From IMG/VR virus record IMGVR_UViG_3300016672_000090, positions 1 through 64,000 of that record: a stretch of DNA of 64,000 bases. The stretch is one strand, 5' to 3'. The notes below the pieces were generated by a model, which was given only the letters and a program-made list of their open reading frames with translations, was not told where the DNA came from and searched no databases. The DNA is from a virus (taxonomy: Duplodnaviria; Caudoviricetes). Shown here in pieces: positions 1 through 64,000 of this stretch. Made by a program: the position numbers and the translations under genes. Position 1 is the stretch's first letter. Every line of letters starts with the position of its first letter.

Positions 1-597
1 ATAGAACTGATCGCCAAAGAGCTGAGCCATCATCCCGCAGGCGCCGCCTTCGAAGCCCAGCGTAATACCGCCATCAATCGCAACTAGGCCAGTCAGCATA
101 GTGGAGTTCACGACCTTCTCAGCAAGCAGCCTACGCAGGCGCTCGTTCTCGGCCTTGAACGTGTCTAACTCCGTCAGGTAATCAGCATCCATGCGCAGCA
201 TCTTGGACTTGGCGGCGGCACTGATCAGAACGCGAACAAGCTCAAGCCACCGGGCAGCACACTCTTCGCCGCCCTCTGGTGTGGAGTAGCCAAGCCAGCC
301 CAGTGCGCCGACCAATGCCTGGACATCATCGAAACAGGGCTCGATACGAGAAATTTCAGCTTTTAACTGGTCGGTACGCTCAACCTGATCCGCAAAGTAA
401 TTACGGTTTCTATGGCTGTCGTCAGCGAGACGCTGGACCTGAGCCTTAAGCGCTTTGTTCTCTTCGGCAAAGCCCAGGTGTTCCGCCCGCAACTGCGCCA
501 GCCATGCGCTACTGACCTGCTCAGTGTCCTGGCATCCACCATGCGGGGAGCACATACCCGGCGTCTGGCAGGCCGTCATTGATTTTCGGCAGATCAT
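1..597 (-). CDS. Phage hypothetical protein, partial (runs off window start)
   Basis: My translation: ATG at 597 overlaps the upstream stop (ATGA); MICRKSMTACQTPGMCSPHGGCQ..., open to position 1. Confidence 0.7.
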   Translation of the reverse strand, partial: MICRKSMTACQTPGMCSPHGGCQDTEQVSSAWLAQLRAEHLGFAEENKALKAQVQRLADDSHRNRNYFADQVERTDQLKAEISRIEPCFDDVQALVGALGWLGYSTPEGGEECAARWLELVRVLISAAAKSKMLRMDADYLTELDTFKAENERLRRLLAEKVVNSTMLTGLVAIDGGITLGFEGGACGMMAQLFGDQFY

Positions 598-821
598 GGC
601 TTAACCCCCGGCTTCTTGCTCACCTTCCCTTCCGCCTCAAGCTGACGCATGGTCGCGCGAAGGGTTTTGAGGTCGTATGCATGCATCATCGATTTGATCC
701 ATTTGTTCGTGCTGTACACGCAAACGTAGGACAGAACGAACAAGACCAAGGCCAGCAGAGCAACAGCGGCACACACCATCACGCCATAGCCCAGCCACAA
801 AGCGATTAAATTAATCGTCAT
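594..821 (-). CDS. Small membrane protein
   Basis: ATG 821 (MTINLIALWLG...) coupled to the upstream stop; long hydrophobic segment. Confidence 0.65.
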   Translation of the reverse strand: MTINLIALWLGYGVMVCAAVALLALVLFVLSYVCVYSTNKWIKSMMHAYDLKTLRATMRQLEAEGKVSKKPGVKP

Positions 822-1150
822 GGTTTTACCTTCTGTGGAGCCAGCATCCAGTCGGGCGTGCAGGATATGCCGCCGCCCGCACTTGAAGTTTTGTAGACCC
901 AGCACGTCACGTTGCGCTTGTTGTCGTGAATGACGGTCACGCCCTCACCGAAGGTCATGCGCTCAATCTCGATACGCTTAATGGCAGGCGGCTGGGCTTC
1001 TTGGGACGGATGCGGGCCAAGCATCGCCGCCAGCTCTTGCAGCTGCTTATCATCGGCTACCGCTCCAGGCTGCCAGTCACCCACACCAATCGTAGGATCA
1101 CCACAGCCGCCAAGGGTTAACGCCAGCGCTACCAATGCAAGGCGCTTCAC
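818..1150 (-). CDS. Putative lipoprotein
   Basis: GTG start overlapping the upstream stop; basic N-terminus, hydrophobic stretch and lipobox LGGC. Confidence 0.65.
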   Translation of the reverse strand: MKRLALVALALTLGGCGDPTIGVGDWQPGAVADDKQLQELAAMLGPHPSQEAQPPAIKRIEIERMTFGEGVTVIHDNKRNVTCWVYKTSSAGGGISCTPDWMLAPQKVKP

Positions 1151-1350
1151 GGGCTCACCTTCCACGGCAAGAAAACCGCCTTAGCCACCGAAATGATTTC
1201 TGAGAAGTCGCCGCGGTTCTCCCACAGGATTGCGCCAGCAAAAACGAATGGCGCCACTGGCAGCACTAGGAGAAGTGCCAGGCGTGCAATAAGGGGGTAC
1301 TTGAGCATCCATGGCTTGATGCCTGTCGGATCGAAGGTTGGGATCTTCAT
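1147..1350 (-). CDS. Small membrane protein
   Basis: 67 aa ORF with one hydrophobic helix in a translationally coupled chain. Confidence 0.6.
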   Translation of the reverse strand: MKIPTFDPTGIKPWMLKYPLIARLALLLVLPVAPFVFAGAILWENRGDFSEIISVAKAVFLPWKVSP

Positions 1351-1592
1351 GCACGCTCTCCCTTGCTCATAGCCGCCTCAGCCTTCTTGATCGCCCGCAC
1401 CATGCCCGCATGCTCGGCGCCAAGTTTCTTGCAGCTTCCGCGTAGGCTCAGGTTGTCAGCCTTAAGGCGCTCAACCTCGGCCAGCAGGCGCAGGGTATCG
1501 CCTGAGCTGGCGCCTAGGCCCCGCTCGGCATCCTGCTTGATTCGTTCCAAGTTGCTGGCGCTTAACAGGGCAGTCATTGCGCACCACCACAA
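1347..1592 (-). CDS. Small coiled-coil phage protein (Ead/Ea22-like)
   Basis: LRLLAEVERLKADN motif typical of phage early proteins. Confidence 0.55.
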   Translation of the reverse strand: MWWCAMTALLSASNLERIKQDAERGLGASSGDTLRLLAEVERLKADNLSLRGSCKKLGAEHAGMVRAIKKAEAAMSKGERA

Positions 1593-1699
1593 ATTTGCGG
1601 GTCGTTACCGCCCAGATACTCGAAAGACATAAGTTTTGTTCCTGTTATGTGGGTTGGCGCCAGCATATCAGGGCATTAAACATTATCAAAACATTGTTT

Positions 1700-3994
1700 C
1701 TATGTGATTCCTGCGAGTGCTGCGCGGGCAGCATCGAGCGCGGCTTGTCTCCTGTCAGTACCGAGGCTGACGGATTCTCCTTGTGCTGGCACGTATTCAG
1801 CAGACTCCAAGAACGCCATGGCGATGGTGTCCAAAAGGTCGGGGGATGGTAAACCTTCGGCGGCCATGTCCTGCTTGCGGGCGATGTGATAGCGGCCCAG
1901 CTCGTCGAGGAAGTAGGGAATACGGCTGCCCTGGTCGATCAAATCCTTTTTGTAGTCGCGCGATAGGCGTACCACACCGTCCTTGATCGCCTCTACAGCG
2001 TGCACGGTGCATTGCGCCCGCTGGTTGAGGAAGCGCTTGCGGTATTCGTTACTGAACGGCAGTTCGCCCCAGCGGGCGCCCTTGGCATGTATGCCGCCAC
2101 CAGACAGCTCTATCAGCCGCTTGAGGAACTGGTTACCCATACCGTTGGTGTCGACGATGATGGTTACGTTTGAGAACTGCGCCGCGTATTCCAGGACTTT
2201 GACCGCAACCGGCGTCCAGTCCTCGGTGTTGGTGTAGACCGGCACGCCCACTACCTCGATACGGCGCCGGTCTGCGCTCATCCGGTCACCGTTGCCGATC
2301 ACCTTCATGTGCGTGGCCACGGTCTTGTCTCGCCCTACGCCAGCAGCAACGTCGACCACGATCAGGTGGCCGTATGCCTCGCCCGGTAGGATGACGTTCG
2401 GACCTTCAATGACACGCTCAAGCGCCGCCTGACTGAGCAGGTACTTGCTGGAGTTGGTCGGGAACATGCCCCGGACCTTAATCTGGTACTCCATTTCATC
2501 GCGCCCACCGTACTGGATGAGCTTTTCCTTGATGAACTCGATACCCACCAGCGTGCTTTCTTCGGAGCTGAACGTGAGGCTGGTCCAGGCGCCGCCCTGG
2601 CGCTTGCTCTTACTGTGGTGCGAGTCACGGAAGAACCCACTGCTACGGGTGGGCTGTGACGCCATGATGAAACGGTTACGCGGATCAGTGAGGGCGCCAC
2701 CAATCACACCAAAGTTTTCGTCCGGGATGCCTGATGCTTCGTCCGCCATCCATAGGAGGTAATCGCCGTGGGTACCGGCAAGGTTCTCAGGGGCGCCGCG
2801 TGGCGCTGTACGGGTGGTGACGTACCAGATGGCCGACTTGGTGTTGATGTAGACCTTTTCGGCCTGAATGGTGATGTACTGCGCGATCCAGGCATGAGGG
2901 CCTTTCTCTATCTGCGCCTTGAGCGTGGTGATTTCCTTCCACACGCCCTCCCGCACCGTCTTGAGCTTTGGTGCGGTTATGTAGGTGTTTGAGTTGCGAT
3001 AGCAGAGAAGGTGCCAAAGCGCTATGACGCCAAAGCTCCTAGTCTTGCCAGTGTTGTGCAAGACGGTGAAGTCATGCCCCAACAGCCGGTGATCGCCGTC
3101 CAGGGTGAAACCGTAGTAGTCGCCCTCCCCCAGTGCCTCACATGAAGCAATCGAAAATTGCAGGGCTCCAGGTTGCCGATCGATCTTGGCCAGCCACCGG
3201 CCAGACTCCACGCGGACCACGCTCGCATGACAACCAACGGAACGCGCCAGCCACCCGACTTGGCGTGTGACAGCCTCGCTCCCACTAATGAATTGGGCGC
3301 CAGCACGCCCCACTAAACCATCCAGCAGGTCTTGGCGTTGCGCTTGAGCGCTGTACAGGTAGTCGGCGGGGATCAGCTCGCCGGATAGCGCCAGCCGCTG
3401 CCCCATAACGAACGGAGACACTGACAGGTTGCGCACTGGGCGACGGAATGACTTGGCAGCGCTTCTATAGGTCGCATAGCGGGCCTGCTTCTCTGCCCCC
3501 CATGTAAGCCACTGTTCAACGGTGGTTTCCACCTCAGCGCCCACACACACGTCACCATCTGGCGCTATGGCCACCAGACAGAGAATGTGCGCCTCGTTGA
3601 ATGTGTGGCTGCCCCCGTCCGAGTAAGTGAACCGGTACATGGGCTGGCGCCCGCGCTTAAGCTCCAGGACTGTGGTGGAGTGCGCGCCATCTGCCCCCAT
3701 AAGGCGATGGCCAGACTTTACGTCCTCTACGGCAATCGGCTCACCGCTGGCGAGCATGAGTTGGGTGCCCAGCGCAAAGCAGCCGTGGCCAGACGCCACA
3801 GACACCCGGCAGCCATAGGGCGATGCCTCGTCAAACAACTCCTTCTGCTGGTGCGTTACGGGCTTGCCAACGATCCCCATACCGCATACTTCGACGGCAA
3901 ACTTGTACTGCTCAAAGGCATAACGGGCGACGAACGCGGGCCAGCGCGGATCGGCATCGAGCACCAATTGTCTTTCTTTCTTCGCCTTGGCCAT
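1700..3994 (-). CDS. pacB: Terminase large subunit, P1 PacB-like, intein-containing
   Basis: DPRW N-terminus, Walker A SGHG|TGKT split by an intein, LAGTHGDYLLWMADEASG (Walker B), GALTDPRNRFIMASQPTRSSGFF, YGGRD, VDVAAGVGRDK, SPDLLD: all match P1 PacB motifs; ATG 3994 with SD aaggga. Confidence 0.93.
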   Translation of the reverse strand: MAKAKKERQLVLDADPRWPAFVARYAFEQYKFAVEVCGMGIVGKPVTHQQKELFDEASPYGCRVSVASGHGCFALGTQLMLASGEPIAVEDVKSGHRLMGADGAHSTTVLELKRGRQPMYRFTYSDGGSHTFNEAHILCLVAIAPDGDVCVGAEVETTVEQWLTWGAEKQARYATYRSAAKSFRRPVRNLSVSPFVMGQRLALSGELIPADYLYSAQAQRQDLLDGLVGRAGAQFISGSEAVTRQVGWLARSVGCHASVVRVESGRWLAKIDRQPGALQFSIASCEALGEGDYYGFTLDGDHRLLGHDFTVLHNTGKTRSFGVIALWHLLCYRNSNTYITAPKLKTVREGVWKEITTLKAQIEKGPHAWIAQYITIQAEKVYINTKSAIWYVTTRTAPRGAPENLAGTHGDYLLWMADEASGIPDENFGVIGGALTDPRNRFIMASQPTRSSGFFRDSHHSKSKRQGGAWTSLTFSSEESTLVGIEFIKEKLIQYGGRDEMEYQIKVRGMFPTNSSKYLLSQAALERVIEGPNVILPGEAYGHLIVVDVAAGVGRDKTVATHMKVIGNGDRMSADRRRIEVVGVPVYTNTEDWTPVAVKVLEYAAQFSNVTIIVDTNGMGNQFLKRLIELSGGGIHAKGARWGELPFSNEYRKRFLNQRAQCTVHAVEAIKDGVVRLSRDYKKDLIDQGSRIPYFLDELGRYHIARKQDMAAEGLPSPDLLDTIAMAFLESAEYVPAQGESVSLGTDRRQAALDAARAALAGIT
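3053..3781 (-). mobile_element. Intein (243 aa) with degenerate LAGLIDADG remnants
   Basis: Begins CFALGT (Cys codon 3781-3779) and ends VLHN (Asn codon 3055-3053), followed by Thr +1; internal IPADYLYS...RQDLLDGL and VGWLARSVG resemble endonuclease blocks E and H. Confidence 0.92.
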
Positions 3995-4010
3995 GCAATC
4001 CCTTAAACGC

Positions 4011-4035
4011 AAAAAGGGCCGTGTTACCGGCCCTT
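4011..4035 (-). terminator. Intrinsic terminator-like hairpin just upstream of terL
   Basis: aagggccg-gtaaca-cggccctt followed by a T-run on the minus strand. Confidence 0.6.
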
Positions 4036-4062
4036 ACACCCTACTGCTTGATTTGCTGGCGC

Positions 4063-4650
4063 TTACCGCGTGCTTTGCGCCTTGTTGCGCTCAATCTCAG
4101 CCAGGATCAGCGCGCCTGCCTTTACCAGCGCCTCAGCAGGCTTGCAGGCTTTTATCTTCGACTTGAATGGCCAGAAGCTGGTGTAGCGCATCGGGTACAC
4201 GCCAGCCGCCTGCATTGCGTAGCACGCCGCAGCCTTCCCCAGTTCGCCACCTTGGTACTGCGCAATATCGCTCTCTATCGAATAGCCTTCCTCTTGGCGC
4301 TGGCGCTGTAGCTCACGAATAAACGCCAGCACATCAGGACCTACACCCGGCACGTTCGCGTACATCGGCATAGATGGCTGCCAGCCTTGTGCACGGCGCT
4401 TGGCCCAGTCAGGCGACTCGGGGCCAGTAGGGCGCGTCATGGAAATACCCACCGCCTTTCCACCGCGAATGTTCAACCATGCCAATGGGGGCGTATCGCT
4501 GGCGCCCAACGGAAAGGCAACGCTCTTCCATACCGCATAGGCTGCTTGCGTGTGAGGGTTGGCGTAATCCTCGCCAGCCTGCTCAAGGTCCGCGATACCG
4601 GCCTGTGTCGCCGCATACTCAAAATCAGTTCGTTGCAGAAAAAGCGCCAT
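4063..4650 (-). CDS. Conserved phage protein
   Basis: RQRQ.EG...GELGKAAACYA...WP...LVKAGALILAEIER motif common in phage proteins; SD ggag before ATG 4650. Confidence 0.7.
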   Translation of the reverse strand: MALFLQRTDFEYAATQAGIADLEQAGEDYANPHTQAAYAVWKSVAFPLGASDTPPLAWLNIRGGKAVGISMTRPTGPESPDWAKRRAQGWQPSMPMYANVPGVGPDVLAFIRELQRQRQEEGYSIESDIAQYQGGELGKAAACYAMQAAGVYPMRYTSFWPFKSKIKACKPAEALVKAGALILAEIERNKAQSTR

Positions 4651-4814
4651 GTCTCCACCCTTCAATAAATTGCCATTGATCATTGGTCAGATGCGCACGG
4701 GGAGCTTGTTCAACCTCTCCACGCGCATTGCGCAACCACAGCAGCGCGCCAATCTCCAGCTCGACCATCAGTCGCTCGCCACTCCGGCGGTTCACGACTT
4801 CAACGGCCACCGCT

Positions 4815-5303
4815 TCACTCAACAAAGATGGGAACGAACTTCAATCGCCCCTCAATCTGCGCCACGTCAGCAGCCGTATACCCACGGGCAAACCGGCCCT
4901 CTACAAGCGGCACCAGCAGCGTTCGGTAAATCTTCGTGCCGTTGGCCACGTAGTCGCGCAGACCGCGCAATAGCAGCGCTTCGGAGCCTTGATAGGGGAA
5001 GCCAGGCCAGAAACCATTAGCGCCCTTCGCCGTGCTGTGAAGGTCAATGCTTGGCGTTTGTGGGTTGTGGTCGCGGAAATGGACACGACCGTCGATGGTG
5101 ATACGCAGGCGGCACACATCCCCCGCTTCATTCGCCCAGGTGCGGTTCCCAACTTTGGAAATCTCTACCAGCACGGTGTTGGCGTGCTTGAGGCGAATCA
5201 GGCGCGAGCGGCGCATTAGTTCTGTGCGGTCTAAGAGTGCTTCCTGTGACTGGCTCATATGGGGGCTCACAGCATTTTCAATTGAAGTTGGGCGCGGACG
5301 CAT
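4815..5303 (-). CDS. Hypothetical protein
   Basis: 162 aa ORF co-directional with neighbours; start uncertain. Confidence 0.55.
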   Translation of the reverse strand: MRPRPTSIENAVSPHMSQSQEALLDRTELMRRSRLIRLKHANTVLVEISKVGNRTWANEAGDVCRLRITIDGRVHFRDHNPQTPSIDLHSTAKGANGFWPGFPYQGSEALLLRGLRDYVANGTKIYRTLLVPLVEGRFARGYTAADVAQIEGRLKFVPIFVE

Positions 5304-5455
5304 TCGTGGTGCCCGTGAGGCAAGGCGCTGGTGCCTCGCTCACAGTTCCGACGCTTGCAGTCCTGGCAATGGGTGTAAGGACCGCGCACGTCTTTGCGCC
5401 AAACGATCCTATCCCCGCCGCAGTAACGGCAAAGCATTGGTTTGTACTCTCCCTG

Positions 5456-6076
5456 TTAATCCCCGGACTTCATGGCTCGACGCTTCATCATCAAATCCGC
5501 GTAAGCCCAACGAGCGTTAACATGGTTCTCCAGATCTGCGCTGGAGGGGCTGACCGGCATAAAGATTGGCGCATGTACCGCAAAGTCGTCGCGCAGGTCG
5601 CTCAGGTACTGCGCATCGTCCACAGATTTAGCCGTAGGGCACAGCTGGCGATCACCATGAATGGCACTGCCTTGATCCGTGATTGGTGAATTGGTGCAGC
5701 GCTCAATTACAGGCAGGCCCTGCATATGCTGGCCAAGCCGGGGATGGCTTAGAGCTTTGACCACCTCGACGGGAAACTCCAGCTCTGTGGCCGGGCGCGC
5801 AGCGCGGACACGTAAAGCCGCCATAGCTGGCGCCGGGCAGGATAGGAATCGGTCCAGGTACGCTTGCAGCCCACCACGAATCACCGGCGCCCCGCCTCGA
5901 CCCCGCTCAACTGGAACCCAGCGCGGCGAACCCGGTAGACGGACGTGAAAGAACTGATCACCGCTGCCATCGCGCACGGTCAGCCCGCACACCTCAAGAA
6001 ACTTACGGAACTCCAGAAGCTGTTCAGTACTAAGCGAACCGTTAAAAGTCGCTGCTTTACGCTCTACTTGCTGCAT
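5456..6076 (-). CDS. Hypothetical protein
   Basis: 206 aa ORF co-directional with neighbours. Confidence 0.6.
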   Translation of the reverse strand: MQQVERKAATFNGSLSTEQLLEFRKFLEVCGLTVRDGSGDQFFHVRLPGSPRWVPVERGRGGAPVIRGGLQAYLDRFLSCPAPAMAALRVRAARPATELEFPVEVVKALSHPRLGQHMQGLPVIERCTNSPITDQGSAIHGDRQLCPTAKSVDDAQYLSDLRDDFAVHAPIFMPVSPSSADLENHVNARWAYADLMMKRRAMKSGD

Positions 6077-6090
6077 TGGTTCTACTCCTG

Positions 6091-6363
6091 TTACTTGGCC
6101 GTGAATGGCTTTAAGTTTTCTTGCCTACCATGGCGTAATGTCGCCCGCTTCTCTGCCTTCAAGGCCAGCGGACGAACCCAAATTTGCCCAGTCTTGAACT
6201 GGTACAGCTCCCACAGGCCTAGCTTCATCGTCACAGTGCCTTTCTCGTACGTCTGCCATGCTGCACGACTGACATGGATCAGATCGGCGCTTTCACGCTG
6301 GCTCAGGCCCGTAGCAAAGCGACATTTCTTTACCTGATCCGCCGTTGGGCCGACCGGCTTCAA
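6091..6363 (-). CDS. XRE-family HTH regulator
   Basis: CRFATGLSQRESADLIHVSRAAWQTYEKG helix-turn-helix pattern. Confidence 0.8.
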   Translation of the reverse strand: MKPVGPTADQVKKCRFATGLSQRESADLIHVSRAAWQTYEKGTVTMKLGLWELYQFKTGQIWVRPLALKAEKRATLRHGRQENLKPFTAK

Positions 6364-7445
6364 TTCACAATCCCTATCTTGGCTAGCTCTTCGGCGCGCC
6401 CGGCCATAGCCTCGCGGTTGCGCTCAGTGTTCGCTTCGGCCTTCGCCAGAATCTCTTCCAGGAGTTCTTCACTGACACCCACATTTACTACCACGGCAGG
6501 CTCTACGTTCATGTTGAACAGCTTGGCCAGCCCGTCGCGGTAGCCCTTCTGACTGGCTATTTTCAGCTCAGTACCATCCTTTCCTTCCTTCACGCCCTCA
6601 AAAAGCGTCAGGGCAGCGGGCGAAAGGTTGCCGGTATCTTTGAACAGCGCATGCCCCTCGCCTTCACCGTCGCACTCAGGGCAGTCAGGGCTTGGCGACT
6701 TCTTGCCGTCGTAGCCAAGGCCGCCCAACTCATCGAAATCGCCAATGGTCTTTTTCTCAGCCTCGGCAGCAGCTTTATCCGCTTCGTACTGGTCACGGCG
6801 GCGCTCCATTTCACTCGGGCGCAGCTGGAACTTATGGCCAATTCCGTAGCAATAGCGACAGCAACGGCGCACGTACTCGACCAGTTCACGCGGATCTGCA
6901 AACGAGGCCGCGTGATATGTGGCAATGAGCTGGTTTTGTACTTCCGCCGTGCGCGAAAACAGTTCGACTTGGCGGGCGAGCATGTAAGGGTGCGACTTAA
7001 CTTTACTTAACAGTCGACTGGCACCCGCAGCGGCTGCGTTGTCGTTCTTACATGCAAAGCCTGCGTCTCGGTATGACTCCTTAGCGTTGTAGGTCACCAA
7101 CCAGAGGTCTACGAACTTGGCTTGGCGAGCATCCAACCCTTGGAAAGCCGCCATTTCTAAGGCTCTGCGCTCTTTCAGGCTGAGCTTCACCGGGTTCTTT
7201 ATTTCAGTCGTGCCACGCTTCGGAGTAGCACGCCGAACGACAGGTTTGACCGCCGTGGCCTTGGCTTTAACAGCACTTTTAACGGGCTTTTTGGGGCCCG
7301 TGGCGGCTGTACTTTTGCCCGTTTTTTCCTTGCCTACCTTAACAACACGCGGTTTTGCAGGTTTGCGCACACGCTTAGCCGCAACAGACGGGGATAGTTG
7401 ATCCCTAGACATCTCTGTATTTTCTGTCTCTGACTTGCCCGGCAT
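6360..7445 (-). CDS. Terminase small subunit with Zn-binding insert
   Basis: RQAKFVDLWL..NAKESYRDAGF..AAAAGASRLLS TerS motif; CRYCYG...CPECDGEG; basic low-complexity N-terminus. Confidence 0.8.
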   Translation of the reverse strand: MPGKSETENTEMSRDQLSPSVAAKRVRKPAKPRVVKVGKEKTGKSTAATGPKKPVKSAVKAKATAVKPVVRRATPKRGTTEIKNPVKLSLKERRALEMAAFQGLDARQAKFVDLWLVTYNAKESYRDAGFACKNDNAAAAGASRLLSKVKSHPYMLARQVELFSRTAEVQNQLIATYHAASFADPRELVEYVRRCCRYCYGIGHKFQLRPSEMERRRDQYEADKAAAEAEKKTIGDFDELGGLGYDGKKSPSPDCPECDGEGEGHALFKDTGNLSPAALTLFEGVKEGKDGTELKIASQKGYRDGLAKLFNMNVEPAVVVNVGVSEELLEEILAKAEANTERNREAMAGRAEELAKIGIVN

Positions 7446-7516
7446 CCCAACAACCTCATGCGTAATAAGTTAGCTATCAGCCACGGCAAAAAGGCCAACT
7501 TCCTATGCTTCACGTT

Positions 7517-7546
7517 AAAAAAATAGCCCGCATCTGCGGGCTATCT
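7517..7546 (-). terminator. Terminator-like hairpin
   Basis: atagcccgca-tc-tgcgggctat with an A7 run on the plus strand (U-tract on minus). Confidence 0.6.
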
Positions 7547-8069
7547 TGTATGGGCGTTGATCCTGGTAGACCCCCACCACTATCAGCCAATGGAACGCTG
7601 CTGACCGGCGCCGCAAAGGTGGTAAACCTTTCTCCTGTCGGTTATCCATGCTGGGATGTTCAGGTGCTGTCTAAGGGCACCATTGCCCGATGCAAACCAC
7701 ACATCCGACCACCACAACGAGCGACCGCATAACGCTTTACTGCGCCCCTTAAGGGGGCCAGGCTATTTGCACGAGGCAAATTTGAAATGCAACAGGTGAC
7801 ACGCTTAGGCGAATGGTCAACCCGCATCACTGGCGCCAATTCAACCGTCAGGAAACACCCGGCCATGCTTGCCACCTTTCGGCCTGCTGCATACCGCAAC
7901 GCTCTTCCCAAAGCGCTCCGGCTATGCACAACCCTTAAAACACCCGCAAGCCTGATCGAGTTCAGGCTTGCGGGGCACCGCTGCCAGCGTTAACACGCAG
8001 GTCAAGCCAGAAGACGCCACGTTTGGCTATACACGTCTTCCTCTCCCGCACCACCTACATCACCCACTT

Positions 8070-8825
8070 TTAAAACAAAAGCTGCTGCACCTGCTTTGCA
8101 ATCTGTTCCGGGGCGGCACAAAACGGCTCGTAGTCAGCCATTGTCTGTTCCCGCTCTCTCCGGCGAATCTGTTCCGTCATGCTCACATGCAACTCACCCA
8201 CTAAACGGACGAGCTTTGCACCTCCGCGAATATCTTCGAAGTTCGGCGCATGGGCTTTAAATATCTCTAAGGCGCTTACAAGATCAGTTGCAACACCCGC
8301 GACCTCTGACAACAGCACACGATCCAGGCTTAACGCCTCAATCATGATTCCGTTGCGGCGCGTTAGTGCATCCACCAAGCGGCCAAACTCACTGGTCAGG
8401 GCTGTGCTGATAACCCCGCGTAACACCGCCTGATTGCCGTCTTCTGGCACGGCAACAATGTCGTCGTGCATGTCTAGCAAGTAATCAGTAGTTACCCCGT
8501 ACAGTTGCGCGAGCATCCGCAGGTTAGGGGCGCTGGGCTGGCGGTGGCCGTTCTCATACAGGCTGATCATCGTCATACCTGACTGAGACAATGCCAACCC
8601 AGCAGCACTTTCACTCAGTCCTGCCAGCCGGCGGGCCCTACGGAGTTTCACGCCCGTAATAGCTGCTAGCCGGGCTTCCTCGGCTCGCCGGATTGCATCC
8701 TGGCCAGATCCAATACCCAAGTCTTCCGACTCACAAAACAACGATGGCGCAGAAACAGAGGAATTAGTCAGCATCGGGCTTGCCTGACCTGTAGGCGACT
8801 CCGCGCTTTTTTTATCCCCATCCAT
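8070..8825 (-). CDS. XRE HTH transcriptional regulator
   Basis: LRRARRLAGLSESAAGLAL...MISLYENGHRQPSAPNLRMLAQLYGVTTDYLL. Confidence 0.85.
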   Translation of the reverse strand: MDGDKKSAESPTGQASPMLTNSSVSAPSLFCESEDLGIGSGQDAIRRAEEARLAAITGVKLRRARRLAGLSESAAGLALSQSGMTMISLYENGHRQPSAPNLRMLAQLYGVTTDYLLDMHDDIVAVPEDGNQAVLRGVISTALTSEFGRLVDALTRRNGIMIEALSLDRVLLSEVAGVATDLVSALEIFKAHAPNFEDIRGGAKLVRLVGELHVSMTEQIRRREREQTMADYEPFCAAPEQIAKQVQQLLF

Positions 8826-8951
8826 CTAAGTCGCCCTCGTGGTCATGTCTCAATGACGGCGATTAGAAAGTATCCCTATACATTTAGCAAGCGTGGAAGG
8901 CCTAACAAATTGGCTACGGACGTGGCAGAAATGACAACTTACTGCGCCCGC

Positions 8952-9218
8952 CTAAGACTGCTCGTTAAACAGCTCTATGACTCTAGCCTTAAGCCCATCA
9001 GCGTTTTCAGGGCACTGCACGACCTCTAAACACAACAAATCCCGGCGCCTGCGAAGGTCGGTAACCGTCATTAAAAATTGTGCGTCGTACTCAATCCTTA
9101 ATAGTTGGCCAGCCAGGCAATGCCGCTTCTTAGGCGCGTAGCAAGCAGCACAAAACAACAAATGGCTAATGTACTTTTCGTGGGCCATTACCACGACTGC
9201 CGGCAGTGGATCGCTCAA
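8952..9218 (-). CDS. Hypothetical protein
   Basis: 88 aa ORF coupled to the upstream nuclease gene. Confidence 0.5.
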   Translation of the reverse strand: MSDPLPAVVVMAHEKYISHLLFCAACYAPKKRHCLAGQLLRIEYDAQFLMTVTDLRRRRDLLCLEVVQCPENADGLKARVIELFNEQS

Positions 9219-9748
9219 AATTCCTCAACGCTCCAGCCGCCACCATCTGACTTAGACGCCTTCTTGATCGCGACGAACTTGAACACCGGGTACATATCAG
9301 CCGCTACCTTGATCTTTACTCGGGCATCATCCGTCCAGAAGCCTTTAACCTCATGGGCTTCAAGCTCCCGGCTGCCTGGCATCACAAAGAAGTCGACGGT
9401 GTAAAACGTCTTGTTGGCCAGCCTGAGCTTGATGCCTTCGAACTTGTACCAAAGCACTTGGCCAGCCTGTTTTAACTGCTCCAGGTGCGCCGCATAGGCC
9501 TCTTCGGTCTTGTTCATAACGCCAGCCGGGAGACGGCCCAGCGCCTGCATACGCTGCGTCGAGGACTTAGCCGGCGCAGCAGGCACCACAGGGGCAGGAA
9601 CTACCGCCGTCTTATCCGCGGCCCTTGACGGTGGTTTCTTAGCGCCGGGCACAGCCCTGGCGCCAGCAGGCACCGCACTAAACGCCTGTCGCGTCATGGC
9701 AGCCGGGAGGCTCTTCAAGTGCTCTTCGCTTATCCATCGTTTCGTCAT
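9215..9748 (-). CDS. PD-(D/E)xK nuclease, DUF1064-like
   Basis: MNKTEEAY..HL...YTVDF...HEVKGFWTDDARVKIK. Confidence 0.75.
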   Translation of the reverse strand: MTKRWISEEHLKSLPAAMTRQAFSAVPAGARAVPGAKKPPSRAADKTAVVPAPVVPAAPAKSSTQRMQALGRLPAGVMNKTEEAYAAHLEQLKQAGQVLWYKFEGIKLRLANKTFYTVDFFVMPGSRELEAHEVKGFWTDDARVKIKVAADMYPVFKFVAIKKASKSDGGGWSVEEF

Positions 9749-9809
9749 GCCCGCATTTTCCCAACAAAAAGGGCGCCACCCTGGACGCCCTTTGCATGAA
9801 TCGAAGTAG

Positions 9810-10088
9810 TCATACCGCCGGCCTTATCACCGGCCCCCACTCGACATGCCGCGTCCGGCCGGTATAGCCACACTCCCGACACCCACCGTTACCGCACCCA
9901 CAACCACCCATTTCACAGCCACAGCAGCAGCCTGAGCAGCGCATGGTGAAACGGCCCTGTTCCTGCACCTGGCCGCCCTCGATCAGGTAATGCTTGCGAC
10001 GATCAAGGCGGAACCCGGCCAGCTTCTCGGCTTCCTCATAGGTGGCCAGCGTCATGGCGTTGTCTGCATAGCGGTAAACGTTACGCAT
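9810..10088 (-). CDS. Small Cys-rich metal-binding protein
   Basis: CSGCCCGCEMGGCGCGNGGCRECG. Confidence 0.6.
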   Translation of the reverse strand: MRNVYRYADNAMTLATYEEAEKLAGFRLDRRKHYLIEGGQVQEQGRFTMRCSGCCCGCEMGGCGCGNGGCRECGYTGRTRHVEWGPVIRPAV

Positions 10089-10587
10089 GGCCTGTCGCCT
10101 TGGCCGCCTTGGCGTGACCTACGCACACCCTGGTCGGCTCGCTTTGTTCATCCAGGTACGCGTGACACATGAACCCTTTGTGGTCGTGGGCCACGTACTC
10201 CGCGTCACTCGTGGCAATAGGGGATTGATTGGCCATCGAGCCAAGTCGATACGCACAGCCGTAACACGCTCCCGCCGGGTCGCACTTGCTGGCGATAAGC
10301 ACGCCCTGGCACGCCCCAATGATGGTTGGCAGGTTCACGCTGTCGAATCTGTCAGGGTGGACGCCACACTCTTCGATAAGCACCTGGTCACTCATCGCCC
10401 CACAGTTTTCAGCGACAGAGTTGGCCATGCCGATGAACTGAGCCAGCATTTCCACCAGCCGGCCCGCCCCTTCCGTCGCCAGAACCGCGCCCACCATGTC
10501 TCTACGCGTCTCAAGGTCGTATTGGCTCATCCCGGCGATCAGCAAAGCATCATCGGGGCTCATGCTGTATTCGCAATTGACTGTCAT
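10081..10587 (-). CDS. Hypothetical Cys/His-rich protein
   Basis: ATG 10587 coupled to the upstream stop; C..C.CAYR...FMCH...C.GH. Confidence 0.6.
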   Translation of the reverse strand: MTVNCEYSMSPDDALLIAGMSQYDLETRRDMVGAVLATEGAGRLVEMLAQFIGMANSVAENCGAMSDQVLIEECGVHPDRFDSVNLPTIIGACQGVLIASKCDPAGACYGCAYRLGSMANQSPIATSDAEYVAHDHKGFMCHAYLDEQSEPTRVCVGHAKAAKATGHA

Positions 10588-11015
10588 GGCAGCACCAGCA
10601 GTGCAGGGACTTTGACGATATCGCCCAGTTCCCAGGCGACAATGGCGCGACAAACCGCAATCAGCCGGGTTTCGCCCGTCATACACTCAGAAATATCAAT
10701 ATCACCGCTTACGGTGTCGTGCGGAGCATGCCGGATAACAGCGCCAATGCACGGTTTCTGATTCCACTGGGGATCACGCTCGTAAAACGCTTGCTCACCG
10801 AAACGGATAATCTCCACGTTGTACTTGTCGATCAGCGGGCCGCCCTGGCTCCAGTCGCTCGAATACCGGCATGGACACCCGCCACCAACGCCAAAAATAA
10901 GCCCGCCCGGAACTATCGCTACCTGAGCGCCTTCCAGGTGCGCCACAACCCAATCCAGCGCAGCGTCCTTCAAGTCCTTGGTGGCAACGTCCACCAGTAC
11001 TGGCCCGAGATTCAT
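10584..11015 (-). CDS. NinX/DUF2591-family protein (copy 1)
   Basis: ALDWVVA...YSSDWSQGGPLIDK...TRLIAVCRAIVA..LGD.V.VP. Confidence 0.8.
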   Translation of the reverse strand: MNLGPVLVDVATKDLKDAALDWVVAHLEGAQVAIVPGGLIFGVGGGCPCRYSSDWSQGGPLIDKYNVEIIRFGEQAFYERDPQWNQKPCIGAVIRHAPHDTVSGDIDISECMTGETRLIAVCRAIVAWELGDIVKVPALLVLP

Positions 11016-11554
11016 GGCTTCACCGTCCCGCCAGCGGCCTCAATGAACAGGAATTCGACGCCAAATTCAGCTATGGCCAGCTCTGCGAGCCTGCGGGTGG
11101 CGGCAAAGTCTTGCTCTGTCACCTCACCAAAATAAAGAAGCGCCAAGGTGTACTTATGGCCCTCACTATCAGTGCAGTTACACAGCAGTCGGTTGATTCC
11201 AGGCTTGGCACTCTCCGAACTGAATGGCGGGGTCAGCTCTACCCAGGCCTGTGTCCCCGCTTCTCTGTAGAACGCAAATATACCGTTCGGTCGCACTGCC
11301 TCCGCGCCCTCTCTGGCCTTCTTGATTCGAAGCCACTTGTTCGCCGTGCTTAACACCCACAGACCATTGGCGCGCTGAATTCGTCCACCCTGGTACAGGC
11401 GCAGCGTAGCCATTTGAATCTGCTTAGCGGTGACGGTTCGGCCACGCTGGCATAGCTGAGCGAGAATTATGGAATTCGTGCCGCTCCCCGACTCGATAGC
11501 ATGCAGAACGTCATACTGGATAGTTTTAGGCGTTTCGATAAATGGGTACTTCAT
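11012..11554 (-). CDS. Hypothetical protein, possible N-terminal winged helix
   Basis: 180 aa ORF with coupled start and stop. Confidence 0.6.
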   Translation of the reverse strand: MKYPFIETPKTIQYDVLHAIESGSGTNSIILAQLCQRGRTVTAKQIQMATLRLYQGGRIQRANGLWVLSTANKWLRIKKAREGAEAVRPNGIFAFYREAGTQAWVELTPPFSSESAKPGINRLLCNCTDSEGHKYTLALLYFGEVTEQDFAATRRLAELAIAEFGVEFLFIEAAGGTVKP

Positions 11555-12045
11555 TGCGCCACCAACTCAGCCGGCACTTCTACGGCATCGCCCAGCTTGG
11601 CCAGCACCACAGCACGACACACAGCAATGCGCTTCGTGGCACCAGTGGCTAACTCACCGTTATGCGCTATCGCAAAGTACTGCTTGCCCTCGGGTACAGC
11701 GTCCCAGCCTGCGATAGGCTCGCCACAGTCACCCATGCGCTTGATATGGGCGTCTACCAGTTCACCAGCTTGATTCCAGTCAGAAGTAGGCCAGAAGGGC
11801 TTGTACGGCAGAGCCCGATATGTGGCGTGCATTACGCATGGAGCCCCCTTAAAGACTCTTGGCTCAGGATCTAGGGAGATACCTACCGCTTTCGCTACAG
11901 CCCAATCCAGCGCCAGCCCTTCAAGGTTCGTCGTCTCTACAACAGCTGTCTTGATGGCCAAGGCTGAGCTTACGGCAGTTATCGGCTTCTTCATAAAGTC
12001 CCTGATCATGTCAGAACTGATGTCTTTCATTGAGTCTCTGCTCAT
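11551..12045 (-). CDS. NinX/DUF2591-family protein (copy 2)
   Basis: LEGLALDWAVAKA...PTSDWNQAGELVD...IAVCRAVVLAKLGDAVEVPAEL. Confidence 0.8.
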   Translation of the reverse strand: MSRDSMKDISSDMIRDFMKKPITAVSSALAIKTAVVETTNLEGLALDWAVAKAVGISLDPEPRVFKGAPCVMHATYRALPYKPFWPTSDWNQAGELVDAHIKRMGDCGEPIAGWDAVPEGKQYFAIAHNGELATGATKRIAVCRAVVLAKLGDAVEVPAELVAQ

Positions 12046-13136
12046 TGCCCCCCCCCAACTTCCAGGGTCTTGCGGTAAGCCTCACCAGAGGCCACATCCT
12101 CAGCGGTCACGGTGTAAGCCTCAATGCTTTTGTTCAGGACGGTATAGAAATTCACGTCACAGGTGCGGTCTGCCCAAGCCTTAATCGGCTTCATTAAGCG
12201 CTCAAGCTCGGCTTCCTGCTCTTTGGAGGCATCGGGGAAGTTATCGGAAAACTCGCTGTTGTCGTCGTGTGCAGCGTTGGCCATGTGCTCAATCACTTCG
12301 CTAGCATCAGGCAGGAAGCTGCTGGCGCTACGACGGGATACCACCGCGCGTTGGATCACTGCACCCATAGGTAATTCGCGGTCGCTCACGAATGCAGCCA
12401 GCCCGTCGTCACACCAACGATCATCAGCCGGGCCCATGGCGTAACAATACTCGGTCGCCTGCTCAGCCTCTTTTGCGGACTTCTGAGCCATGATGGCGCC
12501 AGCAGCGTGCTGGACGTAGACCAACCTGCGCCAGATATGATCGGATGGTTTGGAGAATGTCGACTCCCACAGGTCGCTGGTGCGTAGCAGCTCTTCGCTT
12601 TCGCTCAGCAGATCAAAGGCCGGTACGATGTCGCGGCTGGTCCCCTCATCGAAACGCCCTACACGCTCAAGCAGAGAGGCCCACTCACCAAACGGCAAGT
12701 CCGCACCGTCTCCCTCTGCATCCTTCGCTTCCAGCCAGCCTATTAGGCTCTTGATATCCACTCCCCCTGGATATTCGACCTCTTCCTCATCCAGGGCATC
12801 ATAAATACAGTCCCGTACGGTATCGAGGATCGCGCCCAGGTCTATCCACTCTTCTTTGCAGGATGCCGACAGCTTCCCGTGTAGGTTGTGGTAGCCGGTA
12901 TTAGCGAGATACCCAAGGCCATAGCTAGCGTCGATATCGAAAGTCAGGTGCCCGATATCGCCAAACACCGCCGTGCCATAACGGGTCACACAGATATCGA
13001 ACGCCAGATTGTGGCTGCCGGGCTTCTGGCAGCGCCAAAGCTCTACGCCGTTCGCATTGGCCAATTCGGTGTAAACGTGGTCTTTCAGCCATTCGGCTAC
13101 ATCGACTTCCAGCTTGATACGTTGTTCGTCATTCAT
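12042..13136 (-). CDS. Conserved phage protein
   Basis: 364 aa; DHV.T...WRC.KPGS...FD.......V.GD.G motif. Confidence 0.7.
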   Translation of the reverse strand: MNDEQRIKLEVDVAEWLKDHVYTELANANGVELWRCQKPGSHNLAFDICVTRYGTAVFGDIGHLTFDIDASYGLGYLANTGYHNLHGKLSASCKEEWIDLGAILDTVRDCIYDALDEEEVEYPGGVDIKSLIGWLEAKDAEGDGADLPFGEWASLLERVGRFDEGTSRDIVPAFDLLSESEELLRTSDLWESTFSKPSDHIWRRLVYVQHAAGAIMAQKSAKEAEQATEYCYAMGPADDRWCDDGLAAFVSDRELPMGAVIQRAVVSRRSASSFLPDASEVIEHMANAAHDDNSEFSDNFPDASKEQEAELERLMKPIKAWADRTCDVNFYTVLNKSIEAYTVTAEDVASGEAYRKTLEVGGGQ

Positions 13137-13166
13137 GGTCGGGATTCCAGTTCGTGAAGTTAAACG

Positions 13167-13364
13167 TTATGCAGCCCAGCGCGTTCTGTATTGAACAATG
13201 TCCCGGACTGTCGATATCCCGCACCCATACAGCCGGGATAAGACGACATAGCCCCCACGCCCCGCGCTGTAGTCCGCACGCATAGCCTGTACCTGCTCGG
13301 TGGTCAGCTTGGCGCGCTGGTGACAGGCACCTACTCGGTGATTTGTGTGGTTGCGGGTAATCAT
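13167..13364 (-). CDS. Small HTH protein
   Basis: AKLTTEQVQAMR...LSRLYGCGISTVRDIV. Confidence 0.65.
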   Translation of the reverse strand: MITRNHTNHRVGACHQRAKLTTEQVQAMRADYSAGRGGYVVLSRLYGCGISTVRDIVQYRTRWAA

Positions 13365-14095
13365 TTCGGTAATGACTCAGCCCGTGGGCGCTTCTCTTTG
13401 ATGCCGACACCATCCACAGGCGCCAGCGTCGTGCCGGCGAACTCGTGCATGGAGCCGCTCTGAAATTCGCTTGATACTTCAAAGGGCTCGATCTGGTGCC
13501 ACGTCCAGCGCCCCTTAACGTCGCCTGTGAGCCATTCAGCCCAAGCCGGGGCATGGACCCATAGCGGCCGGGGTTTGACCTTGGAGCGTGGTTTGGCGTT
13601 GGCTGAGGTGGTTTTCTTCACAGCCTTACGCGGCAACAGCTTCGCCACCACCGGCAAACCCTGCGCAATGCTGTCAGCGCGCTCCCGCTCCCGAAGACCT
13701 TCCTCAAACCTGCGCGCTACAGTCGCGCCGCCCAAGTTGTCATGGGGGGATATGCCTCGACTGCAATGCGGACAGCTCGGCAGCATCGTTTTACTGCGCC
13801 AAACCGACTCGACCTTCTTGGCAGCCGTCAGGTGCAAGACTGCTGCGCGCTCTTCCTGCGCAGACGCCAGCGTGCGCTTTACCGTCTTCGCATGGCCCTC
13901 CCAAAAGCTCACGAGATAGCTGAGCGCCCAGTACGGGGATACTTGGACGTTACAGGCTCTACAGGTAACAACTTGGCCGGTATCGTCCAACTCTAATTGC
14001 TTGTGCTCACAACCTTCGCGAGCCCTGATATAACCCTGCTTTACCCTTGCAAGCCTAAGCTCGCCTATCTCTACGACATTATCTGTGTCCGACAT
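13361..14095 (-). CDS. Zn-finger hypothetical protein
   Basis: CEH...CRAC and CPHC motifs; 244 aa. Confidence 0.65.
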   Translation of the reverse strand: MSDTDNVVEIGELRLARVKQGYIRAREGCEHKQLELDDTGQVVTCRACNVQVSPYWALSYLVSFWEGHAKTVKRTLASAQEERAAVLHLTAAKKVESVWRSKTMLPSCPHCSRGISPHDNLGGATVARRFEEGLRERERADSIAQGLPVVAKLLPRKAVKKTTSANAKPRSKVKPRPLWVHAPAWAEWLTGDVKGRWTWHQIEPFEVSSEFQSGSMHEFAGTTLAPVDGVGIKEKRPRAESLPK

Positions 14096-14259
14096 ACCCT
14101 TGTACCTGGCTGGCTATTCCTGACTTGGCGCCACTATACACACCCCACAAATATCAATACATCATTTTTATGTATTTATGAGAATGGAGCCCACAAAAAA
14201 GCCCCGCCACTAGATCCCAGTGCGAGGCTTTTTAGTATTCAGACTGTTCGGCCAGTGGA

Positions 14260-14937
14260 TCAAAAAGACTCATCAGATCCTTGTCGCAACTCTTCGCGTT
14301 CTGCCTGCTCCGTGGCAAGCCGGGTGTTCAAGTTGGGGAGGTCAAACCGAAGGACCAGATTAGTAGATTCCTTGTCGCTAAAAACTCTCAGGATAGCGCG
14401 TCTTACGTCCTCCGGAGCGCCAGCTAAGATCGCATCGGAATCCCTAAAACCTGCGGCTGTAGGCACTTCAAGGTAGGTGTAACTAATATCGCCAGAGGCT
14501 AGCGCGGCACTCTCAAAAGCCCGGAACTGACTCAAATAGTCGGCTTCGTCTTTTGCCGTGACGTTAAGCGCCACCATGTCAATAAATGACTTCTCGTTAC
14601 CCATCGAAATCATGTTGAATGACTTTGAAAGCGCCTCGGACAGCTTGGGGCTCATTTCAATCTTGTAGGGGGCTGTAAGCGCCATCTTGTCGAGGCGACC
14701 TTCCCAAAAGAAAAGGATAACCCCGAACTTCTCACCGATGAAGTCGAAGTTATCAGTGCACCGGGCCGTGTATTCAGCAGTCGAACAGTCGTAATAACCA
14801 GCCGAACGAGTGTACTTATCGATGGAAGTCCCGTTGGCGTAGTCCTTGAAAAGGCTCACGCCAGCAGATGCGCTTTGAATGCCGCCCAGCAGGCAAAGGC
14901 CAGCGGTAAGCGCAAGGGGGATCAGCTTTTTAGACAT
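14260..14937 (-). CDS. Exported protein (moron-like)
   Basis: Signal peptide MSKKLIPLALTAGLCLLGGIQSASA; own promoter; hairpins on both sides. Confidence 0.75.
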   Translation of the reverse strand: MSKKLIPLALTAGLCLLGGIQSASAGVSLFKDYANGTSIDKYTRSAGYYDCSTAEYTARCTDNFDFIGEKFGVILFFWEGRLDKMALTAPYKIEMSPKLSEALSKSFNMISMGNEKSFIDMVALNVTAKDEADYLSQFRAFESAALASGDISYTYLEVPTAAGFRDSDAILAGAPEDVRRAILRVFSDKESTNLVLRFDLPNLNTRLATEQAEREELRQGSDESF

Positions 14938-14983
14938 CAAAAGTGAATTCTCTTTCTGTTTGGTTTCCGTACGTCCCTACACG

Positions 14984-15012
14984 ATACTATGAAAGAGATT
15001 TAGAGGCCTCAA
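14984..15012 (-). promoter_or_regulatory. sigma70-like promoter of the moron
   Basis: TTGAGG-N17-TAGTAT on the minus strand. Confidence 0.55.
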
Positions 15013-15045
15013 GGCCCGTCTTTACACCTGGCGGCAAGACGGGCT

Positions 15046-15093
15046 TTAGGCTGTAGAGTTAAAGCGCCTTAACTCTATAACTACTTAGCGCTG
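15046..15093. repeat. Phased octamer array
   Basis: ttaggctg tagagtta aagcgcct taactcta taactact tagcgctg. Confidence 0.7.
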
Positions 15094-15449
15094 CCATAGC
15101 CATCCGTAAGCGCCATCTGGATCCGTGAAATAAGCCCCTCTACGTCGTCACGATCCCACACAGCGAAAAGCTGACCAGCATCAAACAGGCCATCACGGTT
15201 CTGAGTATTGAAGTGCAGGGCGAAAGAAGTCCCTTCAAGCACGGCAGCTTCCTTTATGTCGATACACTCTTGCGAGTCGCTGCAATCAACCTCATCCGTC
15301 AGGCTCACATAACGGAAGTCTTTCAGTTCACCACGGATAGCGATTGAATCGCACTTGACCATCGGCTCCCGGATTATGCTCGGGTCGTACTTGGCGAATA
15401 CAGTGCCCTCGGGCATGGCCAGGAACGTCTGGCGATCAACGATCCTCAT
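15081..15449 (-). CDS. Conserved phage protein
   Basis: MRIVDRQTFLAMPEGTVFAKY...LFAVWDRDDV. Confidence 0.7.
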   Translation of the reverse strand: MRIVDRQTFLAMPEGTVFAKYDPSIIREPMVKCDSIAIRGELKDFRYVSLTDEVDCSDSQECIDIKEAAVLEGTSFALHFNTQNRDGLFDAGQLFAVWDRDDVEGLISRIQMALTDGYGSAK

Positions 15450-15937
15450 GGCTTTACCCCCGAATAGGCCGTGTGGATCTTATCGGCCTGATCCTGAGAG
15501 ACAACGACAACCGTTGGCGGCAGCCCTCGTTGCTTAATTGCCAGCAGTTCAGATAATGCCTGCTCGTTATGTTCCGCCAGCATAATAACCATCATTTCAA
15601 GAGCATCCTCGTAAAGGACGCCAGGCTCACGCTGCATATCCAAGCAACCCTTCACAATAGGATTGGTCAGCGCCAGGTACTTTATTTTCTCTTGTCGACT
15701 CTTTGGGGCTACTGCCCAGCGGGCAATTAGCTCATTGGGGTCAAGCTCAGTGGGTCGGAGCGCTTGACGCTCAGCCGCCTTAAATTCGTCCTTAGTGGCT
15801 TTCCGGGACGAAACCCACATGCCATCAGGATGCTTGAAGAACACCCAGCCGTAATGCCCGTTCTTCGGATCAATCATCACCGCGTGAGTGCCGTTTGCAG
15901 TAGGCACCATGCCCGGAATAGCTTCGTTCGTGTTCAA
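15446..15937 (-). CDS. Hypothetical protein
   Basis: 163 aa coupled ORF. Confidence 0.6.
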   Translation of the reverse strand: MNTNEAIPGMVPTANGTHAVMIDPKNGHYGWVFFKHPDGMWVSSRKATKDEFKAAERQALRPTELDPNELIARWAVAPKSRQEKIKYLALTNPIVKGCLDMQREPGVLYEDALEMMVIMLAEHNEQALSELLAIKQRGLPPTVVVVSQDQADKIHTAYSGVKP

Positions 15938-16653
15938 GACTTCACCTCTGGCGCTTTAACCTTGATATTCACCTTCTCGCAGGCCTGGACGAAAGCCGCC
16001 TGCAACTCTCTGACGATATGCGCCTGGTACCCGGCGAACGATGGAAGCTCTACGGTGCGTGGCTCTGGCGCTGTCTCTTGCGGCATAGGAACCCAGCCTA
16101 CAGGCTCGCCACCGCCATTAATCGAGTAGGTTTTGTCGGTACCGCTCCACACCTTAAATTCGCCATCCGAAAACCAGTACTCTGCCCACGCGTGCCCGAC
16201 CGGGCGGTATTCACCATGGCCAAACCCTCCTAATAAGGACGGGCGCGGATCGCGAACGTAATGAGTGACGATGTACTTCACCAATATGTGTGTGCCATCG
16301 CGCGGAGCCGTCTCCATAGGCCGCATTCCAGCCGGCTGGTCTTGGCACTGGGCAGCAGACACCAGATGGCGAAGCGTCTTCACCTCGTTGCAGCCGTTGT
16401 CGTGGCTATTCAGGTACCGGCCCGCACGACGTAGCGCGGTGTCGCTTGGCGGCGCGTCGCCTTCCTCGCCGGGCGTCTGGAACGGTGCCAGGGCTGCAAG
16501 GATCTTCGGTAGGCTGTGCGTCAGCAAGCGCATGTTGCAAACGTCATCGTTCAAGTCTGTGACGGCATCCAGCAGGTTCAATACCGGCTCAGATGGGCAT
16601 CCGTAGCGGTCCAACTGATCGACGATATCGGTAAATCGTTCGTTGCTACTCAT
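15934..16653 (-). CDS. Hypothetical protein with TAPRDGT (DUF551-like) segment
   Basis: MRPMETAPRDGTHIL...PVGWVPMP. Confidence 0.65.
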   Translation of the reverse strand: MSSNERFTDIVDQLDRYGCPSEPVLNLLDAVTDLNDDVCNMRLLTHSLPKILAALAPFQTPGEEGDAPPSDTALRRAGRYLNSHDNGCNEVKTLRHLVSAAQCQDQPAGMRPMETAPRDGTHILVKYIVTHYVRDPRPSLLGGFGHGEYRPVGHAWAEYWFSDGEFKVWSGTDKTYSINGGGEPVGWVPMPQETAPEPRTVELPSFAGYQAHIVRELQAAFVQACEKVNIKVKAPEVKS

Positions 16654-16954
16654 CGCTGTTACCTATGCGGCTGATCGACATAATGCCTACAGACCAAAGG
16701 TCGGCGCGCCGCTCTATTTCATGTTCCAACGCTTCGATTTCCTTCGCTGTCGGCTCTCCATTGAAGGTTTCGATGCAGCGCCCAGTCCCGCGCGCATGGG
16801 TATAGCCGATCAAGTAGGTTTGCTTAACCTGCTCAGTGATCGGTTTCGCGATAATAGCCCGCAGCTCGTTCTTATCCATCCATGTAACGCTACCCCATTG
16901 GGCGATACGCTCCAGCAACTCACGCGGCACACCGTCAATCGTTGTTATGGTCAT
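16646..16954 (-). CDS. Hypothetical protein
   Basis: MTITTIDGVPRELLERI, typical of Pseudomonas phage ORFs. Confidence 0.6.
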   Translation of the reverse strand: MTITTIDGVPRELLERIAQWGSVTWMDKNELRAIIAKPITEQVKQTYLIGYTHARGTGRCIETFNGEPTAKEIEALEHEIERRADLWSVGIMSISRIGNSDE

Positions 16955-16981
16955 TTCATCATCCTCGTCAGTCCGTGAGTA

Positions 16982-17021
16982 TAGCGCCAAGACACTTTAA
17001 CGCTTTGACTGTTAAACGCCA
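16982..17021. repeat. Phased octamer array
   Basis: tagcgcca agacactt taacgctt tgactgtt aaacgcca. Confidence 0.65.
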
Positions 17022-17070
17022 ATTATCTGCGGGGCTCATCGCCAGTACTCCGTAGTCGCCTCACAAGATC

Positions 17071-17292
17071 CTAAATCTGCTCCCGCATATAACCCATGTT
17101 GGTTTGAGCAGCTATCAGCTCTGTCTCTAACTGGACATTACGAAAGCGGATTTTCTGGCAGATGTTAACCACGCGAACAACACTTGAGCGCTCCGGCTCA
17201 TCGAAGCTATCCGCAACGTCCAACCTGTTCTCAAGCCGGACCAAGATGTCCGCAGGGATTTCAAACGCTTCGTCAGAAGTAAACCAGGACAC
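17071..17292 (-). CDS. Small protein under a LexA box
   Basis: GTG start with SD AGGGGG; SOS box 16 bp upstream. Confidence 0.65.
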   Translation of the reverse strand: MSWFTSDEAFEIPADILVRLENRLDVADSFDEPERSSVVRVVNICQKIRFRNVQLETELIAAQTNMGYMREQI

Positions 17293-17307
17293 AGCAGCCC
17301 CCTAACA

Positions 17308-17323
17308 CTGTATAAAAACACAG
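17308..17323. promoter_or_regulatory. LexA (SOS) box
   Basis: CTGT-ATAAAAAC-ACAG matches the gammaproteobacterial CTGT-N8-ACAG consensus with an AT-rich spacer; intergenic. Confidence 0.8.
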
Positions 17324-17474
17324 GATGCAGAATTGTGAGGATCTTGCCTACCCAGCAGCCACGCCGACCTGATTAACGGCTCATGAGCGCGCCGGCGGTA
17401 ACCATATTTCGCTTATCTCAGCGGGTTTTTGGTTATGTCTCCCTTAAATGGAGAACAACCAATGAGAGGCAGCT

Positions 17475-17594
17475 ATGGCGACCAGAAGAATCAAGACAGC
17501 AGTACAGTGGATAGCTGAGCAAATTGCCCGAGAGGCCATTAGGACGCTCGGGCACAGGCTCTATGAGGCGCTGCGTGATGCATTGGGCTCATAA
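17475..17594 (+). CDS. 39 aa amphipathic peptide, candidate type I toxin
   Basis: My translation MATRRIKTAVQWIAEQIAREAIRTLGHRLYEALRDALGS; SD gagagg; opposite strand to neighbours. Confidence 0.45.
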   Translation: MATRRIKTAVQWIAEQIAREAIRTLGHRLYEALRDALGS

Positions 17595-17699
17595 CAACCT
17601 ACATGCTCAGGAGCTGCCTTTACGGCTGCTTTGGGCTTGGTAGCAGACTCGGGCATATCTGGAGAGGTGATCGTCATCAGGAATTACGTTACTCATTCG

Positions 17700-18533
17700 C
17701 TACTCGCCTTCATTGGCAAGTTTGTTGAGGCGCTGGAAAGACGTGCCAGGGATTCCGTGCTGGCGCTCGCTTACAGCCTCAGCCGCTTGTACGGGCAACC
17801 CAAGGTAAACCGGAAGACAGAACAGGCTTTCCTCTACCCAAGCAATTGCACCAGTCTGCTGATCCTGAGCATCGCGGAAATGCTCATGTAGAAAGCCGAC
17901 CGGCTGGAGCTGGATTTTAGCGCCCACACTATATGACTCAGCAAGTTCGGCGCGAAGGCTGGATATCAGGTTCTTTTGCCGCTCGATAACTTCGGCATGA
18001 CGCTGCTCTAGGGCGTCATAACGATCACCGAGCTTGTTGAATTCTTCTCGCTTATCAGACAGCGATTCCCGTATCTCCGTCTCGCTCCGCTGTAGCTTTT
18101 CCATTGCACGGTTGAATGTGTTCGCGTCATCCTCGCGGTCAACTCTTAATTGAGCCTCACGGGTCAGTGCAGCGTCGTAATGCACCTCAGACACGTAATT
18201 CACATCGTGTTCTTTTCCGCCCGCGAAACGCAGTTCGGCTATTGACCAGCGTTTAATGGCGGTCATGTTAGGTAGTGCTATCGGATCTTTGGCAGGCGCG
18301 ACGGCCACGGTAAGTGACTCCACCAGCGCATCGACCTTATTTACAGCACGGTCGTACTCGCCCTTTACAGCGCCCAGCTCGTCCCGCAGTACATTAACGG
18401 CGGCGTCATGATCAGAGCCCGATACATACTGGCCCTGAGGCGCAAAGTGTTCAGACGCTCGATTCATTGGGATCAGTGATTCACGGTCATAGACCGGATC
18501 GACTGTGTAGGTGTAGCGCCGTACTTCGCTCAT
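17700..18533 (-). CDS. Coiled-coil phage protein
   Basis: 277 aa with long heptad-like helices. Confidence 0.65.
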   Translation of the reverse strand: MSEVRRYTYTVDPVYDRESLIPMNRASEHFAPQGQYVSGSDHDAAVNVLRDELGAVKGEYDRAVNKVDALVESLTVAVAPAKDPIALPNMTAIKRWSIAELRFAGGKEHDVNYVSEVHYDAALTREAQLRVDREDDANTFNRAMEKLQRSETEIRESLSDKREEFNKLGDRYDALEQRHAEVIERQKNLISSLRAELAESYSVGAKIQLQPVGFLHEHFRDAQDQQTGAIAWVEESLFCLPVYLGLPVQAAEAVSERQHGIPGTSFQRLNKLANEGE

Positions 18534-18742
18534 AGGTGCAATCTCACTTTGATATCGTTGTACTGGTCAGCGCTGAGCTTGTTGCTGTTCAGGGCTTCAC
18601 GTAGGAGCGTTTGCGCGGCTGACAGATGCTTCTTACTGCCAGCGCCGGCAAACCGCTCCACGATGCGCTCAAGCTCGCCACGGGATGCGAAGGTGATGCC
18701 GTTCGACTCCCATGGGAAAGCGCGGTTCGTGGAGGCGCCCAT
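18530..18742 (-). CDS. Hypothetical protein
   Basis: 70 aa ORF coupled to yejK. Confidence 0.55.
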   Translation of the reverse strand: MGASTNRAFPWESNGITFASRGELERIVERFAGAGSKKHLSAAQTLLREALNSNKLSADQYNDIKVRLHL

Positions 18743-19749
18743 TAGTCCTTGGCTCGCTTGAGCTGGCTCACGAGCTGGGTAGGCAGGCCGCGTAGCGTCA
18801 GCGTACCGCCCGCCTCGTCATATTGGATTTTTGACCCAAGCATGTGGGCATCAAAGCTGATTGAAAGGCCGTCAGTGCGCCCAGTGAAGCGACGGAACTG
18901 GTTGATCGTGCGTTTATCTGCTGGAATTTCAGCCGACAGGCCGTAGTCCTTGTTGCGAATGTGATCAAAGAACGCACGCGGGTTTTCCTCATCGATCAGG
19001 CTTGAAAGCTCTTCAAGGCCCACAGGTTCGCCAATCTTGGTCTGGCTGGTGGCGTAATCGATCAGGGTCTTGGTGCGCTCACGGGCGGATTCTTCGGGCA
19101 GATCCTCGCTTTCAACAAAGTCACTGAACGCCTTGAGTAGCGTGCGCGTCTCACCAGCCCCGTCGATACCTTCCTGACACCCAATGAAGTCCCGAAAGTA
19201 ATCCGTAGCCTTGCGCCCGTTCTTGCCCTTGATGAAGGAAATGTACTGCTTGGATTGCTTGTTGTTCTGCCACTCGGAAATATTGATTCGCGCGGCCAGG
19301 TGCAACTTGCTCAGGTCCAGGTGGCGCGACGGGGTAACGTCCAGGGTATCGGTGACGGTCACGCTATCGCTTTGATGCAGTAGGGCGATGGTCAAGTAAT
19401 CCGTCATGCCCTGCTGATAGTGCGCAAACAGGACATGGCCACCTACCGAAAGGTTGGATTCTTCCATGAGCCTTGTCAGGTGCTCCACCGCCTCACGGCT
19501 GAATGCAGTGAAGTCGTCGGTACCGGCCAGGTACTTGGCCAGCCACCCGCTGAATGGAAATGCGCCAGACTCAGCATGGAAAAAACCCCACGCCTTGCCA
19601 GCCTTCGCGTTGTAGCTCTCGTTCAGTTCCCACAGCAGGTTTTCAGTAGCCGACGACTCTGGCAACTCGGTATCGCGGATATGCAAGATCGCTGGGGTGC
19701 CGTCTGGCTTCTTGTCGATCTGGTGCATGGTCATGTGGCGAACTGGCAT
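18742..19749 (-). CDS. yejK: Nucleoid-associated protein YejK/NdpA
   Basis: MPVRH...[17 protein letters not shown]; [17 protein letters not shown]; [42 protein letters not shown]. Confidence 0.93.
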
Positions 19750-19812
19750 GTTGAAGCTCCATTAAACGGCTGGCTATAGGTTGGCCAGCCGTATCGGTTT
19801 TAAATATTTGGG

Positions 19813-20679
19813 TTAGGCGCGGGCTGTTTTGGGCTGGGCACCGGCTTGGCGACGTAGGTACTCGACCGCCATCACTACCGGGAAAATTGCGAACAGCCCG
19901 CCGTCGCACATTTCGTCTTTGTATAAACGCATCGAGCACTCTTCTAGGTAGCTCCACCCGCCACGCTTTCCGTTGCCTACCTGGAACGCGTAAAAGGACA
20001 AGAAGCCGTCTTCGGTTAGGCGGAAATGCGTAATGTGGCGGGCGCTATCCAGCATCTGCTCAAGTCCCGGCAGGTGAGCCAGGGTCAGCTCTCCCGGAAG
20101 TGCTCGATCATCACCAATCAGAATCGGCGGCAAATGGCCTTGGGTTTCGCATTTCCAGCGAACCCATGTGTACGTTTTGACCGGGCCATTGTCGTTAGGG
20201 ATATGGGCGCGCAGCTGCTGCTCTCGGCCACTTGGAGCCCGATGCTTTGGCTGTGTCGTAGCCGGCGGTTTCTTTGGGCGCGGCACCAGCTTTGCGGGGT
20301 CAATCGCTGAGGTGGCGGTAACCACCGGTTCAGGCTTTGGGTTAGGGGTTGGGTCGACCACCGGCGCTGACTCTTGAACCGGCGCTACTGCCTTCACTGG
20401 AATAGGCAGCGACTGCGGGCGGGGTTGGGGCTTCAATAGCTCTGGGCGCTCTTCAAGCTCAAACACGTCAGCCCCATCAGCGCTGTAAACCACTGAGCCA
20501 ATGGTTCGGCCTAGGTCCTGCTGATCCTCTACCCATTGAACCAGCGCCAGCCCGCGCGCCAGCAATAGGTTTAGGCTTTTGTGGCCAACTTGGCTCAGCA
20601 GCAGGTTCACGCGCTCTTGGCTTGCGTCGGACATGCTGAACATGATGTCGTGGCGAACTGGTCCGCTTGGCTGGCTCAT
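19813..20679 (-). CDS. Hypothetical protein
   Basis: 288 aa; possible N-terminal RHH-like region and Pro-rich linker. Confidence 0.6.
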   Translation of the reverse strand: MSQPSGPVRHDIMFSMSDASQERVNLLLSQVGHKSLNLLLARGLALVQWVEDQQDLGRTIGSVVYSADGADVFELEERPELLKPQPRPQSLPIPVKAVAPVQESAPVVDPTPNPKPEPVVTATSAIDPAKLVPRPKKPPATTQPKHRAPSGREQQLRAHIPNDNGPVKTYTWVRWKCETQGHLPPILIGDDRALPGELTLAHLPGLEQMLDSARHITHFRLTEDGFLSFYAFQVGNGKRGGWSYLEECSMRLYKDEMCDGGLFAIFPVVMAVEYLRRQAGAQPKTARA

Positions 20680-21065
20680 GATTCACCCTCACGGTATGCA
20701 GTCTTGAGGAAGTGATCCACGGCGAACGTCACCGAACCGATCTCTATGAAGCGCCCTCCTTCCACAATCAAAGGCTGGCAGCGCTTCAACAGGCGCTCAG
20801 CATGGCGAAGCCGCTCAGCTGTCTCGGCTGCCTGCCTTTCCTTCTCTTCGGAAGTGACAGGGAGAGGACGAACATGCTCCGAGTCGCCCCCCTTAAGAAT
20901 CAGGCGGATCAGATTGCGGCGAGCGCCGGCGTCTGACTTCAAGCACGGCATTTCTGGGGATAAGGCATTGAGGTCGCTGTAAACACCTTCCAGCAGCTCG
21001 CGGGTAATCAGCAGGTAGCTAGCCATTGGCGCGCTCCCGGCCTTTGGCCTGCATTGCGTAATCAT
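20676..21065 (-). CDS. Hypothetical protein
   Basis: About 129 aa coupled ORF. Confidence 0.55.
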   Translation of the reverse strand: MITQCRPKAGSAPMASYLLITRELLEGVYSDLNALSPEMPCLKSDAGARRNLIRLILKGGDSEHVRPLPVTSEEKERQAAETAERLRHAERLLKRCQPLIVEGGRFIEIGSVTFAVDHFLKTAYREGES

Positions 21066-21123
21066 TCATGGGGTGAATCCTTTTCTCTGGCGGAGTAGAG
21101 GCATAATTACACAAAAGCGCTAA

Positions 21124-21163
21124 TGTGTCATTAGTGTTTTGACGCTATAACGCTTTGTAGTTA
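21124..21163. repeat. Phased octamer array
   Basis: tgtgtcat tagtgttt tgacgcta taacgctt tgtagtta; a second array at 21215-21246 (aagcgttt tggcgctc tgccgtta aagagtcg). Confidence 0.6.
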
Positions 21164-21263
21164 TCTCCGCGCTGTCTTGGCCTTCGCTGCGCCAACCCTC
21201 AAACGAAAACGGCAAAGCGTTTTGGCGCTCTGCCGTTAAAGAGTCGTTCACCGGTTTGGACAG

Positions 21264-21890
21264 CTAGGGCGCGTTGCTACCGCCGCACTTGGGACAGTCC
21301 TGGAAGCGCTGGGCGTCCGAGATAAAAACGCCACAGTGGTCGCAGCGGTCGCGCTGAGCCCGATACTTTGTGGGCTTGGCCAGCATAATCCCGGTACCGC
21401 GCAGTGCTTCCTTGTGCTTTACCTTGCCGCTGGCCACAACCTTACGCGCCAGCCCCTCAGCCATTGCCTTGGGGATCGCACGCACACCAGCCCCGCCGGA
21501 ACTACCAACCGACTGAGCTACCGACCCATCATGCTCAGCAGCCTCTGTAAGGTCGTCGCTGTGCTTGCCGTCCATGGTCAGCCATACCAGATCGTTACCG
21601 TTCCAGGCTCCATCGACATACAGATACACCGGCTCAGTTCCATCCAACCGCGCATCCACTTTATCCAGCTCCACGTTCTGGCAATCCACCGCCAGTGTGT
21701 GACGATCCATCAGGTACGCCAGCGGCCAAGGCAGGTCAGACTCCCGACTTTCGTTATGGCTGGTCGCCTGCTCTTTGGTGTAGCGCTGAGCCGCGTCCAG
21801 GTTCGTCGTGTAACCAGCGGCATGCGATGCCCAAAACATCAGGCGGTCACCGGTATTGCTCCGGCTGTCTTGCAATACAAACTCACTCAC
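21264..21890 (-). CDS. Conserved phage protein with C-terminal Zn ribbon
   Basis: LQDSRS..G..FW...GYTTNLD.A..YT; CDHC...CPKC. Confidence 0.7.
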   Translation of the reverse strand: MSEFVLQDSRSNTGDRLMFWASHAAGYTTNLDAAQRYTKEQATSHNESRESDLPWPLAYLMDRHTLAVDCQNVELDKVDARLDGTEPVYLYVDGAWNGNDLVWLTMDGKHSDDLTEAAEHDGSVAQSVGSSGGAGVRAIPKAMAEGLARKVVASGKVKHKEALRGTGIMLAKPTKYRAQRDRCDHCGVFISDAQRFQDCPKCGGSNAP

Positions 21891-22697
21891 AGAAAGCTCC
21901 CTTGCGTTCCCATTGGTGCCTGGCCAATCGCGGCCAATTGTTCGCCGGCAGTCCCCACTCCATGACTGACCTGGGCCTTGCGCCCAGCTTCCGTCCCATG
22001 GAGTGCGTCCAGACCACTGATCTTCATCCTGCGCATGGATGCACTCGGTGTCGGACCTTTGCCATCGGTGAGGTTTGAGATATAGGCCTTTATCAGCTCG
22101 TCGCTCTTGCTCTTGATCGCTATCAGCGAGCGGGTATTGCTCTCGCTTTGCTCAGGATCGTCTTCACCCGTAGGCACGAGTGCTTGAAGCTTTTTTTCTA
22201 CCTGCTGCACCCAGTAGATAGCGAAATGCCCGCCGCGAGCCTTGGCGCTTACGCCGGTGCTAGGAATCTCTCGGCGGTTGATCGCGCCCACATATGCTTT
22301 GCGAGCGGCAACGCATTGGCGGTGCAGGGTGTCATAGGCGTAGCGCGCTATTTCCGGCGCCGGTGCCACGCCGATGAATACAGCGGTTTCTACGCGACAC
22401 AGCTTGGTGCTACTCCAGCTAATGCTCGTGAGCGTTTCACAGTCGAAAACCATAGCCACTACAGATGAAAGTAAGCGCTCCCACTGTTCACGCTTGGTTT
22501 TTTCCTTATCGCTCTTGGACATACCGACATCGCTCAGATTCACCTGTGTCTCAGTCAGGCGATACTTGGACATCAGCGCTTGCGCCTGGCGCATCGCAGT
22601 AGCTGCCTCGTGTTCGTTGGAGCTGGTCGACAGCGCCAGGCAGTGCTTGATCTTGCGAATAACGCGCTCAAGCTCGGTTGGATCGATGTCAGACATG
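21887..22697 (-). CDS. DUF2786-domain protein
   Basis: IRKIKHCLALSTSSNEHEAATAMRQAQALMSKY; ATG 22697. Confidence 0.8.
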
Positions 22698-23084
22698 CTC
22701 AGCCCCTTGCGGCAGTAGGTCGTTTGGCACTTCAAAGAACTGGAGACGGCCACGGTACGGAATAAACGGAATAGGCTTAGGATCACGCAGCACAAATCCC
22801 TTCCGGCCCATGTACCAGGGGGAATCGTGACTGTTCACACTGTCGACCAGCTCTACTGAACCAATGACCCCCATTCGTTCCAGATCCTCGAAACGCGGGA
22901 CACTCATCACGCCAATGGATCGTGCATAACGATAGGCGAATGCGTATTCATCCTTTGTCATGCCTTTCGAAGCATGCACCAGGAAGCGCCCCCGGTGCTT
23001 TGTGTGCCAGGTGCGGTTTTCGATGTCCTTGCCGCCGTGGATGATCAGCCAAGCCCAAGGTTGCTTAATGCTGAGGGCTTTCAT
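22689..23084 (-). CDS. ASCH-domain protein
   Basis: MKALSIKQPWAWLI..GGKDIENR.W.T.HRG..L.HA. Confidence 0.9.
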   Translation of the reverse strand: MKALSIKQPWAWLIIHGGKDIENRTWHTKHRGRFLVHASKGMTKDEYAFAYRYARSIGVMSVPRFEDLERMGVIGSVELVDSVNSHDSPWYMGRKGFVLRDPKPIPFIPYRGRLQFFEVPNDLLPQGAEHV

Positions 23085-23224
23085 GGCTTCACCCGATCAG
23101 CGCTGGGTGTAGGCATGTAGGAACCGCTTGGGCCGCGCCACACGCCATGTCGATCTACGGTGCAGGTACGCCAACTGCCAGCAACGCCGTACTGGGGAGC
23201 AAACCAAACTTGATGAGAAGTCAT
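23081..23224 (-). CDS. 47 aa ORF missing from the ORF track
   Basis: MTSHQVWFAPQYG...ADRVKP; ATGA-coupled at both ends. Confidence 0.55.
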   Translation of the reverse strand: MTSHQVWFAPQYGVAGSWRTCTVDRHGVWRGPSGSYMPTPSADRVKP

Positions 23225-24228
23225 TCCCGCACACCAGCACCGGCAGGCTCTGCCTTTGAAGTCAGATAGGCCAGAGCGCTTCGGAACTGATCGACATACT
23301 GCTCTTGCGTGCTACCCCAGCAGTTCATCAAACATTCATCGTCGGGCTCGCTGCCTGCATCCTCGGGTTCATCACTGGGATCACCCGGCACCATGAAAAA
23401 CTCGCGCTCGATGGCGTGTAGGTAGTCAGAAAATCGCTTTATGTTCTTGAAGTTCTCGATAAGAACCGAAACATCGTGGCTGTAGTCCAGGCCGATTACG
23501 TCATAAACCCTCTGTAATGCGGCATTGGCGCCGCTGAGTACCGGGGCTTTACGATAAAGCGGGCCTTGAGCTTCAATCCATTGCTGAACCTCGCCACCTG
23601 ACCACATTTTTCGCAGCATCGTAGGGAATTGCAGATCTGCCGGGGCCCCTTGGTTCAAGCTCGTTATCAGCAAGTCTCGCTTAAGTCGAACCTGAGCCAC
23701 GATGTCGCAAAGACTGGCCTGCTTTGCGGCGCCAGCCTCACCATTCAGCAGCACGTCCAGTTCACGTACCAGACGGTTATGGTCCATCTGCACGGCGGCT
23801 ACATCAGACATCACCACCCCTGCCAGCGCAGGCTGCTCGACTTGCGGCGGCGCTAGATATACCTCGGCGCTACCGTATTCATCACAGAGGTCGTTAGCTT
23901 CCGGGATTGCATGCAACATCATCCCCGCAAACTCCATCTGTGCTATTCCTCCTTCCAGAAGCCATTCCAGGCGTAAGCCTCCATCGCCGTTGTCGCGCGT
24001 GACGGCTACCGCCTCAATCGTTACCGGCTCGCCCTGGTGCTGGGCGGCTGGCAGCTTTCTATCGTCAGGTACTGGCGGGTAGCCAGGGAATGGAACTGGC
24101 TTATCGAGAAGGGCGCGTAGCTCAACAAGTGCGGCGTCTATCTGCGCATCACGTGATTTGCTCAGCTCGCAGGACTGGCGTATTTCCGTCAGCGGCCGCT
24201 CAACGCTCAACATCGGTTTATTAGTCAT
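23221..24228 (-). CDS. Mosaic phage hypothetical protein
   Basis: ATG 24228 (MTNKPMLSVER); QHQGEPV and FPTMLRKMWSGGEVQ.W modules common in Pseudomonas prophages. Confidence 0.65.
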   Translation of the reverse strand: MTNKPMLSVERPLTEIRQSCELSKSRDAQIDAALVELRALLDKPVPFPGYPPVPDDRKLPAAQHQGEPVTIEAVAVTRDNGDGGLRLEWLLEGGIAQMEFAGMMLHAIPEANDLCDEYGSAEVYLAPPQVEQPALAGVVMSDVAAVQMDHNRLVRELDVLLNGEAGAAKQASLCDIVAQVRLKRDLLITSLNQGAPADLQFPTMLRKMWSGGEVQQWIEAQGPLYRKAPVLSGANAALQRVYDVIGLDYSHDVSVLIENFKNIKRFSDYLHAIEREFFMVPGDPSDEPEDAGSEPDDECLMNCWGSTQEQYVDQFRSALAYLTSKAEPAGAGVRE

Positions 24229-24599
24229 GGCTTGATTCCGTAGATGTCTTTGAGGGGTTCGCAGTGCTGGCGGCAAAGCCATACAACGGGATCCAGCTTG
24301 TGAAACGGCACCTGAAACCCCGTACCAGCCCGCAACGCTGACTCGTCGGCCATATCCTTGTAGCGGTGTGTGACCATCGCCCAGCCTGCTAAAAGGGTCT
24401 TGCACAGGCTGTCGAAATAGCTGTCCGACACCACTGGTGCATCGAGCTTGTAGTAGCGAATGCTGTGCTCCAGGTACTCGCCATATACCGCATTGAGCGC
24501 CCGGCTTTCGGCGCTGGCGACCGGGGCTACAGCTACCGACTTCGGCGCCTTTGCTGGCATAGCAAACATGTCTGGTTGTACTTCGGTGCGGTTACTCAT
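24225..24599 (-). CDS. Stand-alone NAD+-ligase subdomain Ia-like protein
   Basis: YLEHSIRYYKLDAPVVSDSYFDSL matches the LigA Ia motif H.Y.YY.LD.P.ISD..YD.L; no KxDG adenylation domain. Confidence 0.7.
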   Translation of the reverse strand: MSNRTEVQPDMFAMPAKAPKSVAVAPVASAESRALNAVYGEYLEHSIRYYKLDAPVVSDSYFDSLCKTLLAGWAMVTHRYKDMADESALRAGTGFQVPFHKLDPVVWLCRQHCEPLKDIYGIKP

Positions 24600-24855
24600 T
24601 GCCGGCACCAGACGCTAAGGCGTTATGACGCTTTAGAGTTTCGGCGCTTTTCGATCTGTGTGCAGCAGCGGCGGCACGCTCACTCATCGACGGAGGGCCG
24701 AAAGAAGACGCCAGCTCAGCGGTGCGTACCTGGCGCCGCCTGCTGCATAGGTCATGATTGCCTTTGCTGCGAGCGTTCCCACACTCATCACACATGGATT
24801 TCATGGAGATGTGGCCAAACTGTTTGGGGCCTCGGTGAATGCTCATGCTGCACAC
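24592..24855 (-). CDS. Small Cys/His protein
   Basis: CDECG...NH..CS. Confidence 0.55.
   Translation of the reverse strand: MCSMSIHRGPKQFGHISMKSMCDECGNARSKGNHDLCSRRRQVRTAELASSFGPPSMSERAAAAAHRSKSAETLKRHNALASGAGNE
24610..24649. repeat. Phased octamer array (intragenic)
   Basis: agacgcta aggcgtta tgacgctt tagagttt cggcgctt. Confidence 0.6.
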
Positions 24856-25514
24856 TCCAGCCGTGACGCCACGTTGATAATAGGTAGCCGCTGTGCCGCC
24901 TCACGACACAAGCGCATATGTTCGGGTGGATAGCCCCAAATGTTGCCGCCACCTATCTGGCAATCAATCCCGATATAGGCCGGGTCAATCCGCTCACCAC
25001 GTATCACGTAGTTGCGCATCTGCAACACCAGATCGCGCAGCGTGCCTCCATGGCTAAACCCCCTCCATTTACCAACGGCCTTAGCGACGATCATGGTCCC
25101 GCTCTCATCATGCAGAACTACACACTGCTCAAAGCTAAGACGCGCCACGCGGTCATTTTTGCGGGAGTAGAAAAAGCACCGGCCATAGCTGGAAATGACC
25201 TCTATCAGCCGGTTGGCATACTCACAGCGCAACATCTTGGCGAACCGAGTTTTTCCATAATCTACCGCGCCCTCAGCCAGCATGACGGCTACCAGCTTTT
25301 CGCACAGCTCTACATGGGCAGCTTCCAGATCACTATTCCCGGTACTGCTGATAAGCAGTTCGGCAACTGTGCATGTCGGCAAGTGCTTGGCGATTAGGCG
25401 CATCTGGTCAGTAGCAGTGCAAAGGCGCGCATCGAACTCAAAGCGAGGGCTTCCAATCATGGCGCCAGCCCAATCAGGCTTTCCGATGGGCTGAGATAGG
25501 GATTTATCAGTCAT
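24843..25514 (-). CDS. Conserved phage protein
   Basis: N.LI..IS.YGR.FFY...W.GFSHGGTLRDLV...R.Y...G. Confidence 0.7.
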   Translation of the reverse strand: MTDKSLSQPIGKPDWAGAMIGSPRFEFDARLCTATDQMRLIAKHLPTCTVAELLISSTGNSDLEAAHVELCEKLVAVMLAEGAVDYGKTRFAKMLRCEYANRLIEVISSYGRCFFYSRKNDRVARLSFEQCVVLHDESGTMIVAKAVGKWRGFSHGGTLRDLVLQMRNYVIRGERIDPAYIGIDCQIGGGNIWGYPPEHMRLCREAAQRLPIINVASRLECAA

Positions 25515-25515
25515 A

Positions 25516-25872
25516 TCAGTGAACCTCTAGATAGATTGAGCGCCCCGCATAGGGCTCCAGGCGCTTGGCGATCATTGCGGCTACCTGAACAAGACCAGCA
25601 CGAGCGCTTACAGGCGCCTTACCAATAACGCTATTCCCCTCAAGCGATTCGACCAGCAGCGCAATAGTGGTATCGCTTGGGGTGATTGCTTTCCCTGATT
25701 GCAGATCCTCAGTCAGGGCGCGGGCGGTATCTGCCCAGCTTTCCAGATCAAAGTTGGCGGGAGGGTTGAAGTCGTACAGGTCGGCCAGAATTTCAGGGCA
25801 GGCTAGAAAGCGCATGCGGTGCGCTAAAAGATCCGCTGACATCCGGCTGAACATTAGTGGGAGCGAAGGCAT
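25516..25872 (-). CDS. Hypothetical protein
   Basis: 118 aa co-directional ORF. Confidence 0.55.
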   Translation of the reverse strand: MPSLPLMFSRMSADLLAHRMRFLACPEILADLYDFNPPANFDLESWADTARALTEDLQSGKAITPSDTTIALLVESLEGNSVIGKAPVSARAGLVQVAAMIAKRLEPYAGRSIYLEVH

Positions 25873-25964
25873 TGGGTTTTTCTCTGGCGATTTGGTGAAG
25901 ACGCAAGATTATCACCGCGACCTGAATTACATAAGCAATATATTGAATAAAACTTATGTATTCA

Positions 25965-25992
25965 GTACGGGGATAGAAAACTATCCCCGTAC
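25965..25992. promoter_or_regulatory. Perfect 12-bp inverted repeat, operator-like
   Basis: GTACGGGGATAG-aaaa-CTATCCCCGTAC, no U-tract, in an AT-rich intergenic region. Confidence 0.55.
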
Positions 25993-26038
25993 AATACAAA
26001 TCAAAATCCCGCGAACACAGGGAATGTTTCTTTACCTG

Positions 26039-26479
26039 CTAGGCCAGGCCCGAGTGGCCAAAACCAGCAACTCCGCGATCTGAATCAGTGGTGAACGCTT
26101 CCACCTCGACCATTTCAGAGCTGTAAAACGAGGGCGATACACGAGTAATAATCACCAGCTGTGCAATTCTATCCCCCGCCACAAACGATACTGCCTCGTC
26201 ACCGTGGTTGATCAAGATAACCTTGGCCTCACCTTGGTAGCCCCCGTCGATCAGCCCGGCCATTGTGTCGATACCGTGCTTTTCCGCGAGCCCACTACGC
26301 GGCCAGACTTGTGCGCCCTGTTCAGCCAGGAACTCATAGGCGAAGCCAGTAGGGATCGTTACGCGCTTTCCAGGCTCCAGCGTCACCGGGATAGTCGTGC
26401 GCAGGTCATAACCGAAGTCTCGGGCCTTCGTGCGCTCAGGGATTGGCAGGCTGTGGGAGCCGATACGCTTAATGTTCAT
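26039..26479 (-). CDS. dut: dUTPase (trimeric)
   Basis: Motifs GYDL, PRSGLA, GLIDGGYQGE, GDRIAQL, RG..GFGHSG. Confidence 0.93.
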   Translation of the reverse strand: MNIKRIGSHSLPIPERTKARDFGYDLRTTIPVTLEPGKRVTIPTGFAYEFLAEQGAQVWPRSGLAEKHGIDTMAGLIDGGYQGEAKVILINHGDEAVSFVAGDRIAQLVIITRVSPSFYSSEMVEVEAFTTDSDRGVAGFGHSGLA

Positions 26480-26649
26480 TGGTCTGTGCCCTTGTTCGTG
26501 TGGCCCGCCCGGTGCGAGCCATTGAGTGGCTTCTGCCCCTTCGTGAGCGGCCAGAAGATGATTTTTTTACACTCGCTACAGCGCTTTTGGCTGAGCGATT
26601 CCAGCTTGATCAGGTTGGTACTTCCACATCGGCAAGTCTTGGTGCTCAT
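26476..26649 (-). CDS. Small Zn-ribbon protein
   Basis: MSTKTCRCGS...CSECK. Confidence 0.55.
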   Translation of the reverse strand: MSTKTCRCGSTNLIKLESLSQKRCSECKKIIFWPLTKGQKPLNGSHRAGHTNKGTDQ

Positions 26650-27056
26650 CAGGCCGCATCCTCGCTGTATTGTTTGCTTTCGCGCCACTTGGCCAGCAGC
26701 GCATGCACGCCGTCCGGTACAGCACGCCCCGAGGTTTCAACCATCTGCACGCACATCTCTACCAGCTCAATTTCTCGCCCGTATTCCGCGATAAATATGG
26801 ATTTGTTGCCGTGTACCGCCAGCATGTCAGGCCGGGGGCCATACCCTTGCTGGTGGTGGCCAGCACACAGAGGCAGAACATAGAAATGGGCGTGGGGCTT
26901 AGTGCGGCCATCACAGTGGTGAATCGAAACGTGGGCCTGCTCGGAAAAGTCCCGATGGTGTCCGTCCAACATGCAGCAGATGCAGCCGCAAATATCCGCT
27001 ATGTCGTTGAACCATTGGTTTTGGGCTTTGGTTGGGTTTTTACCGGAATGGCGCAT
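26649..27056 (-). CDS. ref: Ref-family recombination-enhancement HNH-like nuclease
   Basis: GCICC...IHHCDGRTKPHAHFYVLPLCAGHHQ pattern of P1 Ref-like proteins. Confidence 0.8.
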   Translation of the reverse strand: MRHSGKNPTKAQNQWFNDIADICGCICCMLDGHHRDFSEQAHVSIHHCDGRTKPHAHFYVLPLCAGHHQQGYGPRPDMLAVHGNKSIFIAEYGREIELVEMCVQMVETSGRAVPDGVHALLAKWRESKQYSEDAA

Positions 27057-27101
27057 GGTTGTTTTCTCTCTGGCGATTGAGTGTTTGGTATTACGGGTTG
27101 A

Positions 27102-28127
27102 TCACTTGGCCGACGCGCTGCGAATCCCTTTAAGGACGCTCAGGGCTGCGGCGCCAGCAGATGCTGGCGCCGGTACGGATTTTCTGGTTTCGCTTGGCTG
27201 TGGCACTGAGGCGCTGGCGCGTTCCGCTTCTCGCACGGCCTCAGATGCCTTGTCCGCTCGCTTTTTGCTTTGCTGGGAGAGAACTGCCTTCGCCTTGTAG
27301 GCTTCGCAGTGCTTCAAAAAGATGGTTACCGGGTGGAACTTGTCGACAACGGACAGGGCCTTCTCATGCTTTACGTAGTGAGTCACTGCGGCGGGTGTTG
27401 CACCCTGGATTCGAACAACAGCCTTGCCCATAAGCCCGGCTACGGTGGAGTTGTAGGTGGGCCATTGCTTGTACTGCTCGTGAAAGGCCAAGGCATAAGC
27501 CCGCCAGGCAGCAAAGATTGTGCTGCCTGGATTGCTTGGGTATTCGTTCGGGTAATCAGGGGGCAGTGTCGTGTCGATATCAGCGCCCTGATCCTGCTCC
27601 GGTTTTGCTGCCGGGGGGGGAGTGATAGGTTTTAATGCTTTTTCAGTACTAATTGAACTTTCAGTACTAGTTAAAGCTCCCGGTTTTGCCGTGCCCGGTG
27701 GGGCCGTTTCCGGCAAACCCGGAACCGGTGGTGGTGTTTTTACCGTTTCCGGCAAATCCGTAAACGGTTGGTCTGGTCCGCTAATAAGACTTGCGGTATA
27801 TGCCGCAGCGGCCTCTAAATCAGGCTCTTCGGATACTTCATAGCTAACCCCCTTGAACTCGCCGCCTACCCGCTTAAACGCGCTGTAGACGTACCCTGCC
27901 ATGCGCAGCTCTTTGAGGATCGCGTACACCTTGTCTCGCCCTGCGGCCTTGCCCAGACAGTTCTTGGTTTGATCTATGAGCCGCTTTACGTTTGCATTCC
28001 AGTTGTCTGGCTTTTGCAGCAGGTAGACCAGCAGGCCACGTGCCTCCCATGACAACCGATCGTCTTCGATGGTGGCTGTAGGCAAGACGTAATATTGAGT
28101 TTTCCGTGCGGCGCGAATGATGCTCAT
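27102..28127 (-). CDS. Phage replication initiator (wHTH), candidate lytic RepL equivalent
   Basis: D.RLSWEARGLLVYLL.KPDNW N-terminal wHTH; internal direct repeats and AT-rich patch. Confidence 0.75.
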   Translation of the reverse strand: MSIIRAARKTQYYVLPTATIEDDRLSWEARGLLVYLLQKPDNWNANVKRLIDQTKNCLGKAAGRDKVYAILKELRMAGYVYSAFKRVGGEFKGVSYEVSEEPDLEAAAAYTASLISGPDQPFTDLPETVKTPPPVPGLPETAPPGTAKPGALTSTESSISTEKALKPITPPPAAKPEQDQGADIDTTLPPDYPNEYPSNPGSTIFAAWRAYALAFHEQYKQWPTYNSTVAGLMGKAVVRIQGATPAAVTHYVKHEKALSVVDKFHPVTIFLKHCEAYKAKAVLSQQSKKRADKASEAVREAERASASVPQPSETRKSVPAPASAGAAALSVLKGIRSASAK

Positions 28128-28539
28128 CGAGCACCCCCTAATAATTGGATGCTGATGGCAAGACGAATTTCGGACACAAACGGGCGCTGAGGATCGCAGT
28201 CAAAAGACCGGCTCAGCGAAGCTCCGTTAGGGAATTCTGGAAGGATGCAGAAAAGTTTGCATATCCCGAGCCTGTGATATACTCGGGACGTCAACAAAGT
28301 AGATCCCCTTGTCGCCATCTACCGATAGCACAGGGCAAGCATGGAATGCTTCTGGATTGGTAAGGTTGTTGTTTCATCTGCTACGTCAAAAAGAACCTAT
28401 TGCCTTGGTCGGGATGCGGTTCTTTTTTTTCGTCTCCTGTTTGGTGGGAGGTAGGCGGATCACCTCAAAGCGGTGTGCTATATACCATAGCTCTCATCAG
28501 ACCGTCTAACATTCAAGACTCCCTATACATTTTTGATTC

Positions 28540-29046
28540 TTATTGCTTTGTCTTCTCCTGGTCCGTCACAGGCCCACTCTTTTTAGGCCGAAGCGCCGCT
28601 ATTACTTGCTGGTATAGCACTTTCGAAACACCTCGCTGACCGCTTGGCGAATCCATGATTTGGGCGATCTTCTTTTTGCTGCGCCCTGCCCATTCTGGAT
28701 CCAGGTCGTACTTGGCCAGCTTGCGAACCAAACGAGTGCCCCGCGCCAATGATGCGCGCAACTCACGCTCAGGTAGCGGCTGATCGAAGTAGCCAAACGG
28801 GACGCCGATCACGTATTCCAAGCGCCTAGCCAGCTTTTCGGTAATCCCCGCCCGGCCATTACACGCCACGCTGACCTGATTCGACAAAATGTGCAGCTCC
28901 TTCTCTGGCAGGTGCCGGAACAGATCGAGACGCACCCCCTCGGCTTTAAGGTCGACGTACAAATAAAACCGTCGCTGCCTTTCCTGATAGCTGGCTTGCA
29001 CGGCCTCTTCGTCAGTGCACGCCCCCTCAAACACTTCCAAATTCAT
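28540..29046 (-). CDS. Putative Cro/CI-like DNA-binding protein
   Basis: ITEKLARRLEYVIGVPFGYFD resembles repressor HTH tails; divergent from the ssb operon. Confidence 0.5.
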   Translation of the reverse strand: MNLEVFEGACTDEEAVQASYQERQRRFYLYVDLKAEGVRLDLFRHLPEKELHILSNQVSVACNGRAGITEKLARRLEYVIGVPFGYFDQPLPERELRASLARGTRLVRKLAKYDLDPEWAGRSKKKIAQIMDSPSGQRGVSKVLYQQVIAALRPKKSGPVTDQEKTKQ

Positions 29047-29202
29047 TGTCGCTACAGCCTTAATTCTGTTGGGTATGTACAGATACTAAACCATGAATAC
29101 ATAAAAGCGCTGTTTTAAATGCTTATAACCCATTATCGTATGTCCAGAGCGGTGGGTTTTTCGTACCATCCGTGTATAGGGATTGTTAAGGAGAGGTCTT
29201 TT

Positions 29203-29739
29203 ATGGCTCGCGGAGTCAACAAAGTGATACTGGTTGGTACGTGCGGGCAAGACCCAGAGGTCCGCTACCTACCCAACGGAAATGCAGTCACCAATCTGAG
29301 CCTGGCAACCAGCGAGCAGTGGACCGATAAGCAGACCGGCCAGAAAGTTGAGAAGACGGAATGGCACCGGGTAAGCATGTTCGGCAAGGTTGCTGAAATC
29401 GCCGGTGAGTACCTGCGTAAGGGCTCTCAGGTCTATATCGAGGGCAAGCTACAAACCCGCGAGTGGGAGAAGGACGGTATCAAGCGCTACACCACTGAAA
29501 TCGTCGTGGATATGCAAGGCACCATGCAGCTGCTGGGGGGCCGTCCACAGGGCGAACAGCAATCCCAGCAACAACAGCGGCCAGAACGCCAACCGCCAGC
29601 GCAGCGCCAGCAACAGCCGCAACAGCAACAGCAGAATCAGCAGCGCGCAGCAGGCCATCAAGGCGGTGCAGGGCCTGACTTTGACTCGTTCGACGACAAC
29701 ATACCATTTGCCCCTGTGCACCACCTGCAAGGCGCCTAA
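29203..29739 (+). CDS. ssb: Single-stranded DNA-binding protein
   Basis: [12 protein letters not shown]...TEWHRV...[19 protein letters not shown]; Q-rich linker; DDNIPF followed by a 9 aa extension. Confidence 0.97.
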
Positions 29740-29789
29740 CTCAACGTGGGCCACCTGGCCCGCGCTTACCTTTACATCTAAGGACACTC

Positions 29790-30710
29790 ATGTTTTTCAA
29801 GAATCTGCTGGTCTACCGCCTCACCCAGCCTCTAACCGTTGATGCTGCGGCGCTGCAATTAGCGCTGGCTACCAAACCGGCTCGCGAGCCTGGCTCTCAA
29901 GAGCTGGGCACCTACGGGTTTATCGCGCCCTATGGCAAAGGTGAAGAGGCGCCGCTGGTATACGAGAGCAATGGCTACCTGCTGATTGCTACCCGCAAGG
30001 CTAACCGTCAGTTGCCTGGATCTGTGGTGCGTGAAGCTGTGGCTGCCAAGGTCGAAGTAATCGAGGCCGAGCAGATGCGCAAGGTCTACAAAAAAGAGCG
30101 CGACCAGATCAAGGACGAAATCATTCAGGCGCTTTTGCCGCATGCCTTTGTGCGCAACTCCCGCACCTTCGCCGCAATTGACCTCAAAGCGGGGTTGATT
30201 CTCGTCAATACGTCCAGCGCGAATACCGCCGAGGACTTGCTGTCGACCCTGCGCGAGGTTATCGGCACGCTGCCAGTGCGCCCGCTGGCAGTAAAGGTTG
30301 CCCCGAGCGCCAGCATGACGGACTGGGTAAAAACTGAGAAAGCACCGGAAGGCTTCTTTCTGCTCGACAGCGCTCAACTACGCGATACCCACGAGGACGG
30401 CGGGACCATCATCGCGCGCGGGCAGGATCTGACCAGCGACGAAATCAAGCTGCACCTGAGCACGGGGAAGGTCATCACCCAGCTGTCCATGGCCTACCAG
30501 GACAAGCTGTCATTTGTGCTCAACGACAAGCTGACTATCAGCCGCCTGCGCTTTGAAAGCGTCTTGACCGATCAGGCGAACGCGGATGGGGGAGATGAGG
30601 CGGACGGCCAGTTTGCATCGAGCTTTGTGCTGATGATGCTGACCCTGCATGCGTTCTTTGGCGGGCTGGTTGACGCGCTGGGAGGCGAGGAAGTCCCTCA
30701 ATCGATTTAA
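29790..30710 (+). CDS. rdgC: Recombination-associated protein RdgC
   Basis: [11 protein letters not shown]...LPGSVV...[11 protein letters not shown]...LLP.AF. Confidence 0.95.
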
Positions 30711-30726
30711 CCCAAACAGTAGACGA

Positions 30727-30765
30727 AAAAAAGCCACGCAGGCCCTAGAGCTTGCGCGGCTTTTT
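30727..30765 (+). terminator. Terminator-like hairpin after rdgC
   Basis: aaaaagccacgcag...cttgcgcggcttttt. Confidence 0.55.
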
Positions 30766-30839
30766 CCCACTTTAATCGCCAGAGAAAAGTGGCCGCATTA
30801 TTCAGCGTCCGCACTCGATAAGCAAGGAACCTACCCGCC

Positions 30840-31103
30840 ATGCGCTTAGTGTTTAACGGTAAACACACCGTAACCCAAGGCAAAGCTCCTAAAAAGCGCC
30901 TCAAGTGGACTGGTACAGTCACGGTTAGCGGTCCAACAGGCGCTGCCATTGAGGTGCCATGGCAAACCCATAACGGCCAACCACTCACCTATGCCGAAGC
31001 CAAAGATGCCATTTGGCGGGCCTGCCGCAAGTCCGAAGAGGCCTATTTTGAGGCCTACAACAGCCAAGCGGATCACGTCACCTTCATGCTCGAATGCCGA
31101 TGA
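30840..31103 (+). CDS. Hypothetical protein
   Basis: 87 aa with SD aagga. Confidence 0.6.
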   Translation: MRLVFNGKHTVTQGKAPKKRLKWTGTVTVSGPTGAAIEVPWQTHNGQPLTYAEAKDAIWRACRKSEEAYFEAYNSQADHVTFMLECR

Positions 31104-31597
31104 ACTACTTAACCCGCGCTAATGATGGAAGTACCGATTTTTCATTAAAAAAAATGGTTTTTTCGACTGAAATTAGCGCCAAAGTTCAAAGCGGGGCGGC
31201 GAGCCTGGTTATCGTCCCTGTTGATCCTCAGCCGGTAATTAACCATCAGGAACTTGCCGCTGTAGGCCTGAGTATCGACGATGCGCCGGCCCTGATGCGC
31301 GCTGTCCGGATCGCTTTTCAAGTCGGGCTTATCGGGCGTGAAATCGTACCGATCCAAAATGGCCACGCTTTCGAACTGCTGCAAGAGCTGCCACTGCAAA
31401 AGCTGGCGCGATTCGGTACCGGGCGCGTCAAAAGCATAGGCATAACCCGCTTTGCCGATATTTGCATGCACGATTTGATAGCGTGCGGTTATACGACCTT
31501 GGTTGAATTCCAAAGCTACTGGGCAAGCTGCCTTCCAAATACGCCAGCAGAAACCAACCCGTGGTGCTGGCTAATTCACTTTGAATTCAAGGGGTAA
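31094..31597 (+). CDS. ASCH/PUA-like phage protein
   Basis: PVDPQP ... ITRFADI...D..A.G ... F..YW ... NPWCWLIHFE. Confidence 0.6.
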   Translation: MPMNYLTRANDGSTDFSLKKMVFSTEISAKVQSGAASLVIVPVDPQPVINHQELAAVGLSIDDAPALMRAVRIAFQVGLIGREIVPIQNGHAFELLQELPLQKLARFGTGRVKSIGITRFADICMHDLIACGYTTLVEFQSYWASCLPNTPAETNPWCWLIHFEFKG

Positions 31598-31600
31598 CAT

Positions 31601-31930
31601 ATGCTTTCAATTGCCATATTCGCTCTGTGCATTGCACTGACGTTTGTATACCGGGCGCTCAACCCTGTTCTTCATCAAGAGCCCAAGCTGGCTAAGCGTT
31701 TCCGCGTTGGTGTCGGCGCCATCATCATGGGTTTGAGCGTGACTGTAGGCTACCTATTCCCTGTCGAGATTGGCCGAGCGCTGAATCACCAGCAGCAGTA
31801 CCAATCTCAGCTCCAGAGTGAAAAAACTGAACGCCGAATGGCATCAGAACAGAGGCACGCCGCCCGCATGATTGAGATTTTTGGCAGTTCTGAAAAATAC
31901 TTAGCATACATTTCAGGCCAAAAACGCTAA
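31601..31930 (+). CDS. Membrane protein
   Basis: Two hydrophobic helices and a coiled-coil tail. Confidence 0.6.
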   Translation: MLSIAIFALCIALTFVYRALNPVLHQEPKLAKRFRVGVGAIIMGLSVTVGYLFPVEIGRALNHQQQYQSQLQSEKTERRMASEQRHAARMIEIFGSSEKYLAYISGQKR

Positions 31931-32021
31931 AAAACGCCTTTCTGAAACGACCGTTTATCTGAAACGCCCCCTCCCCTCGACATAACCGCACCGCCCTGCA
32001 CGTCGACCTTTGAAGGTCGTA

Positions 32022-32160
32022 TGTGGGGACGAGTGTGGGTTTGATCACACCTCAAAACCTCAAAACGCCAGCCCGCCTAGGGTTTACGGCTGTCTGATCG
32101 GGGATACCATATCCCCAGTACTTCCGGCACTATCCGCGCCGTTTTGAGTCCTACACCCAA
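32022..32160. other. Candidate attP region
   Basis: Tandem TGTGGG at 32022 and 32034 (arm-site-like), a hairpin, and TTCCGGCACTA resembling a tRNA 3' end, upstream of the integrase. Confidence 0.3.
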
Positions 32161-32261
32161 CCAAATTTCAAACTGTCTAGCTCCAAAAGGCCGTGTCTTT
32201 CTCTAAATAAGCACTTTTACGGCCTCAATTTACAAATCGCGCATAAAAGGTAATACACAAT

Positions 32262-33470
32262 ATGGCTCTCACTCAGAAGGCTGTTCAGAACATCACTGTC
32301 CCTGCTACATACCAAGATAAGAATGGCTTAGCGTTACGAGTAACAAAGACCGGCTCTAAATCCTGGATCTTTCGATACCAGAAAGATGGGCGCCGTCACG
32401 ATGCGGGACTGGGATCGTTCCCGCTCGTGTCGCTGGCGGATGCTCGCGCCGCCTGCTTAGAAATGCGGGTTCAAATCAACAGCGGAATTGATCCGCTGAT
32501 TGAAAAACACCAGAAAACTAAGCAAACAATTACGTTTCAAGATGAAGCTCTTGAAAGGATTGAACGCTACAAACACGACTGGTCGGCAAAGCACGCAGCG
32601 CAGTGGTTCAGCTCGCTACGCGACCATGTATTCCCAAAAATTGGCTTGATGCCGGTAAGCGAAGTAGATACTGACGCGGTTATGTCAGTACTAGAGCCTA
32701 TTTGGCGTGAATTGCCAGAGTCGGCCAGGCGTGTACGGAACCGCATAGAGCTGGTGCTCGACTTCGCAAAGACACGCGGTCACCGCACCGGGGATAACCC
32801 GGCCCGCTGGCGTGGACATCTGCAAAACATCCTGTCGAGGACAACGCCAGAAACGACACACCTTGAATCTATGCCCTACTCGCGGCTGCCAGGATTTATG
32901 GAGAAATTGGAGGGTGATATCACTCGCCCTGCACGATGCCTACAATTCGTAATATTGACAGCTTGTCGTAGCGGCGAAGCAATGGGTGCTGAATGGGATG
33001 AAATCGACTTTGAAACCAAGACGTGGAACATCCCTGCCGAACGCATGAAAAACCGGCTGCCCCATCAGATCCCTTTGAGTGATGCGGCAATGAATATCCT
33101 AAAGGATGTTCATACACGGGGGAAAAGCCACCTCATTTTCCCGAACCGCACGCTTAAAGGAATCATGGCAAACAACTCACTGCGGCGCGTCCTGATCCGC
33201 TATGGGGAAACTGCTACTCCCCACGGTTTTCGTACCACATTCCGCATGTGGGCGGCTGAGAAAACTAAGTTCCCTGATGAGCTTTGTGAAGTGGCCCTAT
33301 CGCACTCGGTGGGCAATGCTACTACTCGGGCATACAACCGTGGGAACCTGCTAGAGCGCCGGCGTCCAATGATGGAACGTTGGGCAAAGTTCGCTATGGA
33401 GCGTGCTACTCCGCCGAAACGAATTGAAAAGCATAAATCTCCTGACAATCCGAAGGGCACTCATGAATAA
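32262..33470 (+). CDS. P4-like tyrosine integrase with arm-binding domain
   Basis: GLALRVTKTGSKSWIFRY...GLGSFPLVSLADAR; catalytic R (TACRSGE), H..R (HGFR), H (LSH) and Y (RAYNRG) intact. Confidence 0.95.
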   Translation: MALTQKAVQNITVPATYQDKNGLALRVTKTGSKSWIFRYQKDGRRHDAGLGSFPLVSLADARAACLEMRVQINSGIDPLIEKHQKTKQTITFQDEALERIERYKHDWSAKHAAQWFSSLRDHVFPKIGLMPVSEVDTDAVMSVLEPIWRELPESARRVRNRIELVLDFAKTRGHRTGDNPARWRGHLQNILSRTTPETTHLESMPYSRLPGFMEKLEGDITRPARCLQFVILTACRSGEAMGAEWDEIDFETKTWNIPAERMKNRLPHQIPLSDAAMNILKDVHTRGKSHLIFPNRTLKGIMANNSLRRVLIRYGETATPHGFRTTFRMWAAEKTKFPDELCEVALSHSVGNATTRAYNRGNLLERRRPMMERWAKFAMERATPPKRIEKHKSPDNPKGTHE

Positions 33471-33544
33471 AAAAGGCCGGAGGTTTTAATCTCCGACCTC
33501 TATTTTTTACCTACATTTCAGGTAGGGAAAATTAGCATGGGTGC

Positions 33545-33808
33545 TCATTGGCAGGCTGTAACCGCTGCCAGTAGCTTGATTTCGTAGGCTTGATGCTGGA
33601 GACGCTCAGCCAGTAAGGCCCGCACCTTTACCTCAAGAGGGTCAGTCTTTTTCAAGATGTCGGTTGCGAAGGCAGGCACCTCAACGCTTTTCGTTCGGCA
33701 TGGGACCAGTACCGGTACTTCGACGCGAACGGTACGGACTTCGGGTGGTTGTACGGCGCATCCCGCCAGGGCCAGCAAGGCCAGCCCACCAAAAAGTTGA
33801 GCTTTCAT
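33545..33808 (-). CDS. o-spanin (Rz1-like lipoprotein)
   Basis: Lipobox LAGC; Pro-rich PPEVRTVRVEVPV.VPC. Confidence 0.8.
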   Translation of the reverse strand: MKAQLFGGLALLALAGCAVQPPEVRTVRVEVPVLVPCRTKSVEVPAFATDILKKTDPLEVKVRALLAERLQHQAYEIKLLAAVTACQ

Positions 33809-34164
33809 AGACCAAGCTCCAGGTCAATTACAGTCGTGGCCGCTGCACACTCGTCGCCACCGATCCGCTCAGTCAGTACGCGGATTGCATTGCTTTCATA
33901 GGGCTGGGCCTTAGTGCTGGCTTCTTCCTGTGCCTTTTTTGCGGCTTGCTCGCGGGCATCACCCTGGCGCCTCAGCTCGCCTAGCTGTTGGCCCTGCTCT
34001 GTGGTCAGAGCTACACAGCTGTCACGCTCGCCTGTGACTGTGGCGAGGCTCCTATTTGCAGTATCGAGTTGAGGCCGGTAGTTACTATTAGACAGCCACA
34101 TTCCGCCGCCGGCGCCAATGAGCAATAGAAGGACCGCTACCAGAATGTTATCCGTGAGGCTCAT
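33805..34164 (-). CDS. i-spanin (Rz-like)
   Basis: N-terminal transmembrane helix plus coiled coil; adjacent to the o-spanin. Confidence 0.75.
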   Translation of the reverse strand: MSLTDNILVAVLLLLIGAGGGMWLSNSNYRPQLDTANRSLATVTGERDSCVALTTEQGQQLGELRRQGDAREQAAKKAQEEASTKAQPYESNAIRVLTERIGGDECAAATTVIDLELGL

Positions 34165-34511
34165 AGGCATTCTTCCTTCCAGCACGGTAGATCAACCGTC
34201 TGACCGGCCAGCGCATGTGTACAGTCCCCTAGGAACTGGATGCGCCCACCAGTCACGAACGAATGACAGACCTTCTTTACGTCCTTGGAAGCGTCATCAA
34301 ACTCACTCGGTTTGTCACTCGGCTCACTCCATGTCACCAGCACCGAGGGGGTGAAGGTAGGCTTATCAGCATCCCCATCCCAGCCCCATCGTGGTCCGGC
34401 GCCAGGCCCGTGATTTATACCGTGGACAGTGGCACAGCCAGGGCACTCAAAAAACAGACTCCCCTCTGAGCCAGTGGCCAGGACTCGGGATAACCGGCGC
34501 CAGCCGCTCAC
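34161..34511 (-). CDS. DUF6527-like Cys/His protein
   Basis: CPGC...H...W.WDG...PTFTPSVL...CHSFV..G.IQFL.DCTH.LAGQTV. Confidence 0.75.
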   Translation of the reverse strand: MSGWRRLSRVLATGSEGSLFFECPGCATVHGINHGPGAGPRWGWDGDADKPTFTPSVLVTWSEPSDKPSEFDDASKDVKKVCHSFVTGGRIQFLGDCTHALAGQTVDLPCWKEECL

Positions 34512-34951
34512 GGCACGTCCTTGAAAAAGACATGGTGACCGAGTTTAAGCGTCTGCTTTGCCTTCGCCGCCCAAGCTGGTGGCTTCGGCATGGTGGTCGC
34601 GTAGTAGTGGGTCGCGCCATTGGTTGGGTCGGGGATTGAACCATTCACCACTGAGGTGGCCACCGCCAGCGCCTTCTTGTACTCGCCAGCCGGGATAGGC
34701 TTCGCACCGCGTAAAAAAGGGGAATTTGGATCGTTGGAATTCCAGCAGCTGAACTGCCAAGGCTTTTGGCAGACGCCTGCATAGCCTTCACCCCACCATG
34801 ACTTGACCTTGCCATCGAACACGCGGTTACGGATGGTCCAGGCGCACGCTTCCATTCCGGCCTGGCTCTCGCCACGGGCCTCGCCCCAAAGTGTGCGGGC
34901 AAGAATATCGATGTCCGCCGCGCTGGCTGAACTTTTCAGATTAGGCTGCAT
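34508..34951 (-). CDS. Cell wall hydrolase (SleB/Hydrolase_2), probable endolysin
   Basis: LARTLWGEARGE...RNR...QFSCWN...DPTNGATHYY...LGHHVF. Confidence 0.9.
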   Translation of the reverse strand: MQPNLKSSASAADIDILARTLWGEARGESQAGMEACAWTIRNRVFDGKVKSWWGEGYAGVCQKPWQFSCWNSNDPNSPFLRGAKPIPAGEYKKALAVATSVVNGSIPDPTNGATHYYATTMPKPPAWAAKAKQTLKLGHHVFFKDVP

Positions 34952-35195
34952 CGGGTTCTTCCCCTTGGATGGTCTTGCTGAGGTAGTGAAGGCCGAGGTT
35001 TGCGGCCTTGGCGACGGCGGAAAGTACCCCGTAGATAACGGGATCAAAAGGCGGGTTGTCGCTATACAGAGCCATAATCCCAACAAGCGAATCGAGCAGC
35101 AGGCCCACAGCGACGATTTTTGTGTTGTGCGGCTTTAACTTCTTGCGCAGTAAGTCTTTGAGGGCAGCCGGCGCTGAGGCCTTATTTGCGCTCAT
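34941..35195 (-). CDS. Putative holin
   Basis: 84 aa with two hydrophobic segments, directly upstream of the endolysin. Confidence 0.6.
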   Translation of the reverse strand: MSANKASAPAALKDLLRKKLKPHNTKIVAVGLLLDSLVGIMALYSDNPPFDPVIYGVLSAVAKAANLGLHYLSKTIQGEEPDAA

Positions 35196-35508
35196 TGGTA
35201 CGATCCTTTTCGAGCTGCTCTACCTTGAATTCAAGGCGCGAAGTTCGCTTCTCTCCAGATGCCTGCTGGAGTCGGAGTTCGCCCGTATTTACCTCAAGCT
35301 GGCGGACATCACGCTGCACAAGGGCCATATCTCGCGAGCTTTGGTTCACTGTGTTTTGGATATTGTCGAGCTTTGTCGTGATGCTACTGCCAATACCAAT
35401 CAGCAATGCCCCCGCTGCCGTCTGAATCAATCCAAGCCCCAGCTTGGCCAGCGGCGTATCCATAAATCGCTGTGCATCAGCGGCCATATCGTTGCCCCAT
35501 AAACCCAT
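35182..35508 (-). CDS. Membrane-anchored coiled-coil protein (holin/antiholin-like)
   Basis: N-terminal transmembrane segment plus coiled coil; first gene of the lysis cassette. Confidence 0.55.
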   Translation of the reverse strand: MGLWGNDMAADAQRFMDTPLAKLGLGLIQTAAGALLIGIGSSITTKLDNIQNTVNQSSRDMALVQRDVRQLEVNTGELRLQQASGEKRTSRLEFKVEQLEKDRTNERK

Positions 35509-35522
35509 GGTTATTTCCCGAT

Positions 35523-35563
35523 ATTGTCTATGGCTATGCGCCAGCCTTCCGTGGCTGGTTTGC
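35523..35563 (-). promoter_or_regulatory. Late promoter motif (lysis)
   Basis: GCAAACC-N28-GACAAT. Confidence 0.75.
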
Positions 35564-35568
35564 GCGGT

Positions 35569-35817
35569 TCAGACGCCTTTCTTGGCGATGATTTGCGCCA
35601 CGTTGCCCAGTGATTTAATGATCGCGTCCAGGCGGTTAAGCTCGGCTTGGACCACCTTGTTTTCGTTTTCTCGCCCGCTCTTCCAGTTGCTGAAAGGCTT
35701 GCTTTCGAACAGCTTGCTTACACGGCTACCGGTGAGTTTCCCGGCCTGTGCCAAGTCCTGCCCGAAGTACAGCGCCAGCTCAGCACGAACAGCGTTATAC
35801 GACTCCCATAACTGCAC
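35569..35817 (-). CDS. Morphogenesis-region small protein
   Basis: Coupled to the upstream tail-region gene. Confidence 0.55.
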   Translation of the reverse strand: MQLWESYNAVRAELALYFGQDLAQAGKLTGSRVSKLFESKPFSNWKSGRENENKVVQAELNRLDAIIKSLGNVAQIIAKKGV

Positions 35818-36559
35818 GCGCCCCGATGCTGATGCAGGAACGGGAAGGAAAAATGGCCGGTGCTAACTCTGGCTCCCCCTCTGCGCGCACGGAAACAGGG
35901 TGGGCCACAACGCCGTGGACGCAGGTAACTGCATGCACCAGGTGCGCGCCGCTATCACGGACGCTTTCATAGGCATGGAACAGCTTTACGAACTCGGACG
36001 CGGGCAGCTTGCGGTGGTTGGCAATGCGCTTCACAAGCCACGCCTCATAACTGGCATCGTCGACGTAGGGCTCTGGCTCTTCATTAGCGCCACGCACGCA
36101 CGCCGCTATGGTTGCGCACCACCAGCTAAAATCGGTCGGCTTGTAGGTTCCGCCAGCGATCAAGGTTTCGATGATTTCAGCCTGATAGCCCAGCAGCGGC
36201 GTATACAGCGCATCGTTACCATCAAAACTGAATGGTATGTCGCCCACGTAATCGTGGTCCTGAGCATTGATCAGGAAGTCGCTAAAGTTCCCACCGCCCA
36301 CGGGGAAGTCCGGGCCGTCATCACGGGTGGCTGCCATGTAGTTGGCCACCACATAAATTCGCTCATTGATCGACCAGAAGCGTGGATCAGCTACTGCATT
36401 GGGACGATCCACCGGCTTACAGACTCGGCGCAGCAGCTCGCTGACCGTGCGCTGCTCGTAGACAGCCGGGATTTCGCACAGCTTCTCCACGTCCTCAATG
36501 AGCATTTCGGACATTTCAACCGATATACGGCGTGTATTTATGGGGTTGATGTACTTCAT
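35795..36559 (-). CDS. Tail/baseplate-region protein (possible assembly chaperone)
   Basis: ATG 36559 coupled to the upstream stop; position in the tail operon. Confidence 0.6.
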   Translation of the reverse strand: MKYINPINTRRISVEMSEMLIEDVEKLCEIPAVYEQRTVSELLRRVCKPVDRPNAVADPRFWSINERIYVVANYMAATRDDGPDFPVGGGNFSDFLINAQDHDYVGDIPFSFDGNDALYTPLLGYQAEIIETLIAGGTYKPTDFSWWCATIAACVRGANEEPEPYVDDASYEAWLVKRIANHRKLPASEFVKLFHAYESVRDSGAHLVHAVTCVHGVVAHPVSVRAEGEPELAPAIFPSRSCISIGARAVMGVV

Positions 36560-37263
36560 AGCGTTCCAAAGGAGTCGTATTGGGTGAATGACAGGTTGAG
36601 TGCGGCGAACTCGTCTGTACTGCGCGAAAGATTGACCTCGCACGACACGGGCAGCAGCACCCAGCTTTTGGAATAACCCCGGCCTTCCTCTACGGCGCCA
36701 TGGGTCACTGTGATGGTGTTGGCGTATTCAGACGGCAAGCCAAAGGTGCCGTCTGGATGCGCTGCAAGCATGGCCAGTCGGTCAAACCAAGTTTTGATTT
36801 CCCCGCCCACGTCGTAGCAGACGATGCGCAGCTCTATCGGGTCGGCCCCCGTAGGGGCTTGAGTGAAGCCCGAACCAATTTTTACCGGTTCATACCCAAG
36901 CTGGACGCTGTTAAAAGACACCTCTGTAGCCAGCAGATTGACGCGGGGAGCCGACAACTTGCCCACCGGATCGACGCCGATATGCCATAGATTCGTGCGC
37001 TCACGCCGGACGCTGGATGCCTCTTCGTACATTTGGAGCTGCTTGGCCCAAGACACCCCAGCCAGGATTGTGTTTCCGCCTTCGGAAAACACACTTGTGC
37101 GACCAAAAATTGTATCGAGCAGGCTATTGGCCGCACCGCTCAGATCGCCGTTCAGCAGGTTGCGCGCTGCGGTTGTGTACTTGAGTACTTGGGTGCTCAA
37201 GCCCAGCTTGGGCGTTATGGACTCAATGCCCTGATACGCCAGCCGCTCAAAGATGTTGGCCAT
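36556..37263 (-). CDS. Tail tube-like/baseplate protein
   Basis: Beta-rich; HPDGTFGLPSEY and PVSCEVNLS pattern of tube-initiator proteins. Confidence 0.6.
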   Translation of the reverse strand: MANIFERLAYQGIESITPKLGLSTQVLKYTTAARNLLNGDLSGAANSLLDTIFGRTSVFSEGGNTILAGVSWAKQLQMYEEASSVRRERTNLWHIGVDPVGKLSAPRVNLLATEVSFNSVQLGYEPVKIGSGFTQAPTGADPIELRIVCYDVGGEIKTWFDRLAMLAAHPDGTFGLPSEYANTITVTHGAVEEGRGYSKSWVLLPVSCEVNLSRSTDEFAALNLSFTQYDSFGTL

Positions 37264-37667
37264 TAAATCGACCTCACTTCGTACACAAATGTCAGCTGAG
37301 GCAAGCGCAGCTCATAGTCCAAAATCGATTGAACGACCTCGGACACGGTTCTGCCATAAAGCTCAGCGCCCTGGCTTCGGGAGGCCTCCAGCGCCGTAGA
37401 GTTCTCTTTCTCGATGTACAGGAGCCACAAGGGGCGGATGATCGCCAGTTCGCTGTGCGTCAGCTCCACATCGATGGGTGCCGGCAAGGTGTCAGCGGTA
37501 TACAGATCGCTGTGCACGGTATCGAGTGACTGCGAACTGGTCAGCCGGGCATATCCACAGTATTGGCGCACCGCATCGCGCAGATTGCGGCCTATCTGCT
37601 CTTCCGTCAGCACACAGCCAATCGGCAGCTCAGCAATGTACTGTTCAACTAATTGGCTGACTTTCAT
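37263..37667 (-). CDS. Virion morphogenesis protein (head-tail connector-like)
   Basis: Position in the tail operon; helical pattern. Confidence 0.5.
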   Translation of the reverse strand: MKVSQLVEQYIAELPIGCVLTEEQIGRNLRDAVRQYCGYARLTSSQSLDTVHSDLYTADTLPAPIDVELTHSELAIIRPLWLLYIEKENSTALEASRSQGAELYGRTVSEVVQSILDYELRLPQLTFVYEVRSI

Positions 37668-37669
37668 GG

Positions 37670-38143
37670 TTACTGGTTCGCAAACCAGTGGAACGTCATG
37701 GTGCCGGCCAGGATGAATACCTGCATATCGTTTTCCCAGTCACGATCTGGTGTATCCATCACCAAGATGCACTTTTTCAAGTCCTCTTTTTTGGTGTAGT
37801 CATCAGGGCGCCCGGCGTAGACGGTAGCGTTGAACTCGCCACCCTGAGCGATGATCTGCTTTAGGAACTCGCCAGCTTTGTTCTTGCGGGTTTCGTTGAT
37901 TTGAATCGGGCCTTCCTGCATGGTCTTGTTTTGGGCAGCCTGGCCCATTTTTTGGCCAAGTGGCCCCCAATGCTCAATCACACCGCCCGCGGTTGCTACC
38001 GGCCAAGGGAATTGCTTGCACAGCAGCATCATGTCTTCAAAGCCTTCGATCACCATGGTGGCGTCGGCCTGGACTGCCTTAGCGCCCATGTCGTTGACGT
38101 TTTGAAACGTGCGGCTCAATACCGACATACTGGAAACGGTCAT
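37670..38143 (-). CDS. Tail tube protein, P1 Tub/BplB-like
   Basis: GAKAVQADATMVIEGFEDMMLLC...WGPLGQK...QINET aligns by eye with P1 GERLVSSEF...GHEDISVLV...YGPNGVK...QCVET. Confidence 0.75.
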   Translation of the reverse strand: MTVSSMSVLSRTFQNVNDMGAKAVQADATMVIEGFEDMMLLCKQFPWPVATAGGVIEHWGPLGQKMGQAAQNKTMQEGPIQINETRKNKAGEFLKQIIAQGGEFNATVYAGRPDDYTKKEDLKKCILVMDTPDRDWENDMQVFILAGTMTFHWFANQ

Positions 38144-38178
38144 AAATCACCCTTTGTAAAATTGGTTCACTCCGGGCA

Positions 38179-38219
38179 ATCGTCACATGTAAAAAACCCC
38201 GCCAAATGACAGGGTTTGC
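38179..38219 (-). promoter_or_regulatory. Late promoter motif (tail tube operon)
   Basis: GCAAACC-N28-GACGAT. Confidence 0.75.
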
Positions 38220-38236
38220 AGGGTTTTTCTGGGAAG

Positions 38237-39421
38237 TTAGCGACCAAAGAAGCGCTTGATATCCGGGCGGTCGAGCGCGGTAAGCGTGGCCATGGAAACC
38301 TGTACTGGCAGATCCGTGAAATAGCCGTTGATGTCCTTCGGAGCATCGAGCGGGAAACTTACGCTTTCGATCACCATGGGCGACCATGTGCGGCCAGCGT
38401 AGGTAAACCCCAGCATTTTTGGGGCAAATGACGGAAACAGGGCCTTGATAAACGAATCCACATCTTTCGTGGTGCCTATCACCTCCGAAAGAATCCCATC
38501 CGCTGCTAGCTCTTGTGGAAACACCCACTCCAGCAAGCGCGTCAATGGAGCCTCCACCTCAGCCAGCGCATCGTTTACAGCCCGAAAATGCAGCGTGAAG
38601 TTCACCTTTACTGGCGGCATCCCCGAAAACACCTGGCGGCTGTTGAGCTTGGTGATACCTGTGCGCCCTTCAAGGTCACGCATGACGCTCTTGAGCTTGT
38701 CTGAGCCCGCATTGAGCGTATCGGCTATGACGCCATCCTTGAATGGGGAAATGGCCTGTAGCGCATTGAGAACCGGCACCAATGACCCAGACTGCAACAT
38801 GCCGGCCAGCGCTGGGGCCTTAGTCTCTGGTCCAGTGCTCTCAAAGGGTGATACCCAGTTTTGCTGGGATTCAAACGAGCCTTCTTTTATCGCCGCATAG
38901 ATCCCGACGAACTCATTTTTAAGATCGGCCACCCCTTTGGAGTTACAGACAAATAGGCGAGCCAACAGCAAGGGTGATAAGCGGCCCCACTCGCCGCCAA
39001 GGTCAGAGCTGAGCGTCTTGAGTCCTGGAATGTACTCACCCACGCCCCCCATGATGTTGCCAACTAACGCTTCGGGATCAGCGTTGGTGACGCCATCCAC
39101 TAGCCCCATCACTTTTTCAGAGACTTGGCCGACTACCTGGCCTACGGTCGTTTTACCCGCCCAAAGATCAGCCACCGTGCCGGATACGGTGCTGACTGCC
39201 CCTGTCAGCGCCTCGCGGTTAGCCGATCCACCCACAAAGCCGTCAAGCGTAGACACGCCAACCTTGTAGATGCCAGAAGCGGCGCCAGCGGCGCCGTTCT
39301 CTACGAATTTGGTGGCTGACCCTAGTAGCTTGTTTGAAGTACTCGCAGATACCGGGGCGGTAACGCCCTGGATGCTGGCAGATACGGTTTTACCCAAGCT
39401 ATCAACGCTAAAGTCAGCCAT
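38237..39421 (-). CDS. Baseplate/tube-initiator-like protein
   Basis: Low-complexity S/T/G/V N-terminus; C-terminal PMVIESVSFPLDAP...VQVSMATL. Confidence 0.55.
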   Translation of the reverse strand: MADFSVDSLGKTVSASIQGVTAPVSASTSNKLLGSATKFVENGAAGAASGIYKVGVSTLDGFVGGSANREALTGAVSTVSGTVADLWAGKTTVGQVVGQVSEKVMGLVDGVTNADPEALVGNIMGGVGEYIPGLKTLSSDLGGEWGRLSPLLLARLFVCNSKGVADLKNEFVGIYAAIKEGSFESQQNWVSPFESTGPETKAPALAGMLQSGSLVPVLNALQAISPFKDGVIADTLNAGSDKLKSVMRDLEGRTGITKLNSRQVFSGMPPVKVNFTLHFRAVNDALAEVEAPLTRLLEWVFPQELAADGILSEVIGTTKDVDSFIKALFPSFAPKMLGFTYAGRTWSPMVIESVSFPLDAPKDINGYFTDLPVQVSMATLTALDRPDIKRFFGR

Positions 39422-39424
39422 TTT

Positions 39425-40156
39425 TTACTTACCCAAAAGTCGGGTGCGCATGCGCATGGACTTGGCACGCTTCATTTTTGCGGCGCCAGAGAATGCGCGG
39501 CGCTGCATCTTGCGCACGGCACCCTTCTGCGCAGCAGTCAGGCGGACACGACCGCTGATGCGCTTCTTGATGCGAACCTTCTTGCCACCACGAATAGCGA
39601 CGACCTTTTTGTAAACGGCATCGAGCATTTCGTCGTCTTCGCCGCTGACGAACTTGTCAGCGTCATCGAGCATTGCGTCCTCGCCCTGCGGCAGCTTGTC
39701 CAGCAGCGCATCATGAATGCGAGCGGCCACGTCATTTTCAAACGATGGGTCATCGGCCAGCAACGAATCGATGTCGGCGGCGTCGATACCCTTGCCTTCC
39801 AGGTAATCGCCTACCTGCTCAGCCAGCATCGCCGCGTATTCCGCCTCATCGTCGGTCAAGTCGTCATCACCGTCGGAGGCGGTACCCACGATCAGTGCAT
39901 AAAGACGGTCGCCAAAGCCTTCGCTTTCTTCCAGTTCCGACTCAGCCCATTCCTGAACGATGCTCACGGCATCCTGGCGCATTTCTTCGGTATGCAGCAC
40001 AGGCGGGGCATTCTCAGGCTTTAGCGCGTCGAGCATGGACGCTGCAAGGTTCGACAGTTCCAGGTTTGGCACTTGGGCAGGTGGTGCTGGCACCGCCGCG
40101 TAGGCTTGGTTGATCGCAGCACCGTGAACAAGTACGCGTTGCAGTAGCATTTCCAT
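39425..40156 (-). CDS. Prohead core/internal head-like protein
   Basis: Very acidic middle and very basic C-terminus (RVRLTAAQKGAVRKMQRRA...KRAKSMRMR); MLD(A/D) repeats. Confidence 0.55.
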   Translation of the reverse strand: MEMLLQRVLVHGAAINQAYAAVPAPPAQVPNLELSNLAASMLDALKPENAPPVLHTEEMRQDAVSIVQEWAESELEESEGFGDRLYALIVGTASDGDDDLTDDEAEYAAMLAEQVGDYLEGKGIDAADIDSLLADDPSFENDVAARIHDALLDKLPQGEDAMLDDADKFVSGEDDEMLDAVYKKVVAIRGGKKVRIKKRISGRVRLTAAQKGAVRKMQRRAFSGAAKMKRAKSMRMRTRLLGK

Positions 40157-40166
40157 AGATTTCCCC

Positions 40167-41801
40167 TTATGGCCGCACGACAGACTGCTGATTAACGATG
40201 ATACGAGCCGTACCGTCGTAGCAGATTGACGTGTCGATGTTCATTTTTTCGAATGGCTGATTTTCATTCGCCTGGATGGTGGCCGAGTAGCAAGCCCCGC
40301 CGAGTTCGTCACTCGTTTGCAGCCAGTTCGCCGATTGCAGCGCCGGCAGGAAGCGCTCAAGAAACTTGGTAGTTTTCTCGATAGCCTTGGCCATAGGGTT
40401 CTGCAATGCTTCTTGAGCGACCGATGCAATGGTGTCGTCGACGTAGGTGGCCATTTCAACAACGGCGATCAACTTGGTAGCGCCTTCGGTGCGGGCGCCG
40501 GTCAAAGAATCGATCCAGGCATATTTGCCACCGCTGGCGTAATCCTTGAACAGCACCGGGTTGATGCGCGACACAGCCAATTCTTCCAGCTCGGTTTCTT
40601 CGTCCGGCTCGTAGGTCTGCACCATTTTGGTACGGTTAACGGCATAGTCACTGCCAGCGATCACGACGTTACGCGGGGCGATGCCCTTGGCGTTCATCTG
40701 GGCGTTTCGGGCACAGCGCAGACCGATGTTAAGGCCTGAGGTGCCAATGAAAGCGATGCCGCCAACCGCCGGGTTCGCGGCCTTGATTGGAGCCCAATAG
40801 CACTGGCTGTACATGCTGTCAGTGGCGCCACCTACAGAGTCGTAGAAGGTAATGGCAGCGGCTGGCGTGAAGCGACCCGCGATATCCCAAACCACTTGCT
40901 TGTTAATCAGCTTGCCAAGCTCCAGCAGGCGAGAAATAAGAGCCACGTTCTCGGTACCGCCACCGCCGATGTAAGTAAAGGTCGGCTTGGAGCGCTTGAT
41001 TCGATCAACCGCCGCGTCCATATCTTCGGTGGTGTACAGCGTCGCGCCTTCGGTGAAGGGGATAAGAGGCGCCGATGCATAGGCGTCTTTGTTGTCCTTC
41101 TTGCCGTAGAACACGCAAGTAATCGGTACCGAAGCATCGGCAGCGACATCGACCACTTCCAGCAGGTCGGTGTACTGCTCAACGATATCGCCGATGAAAA
41201 AGCTCTGACCAAACTCATCGAGCGCAGCCGGATCGAGCGAGCCCTTGTATGGGCCAAGTACGATTTCGTTGGTAGTTACGTCGCGCAATTGCAGCGTGAT
41301 GATTTTGGAAGCGGCAGGGGCGCCAGCTTCATCGGTGGCAGCGTCCGCGTGAATCTCAGCCTTAACGCCTTCCGAGAAACACTCCAGGTGCTTGATGGCG
41401 ATCAGGTAGCCGCCCGTGGCCCCCGTAGCTTCTTCAACCAGTGCCCAGCTCGGTGTTTCAGCCGAAACCGAGGCAGTAGCCACCATCAGCTTGTTGGTAG
41501 CGGAAGCACTTACCAGGCGGGATACGATGGCCTGCACCGCGCCGCTTTTCAGCGCTTCATAGACATGCACGTAGGGCTCACCCAGCGCGCTGACCGACAG
41601 AGACTGTGCGGCACCCAGAGTGCGCTTGATCTTGTTGCGCGATACGGCAAATGCCTTGTCGATACGACCACGAGCAAACCGGCCAGTAATGGCCATGTTA
41701 TGCGCGACGGTGCTGGTGCTCGGCATTTCCGACATGTCATTGAGGTAGTTGAGCTGTACGCCCGAACGCTTATCAATGGTGCGAGAAAAAGGCTGACCCA
41801 T
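40167..41801 (-). CDS. Contractile tail sheath protein (P1 gp22-like)
   Basis: 544 aa; G.FARG..DKAF, SRINPV, WIDSLT, YDG..R sheath motifs; position next to the capsid gene. Confidence 0.8.
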   Translation of the reverse strand: MGQPFSRTIDKRSGVQLNYLNDMSEMPSTSTVAHNMAITGRFARGRIDKAFAVSRNKIKRTLGAAQSLSVSALGEPYVHVYEALKSGAVQAIVSRLVSASATNKLMVATASVSAETPSWALVEEATGATGGYLIAIKHLECFSEGVKAEIHADAATDEAGAPAASKIITLQLRDVTTNEIVLGPYKGSLDPAALDEFGQSFFIGDIVEQYTDLLEVVDVAADASVPITCVFYGKKDNKDAYASAPLIPFTEGATLYTTEDMDAAVDRIKRSKPTFTYIGGGGTENVALISRLLELGKLINKQVVWDIAGRFTPAAAITFYDSVGGATDSMYSQCYWAPIKAANPAVGGIAFIGTSGLNIGLRCARNAQMNAKGIAPRNVVIAGSDYAVNRTKMVQTYEPDEETELEELAVSRINPVLFKDYASGGKYAWIDSLTGARTEGATKLIAVVEMATYVDDTIASVAQEALQNPMAKAIEKTTKFLERFLPALQSANWLQTSDELGGACYSATIQANENQPFEKMNIDTSICYDGTARIIVNQQSVVRP

Positions 41802-42200
41802 TTAGATTGCCTCCTTAGCGGCTGGCTTTGCGGCCTTGCCAGCGGCAGGCACTGGAGCTACTGCCGGGACTGTGGTTTCTTCCAGCGCTGGCGCCAAGGC
41901 CTCTACCGCTGGAACTTCTGCTGGCGTCAGCACGGCAAAGTCTTCGGCTTCATTGCCGGCATGGCGCGCCAGCTCAGCGAGGTCAGTTACCAACAGCCAG
42001 GCCTGGTCGAAGCTCTTAACCTTCACCTGGACCTTCACATTTGGTTCAATCGGGGTGTTGATGCCCGAGGACGGGACCACCAACGGTTTTTTGTTCTTGT
42101 GCGTCAACGACGCCCAGAACGGCAAGACCTGGCCTTCCACCAGCGCCTGAGCAAGAGGGCGCGGGGCACTGCCAGCTTTTTGATCAATTTTTACGGTCAT
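41802..42200 (-). CDS. Virion-region protein
   Basis: Coupled ORF between capsid and sheath. Confidence 0.55.
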   Translation of the reverse strand: MTVKIDQKAGSAPRPLAQALVEGQVLPFWASLTHKNKKPLVVPSSGINTPIEPNVKVQVKVKSFDQAWLLVTDLAELARHAGNEAEDFAVLTPAEVPAVEALAPALEETTVPAVAPVPAAGKAAKPAAKEAI

Positions 42201-42921
42201 ATTTCACCTGCAAACCTTTGAGGTTGTCCCACTTGTGCGCCCTTGCACTGCTGGTCAGCGCTTTGGCGAGTTTGGCGAACTGATCCGCTGTAACCTCGAC
42301 CTCGGCCTTGGCGTAGGGGTCCAAGAAAATCTGGGCGCCAGCTACCGGGATGCGGCTTCGGGTGTGGTTTTCGAGAACAATCGTTGCCGGGAACTCGCTA
42401 ATTTCAGGAAGCGCCCACACGGTCAAAGTTACGGCACAGTCAGCGGCTTTTTCGGCGCCGGTTTGCGCGGTTTCCAGGCTCTCAGTACGGGCTTGGTCGT
42501 AGGCATGGGCCTCGCCTTCAAGAAAAGCCATTTGCTCAGCCAGAAGGTTGGCAGCTTCGGTGCGCCTGGCGTCCTCAGCCAAGGCTTCTTCCTCAAGCAG
42601 GGTCATTTTCAGCGCCAGCAACCGCGCAGCTTCGGTACGCTCGGCGTCCTCAACTCGTGCTTCGCCTTCCAGAAGGGCCATTTCTCGTAGCGCTTTATCC
42701 TCTGCGCTTTCGTCTTCACTTCCAGCGCTATCGGGTGCATTACCAGCGGGCGCACCAACGCCCGGTGAGGTCGCGGATTGCTCCACGCCTCCCGGAGTTG
42801 TGGGGGCCGCTGCGGATTTAGCGGCAGCAGGCTTTTTGCCCGCTGCTGGAGTGCTTTTCGCAGCCATGACAGCCCCCTTTAGCCCAGTGCGTACACGTTT
42901 TTGATGGTGATCAGCGCGCAA
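42184..42921 (-). CDS. Virion-region protein, Ala/Glu-rich with internal repeat
   Basis: Repeats of LLEGEA/LLEEEA/FLEGEA; its C-terminal domain resembles the neighbouring ORF. Confidence 0.55.
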   Translation of the reverse strand: MRADHHQKRVRTGLKGAVMAAKSTPAAGKKPAAAKSAAAPTTPGGVEQSATSPGVGAPAGNAPDSAGSEDESAEDKALREMALLEGEARVEDAERTEAARLLALKMTLLEEEALAEDARRTEAANLLAEQMAFLEGEAHAYDQARTESLETAQTGAEKAADCAVTLTVWALPEISEFPATIVLENHTRSRIPVAGAQIFLDPYAKAEVEVTADQFAKLAKALTSSARAHKWDNLKGLQVKYDRKN

Positions 42922-44561
42922 CCCATTGCGGATTGCATGTGCGGGTTCACTTCGGTCAGCTGGCGGGAGAACAGCGCCGCGCCGGTTTTCAGATCCGAGT
43001 TCACCGCCAGCGGGATCAAGGTCGGGGATACCGCGTCAGAGAAGACAATCGGGTTACGCGCAACCTGAGGGGAACGACCGACACACAGGATTTCGATATC
43101 TACGTCGGTTTCTTGAACGACATACGGGGTGTAGATAACGTCGTACTTGTTCTTGTAGCGGCCCACACGCCAGATACCAGCCTTTGCATCCACACCCGAC
43201 GCAACAAAGTCAGTGCTATCCATGGAAAGGAACTGAGACATACCGTGAGCGCCCACGTACATGAAGCTCAAACCGAATTCCATGGTCTGGTTGGCCACTT
43301 CCTGGTCAACAGCAGCAACGAACGAGCCGAAGTCGCGCCAGCCTTGAGCACGGGTTTTCTGCAACAGCTGCTCGGCGGCGTTGAAGTCGTATTCGCGATT
43401 GGTGTTCTTGGCCAGCTTGCGAATTTTTTTCAGCGCGGAGATATAGCGCTCATTCGCCATCTGAGTGCGCGCGGCCTGGACAGCGATGGTCAGGCGATCC
43501 GCACCCAATTCAGACTGAGCGGAACTGCGCGAATCAGGGGTAGCCTGCATGATCACGCGGCTAGGCGCGCAGTACAGGGAAAAGCTCTGCGCGACGGTAC
43601 CGATGTTCGGCGCCAGTTCAGGCTTGCGCTCGAAGTCGATAAAGCCTTGTGCTTCCACGTCGACATCAGCGGCCAGGGCCGGGTTGAACGTCAGGGTACC
43701 GACGCCGGTATCCACGTTAACGCTACCGTTAATAACGTGGTTCTGAGTACCGACCTTCACTTGACCGGAAATCAACGAGGTGACTGTGCCGGAGTTATTG
43801 GCCTGCTCGAAAGCAACCGGGAAGCCGTTAACGACAATCGATGTACGGTTGCGGATCAGCGGGACAGTGCCGCCGCCAGCGATGCCAGCAGTAACCGCGA
43901 AGGTGCCACCAGTACGAGCAACGTCAACGGTAACGGGCACAACTCGTTCGGAGCGAGTGTATTCACGACCGCCAGCAGTACCGTCGATGATATCGCCAGC
44001 GTTGTATGCGCCGAATGTAGAACCCGTGATCGAGGTAATGATTGCCAGCTTCGACTCGTTAGAGCTGAGGTCAGATGGCAGATACGCGCCGAACGGAATT
44101 GCTTCGCTCAGACCACCGGTGATTGCCACAGCAATACGGTTCGGCTGGTGCGACAGGGTTGCCGATGCGTTGTTGGTACTGATGCTGTCCAGGGTAGTGC
44201 CATGCGGCAGAACGTGGGCGCTCTTACCGTCAGCAACGTTTTCAGCCTGAGAGAGGACTGCATCGATCAAGTCAGCGGACGGCGAAAAGCCATGCTTGCG
44301 TTGGAAAGTCGCGATACCGTCCAGCATCGAAGTGATAGCCAGGGCGCGGTTATCGTCACCATCGATTTTGTCCAGCAGGCGAGCAGCTCGCGCCGGCAGC
44401 AGGGTACCAGCGTTGGCCACGGCGTTTTTCACCACGTCCTGAGCCGATGCGCTCATGCTATCGAGCATATTGCCATTGCCACGCGCGGCGCTTACCAGCG
44501 TACCAACCTTGGCAGCAACCTCACCCAAACCGGAATCGGGCGCGTAAATATTCTTCGGCAT
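42879..44561 (-). CDS. Major capsid protein, P1 gp23-like
   Basis: FGAYNAGDIID, VPLIRNRTSIVVNG, PELAP match P1 gp23 (FGSYAAGDVLD, VPIRKGRTNIYVNR, PELIP); ATG 44561 with SD gaggt. Confidence 0.88.
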   Translation of the reverse strand: MPKNIYAPDSGLGEVAAKVGTLVSAARGNGNMLDSMSASAQDVVKNAVANAGTLLPARAARLLDKIDGDDNRALAITSMLDGIATFQRKHGFSPSADLIDAVLSQAENVADGKSAHVLPHGTTLDSISTNNASATLSHQPNRIAVAITGGLSEAIPFGAYLPSDLSSNESKLAIITSITGSTFGAYNAGDIIDGTAGGREYTRSERVVPVTVDVARTGGTFAVTAGIAGGGTVPLIRNRTSIVVNGFPVAFEQANNSGTVTSLISGQVKVGTQNHVINGSVNVDTGVGTLTFNPALAADVDVEAQGFIDFERKPELAPNIGTVAQSFSLYCAPSRVIMQATPDSRSSAQSELGADRLTIAVQAARTQMANERYISALKKIRKLAKNTNREYDFNAAEQLLQKTRAQGWRDFGSFVAAVDQEVANQTMEFGLSFMYVGAHGMSQFLSMDSTDFVASGVDAKAGIWRVGRYKNKYDVIYTPYVVQETDVDIEILCVGRSPQVARNPIVFSDAVSPTLIPLAVNSDLKTGAALFSRQLTEVNPHMQSAMGCALITIKNVYALG

Positions 44562-44614
44562 GTGTAACCTCATTTCTGATAATTGCGGGCTGCGCCCGAG
44601 TCGTTTCAGAAATG

Positions 44615-44655
44615 ATGGTAAGAGCGAAAAACCCCCGTTTTTGGCGGGGGTTTGC
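44615..44655 (-). promoter_or_regulatory. Late promoter motif (capsid operon)
   Basis: GCAAACC-N28-TACCAT. Confidence 0.78.
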
Positions 44656-44677
44656 ACGGTTTTCGCTGATTTTTAGG

Positions 44678-47600
44678 CTACTTCTTGATGATGATCATCC
44701 GGGCATTTGCCCCGGTTTGAGCCAAAAGGTCTTTATCCTTGAAAGTTCCGCCTTCCAGCTTCTCAATCGTGGCTTTGTGAGTGTCCAGCCACGCCCGGAA
44801 CGCAACGGCCTTCTGGTCGGTACCGAAGAAAACACCCTCCCCGGCAATCGCCACCAGACGCCCACCACTGGCGAGCATTCCGAATGCCCGCATGATGTGG
44901 CTCGCGTCTTTGCGCGCGGAAAATGGAGGATTCATCAGAATGGCCTGATACGGTTGTTCGGGTGTGAAACCTTCAAAATCGTGGTCTACGACGGTGTACC
45001 CCTTGGCCGTCAATATGTCCCTTAATTGGCTGGAAATTTCGATAACGTCCACCTCACCACCGGCAGACTTTGCGGCGTCCGCTAGATTCCCGTTGCCGGC
45101 GCTGGGCTCAAGTACTCGTGTGCCTTTGGTGATGCCTGCCAGGCTCGCCATGCGGTGCGCCACGTTCAAAGGCGTTGGGAAAAAGTCGATCCCAACCTTC
45201 TGGCCAATAATTGCCCGCTCAGCTTTTTTGACTGCGCTCTCTTCGGTCTTTGCGACCATCATGGGCAACAGCTCGCGAGCGGCTTCACGCAAGGTTGAGG
45301 CGTCTGTGATCCCCATCCGGGATAGTCGCTCCAGACGGGCTATGCTCTCCATAGGGTCTTGAAGCACATGGGAATCCCTAGTCCCCTTGAGCAAGGCGCT
45401 TGCCCGGCGGGTAATAGCAGCATCCTCTGTGTTCATCGTGAACTGTTCAGCCCTGGCCCCCATTTTGTTAAGAGCGGCCATAAGGCGCATGTTTCCGTCA
45501 GGGCTGTGCTTTCCAATGGCCTTGGCAGCATCACGAAAGCGACTGGCCCACGTCACTTGGCTGGGCATGGTGATGTTTTTGAGGTCGTTGTCATCGAACG
45601 GACGGCCTTTGCGCTTTAACTGATCGCTATAGCTCAGGCGCCTATCCGTTTCGTACTGAGCCAGGCGCAGGGCTCTTTGCAACTCTTCCAGTTGCGCCCG
45701 ACTGCTGAGCTTGGTCAGTAGTCCGCCGGCGCCGACTTCGATGGCATCGGCGATGTTATTGAGGGTCTGACCGTCTGCCTTGTTGGCGGATGCCTTGGCA
45801 ATAGCGCTCGCGGCCATACCGGCACGCCTGGCGGTGTTTGTGGTGCGATCCTGACTCATGCCAGCATCGCCACTCTCAACGGCCTTGTTCGCTACTGTGC
45901 GCAGCTTCTCGACCTGACTACCCAGCGCTTTTTGGCGGCGCTCTTCGGCCAGACGCTCAGCATTGGCTGCCTTTTCGACTTCCTGCTCAGGAGAAAGCAC
46001 CACCGGCGCCGGCGCGGCCTGAATATGCGCCGTGGCGCCGTCCAGGTGTTCCTCACGAATGAAGTAACCGCCATTCATGCGCCAGGTGTAGGCGTCAATG
46101 GCTTTAGCTTCGGCAAAAGCCAAATCAGTGCGGACGATCCCGCGCAACACCTTGCCGCGCTTGGTGGTGTACTCAATGATTTCGTGCTGTGCGGCAGGCG
46201 GTTCAGGATCTTGGTCAGCATCCGTCGGAACGATCTTTTCCCCGTTCAAGATCCAGCGGCGCCCGGCGTTGTATTCGCGGGCATGCGCTCTCACCGTCGC
46301 AGGCCCGGTTTTTCCGTAGGCGTGAACAATGGCAGCGCGCTTGCTATCGTCCATCACCATCAAACCGTCTTGCAGTACCAGGAACTCGCGACGGGAGCCG
46401 TAAACCGGTATGGCGCCAACTTCGGGTGGTTCAGCTAGGACGTTCGGACTGATGAACTGCGTCCCGGTGCCCGTGATGGCGGGCTTGGAGGCTGGCGGCT
46501 CAACTGGTACCGGCTCAGCTTCTTGGCGGGCCTTGATATAGATTCCCAGCTCCAGGCGGTGCTGGCCCATCTGGCGGGCGCCTTCGTTAGCCACAGCGGG
46601 ACCAGTGCGCCGGCCGCCACCATTCATTTCGCGGTCGCTTTGCGAACTGCGGATTTCCCCGCCCATGCCCTCATAGACCGCTTCCAATTCGGCCACGGAC
46701 TTGTCACCGTACTGACGGGCCATGCGCGCCATGATGTCGGCGTCTGACTCTGCCCCCGCTTTCACCCGCTCAATCAAATAATCGCGGTTCTGCTTGAGCG
46801 CCTGAATGGCCTGCGGGCGGTCATAGGTGCCTTTCTCCAGGCGGCGGGCGATGTCTTTGGTGGCATGGCTGAGGCCGCGATAGAAGTCCTTGGCTACAGC
46901 CAGCAACTTGGCCTGTAGCTGCTCATCATTCGCACCTTCAATCGTTGAGTCTGGTGTTTCAGCGGTAATTACCAGTGGCTCGACGTTTTTTGGCTCCGCT
47001 GGCGCCCTGGCTGCCTTCACCCGCTCAGATAGATACTCGTCCGCCCACTGGCGCACGTAGGCAACGTATTCGTCTTTGTTGGCCGATACAGGGGCTTTGG
47101 TGAGGCGCGTAAACTCGCCAGCCCGAATTCCAGCCCAACCCAAGAACCCGGCATTGCTACCGCTGGTTGGCAGTTCTTCCAGGGTGTCCAGGTAGGCTTG
47201 ATAAATTGGGTTTTCAGACGTGCCGGCGCCGATAGTCTTTTCAAATTCCTCGCGCTTTAGATGATCCTGCAAGGCGAGCACCCGCGCCAACTCTTCGGCC
47301 TGCACCTTGGCCAGCGCCTCAGCCGCCTCCTTTTCCCGCAGTGGGGCAGCAGCCTTATCGATATCGGCGGCTTCGTTGTCTGCCTTGCGTTGCGCAATGG
47401 CTGCTTGCTCTTCCTGATACGCCTCGATGTCAGCAGGCGTCGCATCCTCACCAAAAACGGCGCGGAATTTCTCGGGGCCCCATTCTTGCGCCATCAGGCT
47501 TTTCAGCTCTGGCAGATCGCGAGCAATCCCCGAGATATCGCCCTTGAACGCTACAGACACACCGTCGGGATCTGCATAGGTGTAGAGCACAGCGCCAGAC

Positions 47601-48154
47601 GATAGGATTTCTTGCGTGGTAGGCAGTACCTGAGCTGCCCGCGCCTGAGCCTTAGTGAATAGAAGCCCGGCGGGCGTCATCGTGTACTTGGCCTGATCCA
47701 GGTAGGCCGTAACATAGGCCGCCAGCGCAAGCGAGTTGCCGGTAACGAGAACCCCGCCGTTTTTCTGGGCAACTTTCCCCGTAACCATCTGGCGCAAGAG
47801 ATTGGCGGGCGATGCTTGCCGGCGGCGCTGTGGTCGGCGAATAGGTCCACCCAGCAGGCCGCGCAGCTCTAAACCTCGGGCACTGGCGCGAACCTGCTCA
47901 ATAGGGCTGAGCTTTCCGGCTTCCAGGTTGGCGCGCACAGTCAGAAGCTCGGCGCTAAAGCGCATTACCTCTAAAGCGTTATAGAGCTTTGGCGTTGTTT
48001 CTTGGATGGCATCCAGCAGCGCGGCATGCAGATCGATTGATTCGACCGTGGCACGTGCCTGCTCGATAGGATTAAGGCTGCCCGATAATAGCGGCGCATG
48101 TAGCTGTAACAGCTTGGCGGCGCTCCGGGCTTGTTCGATAGCATGGGAGGGCAT
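44678..48154 (-). CDS. Large polyvalent protein with C-terminal N6-adenine DNA methyltransferase (DarB-like)
   Basis: DFFPTP, VLEPSAG.G, NPPF, GGRLVAI MTase motifs; repeated PIEQ(A/V)RA helices at the N-terminus; no helicase motifs seen. Confidence 0.85.
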   Translation of the reverse strand: MPSHAIEQARSAAKLLQLHAPLLSGSLNPIEQARATVESIDLHAALLDAIQETTPKLYNALEVMRFSAELLTVRANLEAGKLSPIEQVRASARGLELRGLLGGPIRRPQRRRQASPANLLRQMVTGKVAQKNGGVLVTGNSLALAAYVTAYLDQAKYTMTPAGLLFTKAQARAAQVLPTTQEILSSGAVLYTYADPDGVSVAFKGDISGIARDLPELKSLMAQEWGPEKFRAVFGEDATPADIEAYQEEQAAIAQRKADNEAADIDKAAAPLREKEAAEALAKVQAEELARVLALQDHLKREEFEKTIGAGTSENPIYQAYLDTLEELPTSGSNAGFLGWAGIRAGEFTRLTKAPVSANKDEYVAYVRQWADEYLSERVKAARAPAEPKNVEPLVITAETPDSTIEGANDEQLQAKLLAVAKDFYRGLSHATKDIARRLEKGTYDRPQAIQALKQNRDYLIERVKAGAESDADIMARMARQYGDKSVAELEAVYEGMGGEIRSSQSDREMNGGGRRTGPAVANEGARQMGQHRLELGIYIKARQEAEPVPVEPPASKPAITGTGTQFISPNVLAEPPEVGAIPVYGSRREFLVLQDGLMVMDDSKRAAIVHAYGKTGPATVRAHAREYNAGRRWILNGEKIVPTDADQDPEPPAAQHEIIEYTTKRGKVLRGIVRTDLAFAEAKAIDAYTWRMNGGYFIREEHLDGATAHIQAAPAPVVLSPEQEVEKAANAERLAEERRQKALGSQVEKLRTVANKAVESGDAGMSQDRTTNTARRAGMAASAIAKASANKADGQTLNNIADAIEVGAGGLLTKLSSRAQLEELQRALRLAQYETDRRLSYSDQLKRKGRPFDDNDLKNITMPSQVTWASRFRDAAKAIGKHSPDGNMRLMAALNKMGARAEQFTMNTEDAAITRRASALLKGTRDSHVLQDPMESIARLERLSRMGITDASTLREAARELLPMMVAKTEESAVKKAERAIIGQKVGIDFFPTPLNVAHRMASLAGITKGTRVLEPSAGNGNLADAAKSAGGEVDVIEISSQLRDILTAKGYTVVDHDFEGFTPEQPYQAILMNPPFSARKDASHIMRAFGMLASGGRLVAIAGEGVFFGTDQKAVAFRAWLDTHKATIEKLEGGTFKDKDLLAQTGANARMIIIKK

Positions 48155-48188
48155 AAATACGGGCCTACATAGTGGTATGCAAGCCCAT

Positions 48189-48229
48189 ATTTTGAGGCGC
48201 GGTAATTACCCTGGTCGGGGGCAGTTTGC
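48189..48229 (-). promoter_or_regulatory. Late promoter motif (MTase)
   Basis: GCAAACT-N28-CAAAAT. Confidence 0.72.
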
Positions 48230-48408
48230 GCCATAGCTGTAGACAATGGTCGTCATGCAACCCATCCAAAACTGATGTGACTAATGATCCAAATCAGACC
48301 CTCGATCACAGCCCAGCCACTAACGGCGCAGATCACGCAGATCATAATGAAGGCGCCTTGCATATCAGATATCGGGCCCATGGCTCTTATCCTCGTCAGT
48401 GTCGCGGA

Positions 48409-49137
48409 TTAATTGGCGGAGTTTTGCTCAGCAACCGGGCGCTCGATGAACACATAACTGGCCATGAACAGTTCCAACGACAACAACTCAGTGGTGGTCG
48501 TGTTCGGGCTACGAATCTGAACATCGATACCGCGCAGACAAGTCCAGTCGGAGACATCGAGCGAATCAAGAATCCACTTACGGCGCTTGTGCGGGAGAGT
48601 GATTCGCGGGTTGTCCTGGAATACGTCACCCAGCTTCCAGTTGATCGGCTTCGCCATATCTAGGTGGGACACATCCACTACGCGCGCCTCTGGGAGCGCC
48701 AAAGATTCCTCTAAGACGCGGATAAGGCGCTCTGTAGCTTCTGGATCTTCGGAGGCGGCTGCAACATCGGGATTGAGCGGCGGCTCAGTTGGCAGGTAAT
48801 TGGCGAACGGGATTGCTTCGCCCTGACCTATTGGGAGGTTGAGAGCGGGCGCCAGTTCAGCATCAGGGTCGGCAGTTGGCGCACTAACCGACAGTAGCGG
48901 CGCCAGGGAAGGACACTCCAGCAGATCCGCAAACGTCTTGTACAAGCCTTGCGCGGGCTCAATCGGCACGCAGACATAACCCAACTCGGCCAGGCTATTG
49001 TTCAGCTCGCCCAGCAGCTTGGGGATAGAGCCAGCGCCGACGATCAGCACCCGTTGAGCTTCGATAACGGATGCCTTCGCCTGCGCCAGCTCGCGCATTA
49101 CAAGTTCACTACCACGCACCGCTAATACTTCGCTCAT
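48409..49137 (-). CDS. Hypothetical protein
   Basis: 242 aa ORF. Confidence 0.6.
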   Translation of the reverse strand: MSEVLAVRGSELVMRELAQAKASVIEAQRVLIVGAGSIPKLLGELNNSLAELGYVCVPIEPAQGLYKTFADLLECPSLAPLLSVSAPTADPDAELAPALNLPIGQGEAIPFANYLPTEPPLNPDVAAASEDPEATERLIRVLEESLALPEARVVDVSHLDMAKPINWKLGDVFQDNPRITLPHKRRKWILDSLDVSDWTCLRGIDVQIRSPNTTTTELLSLELFMASYVFIERPVAEQNSAN

Positions 49138-49179
49138 GCCCTACGCCTTATATTCGGTCGGCCCGAATGGCCGTAGGGC

Positions 49180-49227
49180 TAACTCTAAAGCACTAAAACG
49201 TATTAACTCTTTAGTGGCTTTGCACTG
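49180..49227. repeat. Phased octamer array
   Basis: taactcta aagcacta aaacgtat taactctt tagtggct ttgcactg. Confidence 0.7.
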
Positions 49228-49230
49228 TTT

Positions 49231-49686
49231 CTAGTGAGTGGGAGAGGGATTCATAGCGAGTGCGTGCGCCAGCTTTCTCGCCGCTCCTACCTCAGCCCGC
49301 ATGCCCTCCAAATCGACAAGGCTTTGATATGCCCGCTCGCTTGTCTCGGGTGTTGAGTACGCGACCAGAAAGCTATTGATCAGACTTTTGAGAAGGCCAG
49401 CCGTATCGTGATTTTTGATGATCGACATAACGGTGAGCTGCTCAAGGACTACCGCAGGTGTTTGGTTGAAAAAATCGACTCCTAGACGGTCAGCTATATC
49501 GGCAAGGCATAAGCCAATCTGCTGGCGGGCCTCGGCTGGATTCAGGCGGATGCGCTGGCCATCTTCCAACTTACCGGCGCCCCCAAGACGGCGCCCGGCC
49601 ATTGAACCGTACGGGGTGTGATCCAGTTCGCTCAACTTGGCCTCAACGGCCTGAGCGATGTCAGTAGCTTTGTCAGTGCTCATCAT
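49231..49686 (-). CDS. Hypothetical protein
   Basis: 151 aa ORF. Confidence 0.6.
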   Translation of the reverse strand: MMSTDKATDIAQAVEAKLSELDHTPYGSMAGRRLGGAGKLEDGQRIRLNPAEARQQIGLCLADIADRLGVDFFNQTPAVVLEQLTVMSIIKNHDTAGLLKSLINSFLVAYSTPETSERAYQSLVDLEGMRAEVGAARKLAHALAMNPSPTH

Positions 49687-49688
49687 GA

Positions 49689-50171
49689 TTAAGCGGCCTT
49701 CTTATTGTCGCGGCGAATGGAGCTTGGGCGCGTAGAAACATCGCCGTTTTTGGTCAGTGTGGTTTGATGCGCCTCGACCTTTACCCGGATCGCTTCAAGC
49801 TCGTGCGGGGTATGCGCCAGCTCTACAACCCCTTGGGCGCCTACCGCAAAGGAGATATCACCGGCACCACGCCGCTTACCATGCAGGCGAACGTACTGAA
49901 CTGTTCCCACGCTCACCTCAACCCGCAGCACGGGAGTAGCGACTTTCACGCCTCCCACGGGAAACCACACCACATCACCCACAACAATATCGGCGGCAGA
50001 CTTCTCAGTTAGGGTTTTCATAAACGCGCGCGCAGCTTGGCCGCGCCGTGTAAGGAACGATCCATTGCCATCGCAGCGAGGACATTCAACAAGGGCACGC
50101 ATTCCGGTACCGGCGCATTGACTGCACGGACCTGATTCGAATCGTGGTGCCTGTAATAGGGCCTTTTTCAT
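49689..50171 (-). CDS. DnaJ-type Zn-finger protein
   Basis: CSQCAGTG...CPRCDGNG. Confidence 0.7.
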   Translation of the reverse strand: MKKALLQAPRFESGPCSQCAGTGMRALVECPRCDGNGSFLTRRGQAARAFMKTLTEKSAADIVVGDVVWFPVGGVKVATPVLRVEVSVGTVQYVRLHGKRRGAGDISFAVGAQGVVELAHTPHELEAIRVKVEAHQTTLTKNGDVSTRPSSIRRDNKKAA

Positions 50172-50208
50172 ATCGGTTTATCTCTGGCGATTTTAGTTAT
50201 TTATGGGG

Positions 50209-50400
50209 TTAGCAGTCGTCGCACATAAAGCGCAACTCCTTGTAGCAGCGGGGGTCAAGCCCGTGCTTGCCGCAATTCATGGTGCAGGTCTTGGTTTTCG
50301 GATCGAACTTGGCCAGGGCAGCCGGGGCAGCTCGCTCCCACACAAACGCCTGCTCGGGTGCTGGATGGACGGGACGGGGCTTTCGGGCCTTTAAAGCCAT
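50209..50400 (-). CDS. Small Cys protein
   Basis: CTMNCG...ELRFMCDDC. Confidence 0.55.
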   Translation of the reverse strand: MALKARKPRPVHPAPEQAFVWERAAPAALAKFDPKTKTCTMNCGKHGLDPRCYKELRFMCDDC

Positions 50401-50402
50401 AG

Positions 50403-50651
50403 CTATGCACCTCCACTGTCTAGATATGCGCCGTAATGCTTCACGGAATCAGTTCCTTCATGGTCAGTGTTGTTGCGCTCCAGAATCGCCTCACAGGCCG
50501 AACTTTTGCGAATTTCGTCTTTTAGGGAAGCGTCTACCACGGTGAAATGCAGATTTCCGTCAATACCGACTAGCACCAGCCCCGCGCGCTTGATGCGCAG
50601 TAGTGCAGCCTCAAGCTGCTTTATGGCTTCCAACTGGTTCTTTTTCATCAT
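50403..50651 (-). CDS. Hypothetical protein
   Basis: Coupled ORF. Confidence 0.55.
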   Translation of the reverse strand: MMKKNQLEAIKQLEAALLRIKRAGLVLVGIDGNLHFTVVDASLKDEIRKSSACEAILERNNTDHEGTDSVKHYGAYLDSGGA

Positions 50652-51043
50652 TTACCACCTGGTGGGAGGTCGGTCGTCGACAGCACGTCCCCCAACCACT
50701 TCGTTATACGTCCCTGCTCATCTGCGGTTGCCCGATGCATGAAAGCACGCACCTCATCGGCAGCCATCTGGACGGCTTCCAGCTTCGTCGCGGCAAACTT
50801 CCCCCACTTAGCCAGAGCCTTGTAGCCTTGGCCTGATCCGTTACGCGAATCCAGGCATGCCGACCATAGCCATTGCTCGCAGTGCGGCACGACCTCGATG
50901 CGTACCAGCGGCAACGAGCCCATGGTGCCACCAGCGGAGCCGTGCGCCCACTTATGGGGCCGCATCAGGTCTAGCGTCATGCTTTGGCCTGAACAGACGG
51001 GAGGTGGTGCAGAAAACATATCAAGCTGAATGCCGGGGGTCAT
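50648..51043 (-). CDS. Hypothetical protein
   Basis: Coupled ORF beginning QLDMF. Confidence 0.55.
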   Translation of the reverse strand: MTPGIQLDMFSAPPPVCSGQSMTLDLMRPHKWAHGSAGGTMGSLPLVRIEVVPHCEQWLWSACLDSRNGSGQGYKALAKWGKFAATKLEAVQMAADEVRAFMHRATADEQGRITKWLGDVLSTTDLPPGGK

Positions 51044-51288
51044 GGATCAACCTTGGCAATGCAAGCCGCCAACTGCTCAAGCGTGTACTGGACGGTGTAG
51101 GGAGCAGGCCGAAAAGTGTCCTCGTTCAGGCTCAGGTAGTAGCGCATAACACGCTCACTCAACCCCAAGGCCTGCGCCACATCAGCCTGACTCATGCCGC
51201 ATGCCGACACGAGACTGCGCATGTAGGCAGCCTCAGGGTTGTGCAGGGAAACGTCTGGCTTGGCGCCATGCAGACTTTTGAAATCCAT
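51040..51288 (-). CDS. XRE HTH protein
   Basis: HNPEAAYMRSLV..CGMSQADVAQALGLSERVMRYYLS. Confidence 0.8.
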   Translation of the reverse strand: MDFKSLHGAKPDVSLHNPEAAYMRSLVSACGMSQADVAQALGLSERVMRYYLSLNEDTFRPAPYTVQYTLEQLAACIAKVDP

Positions 51289-51348
51289 AATCGAACCTCT
51301 GGTTAATAGAAAACCCCCAATAAAGGGGGTTGCACGTTCGGCCACCAG

Positions 51349-51600
51349 CTACGCGGCTTCGCTTTCGTCTGCAACAGCGGTGCAGTGCTCAAGGCAGACA
51401 CAACCGCTCTTGCCTTCAAGCCAGATCACAGCAGAGTGCCCGCTGAGCACCTGAGCGGCGCTGTTCGACTTGCCACGGAAGGTTTCACCCTCGCCCACAA
51501 TCTCTTCAAACGATACGGTGGTGCCTTCCGGGTGCTTGGCGTTCCAGTTGTCGCACTGCTTTTGAAGCTGGGCAGCGGTCGGGCGTTTTGGTGCTGGCAT
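51349..51600 (-). CDS. Conserved small phage protein
   Basis: WN..HP.GT.V...A.VLSGH.AVIWL.G..GCV.L. Confidence 0.65.
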   Translation of the reverse strand: MPAPKRPTAAQLQKQCDNWNAKHPEGTTVSFEEIVGEGETFRGKSNSAAQVLSGHSAVIWLEGKSGCVCLEHCTAVADESEAA

Positions 51601-51732
51601 CAGTGAATCTCCTATGGGTTGTACGCACTTGGCCCGCGCATGGCGGGCCTTAATGTCAATTCCTGTGATGCTCTATACAAGCCGTTTCGCTTTCAAACAC
51701 CTGCTCAGCGCCAGCCAGGTTAAGCGGAATGT

Positions 51733-52197
51733 TCAGGCGGTTACGATGATCGGAGCGCCAACGAGCTTGCTTCGATAGTTCTGATTTACAAATTTGCCAG
51801 CCTTGTGGGTGTCGACAGCCTTTTGAGCGTCCGCCGCCAGCCAGTGCGCCGACAGCACGCTCAGCTTGCCCGCTGCGTCATAGCCGACGACTACAGCCAT
51901 GTACTGGTTGGAAGTACCTCGACTAGCTGTGTCGCCGTTCGCGAGGGTTACGGTCAGCTTCTTTGCAGTGCGGGTTACTACTGGGACGGACAGATCCGCT
52001 TCAAGAGTCCACTCAGCGCGCAAGCCACGCTTATCTGCTTCGACCTGGAATGCCGGCAGCATTTCGGCGGGCATGCTCTTGCCCAGGGTTTCGATGCGAC
52101 AGATGCAATCAAGCAAGGTGAGGTCATTCAAAGCGGCGAAGTACTGGGTGACGTAGGCGGCGCCTATCAGTTGGTCCAGATTCATTGTCTTGGTCAT
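51733..52197 (-). CDS. First gene of a strong-promoter early operon, function unknown
   Basis: SD ggag; follows a consensus promoter. Confidence 0.65.
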   Translation of the reverse strand: MTKTMNLDQLIGAAYVTQYFAALNDLTLLDCICRIETLGKSMPAEMLPAFQVEADKRGLRAEWTLEADLSVPVVTRTAKKLTVTLANGDTASRGTSNQYMAVVVGYDAAGKLSVLSAHWLAADAQKAVDTHKAGKFVNQNYRSKLVGAPIIVTA

Positions 52198-52246
52198 GGC
52201 TCAGTGCTCCGCTGCTGTAGGGTGCCGCTGGCTGCGGCTTGGCGTC

Positions 52247-52275
52247 ACTATAGGCACGACGTGCCTATAGGTCAA
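52247..52275 (-). promoter_or_regulatory. Near-consensus sigma70 promoter overlapped by a 23-bp palindrome
   Basis: TTGACC-N17-TATAGT; CTATAGGCACG-A-CGTGCCTATAG at 52248-52270. Confidence 0.8.
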
Positions 52276-52323
52276 TAACTCTTTAGCGCTTTAACTCTTT
52301 AGAGCAATAACTATATAACGCTA
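52276..52323. repeat. Phased octamer array
   Basis: taactctt tagcgctt taactctt tagagcaa taactata taacgcta. Confidence 0.8.
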
Positions 52324-52396
52324 ATCCGCTATCGAGCGCCAACAAAAAGCCCGCACGCGGCGGGCTTCCTGTTGCTATGGGTCATTAGAGGCCAGG

Positions 52397-55300
52397 CTAG
52401 AACGCGCTAGCCGTAGCCTTAAGCGCATAGTCCCGGAATGCATCTGAGGCTTCGATAAACAGCTCGCTCAACTTGTCTTCGCCATAGGCCGCATAGATGC
52501 GCTCAAGCTCCTTAAGCACATCGCTGGCGCTGCCTAAGTCGGTAGTGCCGCCAATGATGTCGTCGAGGTAGGACTTTGCCTGTTGTACGGCTTCGTCTTC
52601 GTCCGGCTCTTCTGGTGGCGCTGATTGAGGGGGTTGGCTGAACATGTCGGCCTGATCAATGGCGAATAACCCCTCGCCATACTCCTGCTCAAGTTTTCGG
52701 TTAGCGGCGCTCACAATGTCTGTGAAGCTGGCCGGCTCATCACCAAACAGGCCAGCGGTCTGCTTGCGGATATTCTCGCTTTCCACGAACTGGGCCATGG
52801 CCTTGAATGCGGTGCTCATGCGCTTGGCGCTGCGGTTGTTGGCGCTGATGAATACCGCCATAGCTGCGATAGCCGGGTCAGTGCCGCCGAACATGTCACC
52901 CTGGCGTAGGAACTCGTCCAAGCCCATGCCAGCCTCTTTTGCCTGGCGCAGCACATTGGTAGCGCCAATGATGGCGTTTACCGCTTCTTGGTTAAGCGAC
53001 AGCTCCAGGGAGTCGGTGACCTGCTCGCCAGCTTTTTCGGCGCCGATCCGGTCCTGTTCCTTGGCGCGCATGAAGTCTGGGGCGGCGCTGTTCAATGCTG
53101 AGACGATATTTGCAATCTCAGGCTTGGCCTGATCCGCCGTCATTTCAAGCAAACGGTCATCGGAGTAGGCGCCAGCAAACAGTGCGGCCTGTAGGCGACT
53201 GATCAGGCCAGACGTTGGCTTGCCGTCAGTGGTCAAGTACTGCGCCGCCTCGGCATCGCCCAGCGATTGCAGGAAGGCAGCCACAAAGTCACGGTTTGCG
53301 GCGCTGTTGAGGTCGCCGTCGGTGAGCTTGGCCAGCATGGCGGTGTCCAGGCGCTTGGCATCACTGCGGGCCTTCTCGGTAGCAGTCATCGCCAGCTTGT
53401 CGTCTTGGTTCGACTCCACAGCGAACTCCACGCGATTCACTTCTGTTTTCCGCACCCGCACCAGCACCGGCGCCTTCATACGTTGGATCTTGGCCGGGTC
53501 GACGGCGAAGTACTCCGCGTTTTCCAGAAGCCACTCCCGGTATTCGTCGGCCTGGCCAATACGGTAGGCCTCACGGATCGCCATGGCGCGACCGTTGCCC
53601 GATTCGACCACACGGTCAGCACCAACGATAGGGGCGCCGCTGTCGGCACGCTGGGTGCGGCCAAGGCTGTCCGGGTCAAGGTTGCGTGCGGTTTTCTGCA
53701 CCCATGCCTGTGACGTGGTACGCGCTCGGTCACGCGGCTGAATTTCAGGCGGGTATTCCGGGTTTACGGTGCCGTCAGTCTCGTGGCTGATGATCAGGTT
53801 CTTCGCCTCGATCACCTTGAAACCGGTCACGACCTTGGTGCCCTTGGCAGTTTTTACGGTGTTGTCGCGGCCTTCGGCTTCAATGGTGCCAGTGTCTTCG
53901 TTGGTGTCAGGCTCTACGGCGGGTACCGCTACGGGCTCGGGGGGCATTTCAACCACAGCGGAGGCCTGATCAGCTCGCCACTTCTCAATAAACAGCAGCG
54001 CGGTACCGAGGGCTGTACCCACGGCAGACTCAATGCCATTTTCTAAAGTGCTCGACCCCATGCTTTCCTGGCCGTTAACGCCAGGCTTGAGGATGTAGGC
54101 AGTCAACATGCTCCCGCCAGCAGTTGGGCGCAGTCGAATGCCGTAACCGTCTGCGGCAATAGCTGTAAAGCCGTCCGGATCGATGTCGCTAACGAACTCG
54201 GCAGGCACCAGGCGCCGCGCTACCTCATTGAGGGTTTCGGCTTTTGGCTCCGGTACAACTTCCGGTTCGACTGCGGCACGCATATCGGCAATATTATCGG
54301 CGCCCGAGGCAATGACACGCTCGGCAATGGCAACGCCCTCGGCTTTGCTTGCAGCGGTTGCCAAGTGGGTACTGGCCCAGCTCACGCCCCATTCACCGGT
54401 GTCTACATACTTCGTCTTGGCGACAGTCACCGGCCCGGCGGGGCCTTGAAGAATTACCGGCGACTCATCTACAGCGGACGCGGCGGATGGATCGACAACG
54501 CCTGACAGGTCGACGACTTCACCCACACGCGCCTCATAGTCGTCAGTGTTGAGTAACTTCGTCATGTACTGCTTGCCGTCTTTGTCGAAGTAAACGTTTT
54601 CAGAGCCCACACTGATTACGGTGGCCATCCCTAGCGCGGCTACTTCGGCGTAGTCCTCAAGGATGCTGCTGGACACACTCACAGCGGGCACCGATTCCGG
54701 CTCTACGACTACAGGTGGTTGCACTGGCTCGACAACTGGCGTCGCCTTCTTCTGCTCAAGCTGGGCGGTCAAATCGAGGATCTGCGCGTCCAGGCTGGCC
54801 AACTGCCCGGTTTTTGCTTCTACAAGCGCCTTTTGCTCATCGAGCGCGGCAGTGCTGGCGGCTTTGTTCTCGTTCGCCTTGATGAACTTCGCGCTGTTCT
54901 TCTGAATCAGCGCCATGATGCGGCGTGCCACGATACGCGGGTTGATGTCCTGGCCACGCTCAGGCGCCACCACGGCGGTGATGTCCTTCTTGTTCTGTAC
55001 CCACTTCCAGCTGATCAGTTCGTCGGATGGCGTCAGCTTGTTGGGCGTGCTGTCTGGGTTGTGGAAGAACACGCTAACGCTCTGGCCATCGTCCATGCCA
55101 AATAACATGGCCACCTGAGTGGTGCCCTTGCTCTTGAATGGCTTGCTCACTTCGACGGTGAGGGCTTTCACGTCACTGCTTGCCGCCTGCATCACACGCA
55201 GGAGCTGGCCAGCCTTGCGTTCGAACTGCTTGTACTCGATCACCATGGCGTCGAGCATTTCCCCGCTTTCGCCCAGGTGCTCGGTGATATCGGTCATGGT

Positions 55301-55978
55301 GGCGCTATCCATCAGCAGGCCGCTAGGATCTGCTCGGCGCATTTCATACAGCACCGCGCCCACGGTTTCGCCCACCGGGAGGTTATCGGCGCCCCAGCGC
55401 GTCAGTACATCAGTCATGCTCAAAGCCTCATCTTTTGGAATATTTGGTAAGTCAGGGGATAGGGGCTTGTTTAGATCCCCGTGCCTGAGCCAGTACTTGA
55501 ACTGCTTGATGGTGCAGGCCGCGACACTGCCAAGGCCGGACCAGCCCTTTTCGTAGGAATTCATGTAGGCGGTGCAGGCCTGTACCTGATCGGTGAAGCC
55601 AAGCATTACCTTATGCTCGTCGAATACCGGCTCATCGAATGAGCGGTCGACCTTCTTCACCTGATTGATCACGTACACGCACAGGCTCTCGGGCGCCGGG
55701 CCTACAAACACGTCCACAGCGTCCCCGTCTGCACCCTTGGTCCCGTTCACATAGCCGTAGTGCGCCATACAGGTGATTGACCATGGTTTGCCGTCTTGCT
55801 TGCCACGGCGCGACTGGAACATAGGGGTTTCGATGGTGATCCGCAGGCCATGCATGCGAAAGCTGCCCTTGGCGTAGTTCCCGGCGCGGATCTGTGCGGG
55901 TGTGGGCTCTGCGCGAGAACCCATCCCGAAAGCGCCAGCATGGGCGGCGCTTTGGAGTTTGCTAAAAAGGTCGGACAT
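52397..55978 (-). CDS. darA: DarA-like polyvalent head protein: InPase + DarA_N + ddrB-like ParB + DarA_C-like
   Basis: PT.AQ..AGNY.KG...HYGY..GT.GADGD.VDVF (InPase); DDGQSVSVFFH...NKKDIT..VAP...KNSAKF (P1 DarA N); NPEYP..IQPRDR...DSGAPIV...VESGNGR (ddrB-ParB); helical C-terminus. Confidence 0.85.
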   Translation of the reverse strand: MSDLFSKLQSAAHAGAFGMGSRAEPTPAQIRAGNYAKGSFRMHGLRITIETPMFQSRRGKQDGKPWSITCMAHYGYVNGTKGADGDAVDVFVGPAPESLCVYVINQVKKVDRSFDEPVFDEHKVMLGFTDQVQACTAYMNSYEKGWSGLGSVAACTIKQFKYWLRHGDLNKPLSPDLPNIPKDEALSMTDVLTRWGADNLPVGETVGAVLYEMRRADPSGLLMDSATMTDITEHLGESGEMLDAMVIEYKQFERKAGQLLRVMQAASSDVKALTVEVSKPFKSKGTTQVAMLFGMDDGQSVSVFFHNPDSTPNKLTPSDELISWKWVQNKKDITAVVAPERGQDINPRIVARRIMALIQKNSAKFIKANENKAASTAALDEQKALVEAKTGQLASLDAQILDLTAQLEQKKATPVVEPVQPPVVVEPESVPAVSVSSSILEDYAEVAALGMATVISVGSENVYFDKDGKQYMTKLLNTDDYEARVGEVVDLSGVVDPSAASAVDESPVILQGPAGPVTVAKTKYVDTGEWGVSWASTHLATAASKAEGVAIAERVIASGADNIADMRAAVEPEVVPEPKAETLNEVARRLVPAEFVSDIDPDGFTAIAADGYGIRLRPTAGGSMLTAYILKPGVNGQESMGSSTLENGIESAVGTALGTALLFIEKWRADQASAVVEMPPEPVAVPAVEPDTNEDTGTIEAEGRDNTVKTAKGTKVVTGFKVIEAKNLIISHETDGTVNPEYPPEIQPRDRARTTSQAWVQKTARNLDPDSLGRTQRADSGAPIVGADRVVESGNGRAMAIREAYRIGQADEYREWLLENAEYFAVDPAKIQRMKAPVLVRVRKTEVNRVEFAVESNQDDKLAMTATEKARSDAKRLDTAMLAKLTDGDLNSAANRDFVAAFLQSLGDAEAAQYLTTDGKPTSGLISRLQAALFAGAYSDDRLLEMTADQAKPEIANIVSALNSAAPDFMRAKEQDRIGAEKAGEQVTDSLELSLNQEAVNAIIGATNVLRQAKEAGMGLDEFLRQGDMFGGTDPAIAAMAVFISANNRSAKRMSTAFKAMAQFVESENIRKQTAGLFGDEPASFTDIVSAANRKLEQEYGEGLFAIDQADMFSQPPQSAPPEEPDEDEAVQQAKSYLDDIIGGTTDLGSASDVLKELERIYAAYGEDKLSELFIEASDAFRDYALKATASAF

Positions 55979-56002
55979 AGAAGCGGCTCCCTGAAAGTAG
56001 CC

Positions 56003-56043
56003 ACGATACCGCCCGTTGCCCCCGCTCCCGGCTGACGGTTTGC
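56003..56043 (-). promoter_or_regulatory. Late promoter motif (darA-like)
   Basis: GCAAACC-N28-TATCGT. Confidence 0.75.
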
Positions 56044-56104
56044 GCCAAATCGCAGGCACAAAAAAGGGCGCCGCATGGGCACCCTTAGGGATGAAGCTAC
56101 CACC

Positions 56105-56353
56105 TTAGAATTCAGGCGTTGGTGCATTGTCGATCAGCTGCCCAATGACTTCGGACACAGTGCAACGGTTCTTAACGGCGATGAGTCGCAGTTTCTGATC
56201 CTGCTCCGCTGTGATGTAGGAGTTAAGACGCTCTTTGGCTCCCAGCTTGATTACTTTCGGCCTTTGGCTCGGACGGCCCGCCTCGATAGTATCGGCTGGT
56301 TTCACATCAGAGGGCGCACGTGCCGCGCGCGGCTTAATGGTTAAATCACTCAT
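56105..56353 (-). CDS. Small partition partner (ParG-like ribbon-helix-helix)
   Basis: Flexible N-terminus; ERLNSYI....DQKLRLIAVKNRCTVSEVIGQLID; downstream of parA. Confidence 0.75.
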   Translation of the reverse strand: MSDLTIKPRAARAPSDVKPADTIEAGRPSQRPKVIKLGAKERLNSYITAEQDQKLRLIAVKNRCTVSEVIGQLIDNAPTPEF

Positions 56354-56363
56354 GGCTTACCTT

Positions 56364-56411
56364 TAGCGTTAAGACGTTTTCAGCATGATAGTGCATGTAA
56401 CGCTTTAGCGT
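56364..56411. repeat. Degenerate octamer array between parA and the parG-like gene
   Basis: tagcgtta agacgttt ... taacgctt tagcgtct. Confidence 0.55.
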
Positions 56412-56415
56412 CTAA

Positions 56416-57057
56416 TCACGATGAGAGGAACGCCAGCACTTCGTTTTTTAACGCACACAGCTCATGAGCCGCAAGACCGCCTGGCCGGGTATCCAGAGGG
56501 GTACGCCCGGATGCTTGGGCTCTCGGATGGTCTTGGCGCTGCACCATACGGGTCTTAAACACCGGGAAACCGTAACCCGTAAGGGTCTTGGATATTTCCT
56601 TGCTGAGCTTCGTATTCCCGATGACGCGAGATACGACAAATGCCACTTTAACCGGCGCTTCGCCTGCGGCTACCTGATCGTCTTGATGATCTTTAATCAT
56701 GTTCACCATTTCGCTTGTTGCCCATACGTCTAAGGGCGACGGCTGTACGGGGATCAGAATCAGGTCCGCAACCTTGATCGTCTTCAAGGCTAGATCCGCA
56801 GCCTTCGCAGTGCCGTCGAGAATGACGAAATCATTTTTCAGCTTTGGTATTTCACGCTCAAGCGCTAGGCGCTCAATCACGTACACCTGCATAGGCTGTT
56901 CTTTATTCGCCTCTGCCCAGTCAAGCAAGCTGCCCTGCGGATCAGAATCAACTAGCACCACATCATGCCCGTCAAGGCTTAGCGCCCGCCCTAGACCTGT
57001 ACAGGTTGTTGTCTTGGCCGATCCGCCTTTCTGATTCATCACCGCAATAACTGTCAT
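56416..57057 (-). CDS. parA: Type Ib partition ATPase
   Basis: Deviant Walker A NQKGGSAKTT, DSDPQG, FVILDG, PVQPSPLDVWA; short, with no N-terminal HTH. Confidence 0.93.
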   Translation of the reverse strand: MTVIAVMNQKGGSAKTTTCTGLGRALSLDGHDVVLVDSDPQGSLLDWAEANKEQPMQVYVIERLALEREIPKLKNDFVILDGTAKAADLALKTIKVADLILIPVQPSPLDVWATSEMVNMIKDHQDDQVAAGEAPVKVAFVVSRVIGNTKLSKEISKTLTGYGFPVFKTRMVQRQDHPRAQASGRTPLDTRPGGLAAHELCALKNEVLAFLSS

Positions 57058-57093
57058 GCCCTGCGCTCCACCCAATTGATTATGGGCGGATTC

Positions 57094-57157
57094 TAGCGTT
57101 ATTACACTATAACGCAATAGGGCTGTTGCTCTATGGCGCCTTAGCGCTAAGGCGCCT
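57094..57157. repeat. Eight phased octamers upstream of parA (centromere/operator)
   Basis: tagcgtta ttacacta taacgcaa tagggctg ttgctcta tggcgcct tagcgcta aggcgcct. Confidence 0.75.
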
Positions 57158-57229
57158 ATGCTTGCTTGGGGCGTAAAAAAGCCCCGACTGGCGGGGCGCT
57201 TTGTATAGCAATTGCTGATCCTGGAACCC

Positions 57230-57505
57230 TTAATTAGACGCCAGCACCTGTACCGGCTCAGGACAACTAACCCGTGGGTCTTTGGGCCAAACCCCCTCAC
57301 TGATCATCTTGCAGGTCCACTCATGATCCGCTACAGCCTGATCGTAATCGCTACCACCTAACCCGGCTACCAATAGCAGATAGAGAGCTGCCATGAGCAA
57401 ACCCCCTAACCACATACCTATGCGGACCAACTTAAGCTGTTGTGCATTCATCGCTCTATTCCTTTTCGAGTCAGTCATAACCTTTGACGAAAAGAACATT
57501 ATCAT
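57230..57505 (-). CDS. Small membrane protein
   Basis: One transmembrane helix; C-terminal YC/WPD-type motif (WTCKMI..GVWP). Confidence 0.55.
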   Translation of the reverse strand: MIMFFSSKVMTDSKRNRAMNAQQLKLVRIGMWLGGLLMAALYLLLVAGLGGSDYDQAVADHEWTCKMISEGVWPKDPRVSCPEPVQVLASN

Positions 57506-57564
57506 TTGATTGTTTAAACAGCAAGCGATGCAACCTCCAAATTATGTATTTATGAGGATTTACC

Positions 57565-58047
57565 ATGTCAGAAGCACCGGCTGGAATGAAAATAATGGCA
57601 TCCATAGGCGGGTTTGGCCCAGCAGGATCTATGCCTGTGACGCTCATGGCGTTCAAATCAAACGCACTCGGCACCATGACGGTTTTGAATCAAATTACGT
57701 ATAGGGAGTTTCCAGACGAAGGTTTTGCGTTCGTAACCAACCTTCGGCTGAAAAACTACGATTGCCTGTTCAAAGAGGAACATTTGGCCGCTGCGATCAC
57801 GGCGTACAAGGAAGCAGAAGGCATGGGCACCATTTTGCTGGCGGATGATGTCGCCAAGTGGCGCCCACGGATCGAGTCGGACGGCGTGGATACACAGGGG
57901 CAGAAGTATCGACTGCACGGCGATATCGGTAATGCTGAGGTGGCAGTGCTGGCGCTGGCGCACTTCATGTCACGCCAGCGCGGTATCGAGTCACTGACAC
58001 AGATGAGTGACGATATCGCCCGCCTGTATCAAATCACCTCGATCTAG
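57565..58047 (+). CDS. Hypothetical protein, antiparallel to neighbours
   Basis: SD gagga; 160 aa; convergent with the hdf-like gene. Confidence 0.65.
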   Translation: MSEAPAGMKIMASIGGFGPAGSMPVTLMAFKSNALGTMTVLNQITYREFPDEGFAFVTNLRLKNYDCLFKEEHLAAAITAYKEAEGMGTILLADDVAKWRPRIESDGVDTQGQKYRLHGDIGNAEVAVLALAHFMSRQRGIESLTQMSDDIARLYQITSI

Positions 58048-59405
58048 TCACCAGCGGCGAATGGCTCGCCATAGGCATCAAAACCAGCGTCCTCCAGGGC
58101 GCTACGGCCCTTGTCGGTCAGCATGTAAAGCCCCTCAGCTGTATTGACCATCCCCAGAGCCAGCAATTGCGCCAGCGCATCCTGGTCCTTGATATCTGTC
58201 ACGTCTGCCGCTGAAACAATGGCGATGTTCACCAGCTCAGATAGGCCAGAATCACCGAAGTCAGGGCTCACGCTATCGAGCATGGCAATAGCGGTGGTAA
58301 AGGATTTGGCCAGGCTGCGCTCAAGTGCTGCCTGATCCAAATTACCTTCGGCCTCATTGATCGGGGCATTCGTCTCTACAACGCTCAGCGCTTGTCTGAG
58401 CTGCTCGATAGCGCCAGCGGTGGCCAAGCTATCCATCATCGTCGGATCAGCCAGGACAATCTCACGCGCAGCCACATAGGCGTCGGACATGATCAGCTCT
58501 GCGCCTTGCAGTTGCTCGACTGAATCCAGCAACGCGGCAGCAGCTAAGGTTTCGGCGCCTGGCGCGTTAGGAACAGCGCCAGCAATAAGAGCCCAAGCTG
58601 GGGGCAGTTCGCCATGCTCGTCGGTCGGTACAAGCTCAAACTGGTCGCGGTTGTAAAACAATCCATCTGCCCACTTCTTAGGGAAGCCATTCGGCTGCTT
58701 ACCACCTATGCTGTCCAGCAGCGCAGCAGCGAGTGTCTGGCCTTCTGCGGTAAGCCAGTTTGCCCCATCATCGCGAGCCACAAGATTTGCTTTTAGCAGT
58801 TCGTCACGGCCCTGCTTGCTGATCAAGTCACCGTCCTCGACTGCACCAGCCTGCAACTGCACCAACACTTCTTTTGCGGCATCGTTCAGCTCAGCGGCGG
58901 GCGGCAAACTATCGACCATGATGCCAAGCTGCTGCTGTAAGTCCGCGACTGTAGCCTGGTGCTCAGCAATCTGAGCATCGAGCTGTGCAGCACGCTCGGC
59001 ATAGACCGTTATCTGTTTTGGCGCCGGCGTGCTCATGCCCTTGGGTAAAGCAATGGCCTTCCGTGCCTGCGCTTTCTGGAATGCCCCCTGCGTTTTTTCC
59101 AGCAGCGCGGCAATTTCCGCCACAGCCTTGTCAGAGTCGGTCTGGTTCTTGAGTGGTTGCACAGAGCCGTTAAGCAGCACCTGAAAGATATCGCCGGTCG
59201 TATTCACGCGCAGCACCACCAGTTGGCCACTGGCTACGGTCAAAGAAGCCTCGCGGTAAGTAATGCCAGAAGTCCGGCGCGCAGTGGCATTGAACTCAGA
59301 TGAAACCACGGGCTGACCCGCACGAATCATGAGTGTACTGACCTTCTTAAGCGCCTTGGCAGCCGACTGGGCATTGGTGAAATCGAGCTTATTCGTTGCT
59401 GGCAT
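58044..59405 (-). CDS. Hdf-like (DarA_N homolog) head protein with long acidic extension
   Basis: SGQLVVLRVNTTGDIFQVLLNGSVQP vs P1 Hdf DGQILAIQVNDTGDISSVKLNGKAIP; five (L/M/V)DS motifs. Confidence 0.8.
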   Translation of the reverse strand: MPATNKLDFTNAQSAAKALKKVSTLMIRAGQPVVSSEFNATARRTSGITYREASLTVASGQLVVLRVNTTGDIFQVLLNGSVQPLKNQTDSDKAVAEIAALLEKTQGAFQKAQARKAIALPKGMSTPAPKQITVYAERAAQLDAQIAEHQATVADLQQQLGIMVDSLPPAAELNDAAKEVLVQLQAGAVEDGDLISKQGRDELLKANLVARDDGANWLTAEGQTLAAALLDSIGGKQPNGFPKKWADGLFYNRDQFELVPTDEHGELPPAWALIAGAVPNAPGAETLAAAALLDSVEQLQGAELIMSDAYVAAREIVLADPTMMDSLATAGAIEQLRQALSVVETNAPINEAEGNLDQAALERSLAKSFTTAIAMLDSVSPDFGDSGLSELVNIAIVSAADVTDIKDQDALAQLLALGMVNTAEGLYMLTDKGRSALEDAGFDAYGEPFAAGD

Positions 59406-59437
59406 GACTGCCCCCATGGATTGGATAACTGAGGGAT

Positions 59438-59478
59438 ATTGTGAGGGCTGGAAGTTGCCGGGCACTGGTGTGCTTTGC
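59438..59478 (-). promoter_or_regulatory. Late promoter motif (hdf-like)
   Basis: GCAAAGC-N28-CACAAT. Confidence 0.72.
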
Positions 59479-59533
59479 GCTGGAAATTGTAAAAGCCTTA
59501 ATTAAGTGTAAAGCAACTCCATACACAAACTGC

Positions 59534-59562
59534 TTGCATAGCGTAAAGCCTGTCTTTACATT
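59534..59562 (+). promoter_or_regulatory. sigma70 promoter of higA with overlapping palindrome
   Basis: TTGCAT-N17-TACATT; GTAAAG-cctgt-CTTTAC. Confidence 0.65.
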
Positions 59563-59599
59563 ACGTGCCAGCTAACGACATTCGAAAGGAGAGCGGGAC

Positions 59600-59884
59600 A
59601 TGACCATTAACAATCCTCCCCATCCGGGCGAGGCGCTGCGTGAAGACGTGCTGCCAGAAATTAAAATGACTGTTACCGCACTGGCTAAACACCTCGGCTA
59701 TTCCAGGGTGCAACTGTCAAATGTGCTGCACTGCCGCGCCTCGATTAGCGCGGACTTAGCTTGGCGCTTGGAGCTGTCTGGACTGGGCAAGGCGCATATG
59801 TGGCTTGCTCGACAGTCAGCCTATGACCTATGGCAGGCTCAGCACAAAGATGTACCGACGATCACCCGATTGCATGCGGCATAG
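59600..59884 (+). CDS. higA: HigA-family antitoxin (orphan)
   Basis: PPHPGE.LREDVL...LA.HLG.SR..LS.VL...IS.DLA.RL...WL..Q.AYDLWQA. Confidence 0.9.
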   Translation: MTINNPPHPGEALREDVLPEIKMTVTALAKHLGYSRVQLSNVLHCRASISADLAWRLELSGLGKAHMWLARQSAYDLWQAQHKDVPTITRLHAA

Positions 59885-59924
59885 CACTGGTATGGGCATA
59901 CCACGGGGGAAAAGTTATCCCTCT

Positions 59925-60237
59925 GTAAGTTTAAAAGTTTTAAACAGTTTTATATCTATGTTTTGGCCATTGTGGATAAGTGCTACAGCCCGCGTCCCAC
60001 ATGGGTGGGACCACCATAATAACCCTGTGGATGGGTGGGTGAATTACAAAACCCGGTGGGTGAATTACAAAGAAAGGTGGGTGAATTACAGGCTTTGGTG
60101 GGTGAATTACAAGAAAACCGAGGTTAGGTGGGTGAATTACAAGAAAACGATCCAAACCCGCGCTCTTTTCGACTTGAAGAGCACGCCAGACAAGGCTTAT
60201 AGGGTTTTCTTTGACGAAATTTTGTAATTCACCCACC
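59925..60237. other. Plasmid origin oriV: AT-rich tract, DnaA box, iterons
   Basis: AT-rich 59925-59965; TGTGGATAA at 59971-59979; six iterons; adjacent to rep. Confidence 0.88.
60034..60237. repeat. Iterons GGTGGGTGAATTACA (5 direct, 1 inverted)
   Basis: Starts at 60034, 60055, 60076, 60097 (21-bp period) and 60127; inverted copy at 60223-60237. Confidence 0.93.
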
Positions 60238-60281
60238 CGCGTACTGTTCACTTTTTACTTACCGCAGCATCGGGAGCGATC

Positions 60282-61310
60282 ATGCCAGTCAACAAGAGCC
60301 CAGCGGGACTTGCCAATCAACACAATCGGCGCCTTGATGCCATCAAGAGCCGAAAGAAGCCAGATCGACAGGGCGACCTCCTAGGTGGCACAGAGCCGCA
60401 ACCGAGTACGGCAAAAGCCCCCAAGGCCAAGCCGGCATTAAAAACCAAAAAAGCCACAAGCAAGGAACCGCAGCAGCCTGATTTTTTCGTTCCGATGATC
60501 TACGACATTGGTACCCGCGATATCCGCAGCCTTATGGATGTCGCTCCATTTCGCCTATCGAAAACCAAAAAACGCGAGAACGATGTTATTCGTTACGAAC
60601 TGCCTGATGGCGAGGTTATCGTTTCTTCTGGCGTCTACGGCATGGCTTCGGTGTTTGATTATGACCTGGTGCTGATGGCGACCTCTCACCTGACCGAAGC
60701 GATGAACCGCTTTCGAAAGGGAGACGGGGAAAAGCCAATGCAAGTGTTTCGCCCGCACATAGGCGACGTGATCAAATTCACCAAAAAAACCGAAGGGGGC
60801 AATCAGCGCGCTGCTGTTGTTGGAGCCCTTGAGCGCCTGAGCACCACGCACGTCAAGATTCAGCGCAGTCGGATGATCAAAGACCGGATGGTTATCACTG
60901 ACGAAGGCGAGAACCTGATAGGCCCTTATCGCACCCTGGCGAATGCCAAAAACGGCAATATCGAATACATCGAGTTCAAGGTAGCGGACTGGCTCTACAA
61001 GGAAATTACCGGGAGCGTGCAACCAGACATCCTTGCGGTACACCCGGATTACTTTGAGAGCGAATCGGGCTACATTCGGTTTATCTACCGGCTGGCGCGA
61101 AAGGCCGCTGGAAAGGATATGGCCACTTGGGGATTCGATCTGATCTACCAGCGCAGCGGGAGCGATACCACGTTCAAGGAGTTCTCCAGGAGCCTGCGCA
61201 AGGTGATCAAAGAGAATGACGTACCGGAATATGATCTATCCGAAGAGGCTGGCCAGCGCGGACCACAGCTGCGCATGGTTTATCGTAAGTCTCTTGATTA
61301 CCTGAAATAA
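60282..61310 (+). CDS. repA: Plasmid replication initiator, RPA family
   Basis: LMDVAPFRLSK...G.ASVFDYDLVLMA.SHL...ALERLSTT...RFIYRLARK.AG. Confidence 0.88.
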   Translation: MPVNKSPAGLANQHNRRLDAIKSRKKPDRQGDLLGGTEPQPSTAKAPKAKPALKTKKATSKEPQQPDFFVPMIYDIGTRDIRSLMDVAPFRLSKTKKRENDVIRYELPDGEVIVSSGVYGMASVFDYDLVLMATSHLTEAMNRFRKGDGEKPMQVFRPHIGDVIKFTKKTEGGNQRAAVVGALERLSTTHVKIQRSRMIKDRMVITDEGENLIGPYRTLANAKNGNIEYIEFKVADWLYKEITGSVQPDILAVHPDYFESESGYIRFIYRLARKAAGKDMATWGFDLIYQRSGSDTTFKEFSRSLRKVIKENDVPEYDLSEEAGQRGPQLRMVYRKSLDYLK

Positions 61311-61378
61311 CGGCTTACAAGGATGTTCTCTATCTCACAGGGATGAACAGGGGTGTGTTCATATGGACGAACGAACCC

Positions 61379-61939
61379 CTACGATGGAATTGGCGGGCTT
61401 GTCTTTCCGTTCATGCTATCCGTGTGCGGATGTTGCTGAACGCTCACGCCATCACTGGTCATATCGCCGCCGGTCTGCGTTACAGCGCCCTTAATTGTTA
61501 CCGCCCCTTCAATCGCTACAGCGGCTTTGACGCTCAATGCGGCAGCTATCTCTGCGATTGACTCGGGAGTCAGCACAAGGGACGTACCACCTACGATCAG
61601 GGCGATTTTAGCGCCAGCATTGATCGTGAATTCCTCGTCGGCGTTGATTTCAAAGTTGTCATGGTTCCAGCGGCGCACACCCACCACGTTTCCCGAGTTT
61701 GGGTTGCGAAAACCTGTGATGAGTGGCCGGCGCGGATCACCTGCAATGAACTCAATCCACACCCCGCGCCCCTCGACCAAACGAATCTCAGTGTTGCGCG
61801 AGTCATCACCAAGCGGGTACTCGATTTCAGCGATAGGCAGCTCACTGGCGCCATCGGTGAATGGCGGTATCTCTACGCGCACCTCTCGACGGTCACGGTC
61901 CACTAGGCGAATGAAACCGGGGTGCTTGTTACTGGGCAT
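61379..61939 (-). CDS. Baseplate spike / assembly protein V (P1 gp5-like)
   Basis: OB-fold start, VWIEFI.GDPRRP.I.G, beta-helix tail ending in H.H. Confidence 0.85.
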   Translation of the reverse strand: MPSNKHPGFIRLVDRDRREVRVEIPPFTDGASELPIAEIEYPLGDDSRNTEIRLVEGRGVWIEFIAGDPRRPLITGFRNPNSGNVVGVRRWNHDNFEINADEEFTINAGAKIALIVGGTSLVLTPESIAEIAAALSVKAAVAIEGAVTIKGAVTQTGGDMTSDGVSVQQHPHTDSMNGKTSPPIPS

Positions 61940-62828
61940 TGACGAGTTTCCCTAGCCATAGGCGGCTGCGGCTTTCCTGCGCCCCCTCGTTGTTTTCGAA
62001 GGCATGAGCGGCGGTAATAACCACAAGGTTCTCCCCGCCAACTCGCAGAACGTGACCAGCCTGGATCTGCTGGCATATTGTGCTATCCACGGTCTTGCTA
62101 CGCACAAGCACACAACTTGCGTTCCTGAGCTGGCGCTGATCCGCTCGGGGTATGAACGAAACGCGTCGAGCCTGGCCCATTTGCCCACGGATGATCGCAG
62201 CGTTGTCGTCTACAGAGTAATAAGACGGGATGTCCAGGAGTTGCAGAAACTCGCTTTCGATCTTGGCGCTACTGTCCACCTGGCCGATATCCGCTATGGG
62301 CGCCTGCTTGGCCATGTCGACCAAACGCATGGCCATGATTCGGCCTTCCCTCAGCACCAGCGCCGCACCTTCCTCCTGTAGCGTCTGAGCCAGCGAGTAA
62401 CTGGGCTCTCGACCTTTGAAACAGGTAAAACGCGGTACAGCGAAGTCGCTGCCCACCGGCATGAAGGCACCGCAAGAGCGATATATTGCCCCAAGGGTTG
62501 TATCGGTCAGAACTACAGCGCTATTGAGTGGGCGGGCAACAGAGGCGCAGCGGTGCAGCAATGCGGTCACTTTCATGGCCTGCTGCTGATCCTTTCCCTG
62601 TACCTGGCCAAGTGGCTGAGCGCGGTCAGTCTTGACGATTTCAAACTGTAAGTTCTCGCGGCCAGACCATATCGAGGCCCCTACCTTGAGTTTCTCTTGC
62701 ACGCCATCGATCAGCTTCACCGTGAACTCAACTGAGCGCGGAACAGGCGTTAAGTCAGAGCGGCCAATCCACTTGAGCACCACGTCAGTGGGAAGCATAT
62801 CGCCCCCCTCACGCAGATAGACGTTCAC
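61929..62828 (-). CDS. Baseplate hub-like protein (P1 gp6-like)
   Basis: RSDLTPVP.SVEF motif; position upstream of the spike gene. Confidence 0.7.
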   Translation of the reverse strand: MNVYLREGGDMLPTDVVLKWIGRSDLTPVPRSVEFTVKLIDGVQEKLKVGASIWSGRENLQFEIVKTDRAQPLGQVQGKDQQQAMKVTALLHRCASVARPLNSAVVLTDTTLGAIYRSCGAFMPVGSDFAVPRFTCFKGREPSYSLAQTLQEEGAALVLREGRIMAMRLVDMAKQAPIADIGQVDSSAKIESEFLQLLDIPSYYSVDDNAAIIRGQMGQARRVSFIPRADQRQLRNASCVLVRSKTVDSTICQQIQAGHVLRVGGENLVVITAAHAFENNEGAQESRSRLWLGKLVNAQ

Positions 62829-63622
62829 CGTCCAGGGCCTACAACTTGCCCAACCGGGGTAGTCGCTTTTGTACCCAAAAGGCTGGTAGACGTACGGTCT
62901 AACGATTGAATGCTTGGGTAGCCTGGAGGAACCTTGTTTGATCCGTCATTAGGGGCGCCAGCGGCTGGCGCATCGAAGAACGGAATCGAACACTTGATTG
63001 TCAGGTCCGCTACCAGAATCTTGATGTTCTTAATGCCTTCCGGCTTGACCTCCATCCAGTCAATACGCACAGACTCCAGCGTCTGCGGCATAGGCACCTT
63101 GTACTGACCGAACTGGTAGATCGCATCGAAATAGCGGTTAGACGGTTCTTTGATGAAGGATGACAGCTGTGCGGCCAAGCTCTGGGCTGATCCACCCTCG
63201 CTGGCGATGATCACTATCTGTAGGCGACGATCTAGCATGACGTGCTTGTAGCCGTACCATGATCCAGCTTCCTCAATCTGCTGCATGGTGCGGCCAATGT
63301 GGTCACCGCCCCAATCTGCTCCAGTACCAGCCACGCTTTCATCCATGGCGAAGAGCAGCACCGGGAACAGCGTTGTTTTACCGTCCTCTCCGTTCTTGTT
63401 CTTCTGATACGCCGCAAGCATGGCCTCTGCATCGTCCACCATGCGCGAAGACGCAACCTTAACCGCCTCACTGAACGGCTTGGCCATGAAAGACTGCACA
63501 GCTTTGGTGTCTGCGTAGTCCTCGTAAAGCCCACCACGCCAGCGCTGCAAGTACTGGGCAAAACCTTCCTTGATCTGGTCAAAACTGCCATTCAAAGGCT
63601 TGTTCATAAAGCACCTCGACAC
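62825..63622 (-). CDS. Tail/baseplate protein (P1 gp24-like)
   Basis: Gene order gp24-gp6-gp5; tail-terminator-like beta/alpha pattern. Confidence 0.6.
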   Translation of the reverse strand: MSRCFMNKPLNGSFDQIKEGFAQYLQRWRGGLYEDYADTKAVQSFMAKPFSEAVKVASSRMVDDAEAMLAAYQKNKNGEDGKTTLFPVLLFAMDESVAGTGADWGGDHIGRTMQQIEEAGSWYGYKHVMLDRRLQIVIIASEGGSAQSLAAQLSSFIKEPSNRYFDAIYQFGQYKVPMPQTLESVRIDWMEVKPEGIKNIKILVADLTIKCSIPFFDAPAAGAPNDGSNKVPPGYPSIQSLDRTSTSLLGTKATTPVGQVVGPGR

Positions 63623-63661
63623 TTCGCCCGGCGTACCCGGACAAAGTATCCCTATACATAT

Positions 63662-64000
63662 TTAGGCCAAATTTAAGAGCGACAAGGGTTTGCCAGCCGT
63701 CACCGTTGGGGCCGGGAGCATCCAAAGGTGCTGCGGCGTGACGCGCCCTGTAATTTCAGGACGGATCAGCGGCGAGCCACCTTTCGCAAACGCCCACGCG
63801 ACAAACTCTGAACAGAAGAATCGGGCCTTGCTGTCGAAGCGTTCGGAGTGAATCAAGATCCCGAACAGGGCCAGGTAATCATAGCCAGCCCCCACCATGC
63901 TCAAGGCTGCCTGTTTGACCGCCTGCGCATCCGAACAAGGGATATTGACCATGGCTGCGTAGCTGGACTTCTCCAGACGTTCCTTAAGCGGCGTAATGCT
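63662..64000 (-). CDS. Permuted papain-like (YiiX/YebB NlpC/P60) hydrolase, partial
   Basis: G.GYDY...FFCSEFVAWAF; frame is open to the window end. Confidence 0.75.
   Translation of the reverse strand, partial: SITPLKERLEKSSYAAMVNIPCSDAQAVKQAALSMVGAGYDYLALFGILIHSERFDSKARFFCSEFVAWAFAKGGSPLIRPEITGRVTPQHLWMLPAPTVTAGKPLSLLNLA

Follow-up and report, generated by a model that had tools for sequence, protein, structure and literature searches.

What signal marks the start of the virion and lysis transcription units in a P1-like Pseudomonas phage whose late genes are preceded by no recognisable -35 element? The window analysed here is a stretch of 64,000 nucleotides (IMGVR_UViG_3300016672_000090, positions 1-64000) from a phage genome of 82.7 kb that is estimated to be 96% complete. 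A preliminary description had reported six minus-strand sites in it at which a heptamer lies exactly 28 nt upstream of a -10-like hexamer, and for all six the coordinates, the strand and the genes that follow proved to be correct; PHROG matches (tail tube, P1 gp23-type capsid, DNA methyltransferase, DarA/DarB-like head protein, Hdf-like protein, and a small protein with an endolysin) agree with the gene labels. The pattern on the minus strand can be written as a GCAAASY heptamer, a 28-nt gap and an NANNNT hexamer resembling a -10 element. Taken by itself, the heptamer is frequent but not enriched (65 in the window versus 53.9±7.3 in shuffles), whereas the composite does stand out, with 9 matches in the window versus 2.68±1.63 expected and 0 of 100 shuffles reaching 9. 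All nine matches are on the minus strand. The whole genome holds 14, all on the late-gene strand, where 14 of 47 heptamers have NANNNT at a spacer of 28 and other spacers from 18 to 39 give 0-4 each; on the opposite strand of the 82.7-kb genome none of 37 heptamers does so. This peak at 28 is unique in four genomes (14, 18, 18 and 11 sites versus a background of 0-5, and none antisense), and in nine genomes NANNNT is enriched at this spacer only and on the late strand only.

Most of the hexamers read TAnnAT or (C/G)AnnAT, the consensus being TAnnAT, and positions 2 and 6 are invariably A and T; several of them (GACGAT, CACAAT and TATCGT) are weak -10 elements. In its extended form the upstream word reads YGCAAASC. 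None of the sites has a canonical -35, as the preliminary description had maintained and as direct reading of the sequences confirms, and we found neither a conserved sequence 16-18 bp after the word nor a dyad around it or a conserved second half-site upstream. Its account of a bipartite, promoter-like signal that is specific to the late strand, rigidly spaced and placed before virion, lysis, methyltransferase (MTase) and Dar/Hdf-like units is borne out by these results. We consider it probable that the word, the 28-nt gap and the -10 together form the late promoters of this Pseudomonas P1-like phage, with an XRE-type protein as the most likely activator; promoter activity and late timing are both predicted from sequence.

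The sites named below all lie on the minus strand. The promoter proposed for the lysis unit (35523-35563, GCAAACC-N28-GACAAT), which comprises a 108-aa small protein and then the endolysin, has the same heptamer, spacing and hexamer in four of five relatives (G001, G002, G003 and G005). That of the tail tube gene (38179-38219, GCAAACC-N28-GACGAT) contains a terminator-like hairpin and a T6 run within its 28-nt spacer; in relatives the hairpin sequence has changed, with heptamer, spacing and GACGAT constant. Likewise, the spacer before the major capsid gene (44615-44655, GCAAACC-N28-TACCAT) contains the MTase gene's intrinsic terminator (CCCCCG-loop-CGGGGG-T5). All 23 loci whose capsid identity is 55% or more have GCAAACC-N28 ahead of the capsid gene, and the stems vary in sequence from locus to locus. 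The gene for the 1158-aa methyltransferase is preceded by GCAAACT-N28-CAAAAT (48189-48229), which reads GCAAAGC-N28-CAAAAT in relatives and is followed by a conserved leader. The candidate promoters of the 1193-aa DarA/DarB-like head protein gene (56003-56043, GCAAACC-N28-TATCGT) and of the Hdf-like gene (59438-59478, GCAAAGC-N28-CACAAT) are retained in the same four relatives, the latter with a divergent spacer. A probable internal late promoter (42426-42466, GCAAACC-N28-TAACTT) lies inside the gene that follows the capsid gene and points at a 132-aa gene and a 544-aa gene (40167-41801), whose product is 22% identical to P1 DNA over 550 aa; heptamer, spacing and TAACTT/TAATTT recur there in 5/5 relatives, G004 included, around a divergent spacer.

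Beyond the 64-kb window are five more sites, with heptamer 5' ends at genome positions 80746, 77155, 75192, 70274 and 67807. They are intergenic and all precede late genes (portal, baseplate-wedge, baseplate, tail-fibre and others). Six copies was too low a count: the genome has at least twelve good ones. Two further matches fall within or at the end of a coding sequence, and chance or coding conservation may account for them. One (8179-8219, GCAAAGC-N28-GAGCAT) overlaps the XRE gene at its 3' end and points into some 620 nt that lack a convincing ORF and lead up to the small terminase gene; its position equals that of LPpac in P1, but coding constraint could also explain its conservation, and its status is uncertain. 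The other (4038-4078, GCAAAGC-N28-TAGGGT), at the end of a 206-aa ORF before the large terminase gene, is doubtful as a promoter, since its hexamer runs into a terminator-like hairpin and G004 has no listed match. The weaker seventh copy that had been placed at 63653-63693 does not belong to the class: its hexamer, TGTATA, departs from NANNNT, and in the closest relative the heptamer is not conserved and the adjacent TGTATAGGGATACTTT is kept exactly, making the latter (63643-63658, within a region extending to 63693) the conserved element here.

Scanning the replicon and its relatives revealed further sites and a conserved layout. In the five relatives G001-G005 we counted 11-18 late-strand sites and 0-2 antisense ones, with 0-3 in a reversed-pattern control, and at orthologous promoters word, spacing and hexamer are constant as spacers and hairpin stems change. 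GCAAASY in this arrangement is absent from P1 and from Xanthomonas phage Rb1, and Rb1 and distant proviruses use GGAAAAN-N28-(-10). In Rb1, 8 of the 21 plus-strand GGAAAA words are followed by N29-NANNNT, and none on the minus strand; seven of these eight sites stand before late genes and the eighth before Rb1's own HTH gene. The proviruses G006-G010 have 6-10 late-strand sites versus 0-2, and their spacers peak at 28. Across 79 capsid-related loci, the capsid gene is preceded by one or other word in 74, and the words split cleanly, GCAAACC at capsid identities of at least 55% and GGAAA(A/C)N at 43% or less. To call the promoter phage-specific was hence too narrow, the heptamer being common to a clade of Pseudomonas phages (clade A) and the layout to a far larger GGAAAAN family. 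The rule can serve as a simple marker of late operons in this large and poorly studied group of P1-like phages and phage-plasmids.

Phage P1 offers the closest comparison. Its late promoters, which depend on Lpa (gp10) and the host's SspA, are likewise dispersed and have a -10 without a -35; both regulons include capsid, tail, baseplate, fibre, portal, lysis, dar/hdf and MTase genes, and the P1-type arrangement of a -10 lacking a -35 before virion, lysis, dar and packaging operons is found here as well. In P1, however, a 9-bp box, AAGTGACTT, lies 4 bp upstream of the -10 and is centred near -22, whereas the present phage has a 7-bp word at a distance of 28 bp, at about -44. With the P1 box taken from the annotated late promoters of the P1 record (AAGTGACTT-N4-TAnAAT, A[AG]T[GT]ACT-like), we obtained zero matches on either strand of the 82.7-kb genome, even with the relaxed form TGACT-N5-TAnnnT, and searches with the P1 Lpa protein, phrog_1704 and PF25716 gave no Lpa homologue in this genome at E values up to 10. 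The contrast with the Lpa system that the preliminary description had drawn is thus upheld. Other activator or sigma systems fit less well. The genome has no Sigma70_r2 match, and its sole r4_2-like match, a weak HTH, comes from a small ORF missing from G004; an alternative sigma or ECF promoter was rejected, there being no phage sigma and the gap being 28 bp, not the 16-18 bp of -35/-10 spacing. Promoters of the Mu Mor/C and P2/186/P4 Ogr/B/Delta systems use sigma-70 and a -10 without a -35, and their activator sites overlap the -35 region or lie upstream of it; the Mor/C site is dyad-symmetric and lies at about -30 to -55, and the Ogr site is TGT-N12-ACA centred at -55. In contrast to these dyad-symmetric sites, a single asymmetric 7-mer is seen here, neither Mor (PF08765) nor Ogr_Delta (PF04606) was matched in the genome, and with no such protein and no dyad-symmetric site this class was rejected too.

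The best candidate for the activator is a 251-aa protein encoded at 8070-8825 on the minus strand, upstream of the small terminase gene. It has an XRE-type HTH with the five-helix fold of that family at about residues 58-118 (Pfam HTH_3, E 6.7e-8), followed by a long helical C-terminal domain. An AF2 model, with pLDDT 83-89 over the HTH domain, gave target-normalised Foldseek TM-scores of 0.75-0.80 for this domain to ImmR, BldD and P22 c2, and the domain superposes on C.BclI, C.AhdI, P22 c2 and ImmR; these Foldseek matches are generic to XRE proteins, and the C-terminal domain had none. In every genome examined the gene is directly upstream of the small terminase gene, here across the stretch of about 620 nt mentioned above, and this slot is the position of lpa in P1. 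An hhalign comparison of the XRE family with Lpa gave a probability of 1%, from a coincidence over the 10 residues around 'LNPEF'. Among recognisable DNA-binding proteins it alone is common to clade A, Rb1 and the four distant proviruses retrieved in full (G006-G009). Its recognition helix reads T(M/Q/N)(I/V)SL(Y/F)ENG(H/R)R where the word is GCAAACC, even at about 40% overall identity, and (P/S)(S/T)KL(S/A)K(V/I)E where the word is GGAAAAN; this co-variation reflects one evolutionary switch only. From the synteny with lpa and the co-variation of helix and word, we rate the XRE protein as the late activator at about an even bet; it could alternatively be a repressor or a packaging-control factor. 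XRE proteins usually bind palindromes as dimers, and the late promoters here show one conserved half-site. Upstream of the gene, on the same strand, is an element, TATAGGGATACTTT (8867-8880), which is exact in G001 and G003 and has two variant copies in G004. It likely governs the candidate activator, either as the operator of a repressor or as a promoter of another class, and the activator appears to have an operator-like element of its own; in P1, too, the activator gene lies just upstream of the packaging genes and behind a repressor-type operator.

Could the host RNA polymerase read the word directly, its alpha C-terminal domain using it as a proximal UP-element subsite, so that the promoters would be constitutive or tuned to growth rate? 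The proximal UP subsite is AAAAAARNR at -46 to -38, the word of the wider family, GGAAAAA, is an A-tract at about -46 to -41, and rigid spacing would fit direct contact with the polymerase. Yet at all promoters of clade A this A-tract has given way simultaneously to GCAAACC, which makes a poor A-tract, and one recognition helix changed alongside; that word and helix changed in the same phages points to a co-evolving phage factor. The invariant G or GG and C positions are also atypical of an UP element, and the late genes of a temperate phage need silence in the lysogen, all of which makes direct reading by the polymerase quite improbable. Another phage protein might instead read the word at what would still be a late promoter, be it a LytTR-like 127-aa protein (genome 81293-81676, minus strand, weak LytTR match, E 3e-4), a 90-aa protein with an HTH_31 domain (window 6091-6363, minus strand) or an ORF of no known family. 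Both domains are conserved in clade A, and for many of the conserved early ORFs neither Pfam nor PHROG gives a function. There may be a clade-A-specific reader of GCAAACC. But Rb1 and G006-G009 share the layout and yet contain no counterpart of the LytTR, HTH_31 and 206-aa proteins, and a Cro-like 74-aa protein is absent from G004, which bears the motif; we regard a reader other than the XRE protein as unlikely.

The positions of the sites raise a further question, namely whether the word acts at the RNA level or in termination at operon boundaries, as part of a terminator A-tract, in processing or in antitermination, its fixed distance from the hexamer being incidental. All sites are at operon junctions, and in 3-4 of 12 (70274, 44655, 38219 and, weakly, 67807) the AAACC of the word forms a hairpin's 5' arm or A-tract that is followed by a T-run. 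Most sites, however, lack a hairpin or T-run, no structure is conserved across sites, NANNNT is enriched at exactly 28 nt only, and orthologous sites keep the hexamer as hairpins drift, and we hold this explanation to be very improbable indeed.

Returning to the promoter model with an XRE activator, one may propose how it would work. Transcription would start about 7 nt after the hexamer, as judged from the hexamer itself, which places the word at about -47 to -41. The host RNA polymerase would fire only with a phage-encoded activator on the word, positioned one helical turn upstream of the missing -35 and contacting the polymerase through sigma region 4 or the alpha C-terminal domain. The 28-bp gap carries no sequence information of its own, and in several promoters it houses the entire intrinsic terminator of the preceding operon; a spacer able to hold a complete terminator amounts to a compact design for operon junctions. 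As in class II-like activation, a sigma-70-type -10 (A2, T6) stands at a fixed distance from the putative activator site. Lambda cI at PRM and the controller C-proteins of restriction-modification systems likewise set an XRE/cI-type HTH, strictly phased, immediately upstream of the -35 position, but they bind palindromic operators as dimers and have a recognisable -35, where here there is one half-site and no -35. The middle promoters of T4, under MotA/AsiA control, also carry a non-palindromic box in place of the -35, which a phage protein recognises at a fixed distance from the sigma-70 -10. This MotA box has its centre at -30, 11-13 bp from the -10, and depends on the remodelling of sigma by AsiA, in contrast to the distance of 28 bp here.

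A broader proposal, which we put forward tentatively, concerns a large and hitherto overlooked family of P1-like phages and phage-plasmids, whose hosts include Pseudomonas and Xanthomonas among others. In this family an XRE activator would have taken the place of Lpa, reading a single 7-bp half-site at about -44 across an invariant 28-bp gap that tolerates any sequence well enough for whole intrinsic terminators to fit inside the promoter. Its specificity would have been reset once, from GGAAAAN to GCAAACC, with the helix and all late promoters changing together. Regulon membership and layout would then have persisted while the cis word and, probably, the regulator were replaced, from Lpa and the -22 box of P1 to the XRE protein and the -44 word here, with word and helix switching together within the family. 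If true, such phages would provide natural orthogonal pairs of activator and promoter, and matched words and activators might be used as orthogonal expression switches. The motif also marks the MTase and the Dar/Hdf-like anti-restriction cargo as late and probably virion-associated. Public runs that contain the phage are wastewater contigs only, probably of DNA, and members of the wider family came from metagenomes of wastewater and soil as well as from isolates of Pseudomonas and Xanthomonas.

All six minus-strand sites of the preliminary description, in which a GCAAASY heptamer lies 28 nt upstream of a -10-like hexamer (NANNNT), were found exactly as described, before the lysis (35523-35563), tail tube (38179-38219), capsid (44615-44655), MTase (48189-48229), darA-like (56003-56043) and hdf-like (59438-59478) genes. 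The heptamer by itself is not more frequent in the window than at random (65 observed vs 53.9±7.3 in shuffles), whereas the composite GCAAASY-N28-NANNNT is, with 9 copies against 2.68±1.63 and none of 100 shuffles reaching 9. All nine copies lie on the minus strand, which encodes nearly all virion genes. Across the whole genome, a hexamer with A2 and T6 is found at spacer 28 for 14 of 47 late-strand heptamers and for 0 of 37 on the other strand, while every other spacer between 18 and 39 gave 0-4 late-strand cases. The composite pattern thus has predictive value: it identifies five further sites beyond the window, all intergenic, at genome positions 80746 (before a 114-aa/519-aa unit), 77155 (before a gene for a P1 gp26-like baseplate wedge), 75192 (before the portal gene), 70274 (before the baseplate module) and 67807 (before the tail-fibre gene), and, inside the window, another at 42466, within the gene that follows the capsid gene. 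Two more matches (8219 and 4078), located within coding sequence or at its end, are of uncertain status; the one at 4078 has a terminator-like hairpin directly 3' of its hexamer. The six copies originally proposed thus stand, but as a count six was too low, as the genome holds twelve good ones. A generic promoter and terminator scan called none of these sites, since they have no -35, and no conserved sequence follows the word at 16-18 bp, the distance that a -35/-10 pair would need. In a naive genome-wide search for 6-mer/spacer pairs, which was too noisy in coding DNA, TGCAAA/30 came second in this genome.

The weaker seventh site (63653-63693) does not belong to this class: its hexamer does not fit NANNNT, and the closest relative has another sequence in place of the heptamer. 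What is exact in that relative is the adjacent TGTATAGGGATACTTT, and the same 14-mer also occurs upstream of a gene for an XRE-HTH protein. The element, (TG)TATAGGGATACTTT, has exact copies on the minus strand at 8867-8880, upstream of the XRE gene, and at 63643-63656, before the tail genes at 63622; weaker copies lie at 13932-13945 (+), 25978-25991 (-), 28514-28527 (-) and 29175-29188 (+). It is exact in two relatives (G001 and G003), and a third (G004) carries two TGTACGCGGATA(C/G)TTT copies 5' of its XRE gene. The element looks like an immunity-repressor operator, comparable to the C1 operators of P1, or a distinct class of early/middle promoter.

Searching IMG/VR with the capsid yielded relatives in two identity ranges, 82-88% and 66-67%. 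Each of five whole records has 11-18 late-strand copies of the pattern and 0-2 antisense ones; a reversed-pattern control yields 0-3, and the spacer-28 peak is present in all three relatives fetched whole. Between orthologous promoters the spacer sequence diverges, but the heptamer, the hexamer and the 28 nt separating them do not change. A GCAAASY-type pattern was not found in P1 or in Xanthomonas phage Rb1. In Rb1, however, where the naive search had first flagged GGAAAA/29, a spacer-aware search yielded GGAAAA-N29-NANNNT, which is the heptamer GGAAAAN followed by 28 nt. The pattern is present at 8 of the 21 plus-strand GGAAAA words and at none on the minus strand; seven of the eight sites directly follow stop codons and precede late genes, among them those for the prohead protease, capsid, internal head protein and tail-collar fibre. 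Five distant proviruses, with capsids 38-42% identical, each carry 6-10 copies on the late strand and 0-2 antisense ones, and the spacer peaks at 28 in Rb1 and in the four distant proviruses fetched whole. Of the 79 capsid-related loci whose upstream sequence was long enough, 74 have a heptamer-N27-29-NANNNT some 60-130 nt 5' of the start of the capsid gene, where about 2-3 are expected by chance, and the spacing is exactly 28 in 63 of these 74. The word is GCAAACC in all 23 loci with a capsid identity of at least 55%, and GGAAA(A/C)N in all loci at or below 43%. The layout is therefore a property of a large phage family, within which GCAAACC, used by a single Pseudomonas clade, is the derived word. 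The promoter had been called phage-specific, which is too narrow: GCAAACC is common to that whole clade, and the layout to the much larger family.

Complete intrinsic terminators (a GC hairpin followed by T5-6) lie between the word and the next -10 at 44615-44655 and 38179-38219 in the window, and at genome positions 70234-70274. Their A-tract arm is the AAACC of the word itself, giving them the look of bidirectional terminators. The spacer of the capsid promoter contains the MTase terminator, with a CCCCCG..CGGGGG stem in this genome and CCCCCCG..CGGGG, CCCCCT..GGGGG or CCCCCA..TGGGGG elsewhere; across loci the stem structure is kept but not its sequence, while GCAAACC and TTACCAT are fixed. 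Otherwise conservation is limited to the base just 5' of the word (-1), a pyrimidine, and to a T-rich stretch beginning some 18-21 nt from the word within the spacer, and the aligned promoters show no conserved second half-site around the word. Upstream of four promoters (35563, 38219, 42466 and 44655), (G)AAAACC or GAACC lies 2-3 nt 5' of GCAAACC (gaaaaccgtGCAAACC). This flank is similar to GGAAAAC, the word of the wider family, and could represent either a remnant of the ancestral site or an additional contact.

None of the known late systems that we looked for was found. P1 late promoters, as annotated in the P1 record, have the form caacAAGTGACTT-N4-TAnAAT, and this genome has no such box, which bears out the earlier proposal that the element differs from the -22 type of P1. 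Lpa, the late activator of P1, is absent from the genome by protein, PHROG and Pfam searches. There was also no match to sigma region 2, Mor or Ogr/Delta, and the one region-4-like match, a weak HTH, comes from a small ORF that G004 lacks. A literature search on either word, this layout, Rb1 or the late promoters of Pseudomonas P1-like phage-plasmids found nothing relevant.

We compared every ORF with those of three relatives from the GCAAACC clade, Rb1 and about half of P1 (positions 45000-94800), and the candidate regulators then with four genomes of the GGAAAAN clade. Of the recognisable DNA-binding proteins, just one accompanies the layout in every one of these genomes that has it: the XRE-HTH protein of 204-251 aa, encoded here at 8070-8825 (-) and sharing 31% identity with that of Rb1 (E 4e-12). 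In each of the nine genomes checked its gene is located 5' of the small terminase gene, a position held in P1 by lpa, and is preceded by a conserved operator-like element just as lpa is preceded by a C1 operator. The recognition helix reads T(M/Q/N)(I/V)SL(Y/F)ENG(H/R)R in every GCAAACC genome and (P/S)(S/T)KL(S/A)K(V/I)E in every GGAAAAN genome. At 55-57% capsid identity the recognition helix is still of the GCAAACC type, although helix 2 there resembles that of the GGAAAAN clade and identity over the remainder of the protein is down to about 40%. From these sequence comparisons we infer, with about an even chance of being right, that the XRE protein is the activator reading the word; this is only an inference because the change of helix and word amounts to one evolutionary switch. 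An AlphaFold model (pLDDT 74) shows long helices C-terminal to a standard XRE domain; Foldseek against the PDB returned generic XRE/HTH domains only, with no match for the C-terminal domain. In tblastn searches of GenBank phages the protein had no match and its Rb1 homologue matched only itself, so that it has no characterised relative, and neither BLASTP nor hhalign gave a significant match between the XRE family and Lpa. Pseudomonas sp. UMAB-40 and P. lurida have relatives of the XRE protein on record. LytTR-like, HTH_31, Cro-like and 206-aa proteins were rejected as family-wide activators, being confined to the GCAAACC clade or missing from G004, and an Aca-like HTH protein was ruled out on its distribution. 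In Rb1 (PQ569993), a GGAAAA-N29-GATAAT at position 690 (locus L029) lies directly 5' of the phage's own XRE/HTH gene, suggesting a positively autoregulated gene; unlike in Rb1, no layout site lies in front of the XRE gene here. Between this gene and the small terminase gene are about 620 nt (7446-8069, -) with no convincing ORF, into which the match at 8219 points. An 89-aa ORF there looks non-coding, with no family and poor conservation. An Rfam search of this spacer found nothing and its fold z-score is only -1.9; the gap could contain a non-coding RNA, a long leader or the pac region.

With this in mind, one may propose that the -10 would be used by the host sigma-70 holoenzyme, and that a phage activator bound to the word, centred near -44, would lie on the helix face of the missing -35, one turn further upstream, from where it could recruit or stabilise the polymerase. 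The strict 28-bp gap would then reflect the geometry between activator and polymerase, and its freedom of sequence would let terminators nest within promoters at operon junctions. Alternatively, the alpha C-terminal domain might read the A-rich word directly as a proximal UP subsite, which fits GGAAAAA but sits poorly with the coordinated change to GCAAACC, or the word might be read by a phage protein other than the XRE protein. The word might also be an RNA-level or termination signal, a reading contradicted by the many sites that lack a hairpin and by the enrichment of the hexamer at exactly 28 nt.

The phage itself, a single 82,738-bp IMG/VR record of which the window is the initial 64 kb, has an estimated completeness of 96% and is P1-like in gene content yet distant, with a capsid 37% identical to that of Rb1 and about 25% identical to P1 gp23. 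PHROG matches include tail tube, PmgG-like, Hdf-like, DarA/DarB-like, portal, baseplate and tail-fibre proteins, and one of its proteins has named relatives, which are from Pseudomonas isolates. Its late region has no Megablast match among GenBank phages. Sequence near-identical to 35400-45300 is present in wastewater libraries of three studies (share of sampled words 0.6-0.87), and the phage or close strains thus circulate in sewage communities. These public runs are labelled 'RNA-Seq' but are stored as contigs, probably of DNA, and reveal no transcript starts or ends and no strand information; in the one oligo-dT run the phage appears only as scattered pieces of 150-270 nt. The large terminase gene (1700-4012, -; 770 aa) has a Hint/intein-type insertion (Pfam Hom_end_hint) at residues 78-319, and in relatives the match to the protein (97%) covers just 452 aa or so, an indication that the insert is absent from them. 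A ParA-type ATPase (56416-57300, -) is encoded alongside a tyrosine integrase with an arm-binding domain (32262-33470, +), so that the phage may be plasmid-borne, integrated, or either.

Follow-up and report, generated by a model that had tools for sequence, protein, structure and literature searches.

A Dar-type polyvalent protein of a P1-like Pseudomonas phage-plasmid that combines pyrophosphatase-like, DarA_N and DdrB-like modules in one chain

A long open reading frame of a P1-like virus joins in one polypeptide modules that P1 makes as separate proteins, raising the question of what such a protein is and what it could do in the phage head and in the newly infected cell. The frame lies in a stretch of 64,000 nucleotides (the window), the first part of an 82.7-kb virus contig that is 96% complete (the record). 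We found that the ORF at 52397-55978 on the minus strand is a real gene, correctly placed and framed by an earlier sequence-only reading of this DNA: its ATG at 55978 has a GGGAG Shine-Dalgarno sequence just 5' of it, the N-terminus (MSDLF...) is kept among homologues, and the database holds an identical 1193-aa protein. Terminators flank the gene, which therefore forms a single-gene transcription unit, and no sigma-70 consensus promoter is present in the 85 bases from the upstream hairpin to the ATG. This missing promoter is the one indication of timing, and it suggests probable late expression from this unit. The box GGCGCAAAC, found upstream of this gene and of a methyltransferase gene, has only two copies in the window, a number matched by chance in 39 of 100 shuffles; because it lacks a consistent -10 spacing, we did not use it as late-promoter evidence. 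The gene and its surroundings comprise:

52344..52367, minus strand: hairpin AAGCCCGC-CGCGT-GCGGGCTT plus T-run, terminator after the stop codon (sequence read directly)
52397..55978, minus strand: CDS of the 1193-aa polyvalent Dar-type protein (ORF list and translation)
56064..56086, minus strand: terminator-like hairpin plus T-run at the end of the upstream unit of parA and an 82-aa ORF
58044..59405, minus strand: Hdf-like partner gene, 453 aa from M21 (DarA_N, helix and variable C-terminal extension)

The source is a P1-like phage-plasmid of Pseudomonas. Its record encodes Hdf-like, sheath, PmgG-like and capsid proteins and a Pro-like protease, carries a ParA/Rep plasmid module (parA at 56416-57300), and has a capsid protein closest to that of Xanthomonas phage Rb1 (37%). 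The view of the fusion as a peculiar remodelling in one phage does not survive comparison with its family: InPase, DarA_N and ddrB-ParB occur together in at least 119 protein clusters, and the homologues lie mostly on ~80-95-kb Pseudomonas plasmids, cultured ones included. An assembly or frameshift artefact that joined neighbouring darA-like and ddrB-like genes might be suspected, given that the parts are separate adjacent genes in P1, D6, JK004 and ABMM1. Its chance of being right is negligible, however, with a single ORF recurring across NCBI, JGI, ENA and Logan assemblies, in 119 independent clusters that include closed plasmids, and with well-folded domains filling the junction in the AlphaFold model. 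It is also very improbable that the ParB-like domain is a plasmid partition protein that partners the ParA encoded upstream. The gene does directly follow parA and the 82-aa ORF, but a terminator separates them, the domain is of the DdrB-type ParB family and resembles a P1 head protein (43% identity to DdrB), and Pfam searches of the fused protein found no HTH or centromere-binding domain. In addition, the ParA gene of plasmid pKF715C, which lies downstream of the homologue there, has its own "stability/partitioning determinant" partner. We instead consider it likely that the product is a capsid-internal Dar-type polyvalent protein that is packaged, cut and injected with the DNA. From N- to C-terminus its features are:

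55487..55897, minus strand: residues 28-164, InPase, a family I pyrophosphatase-like OB fold (Pfam PF18823, 5.9e-44)
55247..55258, minus strand: residues 241-244, M-L-D/A, predicted prohead-protease cleavage site between InPase and DarA_N
54893..55258, minus strand: residues 241-362, DarA_N domain (Pfam PF18788, 1.5e-36)
54743..54940, minus strand: residues 347-412, long alpha-helix of 66 residues (AlphaFold model; BLASTP to P1 DarA 119-255)
54482..54667, minus strand: residues 438-499, cassette A, small beta-rich domain (pLDDT above 90)
54269..54457, minus strand: residues 508-570, cassette B, small beta+alpha domain (model and family comparison)
53957..54232, minus strand: residues 583-674, cassette C, alpha plus 5-stranded sheet plus long helix (model and family comparison)
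53447..53845, minus strand: residues 712-844, DdrB-like ParB/Srx domain (Pfam PF18763, 1.8e-33; QPRDR and VESGNGR)
52667..53446, minus strand: residues 845-1104, helical domain (BLASTP to DdrB 27-435; model)
52403..52600, minus strand: residues 1127-1192, C-terminal three-helix tail (family-specific, not Pfam DarA_C)

Profile searches recovered three of the four domains that the sequence-only reading had named, with scores of 149.6 bits for InPase (cut-off 26.8), 125.4 for DarA_N (cut-off 27) and 115.7 for ddrB-ParB (cut-off 27.6), while DarA_C went unmatched. A family search of the phage's own sequence record gave DarA_N at 130 bits. The expected DxDxxD of the N-terminal domain is supplied by ADGDAVD, whose D84, D86 and D89 are, like D120, invariant or at least 90% conserved across 70 sequences; in the family alignment K123 of the retained D-x-x-K motif is invariant or nearly so, and Y74, E50 and R57 are also conserved. 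Alignment with the H. pylori PPase 1ygz spans YGxxxxTxGxDGDxVD and DEK and sets the four aspartates against the DGDPVD and DEK motifs of that enzyme, and Foldseek matched the InPase model to PPases with a probability of up to 0.98 and a TM of 0.45. The same domain has a different partner in Pbunavirus, where it is joined to the C-terminus of the portal, inside the head (Pa193 gp19; PDB 9b41 residues 636-762, matched at 3e-43 by profile search). Residues 529-765 of 9b41 are without density, so there is no structure of this InPase type. Two homologues of the fused protein carry InPase at the C-terminus instead, and its position relative to DarA_N is therefore not essential. Judging from the intact catalytic aspartates of InPase and the intact arginine of the ParB/Srx domain, the two probably act on a phosphoanhydride or nucleotide, by hydrolysis or by binding. 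Infection-induced nucleotides as the target of InPase in polyvalent proteins, or clearance of PPi, have already been proposed (PMC5512222); action against CBASS- or Thoeris-type defences is speculation.

The block after the enzyme was rightly read as DarA_N-like and followed by a coiled coil. DarA_N matches PDB 9ukm (P1 DarA) at 6.7e-30 by profile search, Foldseek of the fused-protein model returned 9vz0_I at E 2.4e-6 and 9vz0_I/9ukm_I at about 1e-6, and D297 and N329 are invariant in the family alignment, with N329-K330-K331 forming the N-x-basic motif. P1 DarA (639 aa; PDB 9ukm, 9vz0) has both DarA_N and the long helix in common with the fused protein, residues 276-410 being 32% identical to its residues 119-255 over 135 residues (BLASTP). 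The P1 counterpart of DarA_N is a hexon-binding domain, and that of the helix pairs with a helix of Hdf on the inner capsid wall (PMC12810830). The two proteins differ in the leader before DarA_N, which has 69 residues in P1 DarA and 243, with an enzyme, here; neither the penton-binding domain nor the C-terminal half of P1 DarA, nor Pfam DarA_C, was detected in the fused protein. The product of the Hdf-like gene matches the PHROG Hdf-like family at 2.9e-34, Pfam DarA_N at 1.8e-12 and P1 Hdf over the full length of the latter (BLASTP 3e-11), and like the fused protein it retains DarA_N followed by a helix. Its homologues sit on contigs whose lengths agree with those carrying homologues of the fused protein, and in two of these agreements the named strain is identical. 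Packaging and injection are reasonable to expect from homology because P1 DarA, Hdf and DdrB, identified as head proteins by mass spectrometry (PMC9024508), are virion proteins ejected with the DNA (PMC12810830, PMC9024508); 55 DarA-Hdf pairs line the P1 capsid and exit with the DNA (PMC12810830). Like P1 DarA and Hdf, DarA_N with the long helix and the Hdf-like protein would jointly attach to the inner wall of the capsid, and this binding would take InPase, the three small cargo domains, and the ParB/Srx and helical domains into the prohead.

An alternative is that the protein works chiefly for the phage itself, in assembly and early gene expression, rather than in counter-defence: DarA_N and the helix would set head size and hold DNA, and InPase would clear pyrophosphate and so speed transcription or replication in their first rounds. 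In P1, head size is determined by DarA and Hdf, which also stabilise the capsid (PMC12810830, PMC9024508), PPi clearance is the alternative InPase role given by Iyer et al. (PMC5512222), and the Pbunavirus portal bears the same InPase domain. We nevertheless regard this explanation as unlikely, because type I systems restrict P1 dar mutants (PMC12810830) and because a hypervariable middle with shuffled small domains is typical of conflict-driven selection, not of structural genes.

That middle, residues ~420-690, is by family comparison a hypervariable slot of three small shuffled domains, and the distance between the DarA anchor and the ParB module ranges from 8 to 713 residues in relatives. 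Cassette A, found in varying order in 40 of the 119 homologues, has stand-alone relatives of 85-216 aa. A 78-aa stand-alone relative of cassette B opens an early operon next to a CI-like repressor, and cassette B is also N-terminal to ART-PolyVal in P0143. At E<=0.001 Foldseek matched the three domains to nothing in the PDB, no hit from the ESM Atlas was usable, and the domains matched none of the named LPD families in Pfam; BFVD returned only uncharacterised ~90-aa phage proteins (E 0.003-0.04). Pfam and PHROGs searches of the cassettes and their stand-alone relatives found nothing except the ART-PolyVal beside cassette B in one protein. For cassette C, the best Z of a wide VIA search (7.7) is within the range that the tool calls common and not diagnostic, and the matches were actin-capping protein, ribosome hibernation factors, type III chaperones, PsiB and T7 Gp1.2. 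A more speculative and rather improbable reading is that the slot is an exchangeable cargo site into which phage-plasmids load small inhibitor domains that fold independently and are delivered ready-made with the DNA; temperate phages encode the same small domains as separate early genes too, and they are also found next to ART-PolyVal toxin-like domains. If so, they would be a reservoir of new anti-defence proteins, readable by comparing the slot across the family. The variable middle thus provides a short set of small domains whose anti-defence activity could be screened in Pseudomonas, for which cultured hosts are available, P. putida KF715 (pKF715C) among them.

Beyond the slot, the predicted ddrB-like ParB/Srx domain with VESGNGR is present. 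In the family alignment V790, E792 and S793-G794-N795-G796-R797 are invariant and V791 is nearly so; the active-site arginine R797 is accompanied by the invariant tyrosines Y805 and Y813, and the QPRDR motif is invariant or nearly so. The domain model finds Foldseek matches in ParB-N/Noc (TM 0.40). Residues 703-1104 are 43% identical to P1 DdrB 27-435 over 409 residues (BLASTP), which, together with the 32% identity to P1 DarA, upholds the description of a Dar-type head protein combining modules that are separate in P1. The common part consists of the ParB/Srx and helical domains, which in P1 DdrB (995 aa) make up the N-terminal half. Phage D6 has a short DdrB (454 aa) that matches similarly; the C-terminal metallopeptidase half of P1 DdrB is missing from the fused protein, as it is from D6 DdrB. 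Piya et al. reportedly found in 2017 that loss of ddrB lowers the sensitivity of P1 to EcoB and EcoK restriction, in which case the P1 DdrB module would not be simply protective. The module is covalently joined to DarA_N here, whereas P1 encodes it as a separate gene after ddrA. P1 heads exclude DdrB once DarA or Hdf is lost (PMC12810830), and the fusion would hard-wire this packaging dependence, making the protein a natural case in which the P1 rule that DdrB needs DarA and Hdf for head entry is replaced by a covalent link. The DarA_C-like helical end, by contrast, was not recovered: PF18789 stayed unmatched at E<=10, both against the whole protein and against its fragments 410-705, 845-1193 and 1100-1193, whereas the same search placed it in P1 DarA at residues 411-472 (5.7e-17), which is not the end of that protein. 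The three-helix tail resembles P1 DarA 565-582 over 18 columns only (BLAST E 5, HMMER 2.5 bits), and hhalign of the family tails against four DarA proteins gave a probability of 0.9% (E 0.063).

The proposal that one fused protein is injected is doubtful in light of the linker between InPase and DarA_N. There, MLD243/A244 aligns with LLE68/A69 of P1 DarA, at the processed N-terminus of the latter, which makes a cut within the head probable. In the family alignment neither D243 nor A244 varies, and MLD/A is retained in 53 of 70 sequences; a second candidate site, LMD/S, lies at residues 222-225, and both fall within a low-confidence linker of the AlphaFold model. The cryo-EM model of P1 DarA begins at residue 70 (PMC12810830) and P1 gp23 is processed at AMLE/SVAAEM, but Edman degradation of P1 DarA gave no clear signal and the exact cut site was never sequenced (PMC9024508). 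The fused protein has two motif sites against 0.9 expected from composition, which is not significant, and the argument for cleavage is thus one of position and homology only. The Pro-like protease gene, at 73046-73465, was found by direct search with D6 Pro; Pfam Peptidase_S78 and S77 detected no prohead protease in the record. During head maturation a Pro-type protease would most likely cut MLD/A (243/244), separating an InPase fragment of ~26 kDa from a DarA_N-to-ParB body of ~100 kDa and freeing a pyrophosphatase-like enzyme inside the capsid. Packaging and injection of an intact 130-kDa chain, with both enzyme folds tethered to the incoming DNA, is possible but seems to us improbable. The domains are always in one ORF, no MPTase autoprotease domain is found in the protein, the linkers around cassettes A-C contain no Pro-type motif, and delivery without processing is described for N4 vRNAP and certain other polyvalent proteins (PMC5512222). 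Both candidate sites, however, lie at the very place where P1 DarA is stripped of its N-terminal ~69 residues (PMC12810830), the record encodes a Pro-like protease, and a domain that is C-terminal in two homologues does not depend on its place before DarA_N. With the chain cut, as we favour, every piece would exit along with the DNA and be active in the earliest minutes of infection, and the Dar-type part should shield the incoming DNA from restriction.

The fused protein is a common member of an already described class of phage polyvalent head proteins. In 2017 Iyer, Burroughs, Anand, de Souza and Aravind defined the polyvalent class, in a text that has InPase, DarA-N and DdrB-ParB among the domains it defines, presents these three as exclusive to phage-type polyvalent proteins and does not itself name the exact order InPase/DarA_N/ddrB-ParB (PMC5512222). 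Such proteins have at least two effector domains in one chain, belong to a phage or conjugative element, and have a late-gene or packaging context; ours has three named and three unnamed domains in that context. The phage-type members likewise carry several effector domains per chain, in phage, among virion genes, and the fused protein differs from those of Iyer et al. in having no MPTase autoprotease. Its delivery into the host with the DNA would follow by analogy with the P1 homologues only (PMC12810830). As a discovery the protein has limited weight, since its domain class has been in print since 2017, along with the proposed roles and the confinement to phages, and Pseudomonas phage-plasmids commonly carry this architecture.

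The full P1 Dar set (Hdf, DarA, DdrA, DdrB, DarB, Ulx) was not found as separate genes in the record: an Hdf-like gene is present, DarA_N and the N-terminal DdrB half are fused, and a search for DdrA in the phage's own sequence record gave no match. With the penton-binding domain and C-terminal half of DarA, DdrA, and the metallopeptidase half of DdrB absent, the P1 pathway cannot apply one to one; the 1158-aa methyltransferase protein may stand in for DarB. Other phages divide the modules differently. The internal head protein of Xanthomonas phage Rb1 (1221 aa) shares the InPase-linker-DarA_N-helix arrangement, with 46% identity over fused-protein residues 5-428, but shows no ParB module in the same chain. 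Acinetobacter phage ABMM1 encodes the DarA_N and DdrB-like parts as adjacent genes (gp28, 33% identity; gp29, 48% identity), and its proteins leave the InPase region unmatched. As a separate observation, the neighbouring methyltransferase protein holds a piece like the C-terminal half of the DarA-like ABMM1 gp28.

The gene for the fused protein, a Dar-type polyvalent protein of 1193 aa, occupies 52397-55978 on the minus strand, where the sequence-only reading had placed it. The window's ORF list gives an open frame of 1220 codons (52397-56059, minus strand), and the true start is the ATG at 55978, not the frame's end at 56059, because a GGGAG ribosome-binding site lies just 5' of this ATG, a protein search found the identical 1193-aa protein, letter for letter, already on record, and the N-terminus is kept in relatives in the family alignment. 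The gene is a single-gene unit, since no sigma-70 consensus promoter is found within 85 bases 5' of ATG 55978 and T-run hairpins bound it on both sides:

56086-56064, minus strand: hairpin and T-run ending the upstream parA/82-aa unit
about 52367-52344, minus strand: second hairpin and T-run, 3' of the fused gene's stop codon

An activator is probably needed for its expression.

Pfam recovered three of the four domains named in the sequence-only reading, with very strong scores:

residues 28-164: InPase, E = 5.9e-44
residues 241-362: DarA_N, E = 1.5e-36
residues 712-844: ddrB-ParB, E = 1.8e-33

Residue conservation was read from an alignment of 70 family members, counting positions that are invariant or at least 90% conserved. 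In the InPase-like domain, which carries the ADGDAVD motif, D84, D86, D89, D120, K123, Y74, E50, and R57 are conserved at this level, and the family profile aligns the segment with Helicobacter pylori pyrophosphatase over the YG..T.G.DGD.VD and DEK motifs. The same holds for QPRDR, ESGNGR, and two tyrosines in the ddrB-like ParB/Srx domain. The full-length AlphaFold model (mean pLDDT 77) runs from an OB-type beta domain through DarA_N, a 66-residue helix, the ParB domain, and a helical domain to a three-helix tail, and Foldseek searches with it returned P1 DarA (9vz0_I and 9ukm_I, E ~1e-6), pyrophosphatases (probability up to 0.98), and ParB-N/Noc domains. The fourth assignment, a DarA_C-like helical end, failed: Pfam DarA_C matched neither the whole protein nor its fragments in a run in which P1 DarA residues 411-472 did match, and when the tail was compared profile to profile with DarA proteins, the probability was 0.9%.

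In P1, hdf, darA, ddrA, and ddrB are separate genes in that order, whereas here the DarA N-terminal part and the DdrB N-terminal half form one chain. P1 DarA residues 119-255 share 32% identity with residues 276-410 of the fused protein, and P1 DdrB residues 27-435 share 43% with residues 703-1104. The C-terminal half of P1 DarA and the peptidase half of P1 DdrB are both absent from it; the DdrB of phage D6 is likewise short (454 aa). A search of the 82.7-kb record gave no match to DdrA. Part of a DarA C-terminal half seems to lie in a 1158-aa polyvalent protein (44678-48154, minus strand) and not in the DarA_N protein, because Acinetobacter phage ABMM1 has a DarA-like protein, gp28, whose residues 456-606 match residues 279-407 of the 1158-aa protein (32% identity, 5e-12). 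PHROGs also identifies a DNA methyltransferase at the C-terminus of the 1158-aa protein, for which Pfam gives no match at E <= 0.01. The 9-mer GGCGCAAAC has just two copies in the window (48224-48232 and 56038-56046, minus strand), each 59-69 bases 5' of the start codon of one of the two large polyvalent genes; this copy number is compatible with chance, and no shared -10 spacing was seen. A further P1 counterpart is present:

58044-59405, minus strand: Hdf-like gene, aligning with the whole of P1 Hdf, plus a variable C-terminal extension

Like the fused protein, the Hdf-like protein begins with a conserved DarA_N and helix, which take up roughly its first 170 residues, and continues into a variable C-terminal part; homologues are 277-545 aa long and differ in both the length and the sequence of that part.

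These genes belong to a virus sequence judged 96% complete, the first 64 kb of which the window covers. The record carries genes for a tail sheath, a PmgG-like protein, ParA, a replication initiator, and a capsid protein whose closest match is the one from Xanthomonas phage Rb1, with the P1 capsid protein gp23 as a distant relative. A homology search added a protease:

73046-73465 of the record: homologue of the P1/D6 head-processing protease

The record is thus a phage-plasmid of the P1-like kind, though distant from P1 itself. Pseudomonas plasmids 81-95 kb in size and typed as non-mobilizable, such as pKF715C of P. putida KF715, carry close homologues of the fused protein.

The P1 virion offers a model for how the fused protein may be packaged. 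DarA, Hdf, and DdrB are present in P1 virions by mass spectrometry (PMC9024508). The inner capsid wall bears 55 DarA-Hdf pairs, in which DarA_N binds a hexon and the helices of the two proteins bundle together; these proteins exit the head together with the DNA, and when DarA or Hdf is missing, the other Dar proteins, DdrB included, are not packaged (PMC12810830). By homology with P1 DarA, the DarA_N-helix module of the fused protein would serve as a capsid anchor, and covalent fusion would ensure that the attached modules enter the head. The P1 prohead protease, Pro, removes approximately the first 69 residues of DarA, whose cryo-EM model begins at residue 70 (PMC12810830); the sole sequenced Pro site is AMLE/SVAAEM in gp23 (PMC9024508). 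DLLE68/A69 of P1 DarA aligns with EMLD243/A244 of the fused protein, where D243 and A244 are invariant across the family (n = 70) and the site sits in a low-confidence linker between InPase and DarA_N in the AlphaFold model. Cleavage motifs in the fused protein show no excess over chance, so the cleavage step rests on position and homology. A predicted Pro-type cut at 243/244 would yield a free InPase of ~26 kDa and a DarA_N-to-ParB body of ~100 kDa; if it is made, the head holds two separate pieces, not the one fused chain of the sequence-only reading. In the major capsid protein (42879-44657, minus strand), TTLD/S at residues 154-158 falls within three residues of the position matching the gp23 cut AMLE/S, by pairwise alignment offset.

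Comparison with 119 homologues showed that conserved blocks at residues 1-410 and 690-1193 flank a replaceable middle, 8 to 713 residues long among homologues, of which 67 of 116 share less than 10% of the fused protein's version. The AlphaFold model places three confidently folded small domains there, parted by Pro/Glu/Val linkers:

residues 438-499: cassette A
residues 508-570: cassette B
residues 583-674: cassette C

In relatives, the cassettes are found singly, jointly, and in either order. A search of 1.84 billion representative proteins found only 30 that match them, some being other proteins (about 380-4300 residues) and some standing alone (68-216 residues). One stand-alone relative of cassette B (78 aa; 6001-6237 of contig L009) heads an early operon on a contig from a temperate phage, adjoining a CI-like Peptidase_S24 repressor gene and followed by YqaJ, ERF, and NinB genes; another cassette B copy is N-terminal to an ART-PolyVal domain. 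None of Foldseek, BFVD, VIA, Pfam, PHROGs, and ESM Atlas placed the cassettes in a known fold or family. The variable middle, the shuffled cassettes, and their stand-alone and ART-PolyVal-linked relatives support, as a candidate reading, a cargo slot for small effectors.

The fused protein is one more case of an already described class, because its architecture is common and its InPase, DarA_N, and ddrB-ParB families were defined in a 2017 study of polyvalent proteins (PMC5512222). A search of 5.8 billion proteins found the same three Pfam domains in 119 of the 120 clusters listed, and thus in at least 119 clusters, some of the 120 being named "defense against restriction DarA-related protein" by NCBI and UniRef. 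The 2017 study proposed that the InPase domain attacks infection-induced nucleotides or clears pyrophosphate (PMC5512222), and the nucleotide-targeting role suggested in the sequence-only reading repeats that proposal. In two homologues (P0120 and P0121, from Vreelandella and a relative) InPase is permuted to the C-terminus, giving DarA_N-ParB-InPase. The same InPase domain also forms the end of a Pbunavirus portal, at residues 636-762 of Pa193 gp19 (PDB 9b41; 3e-43); the published map is without density for residues 529-765, and its paper leaves the pyrophosphatase-like domain unmentioned. As a tblastn query, the fused protein matched 294 Pseudomonas phage records.
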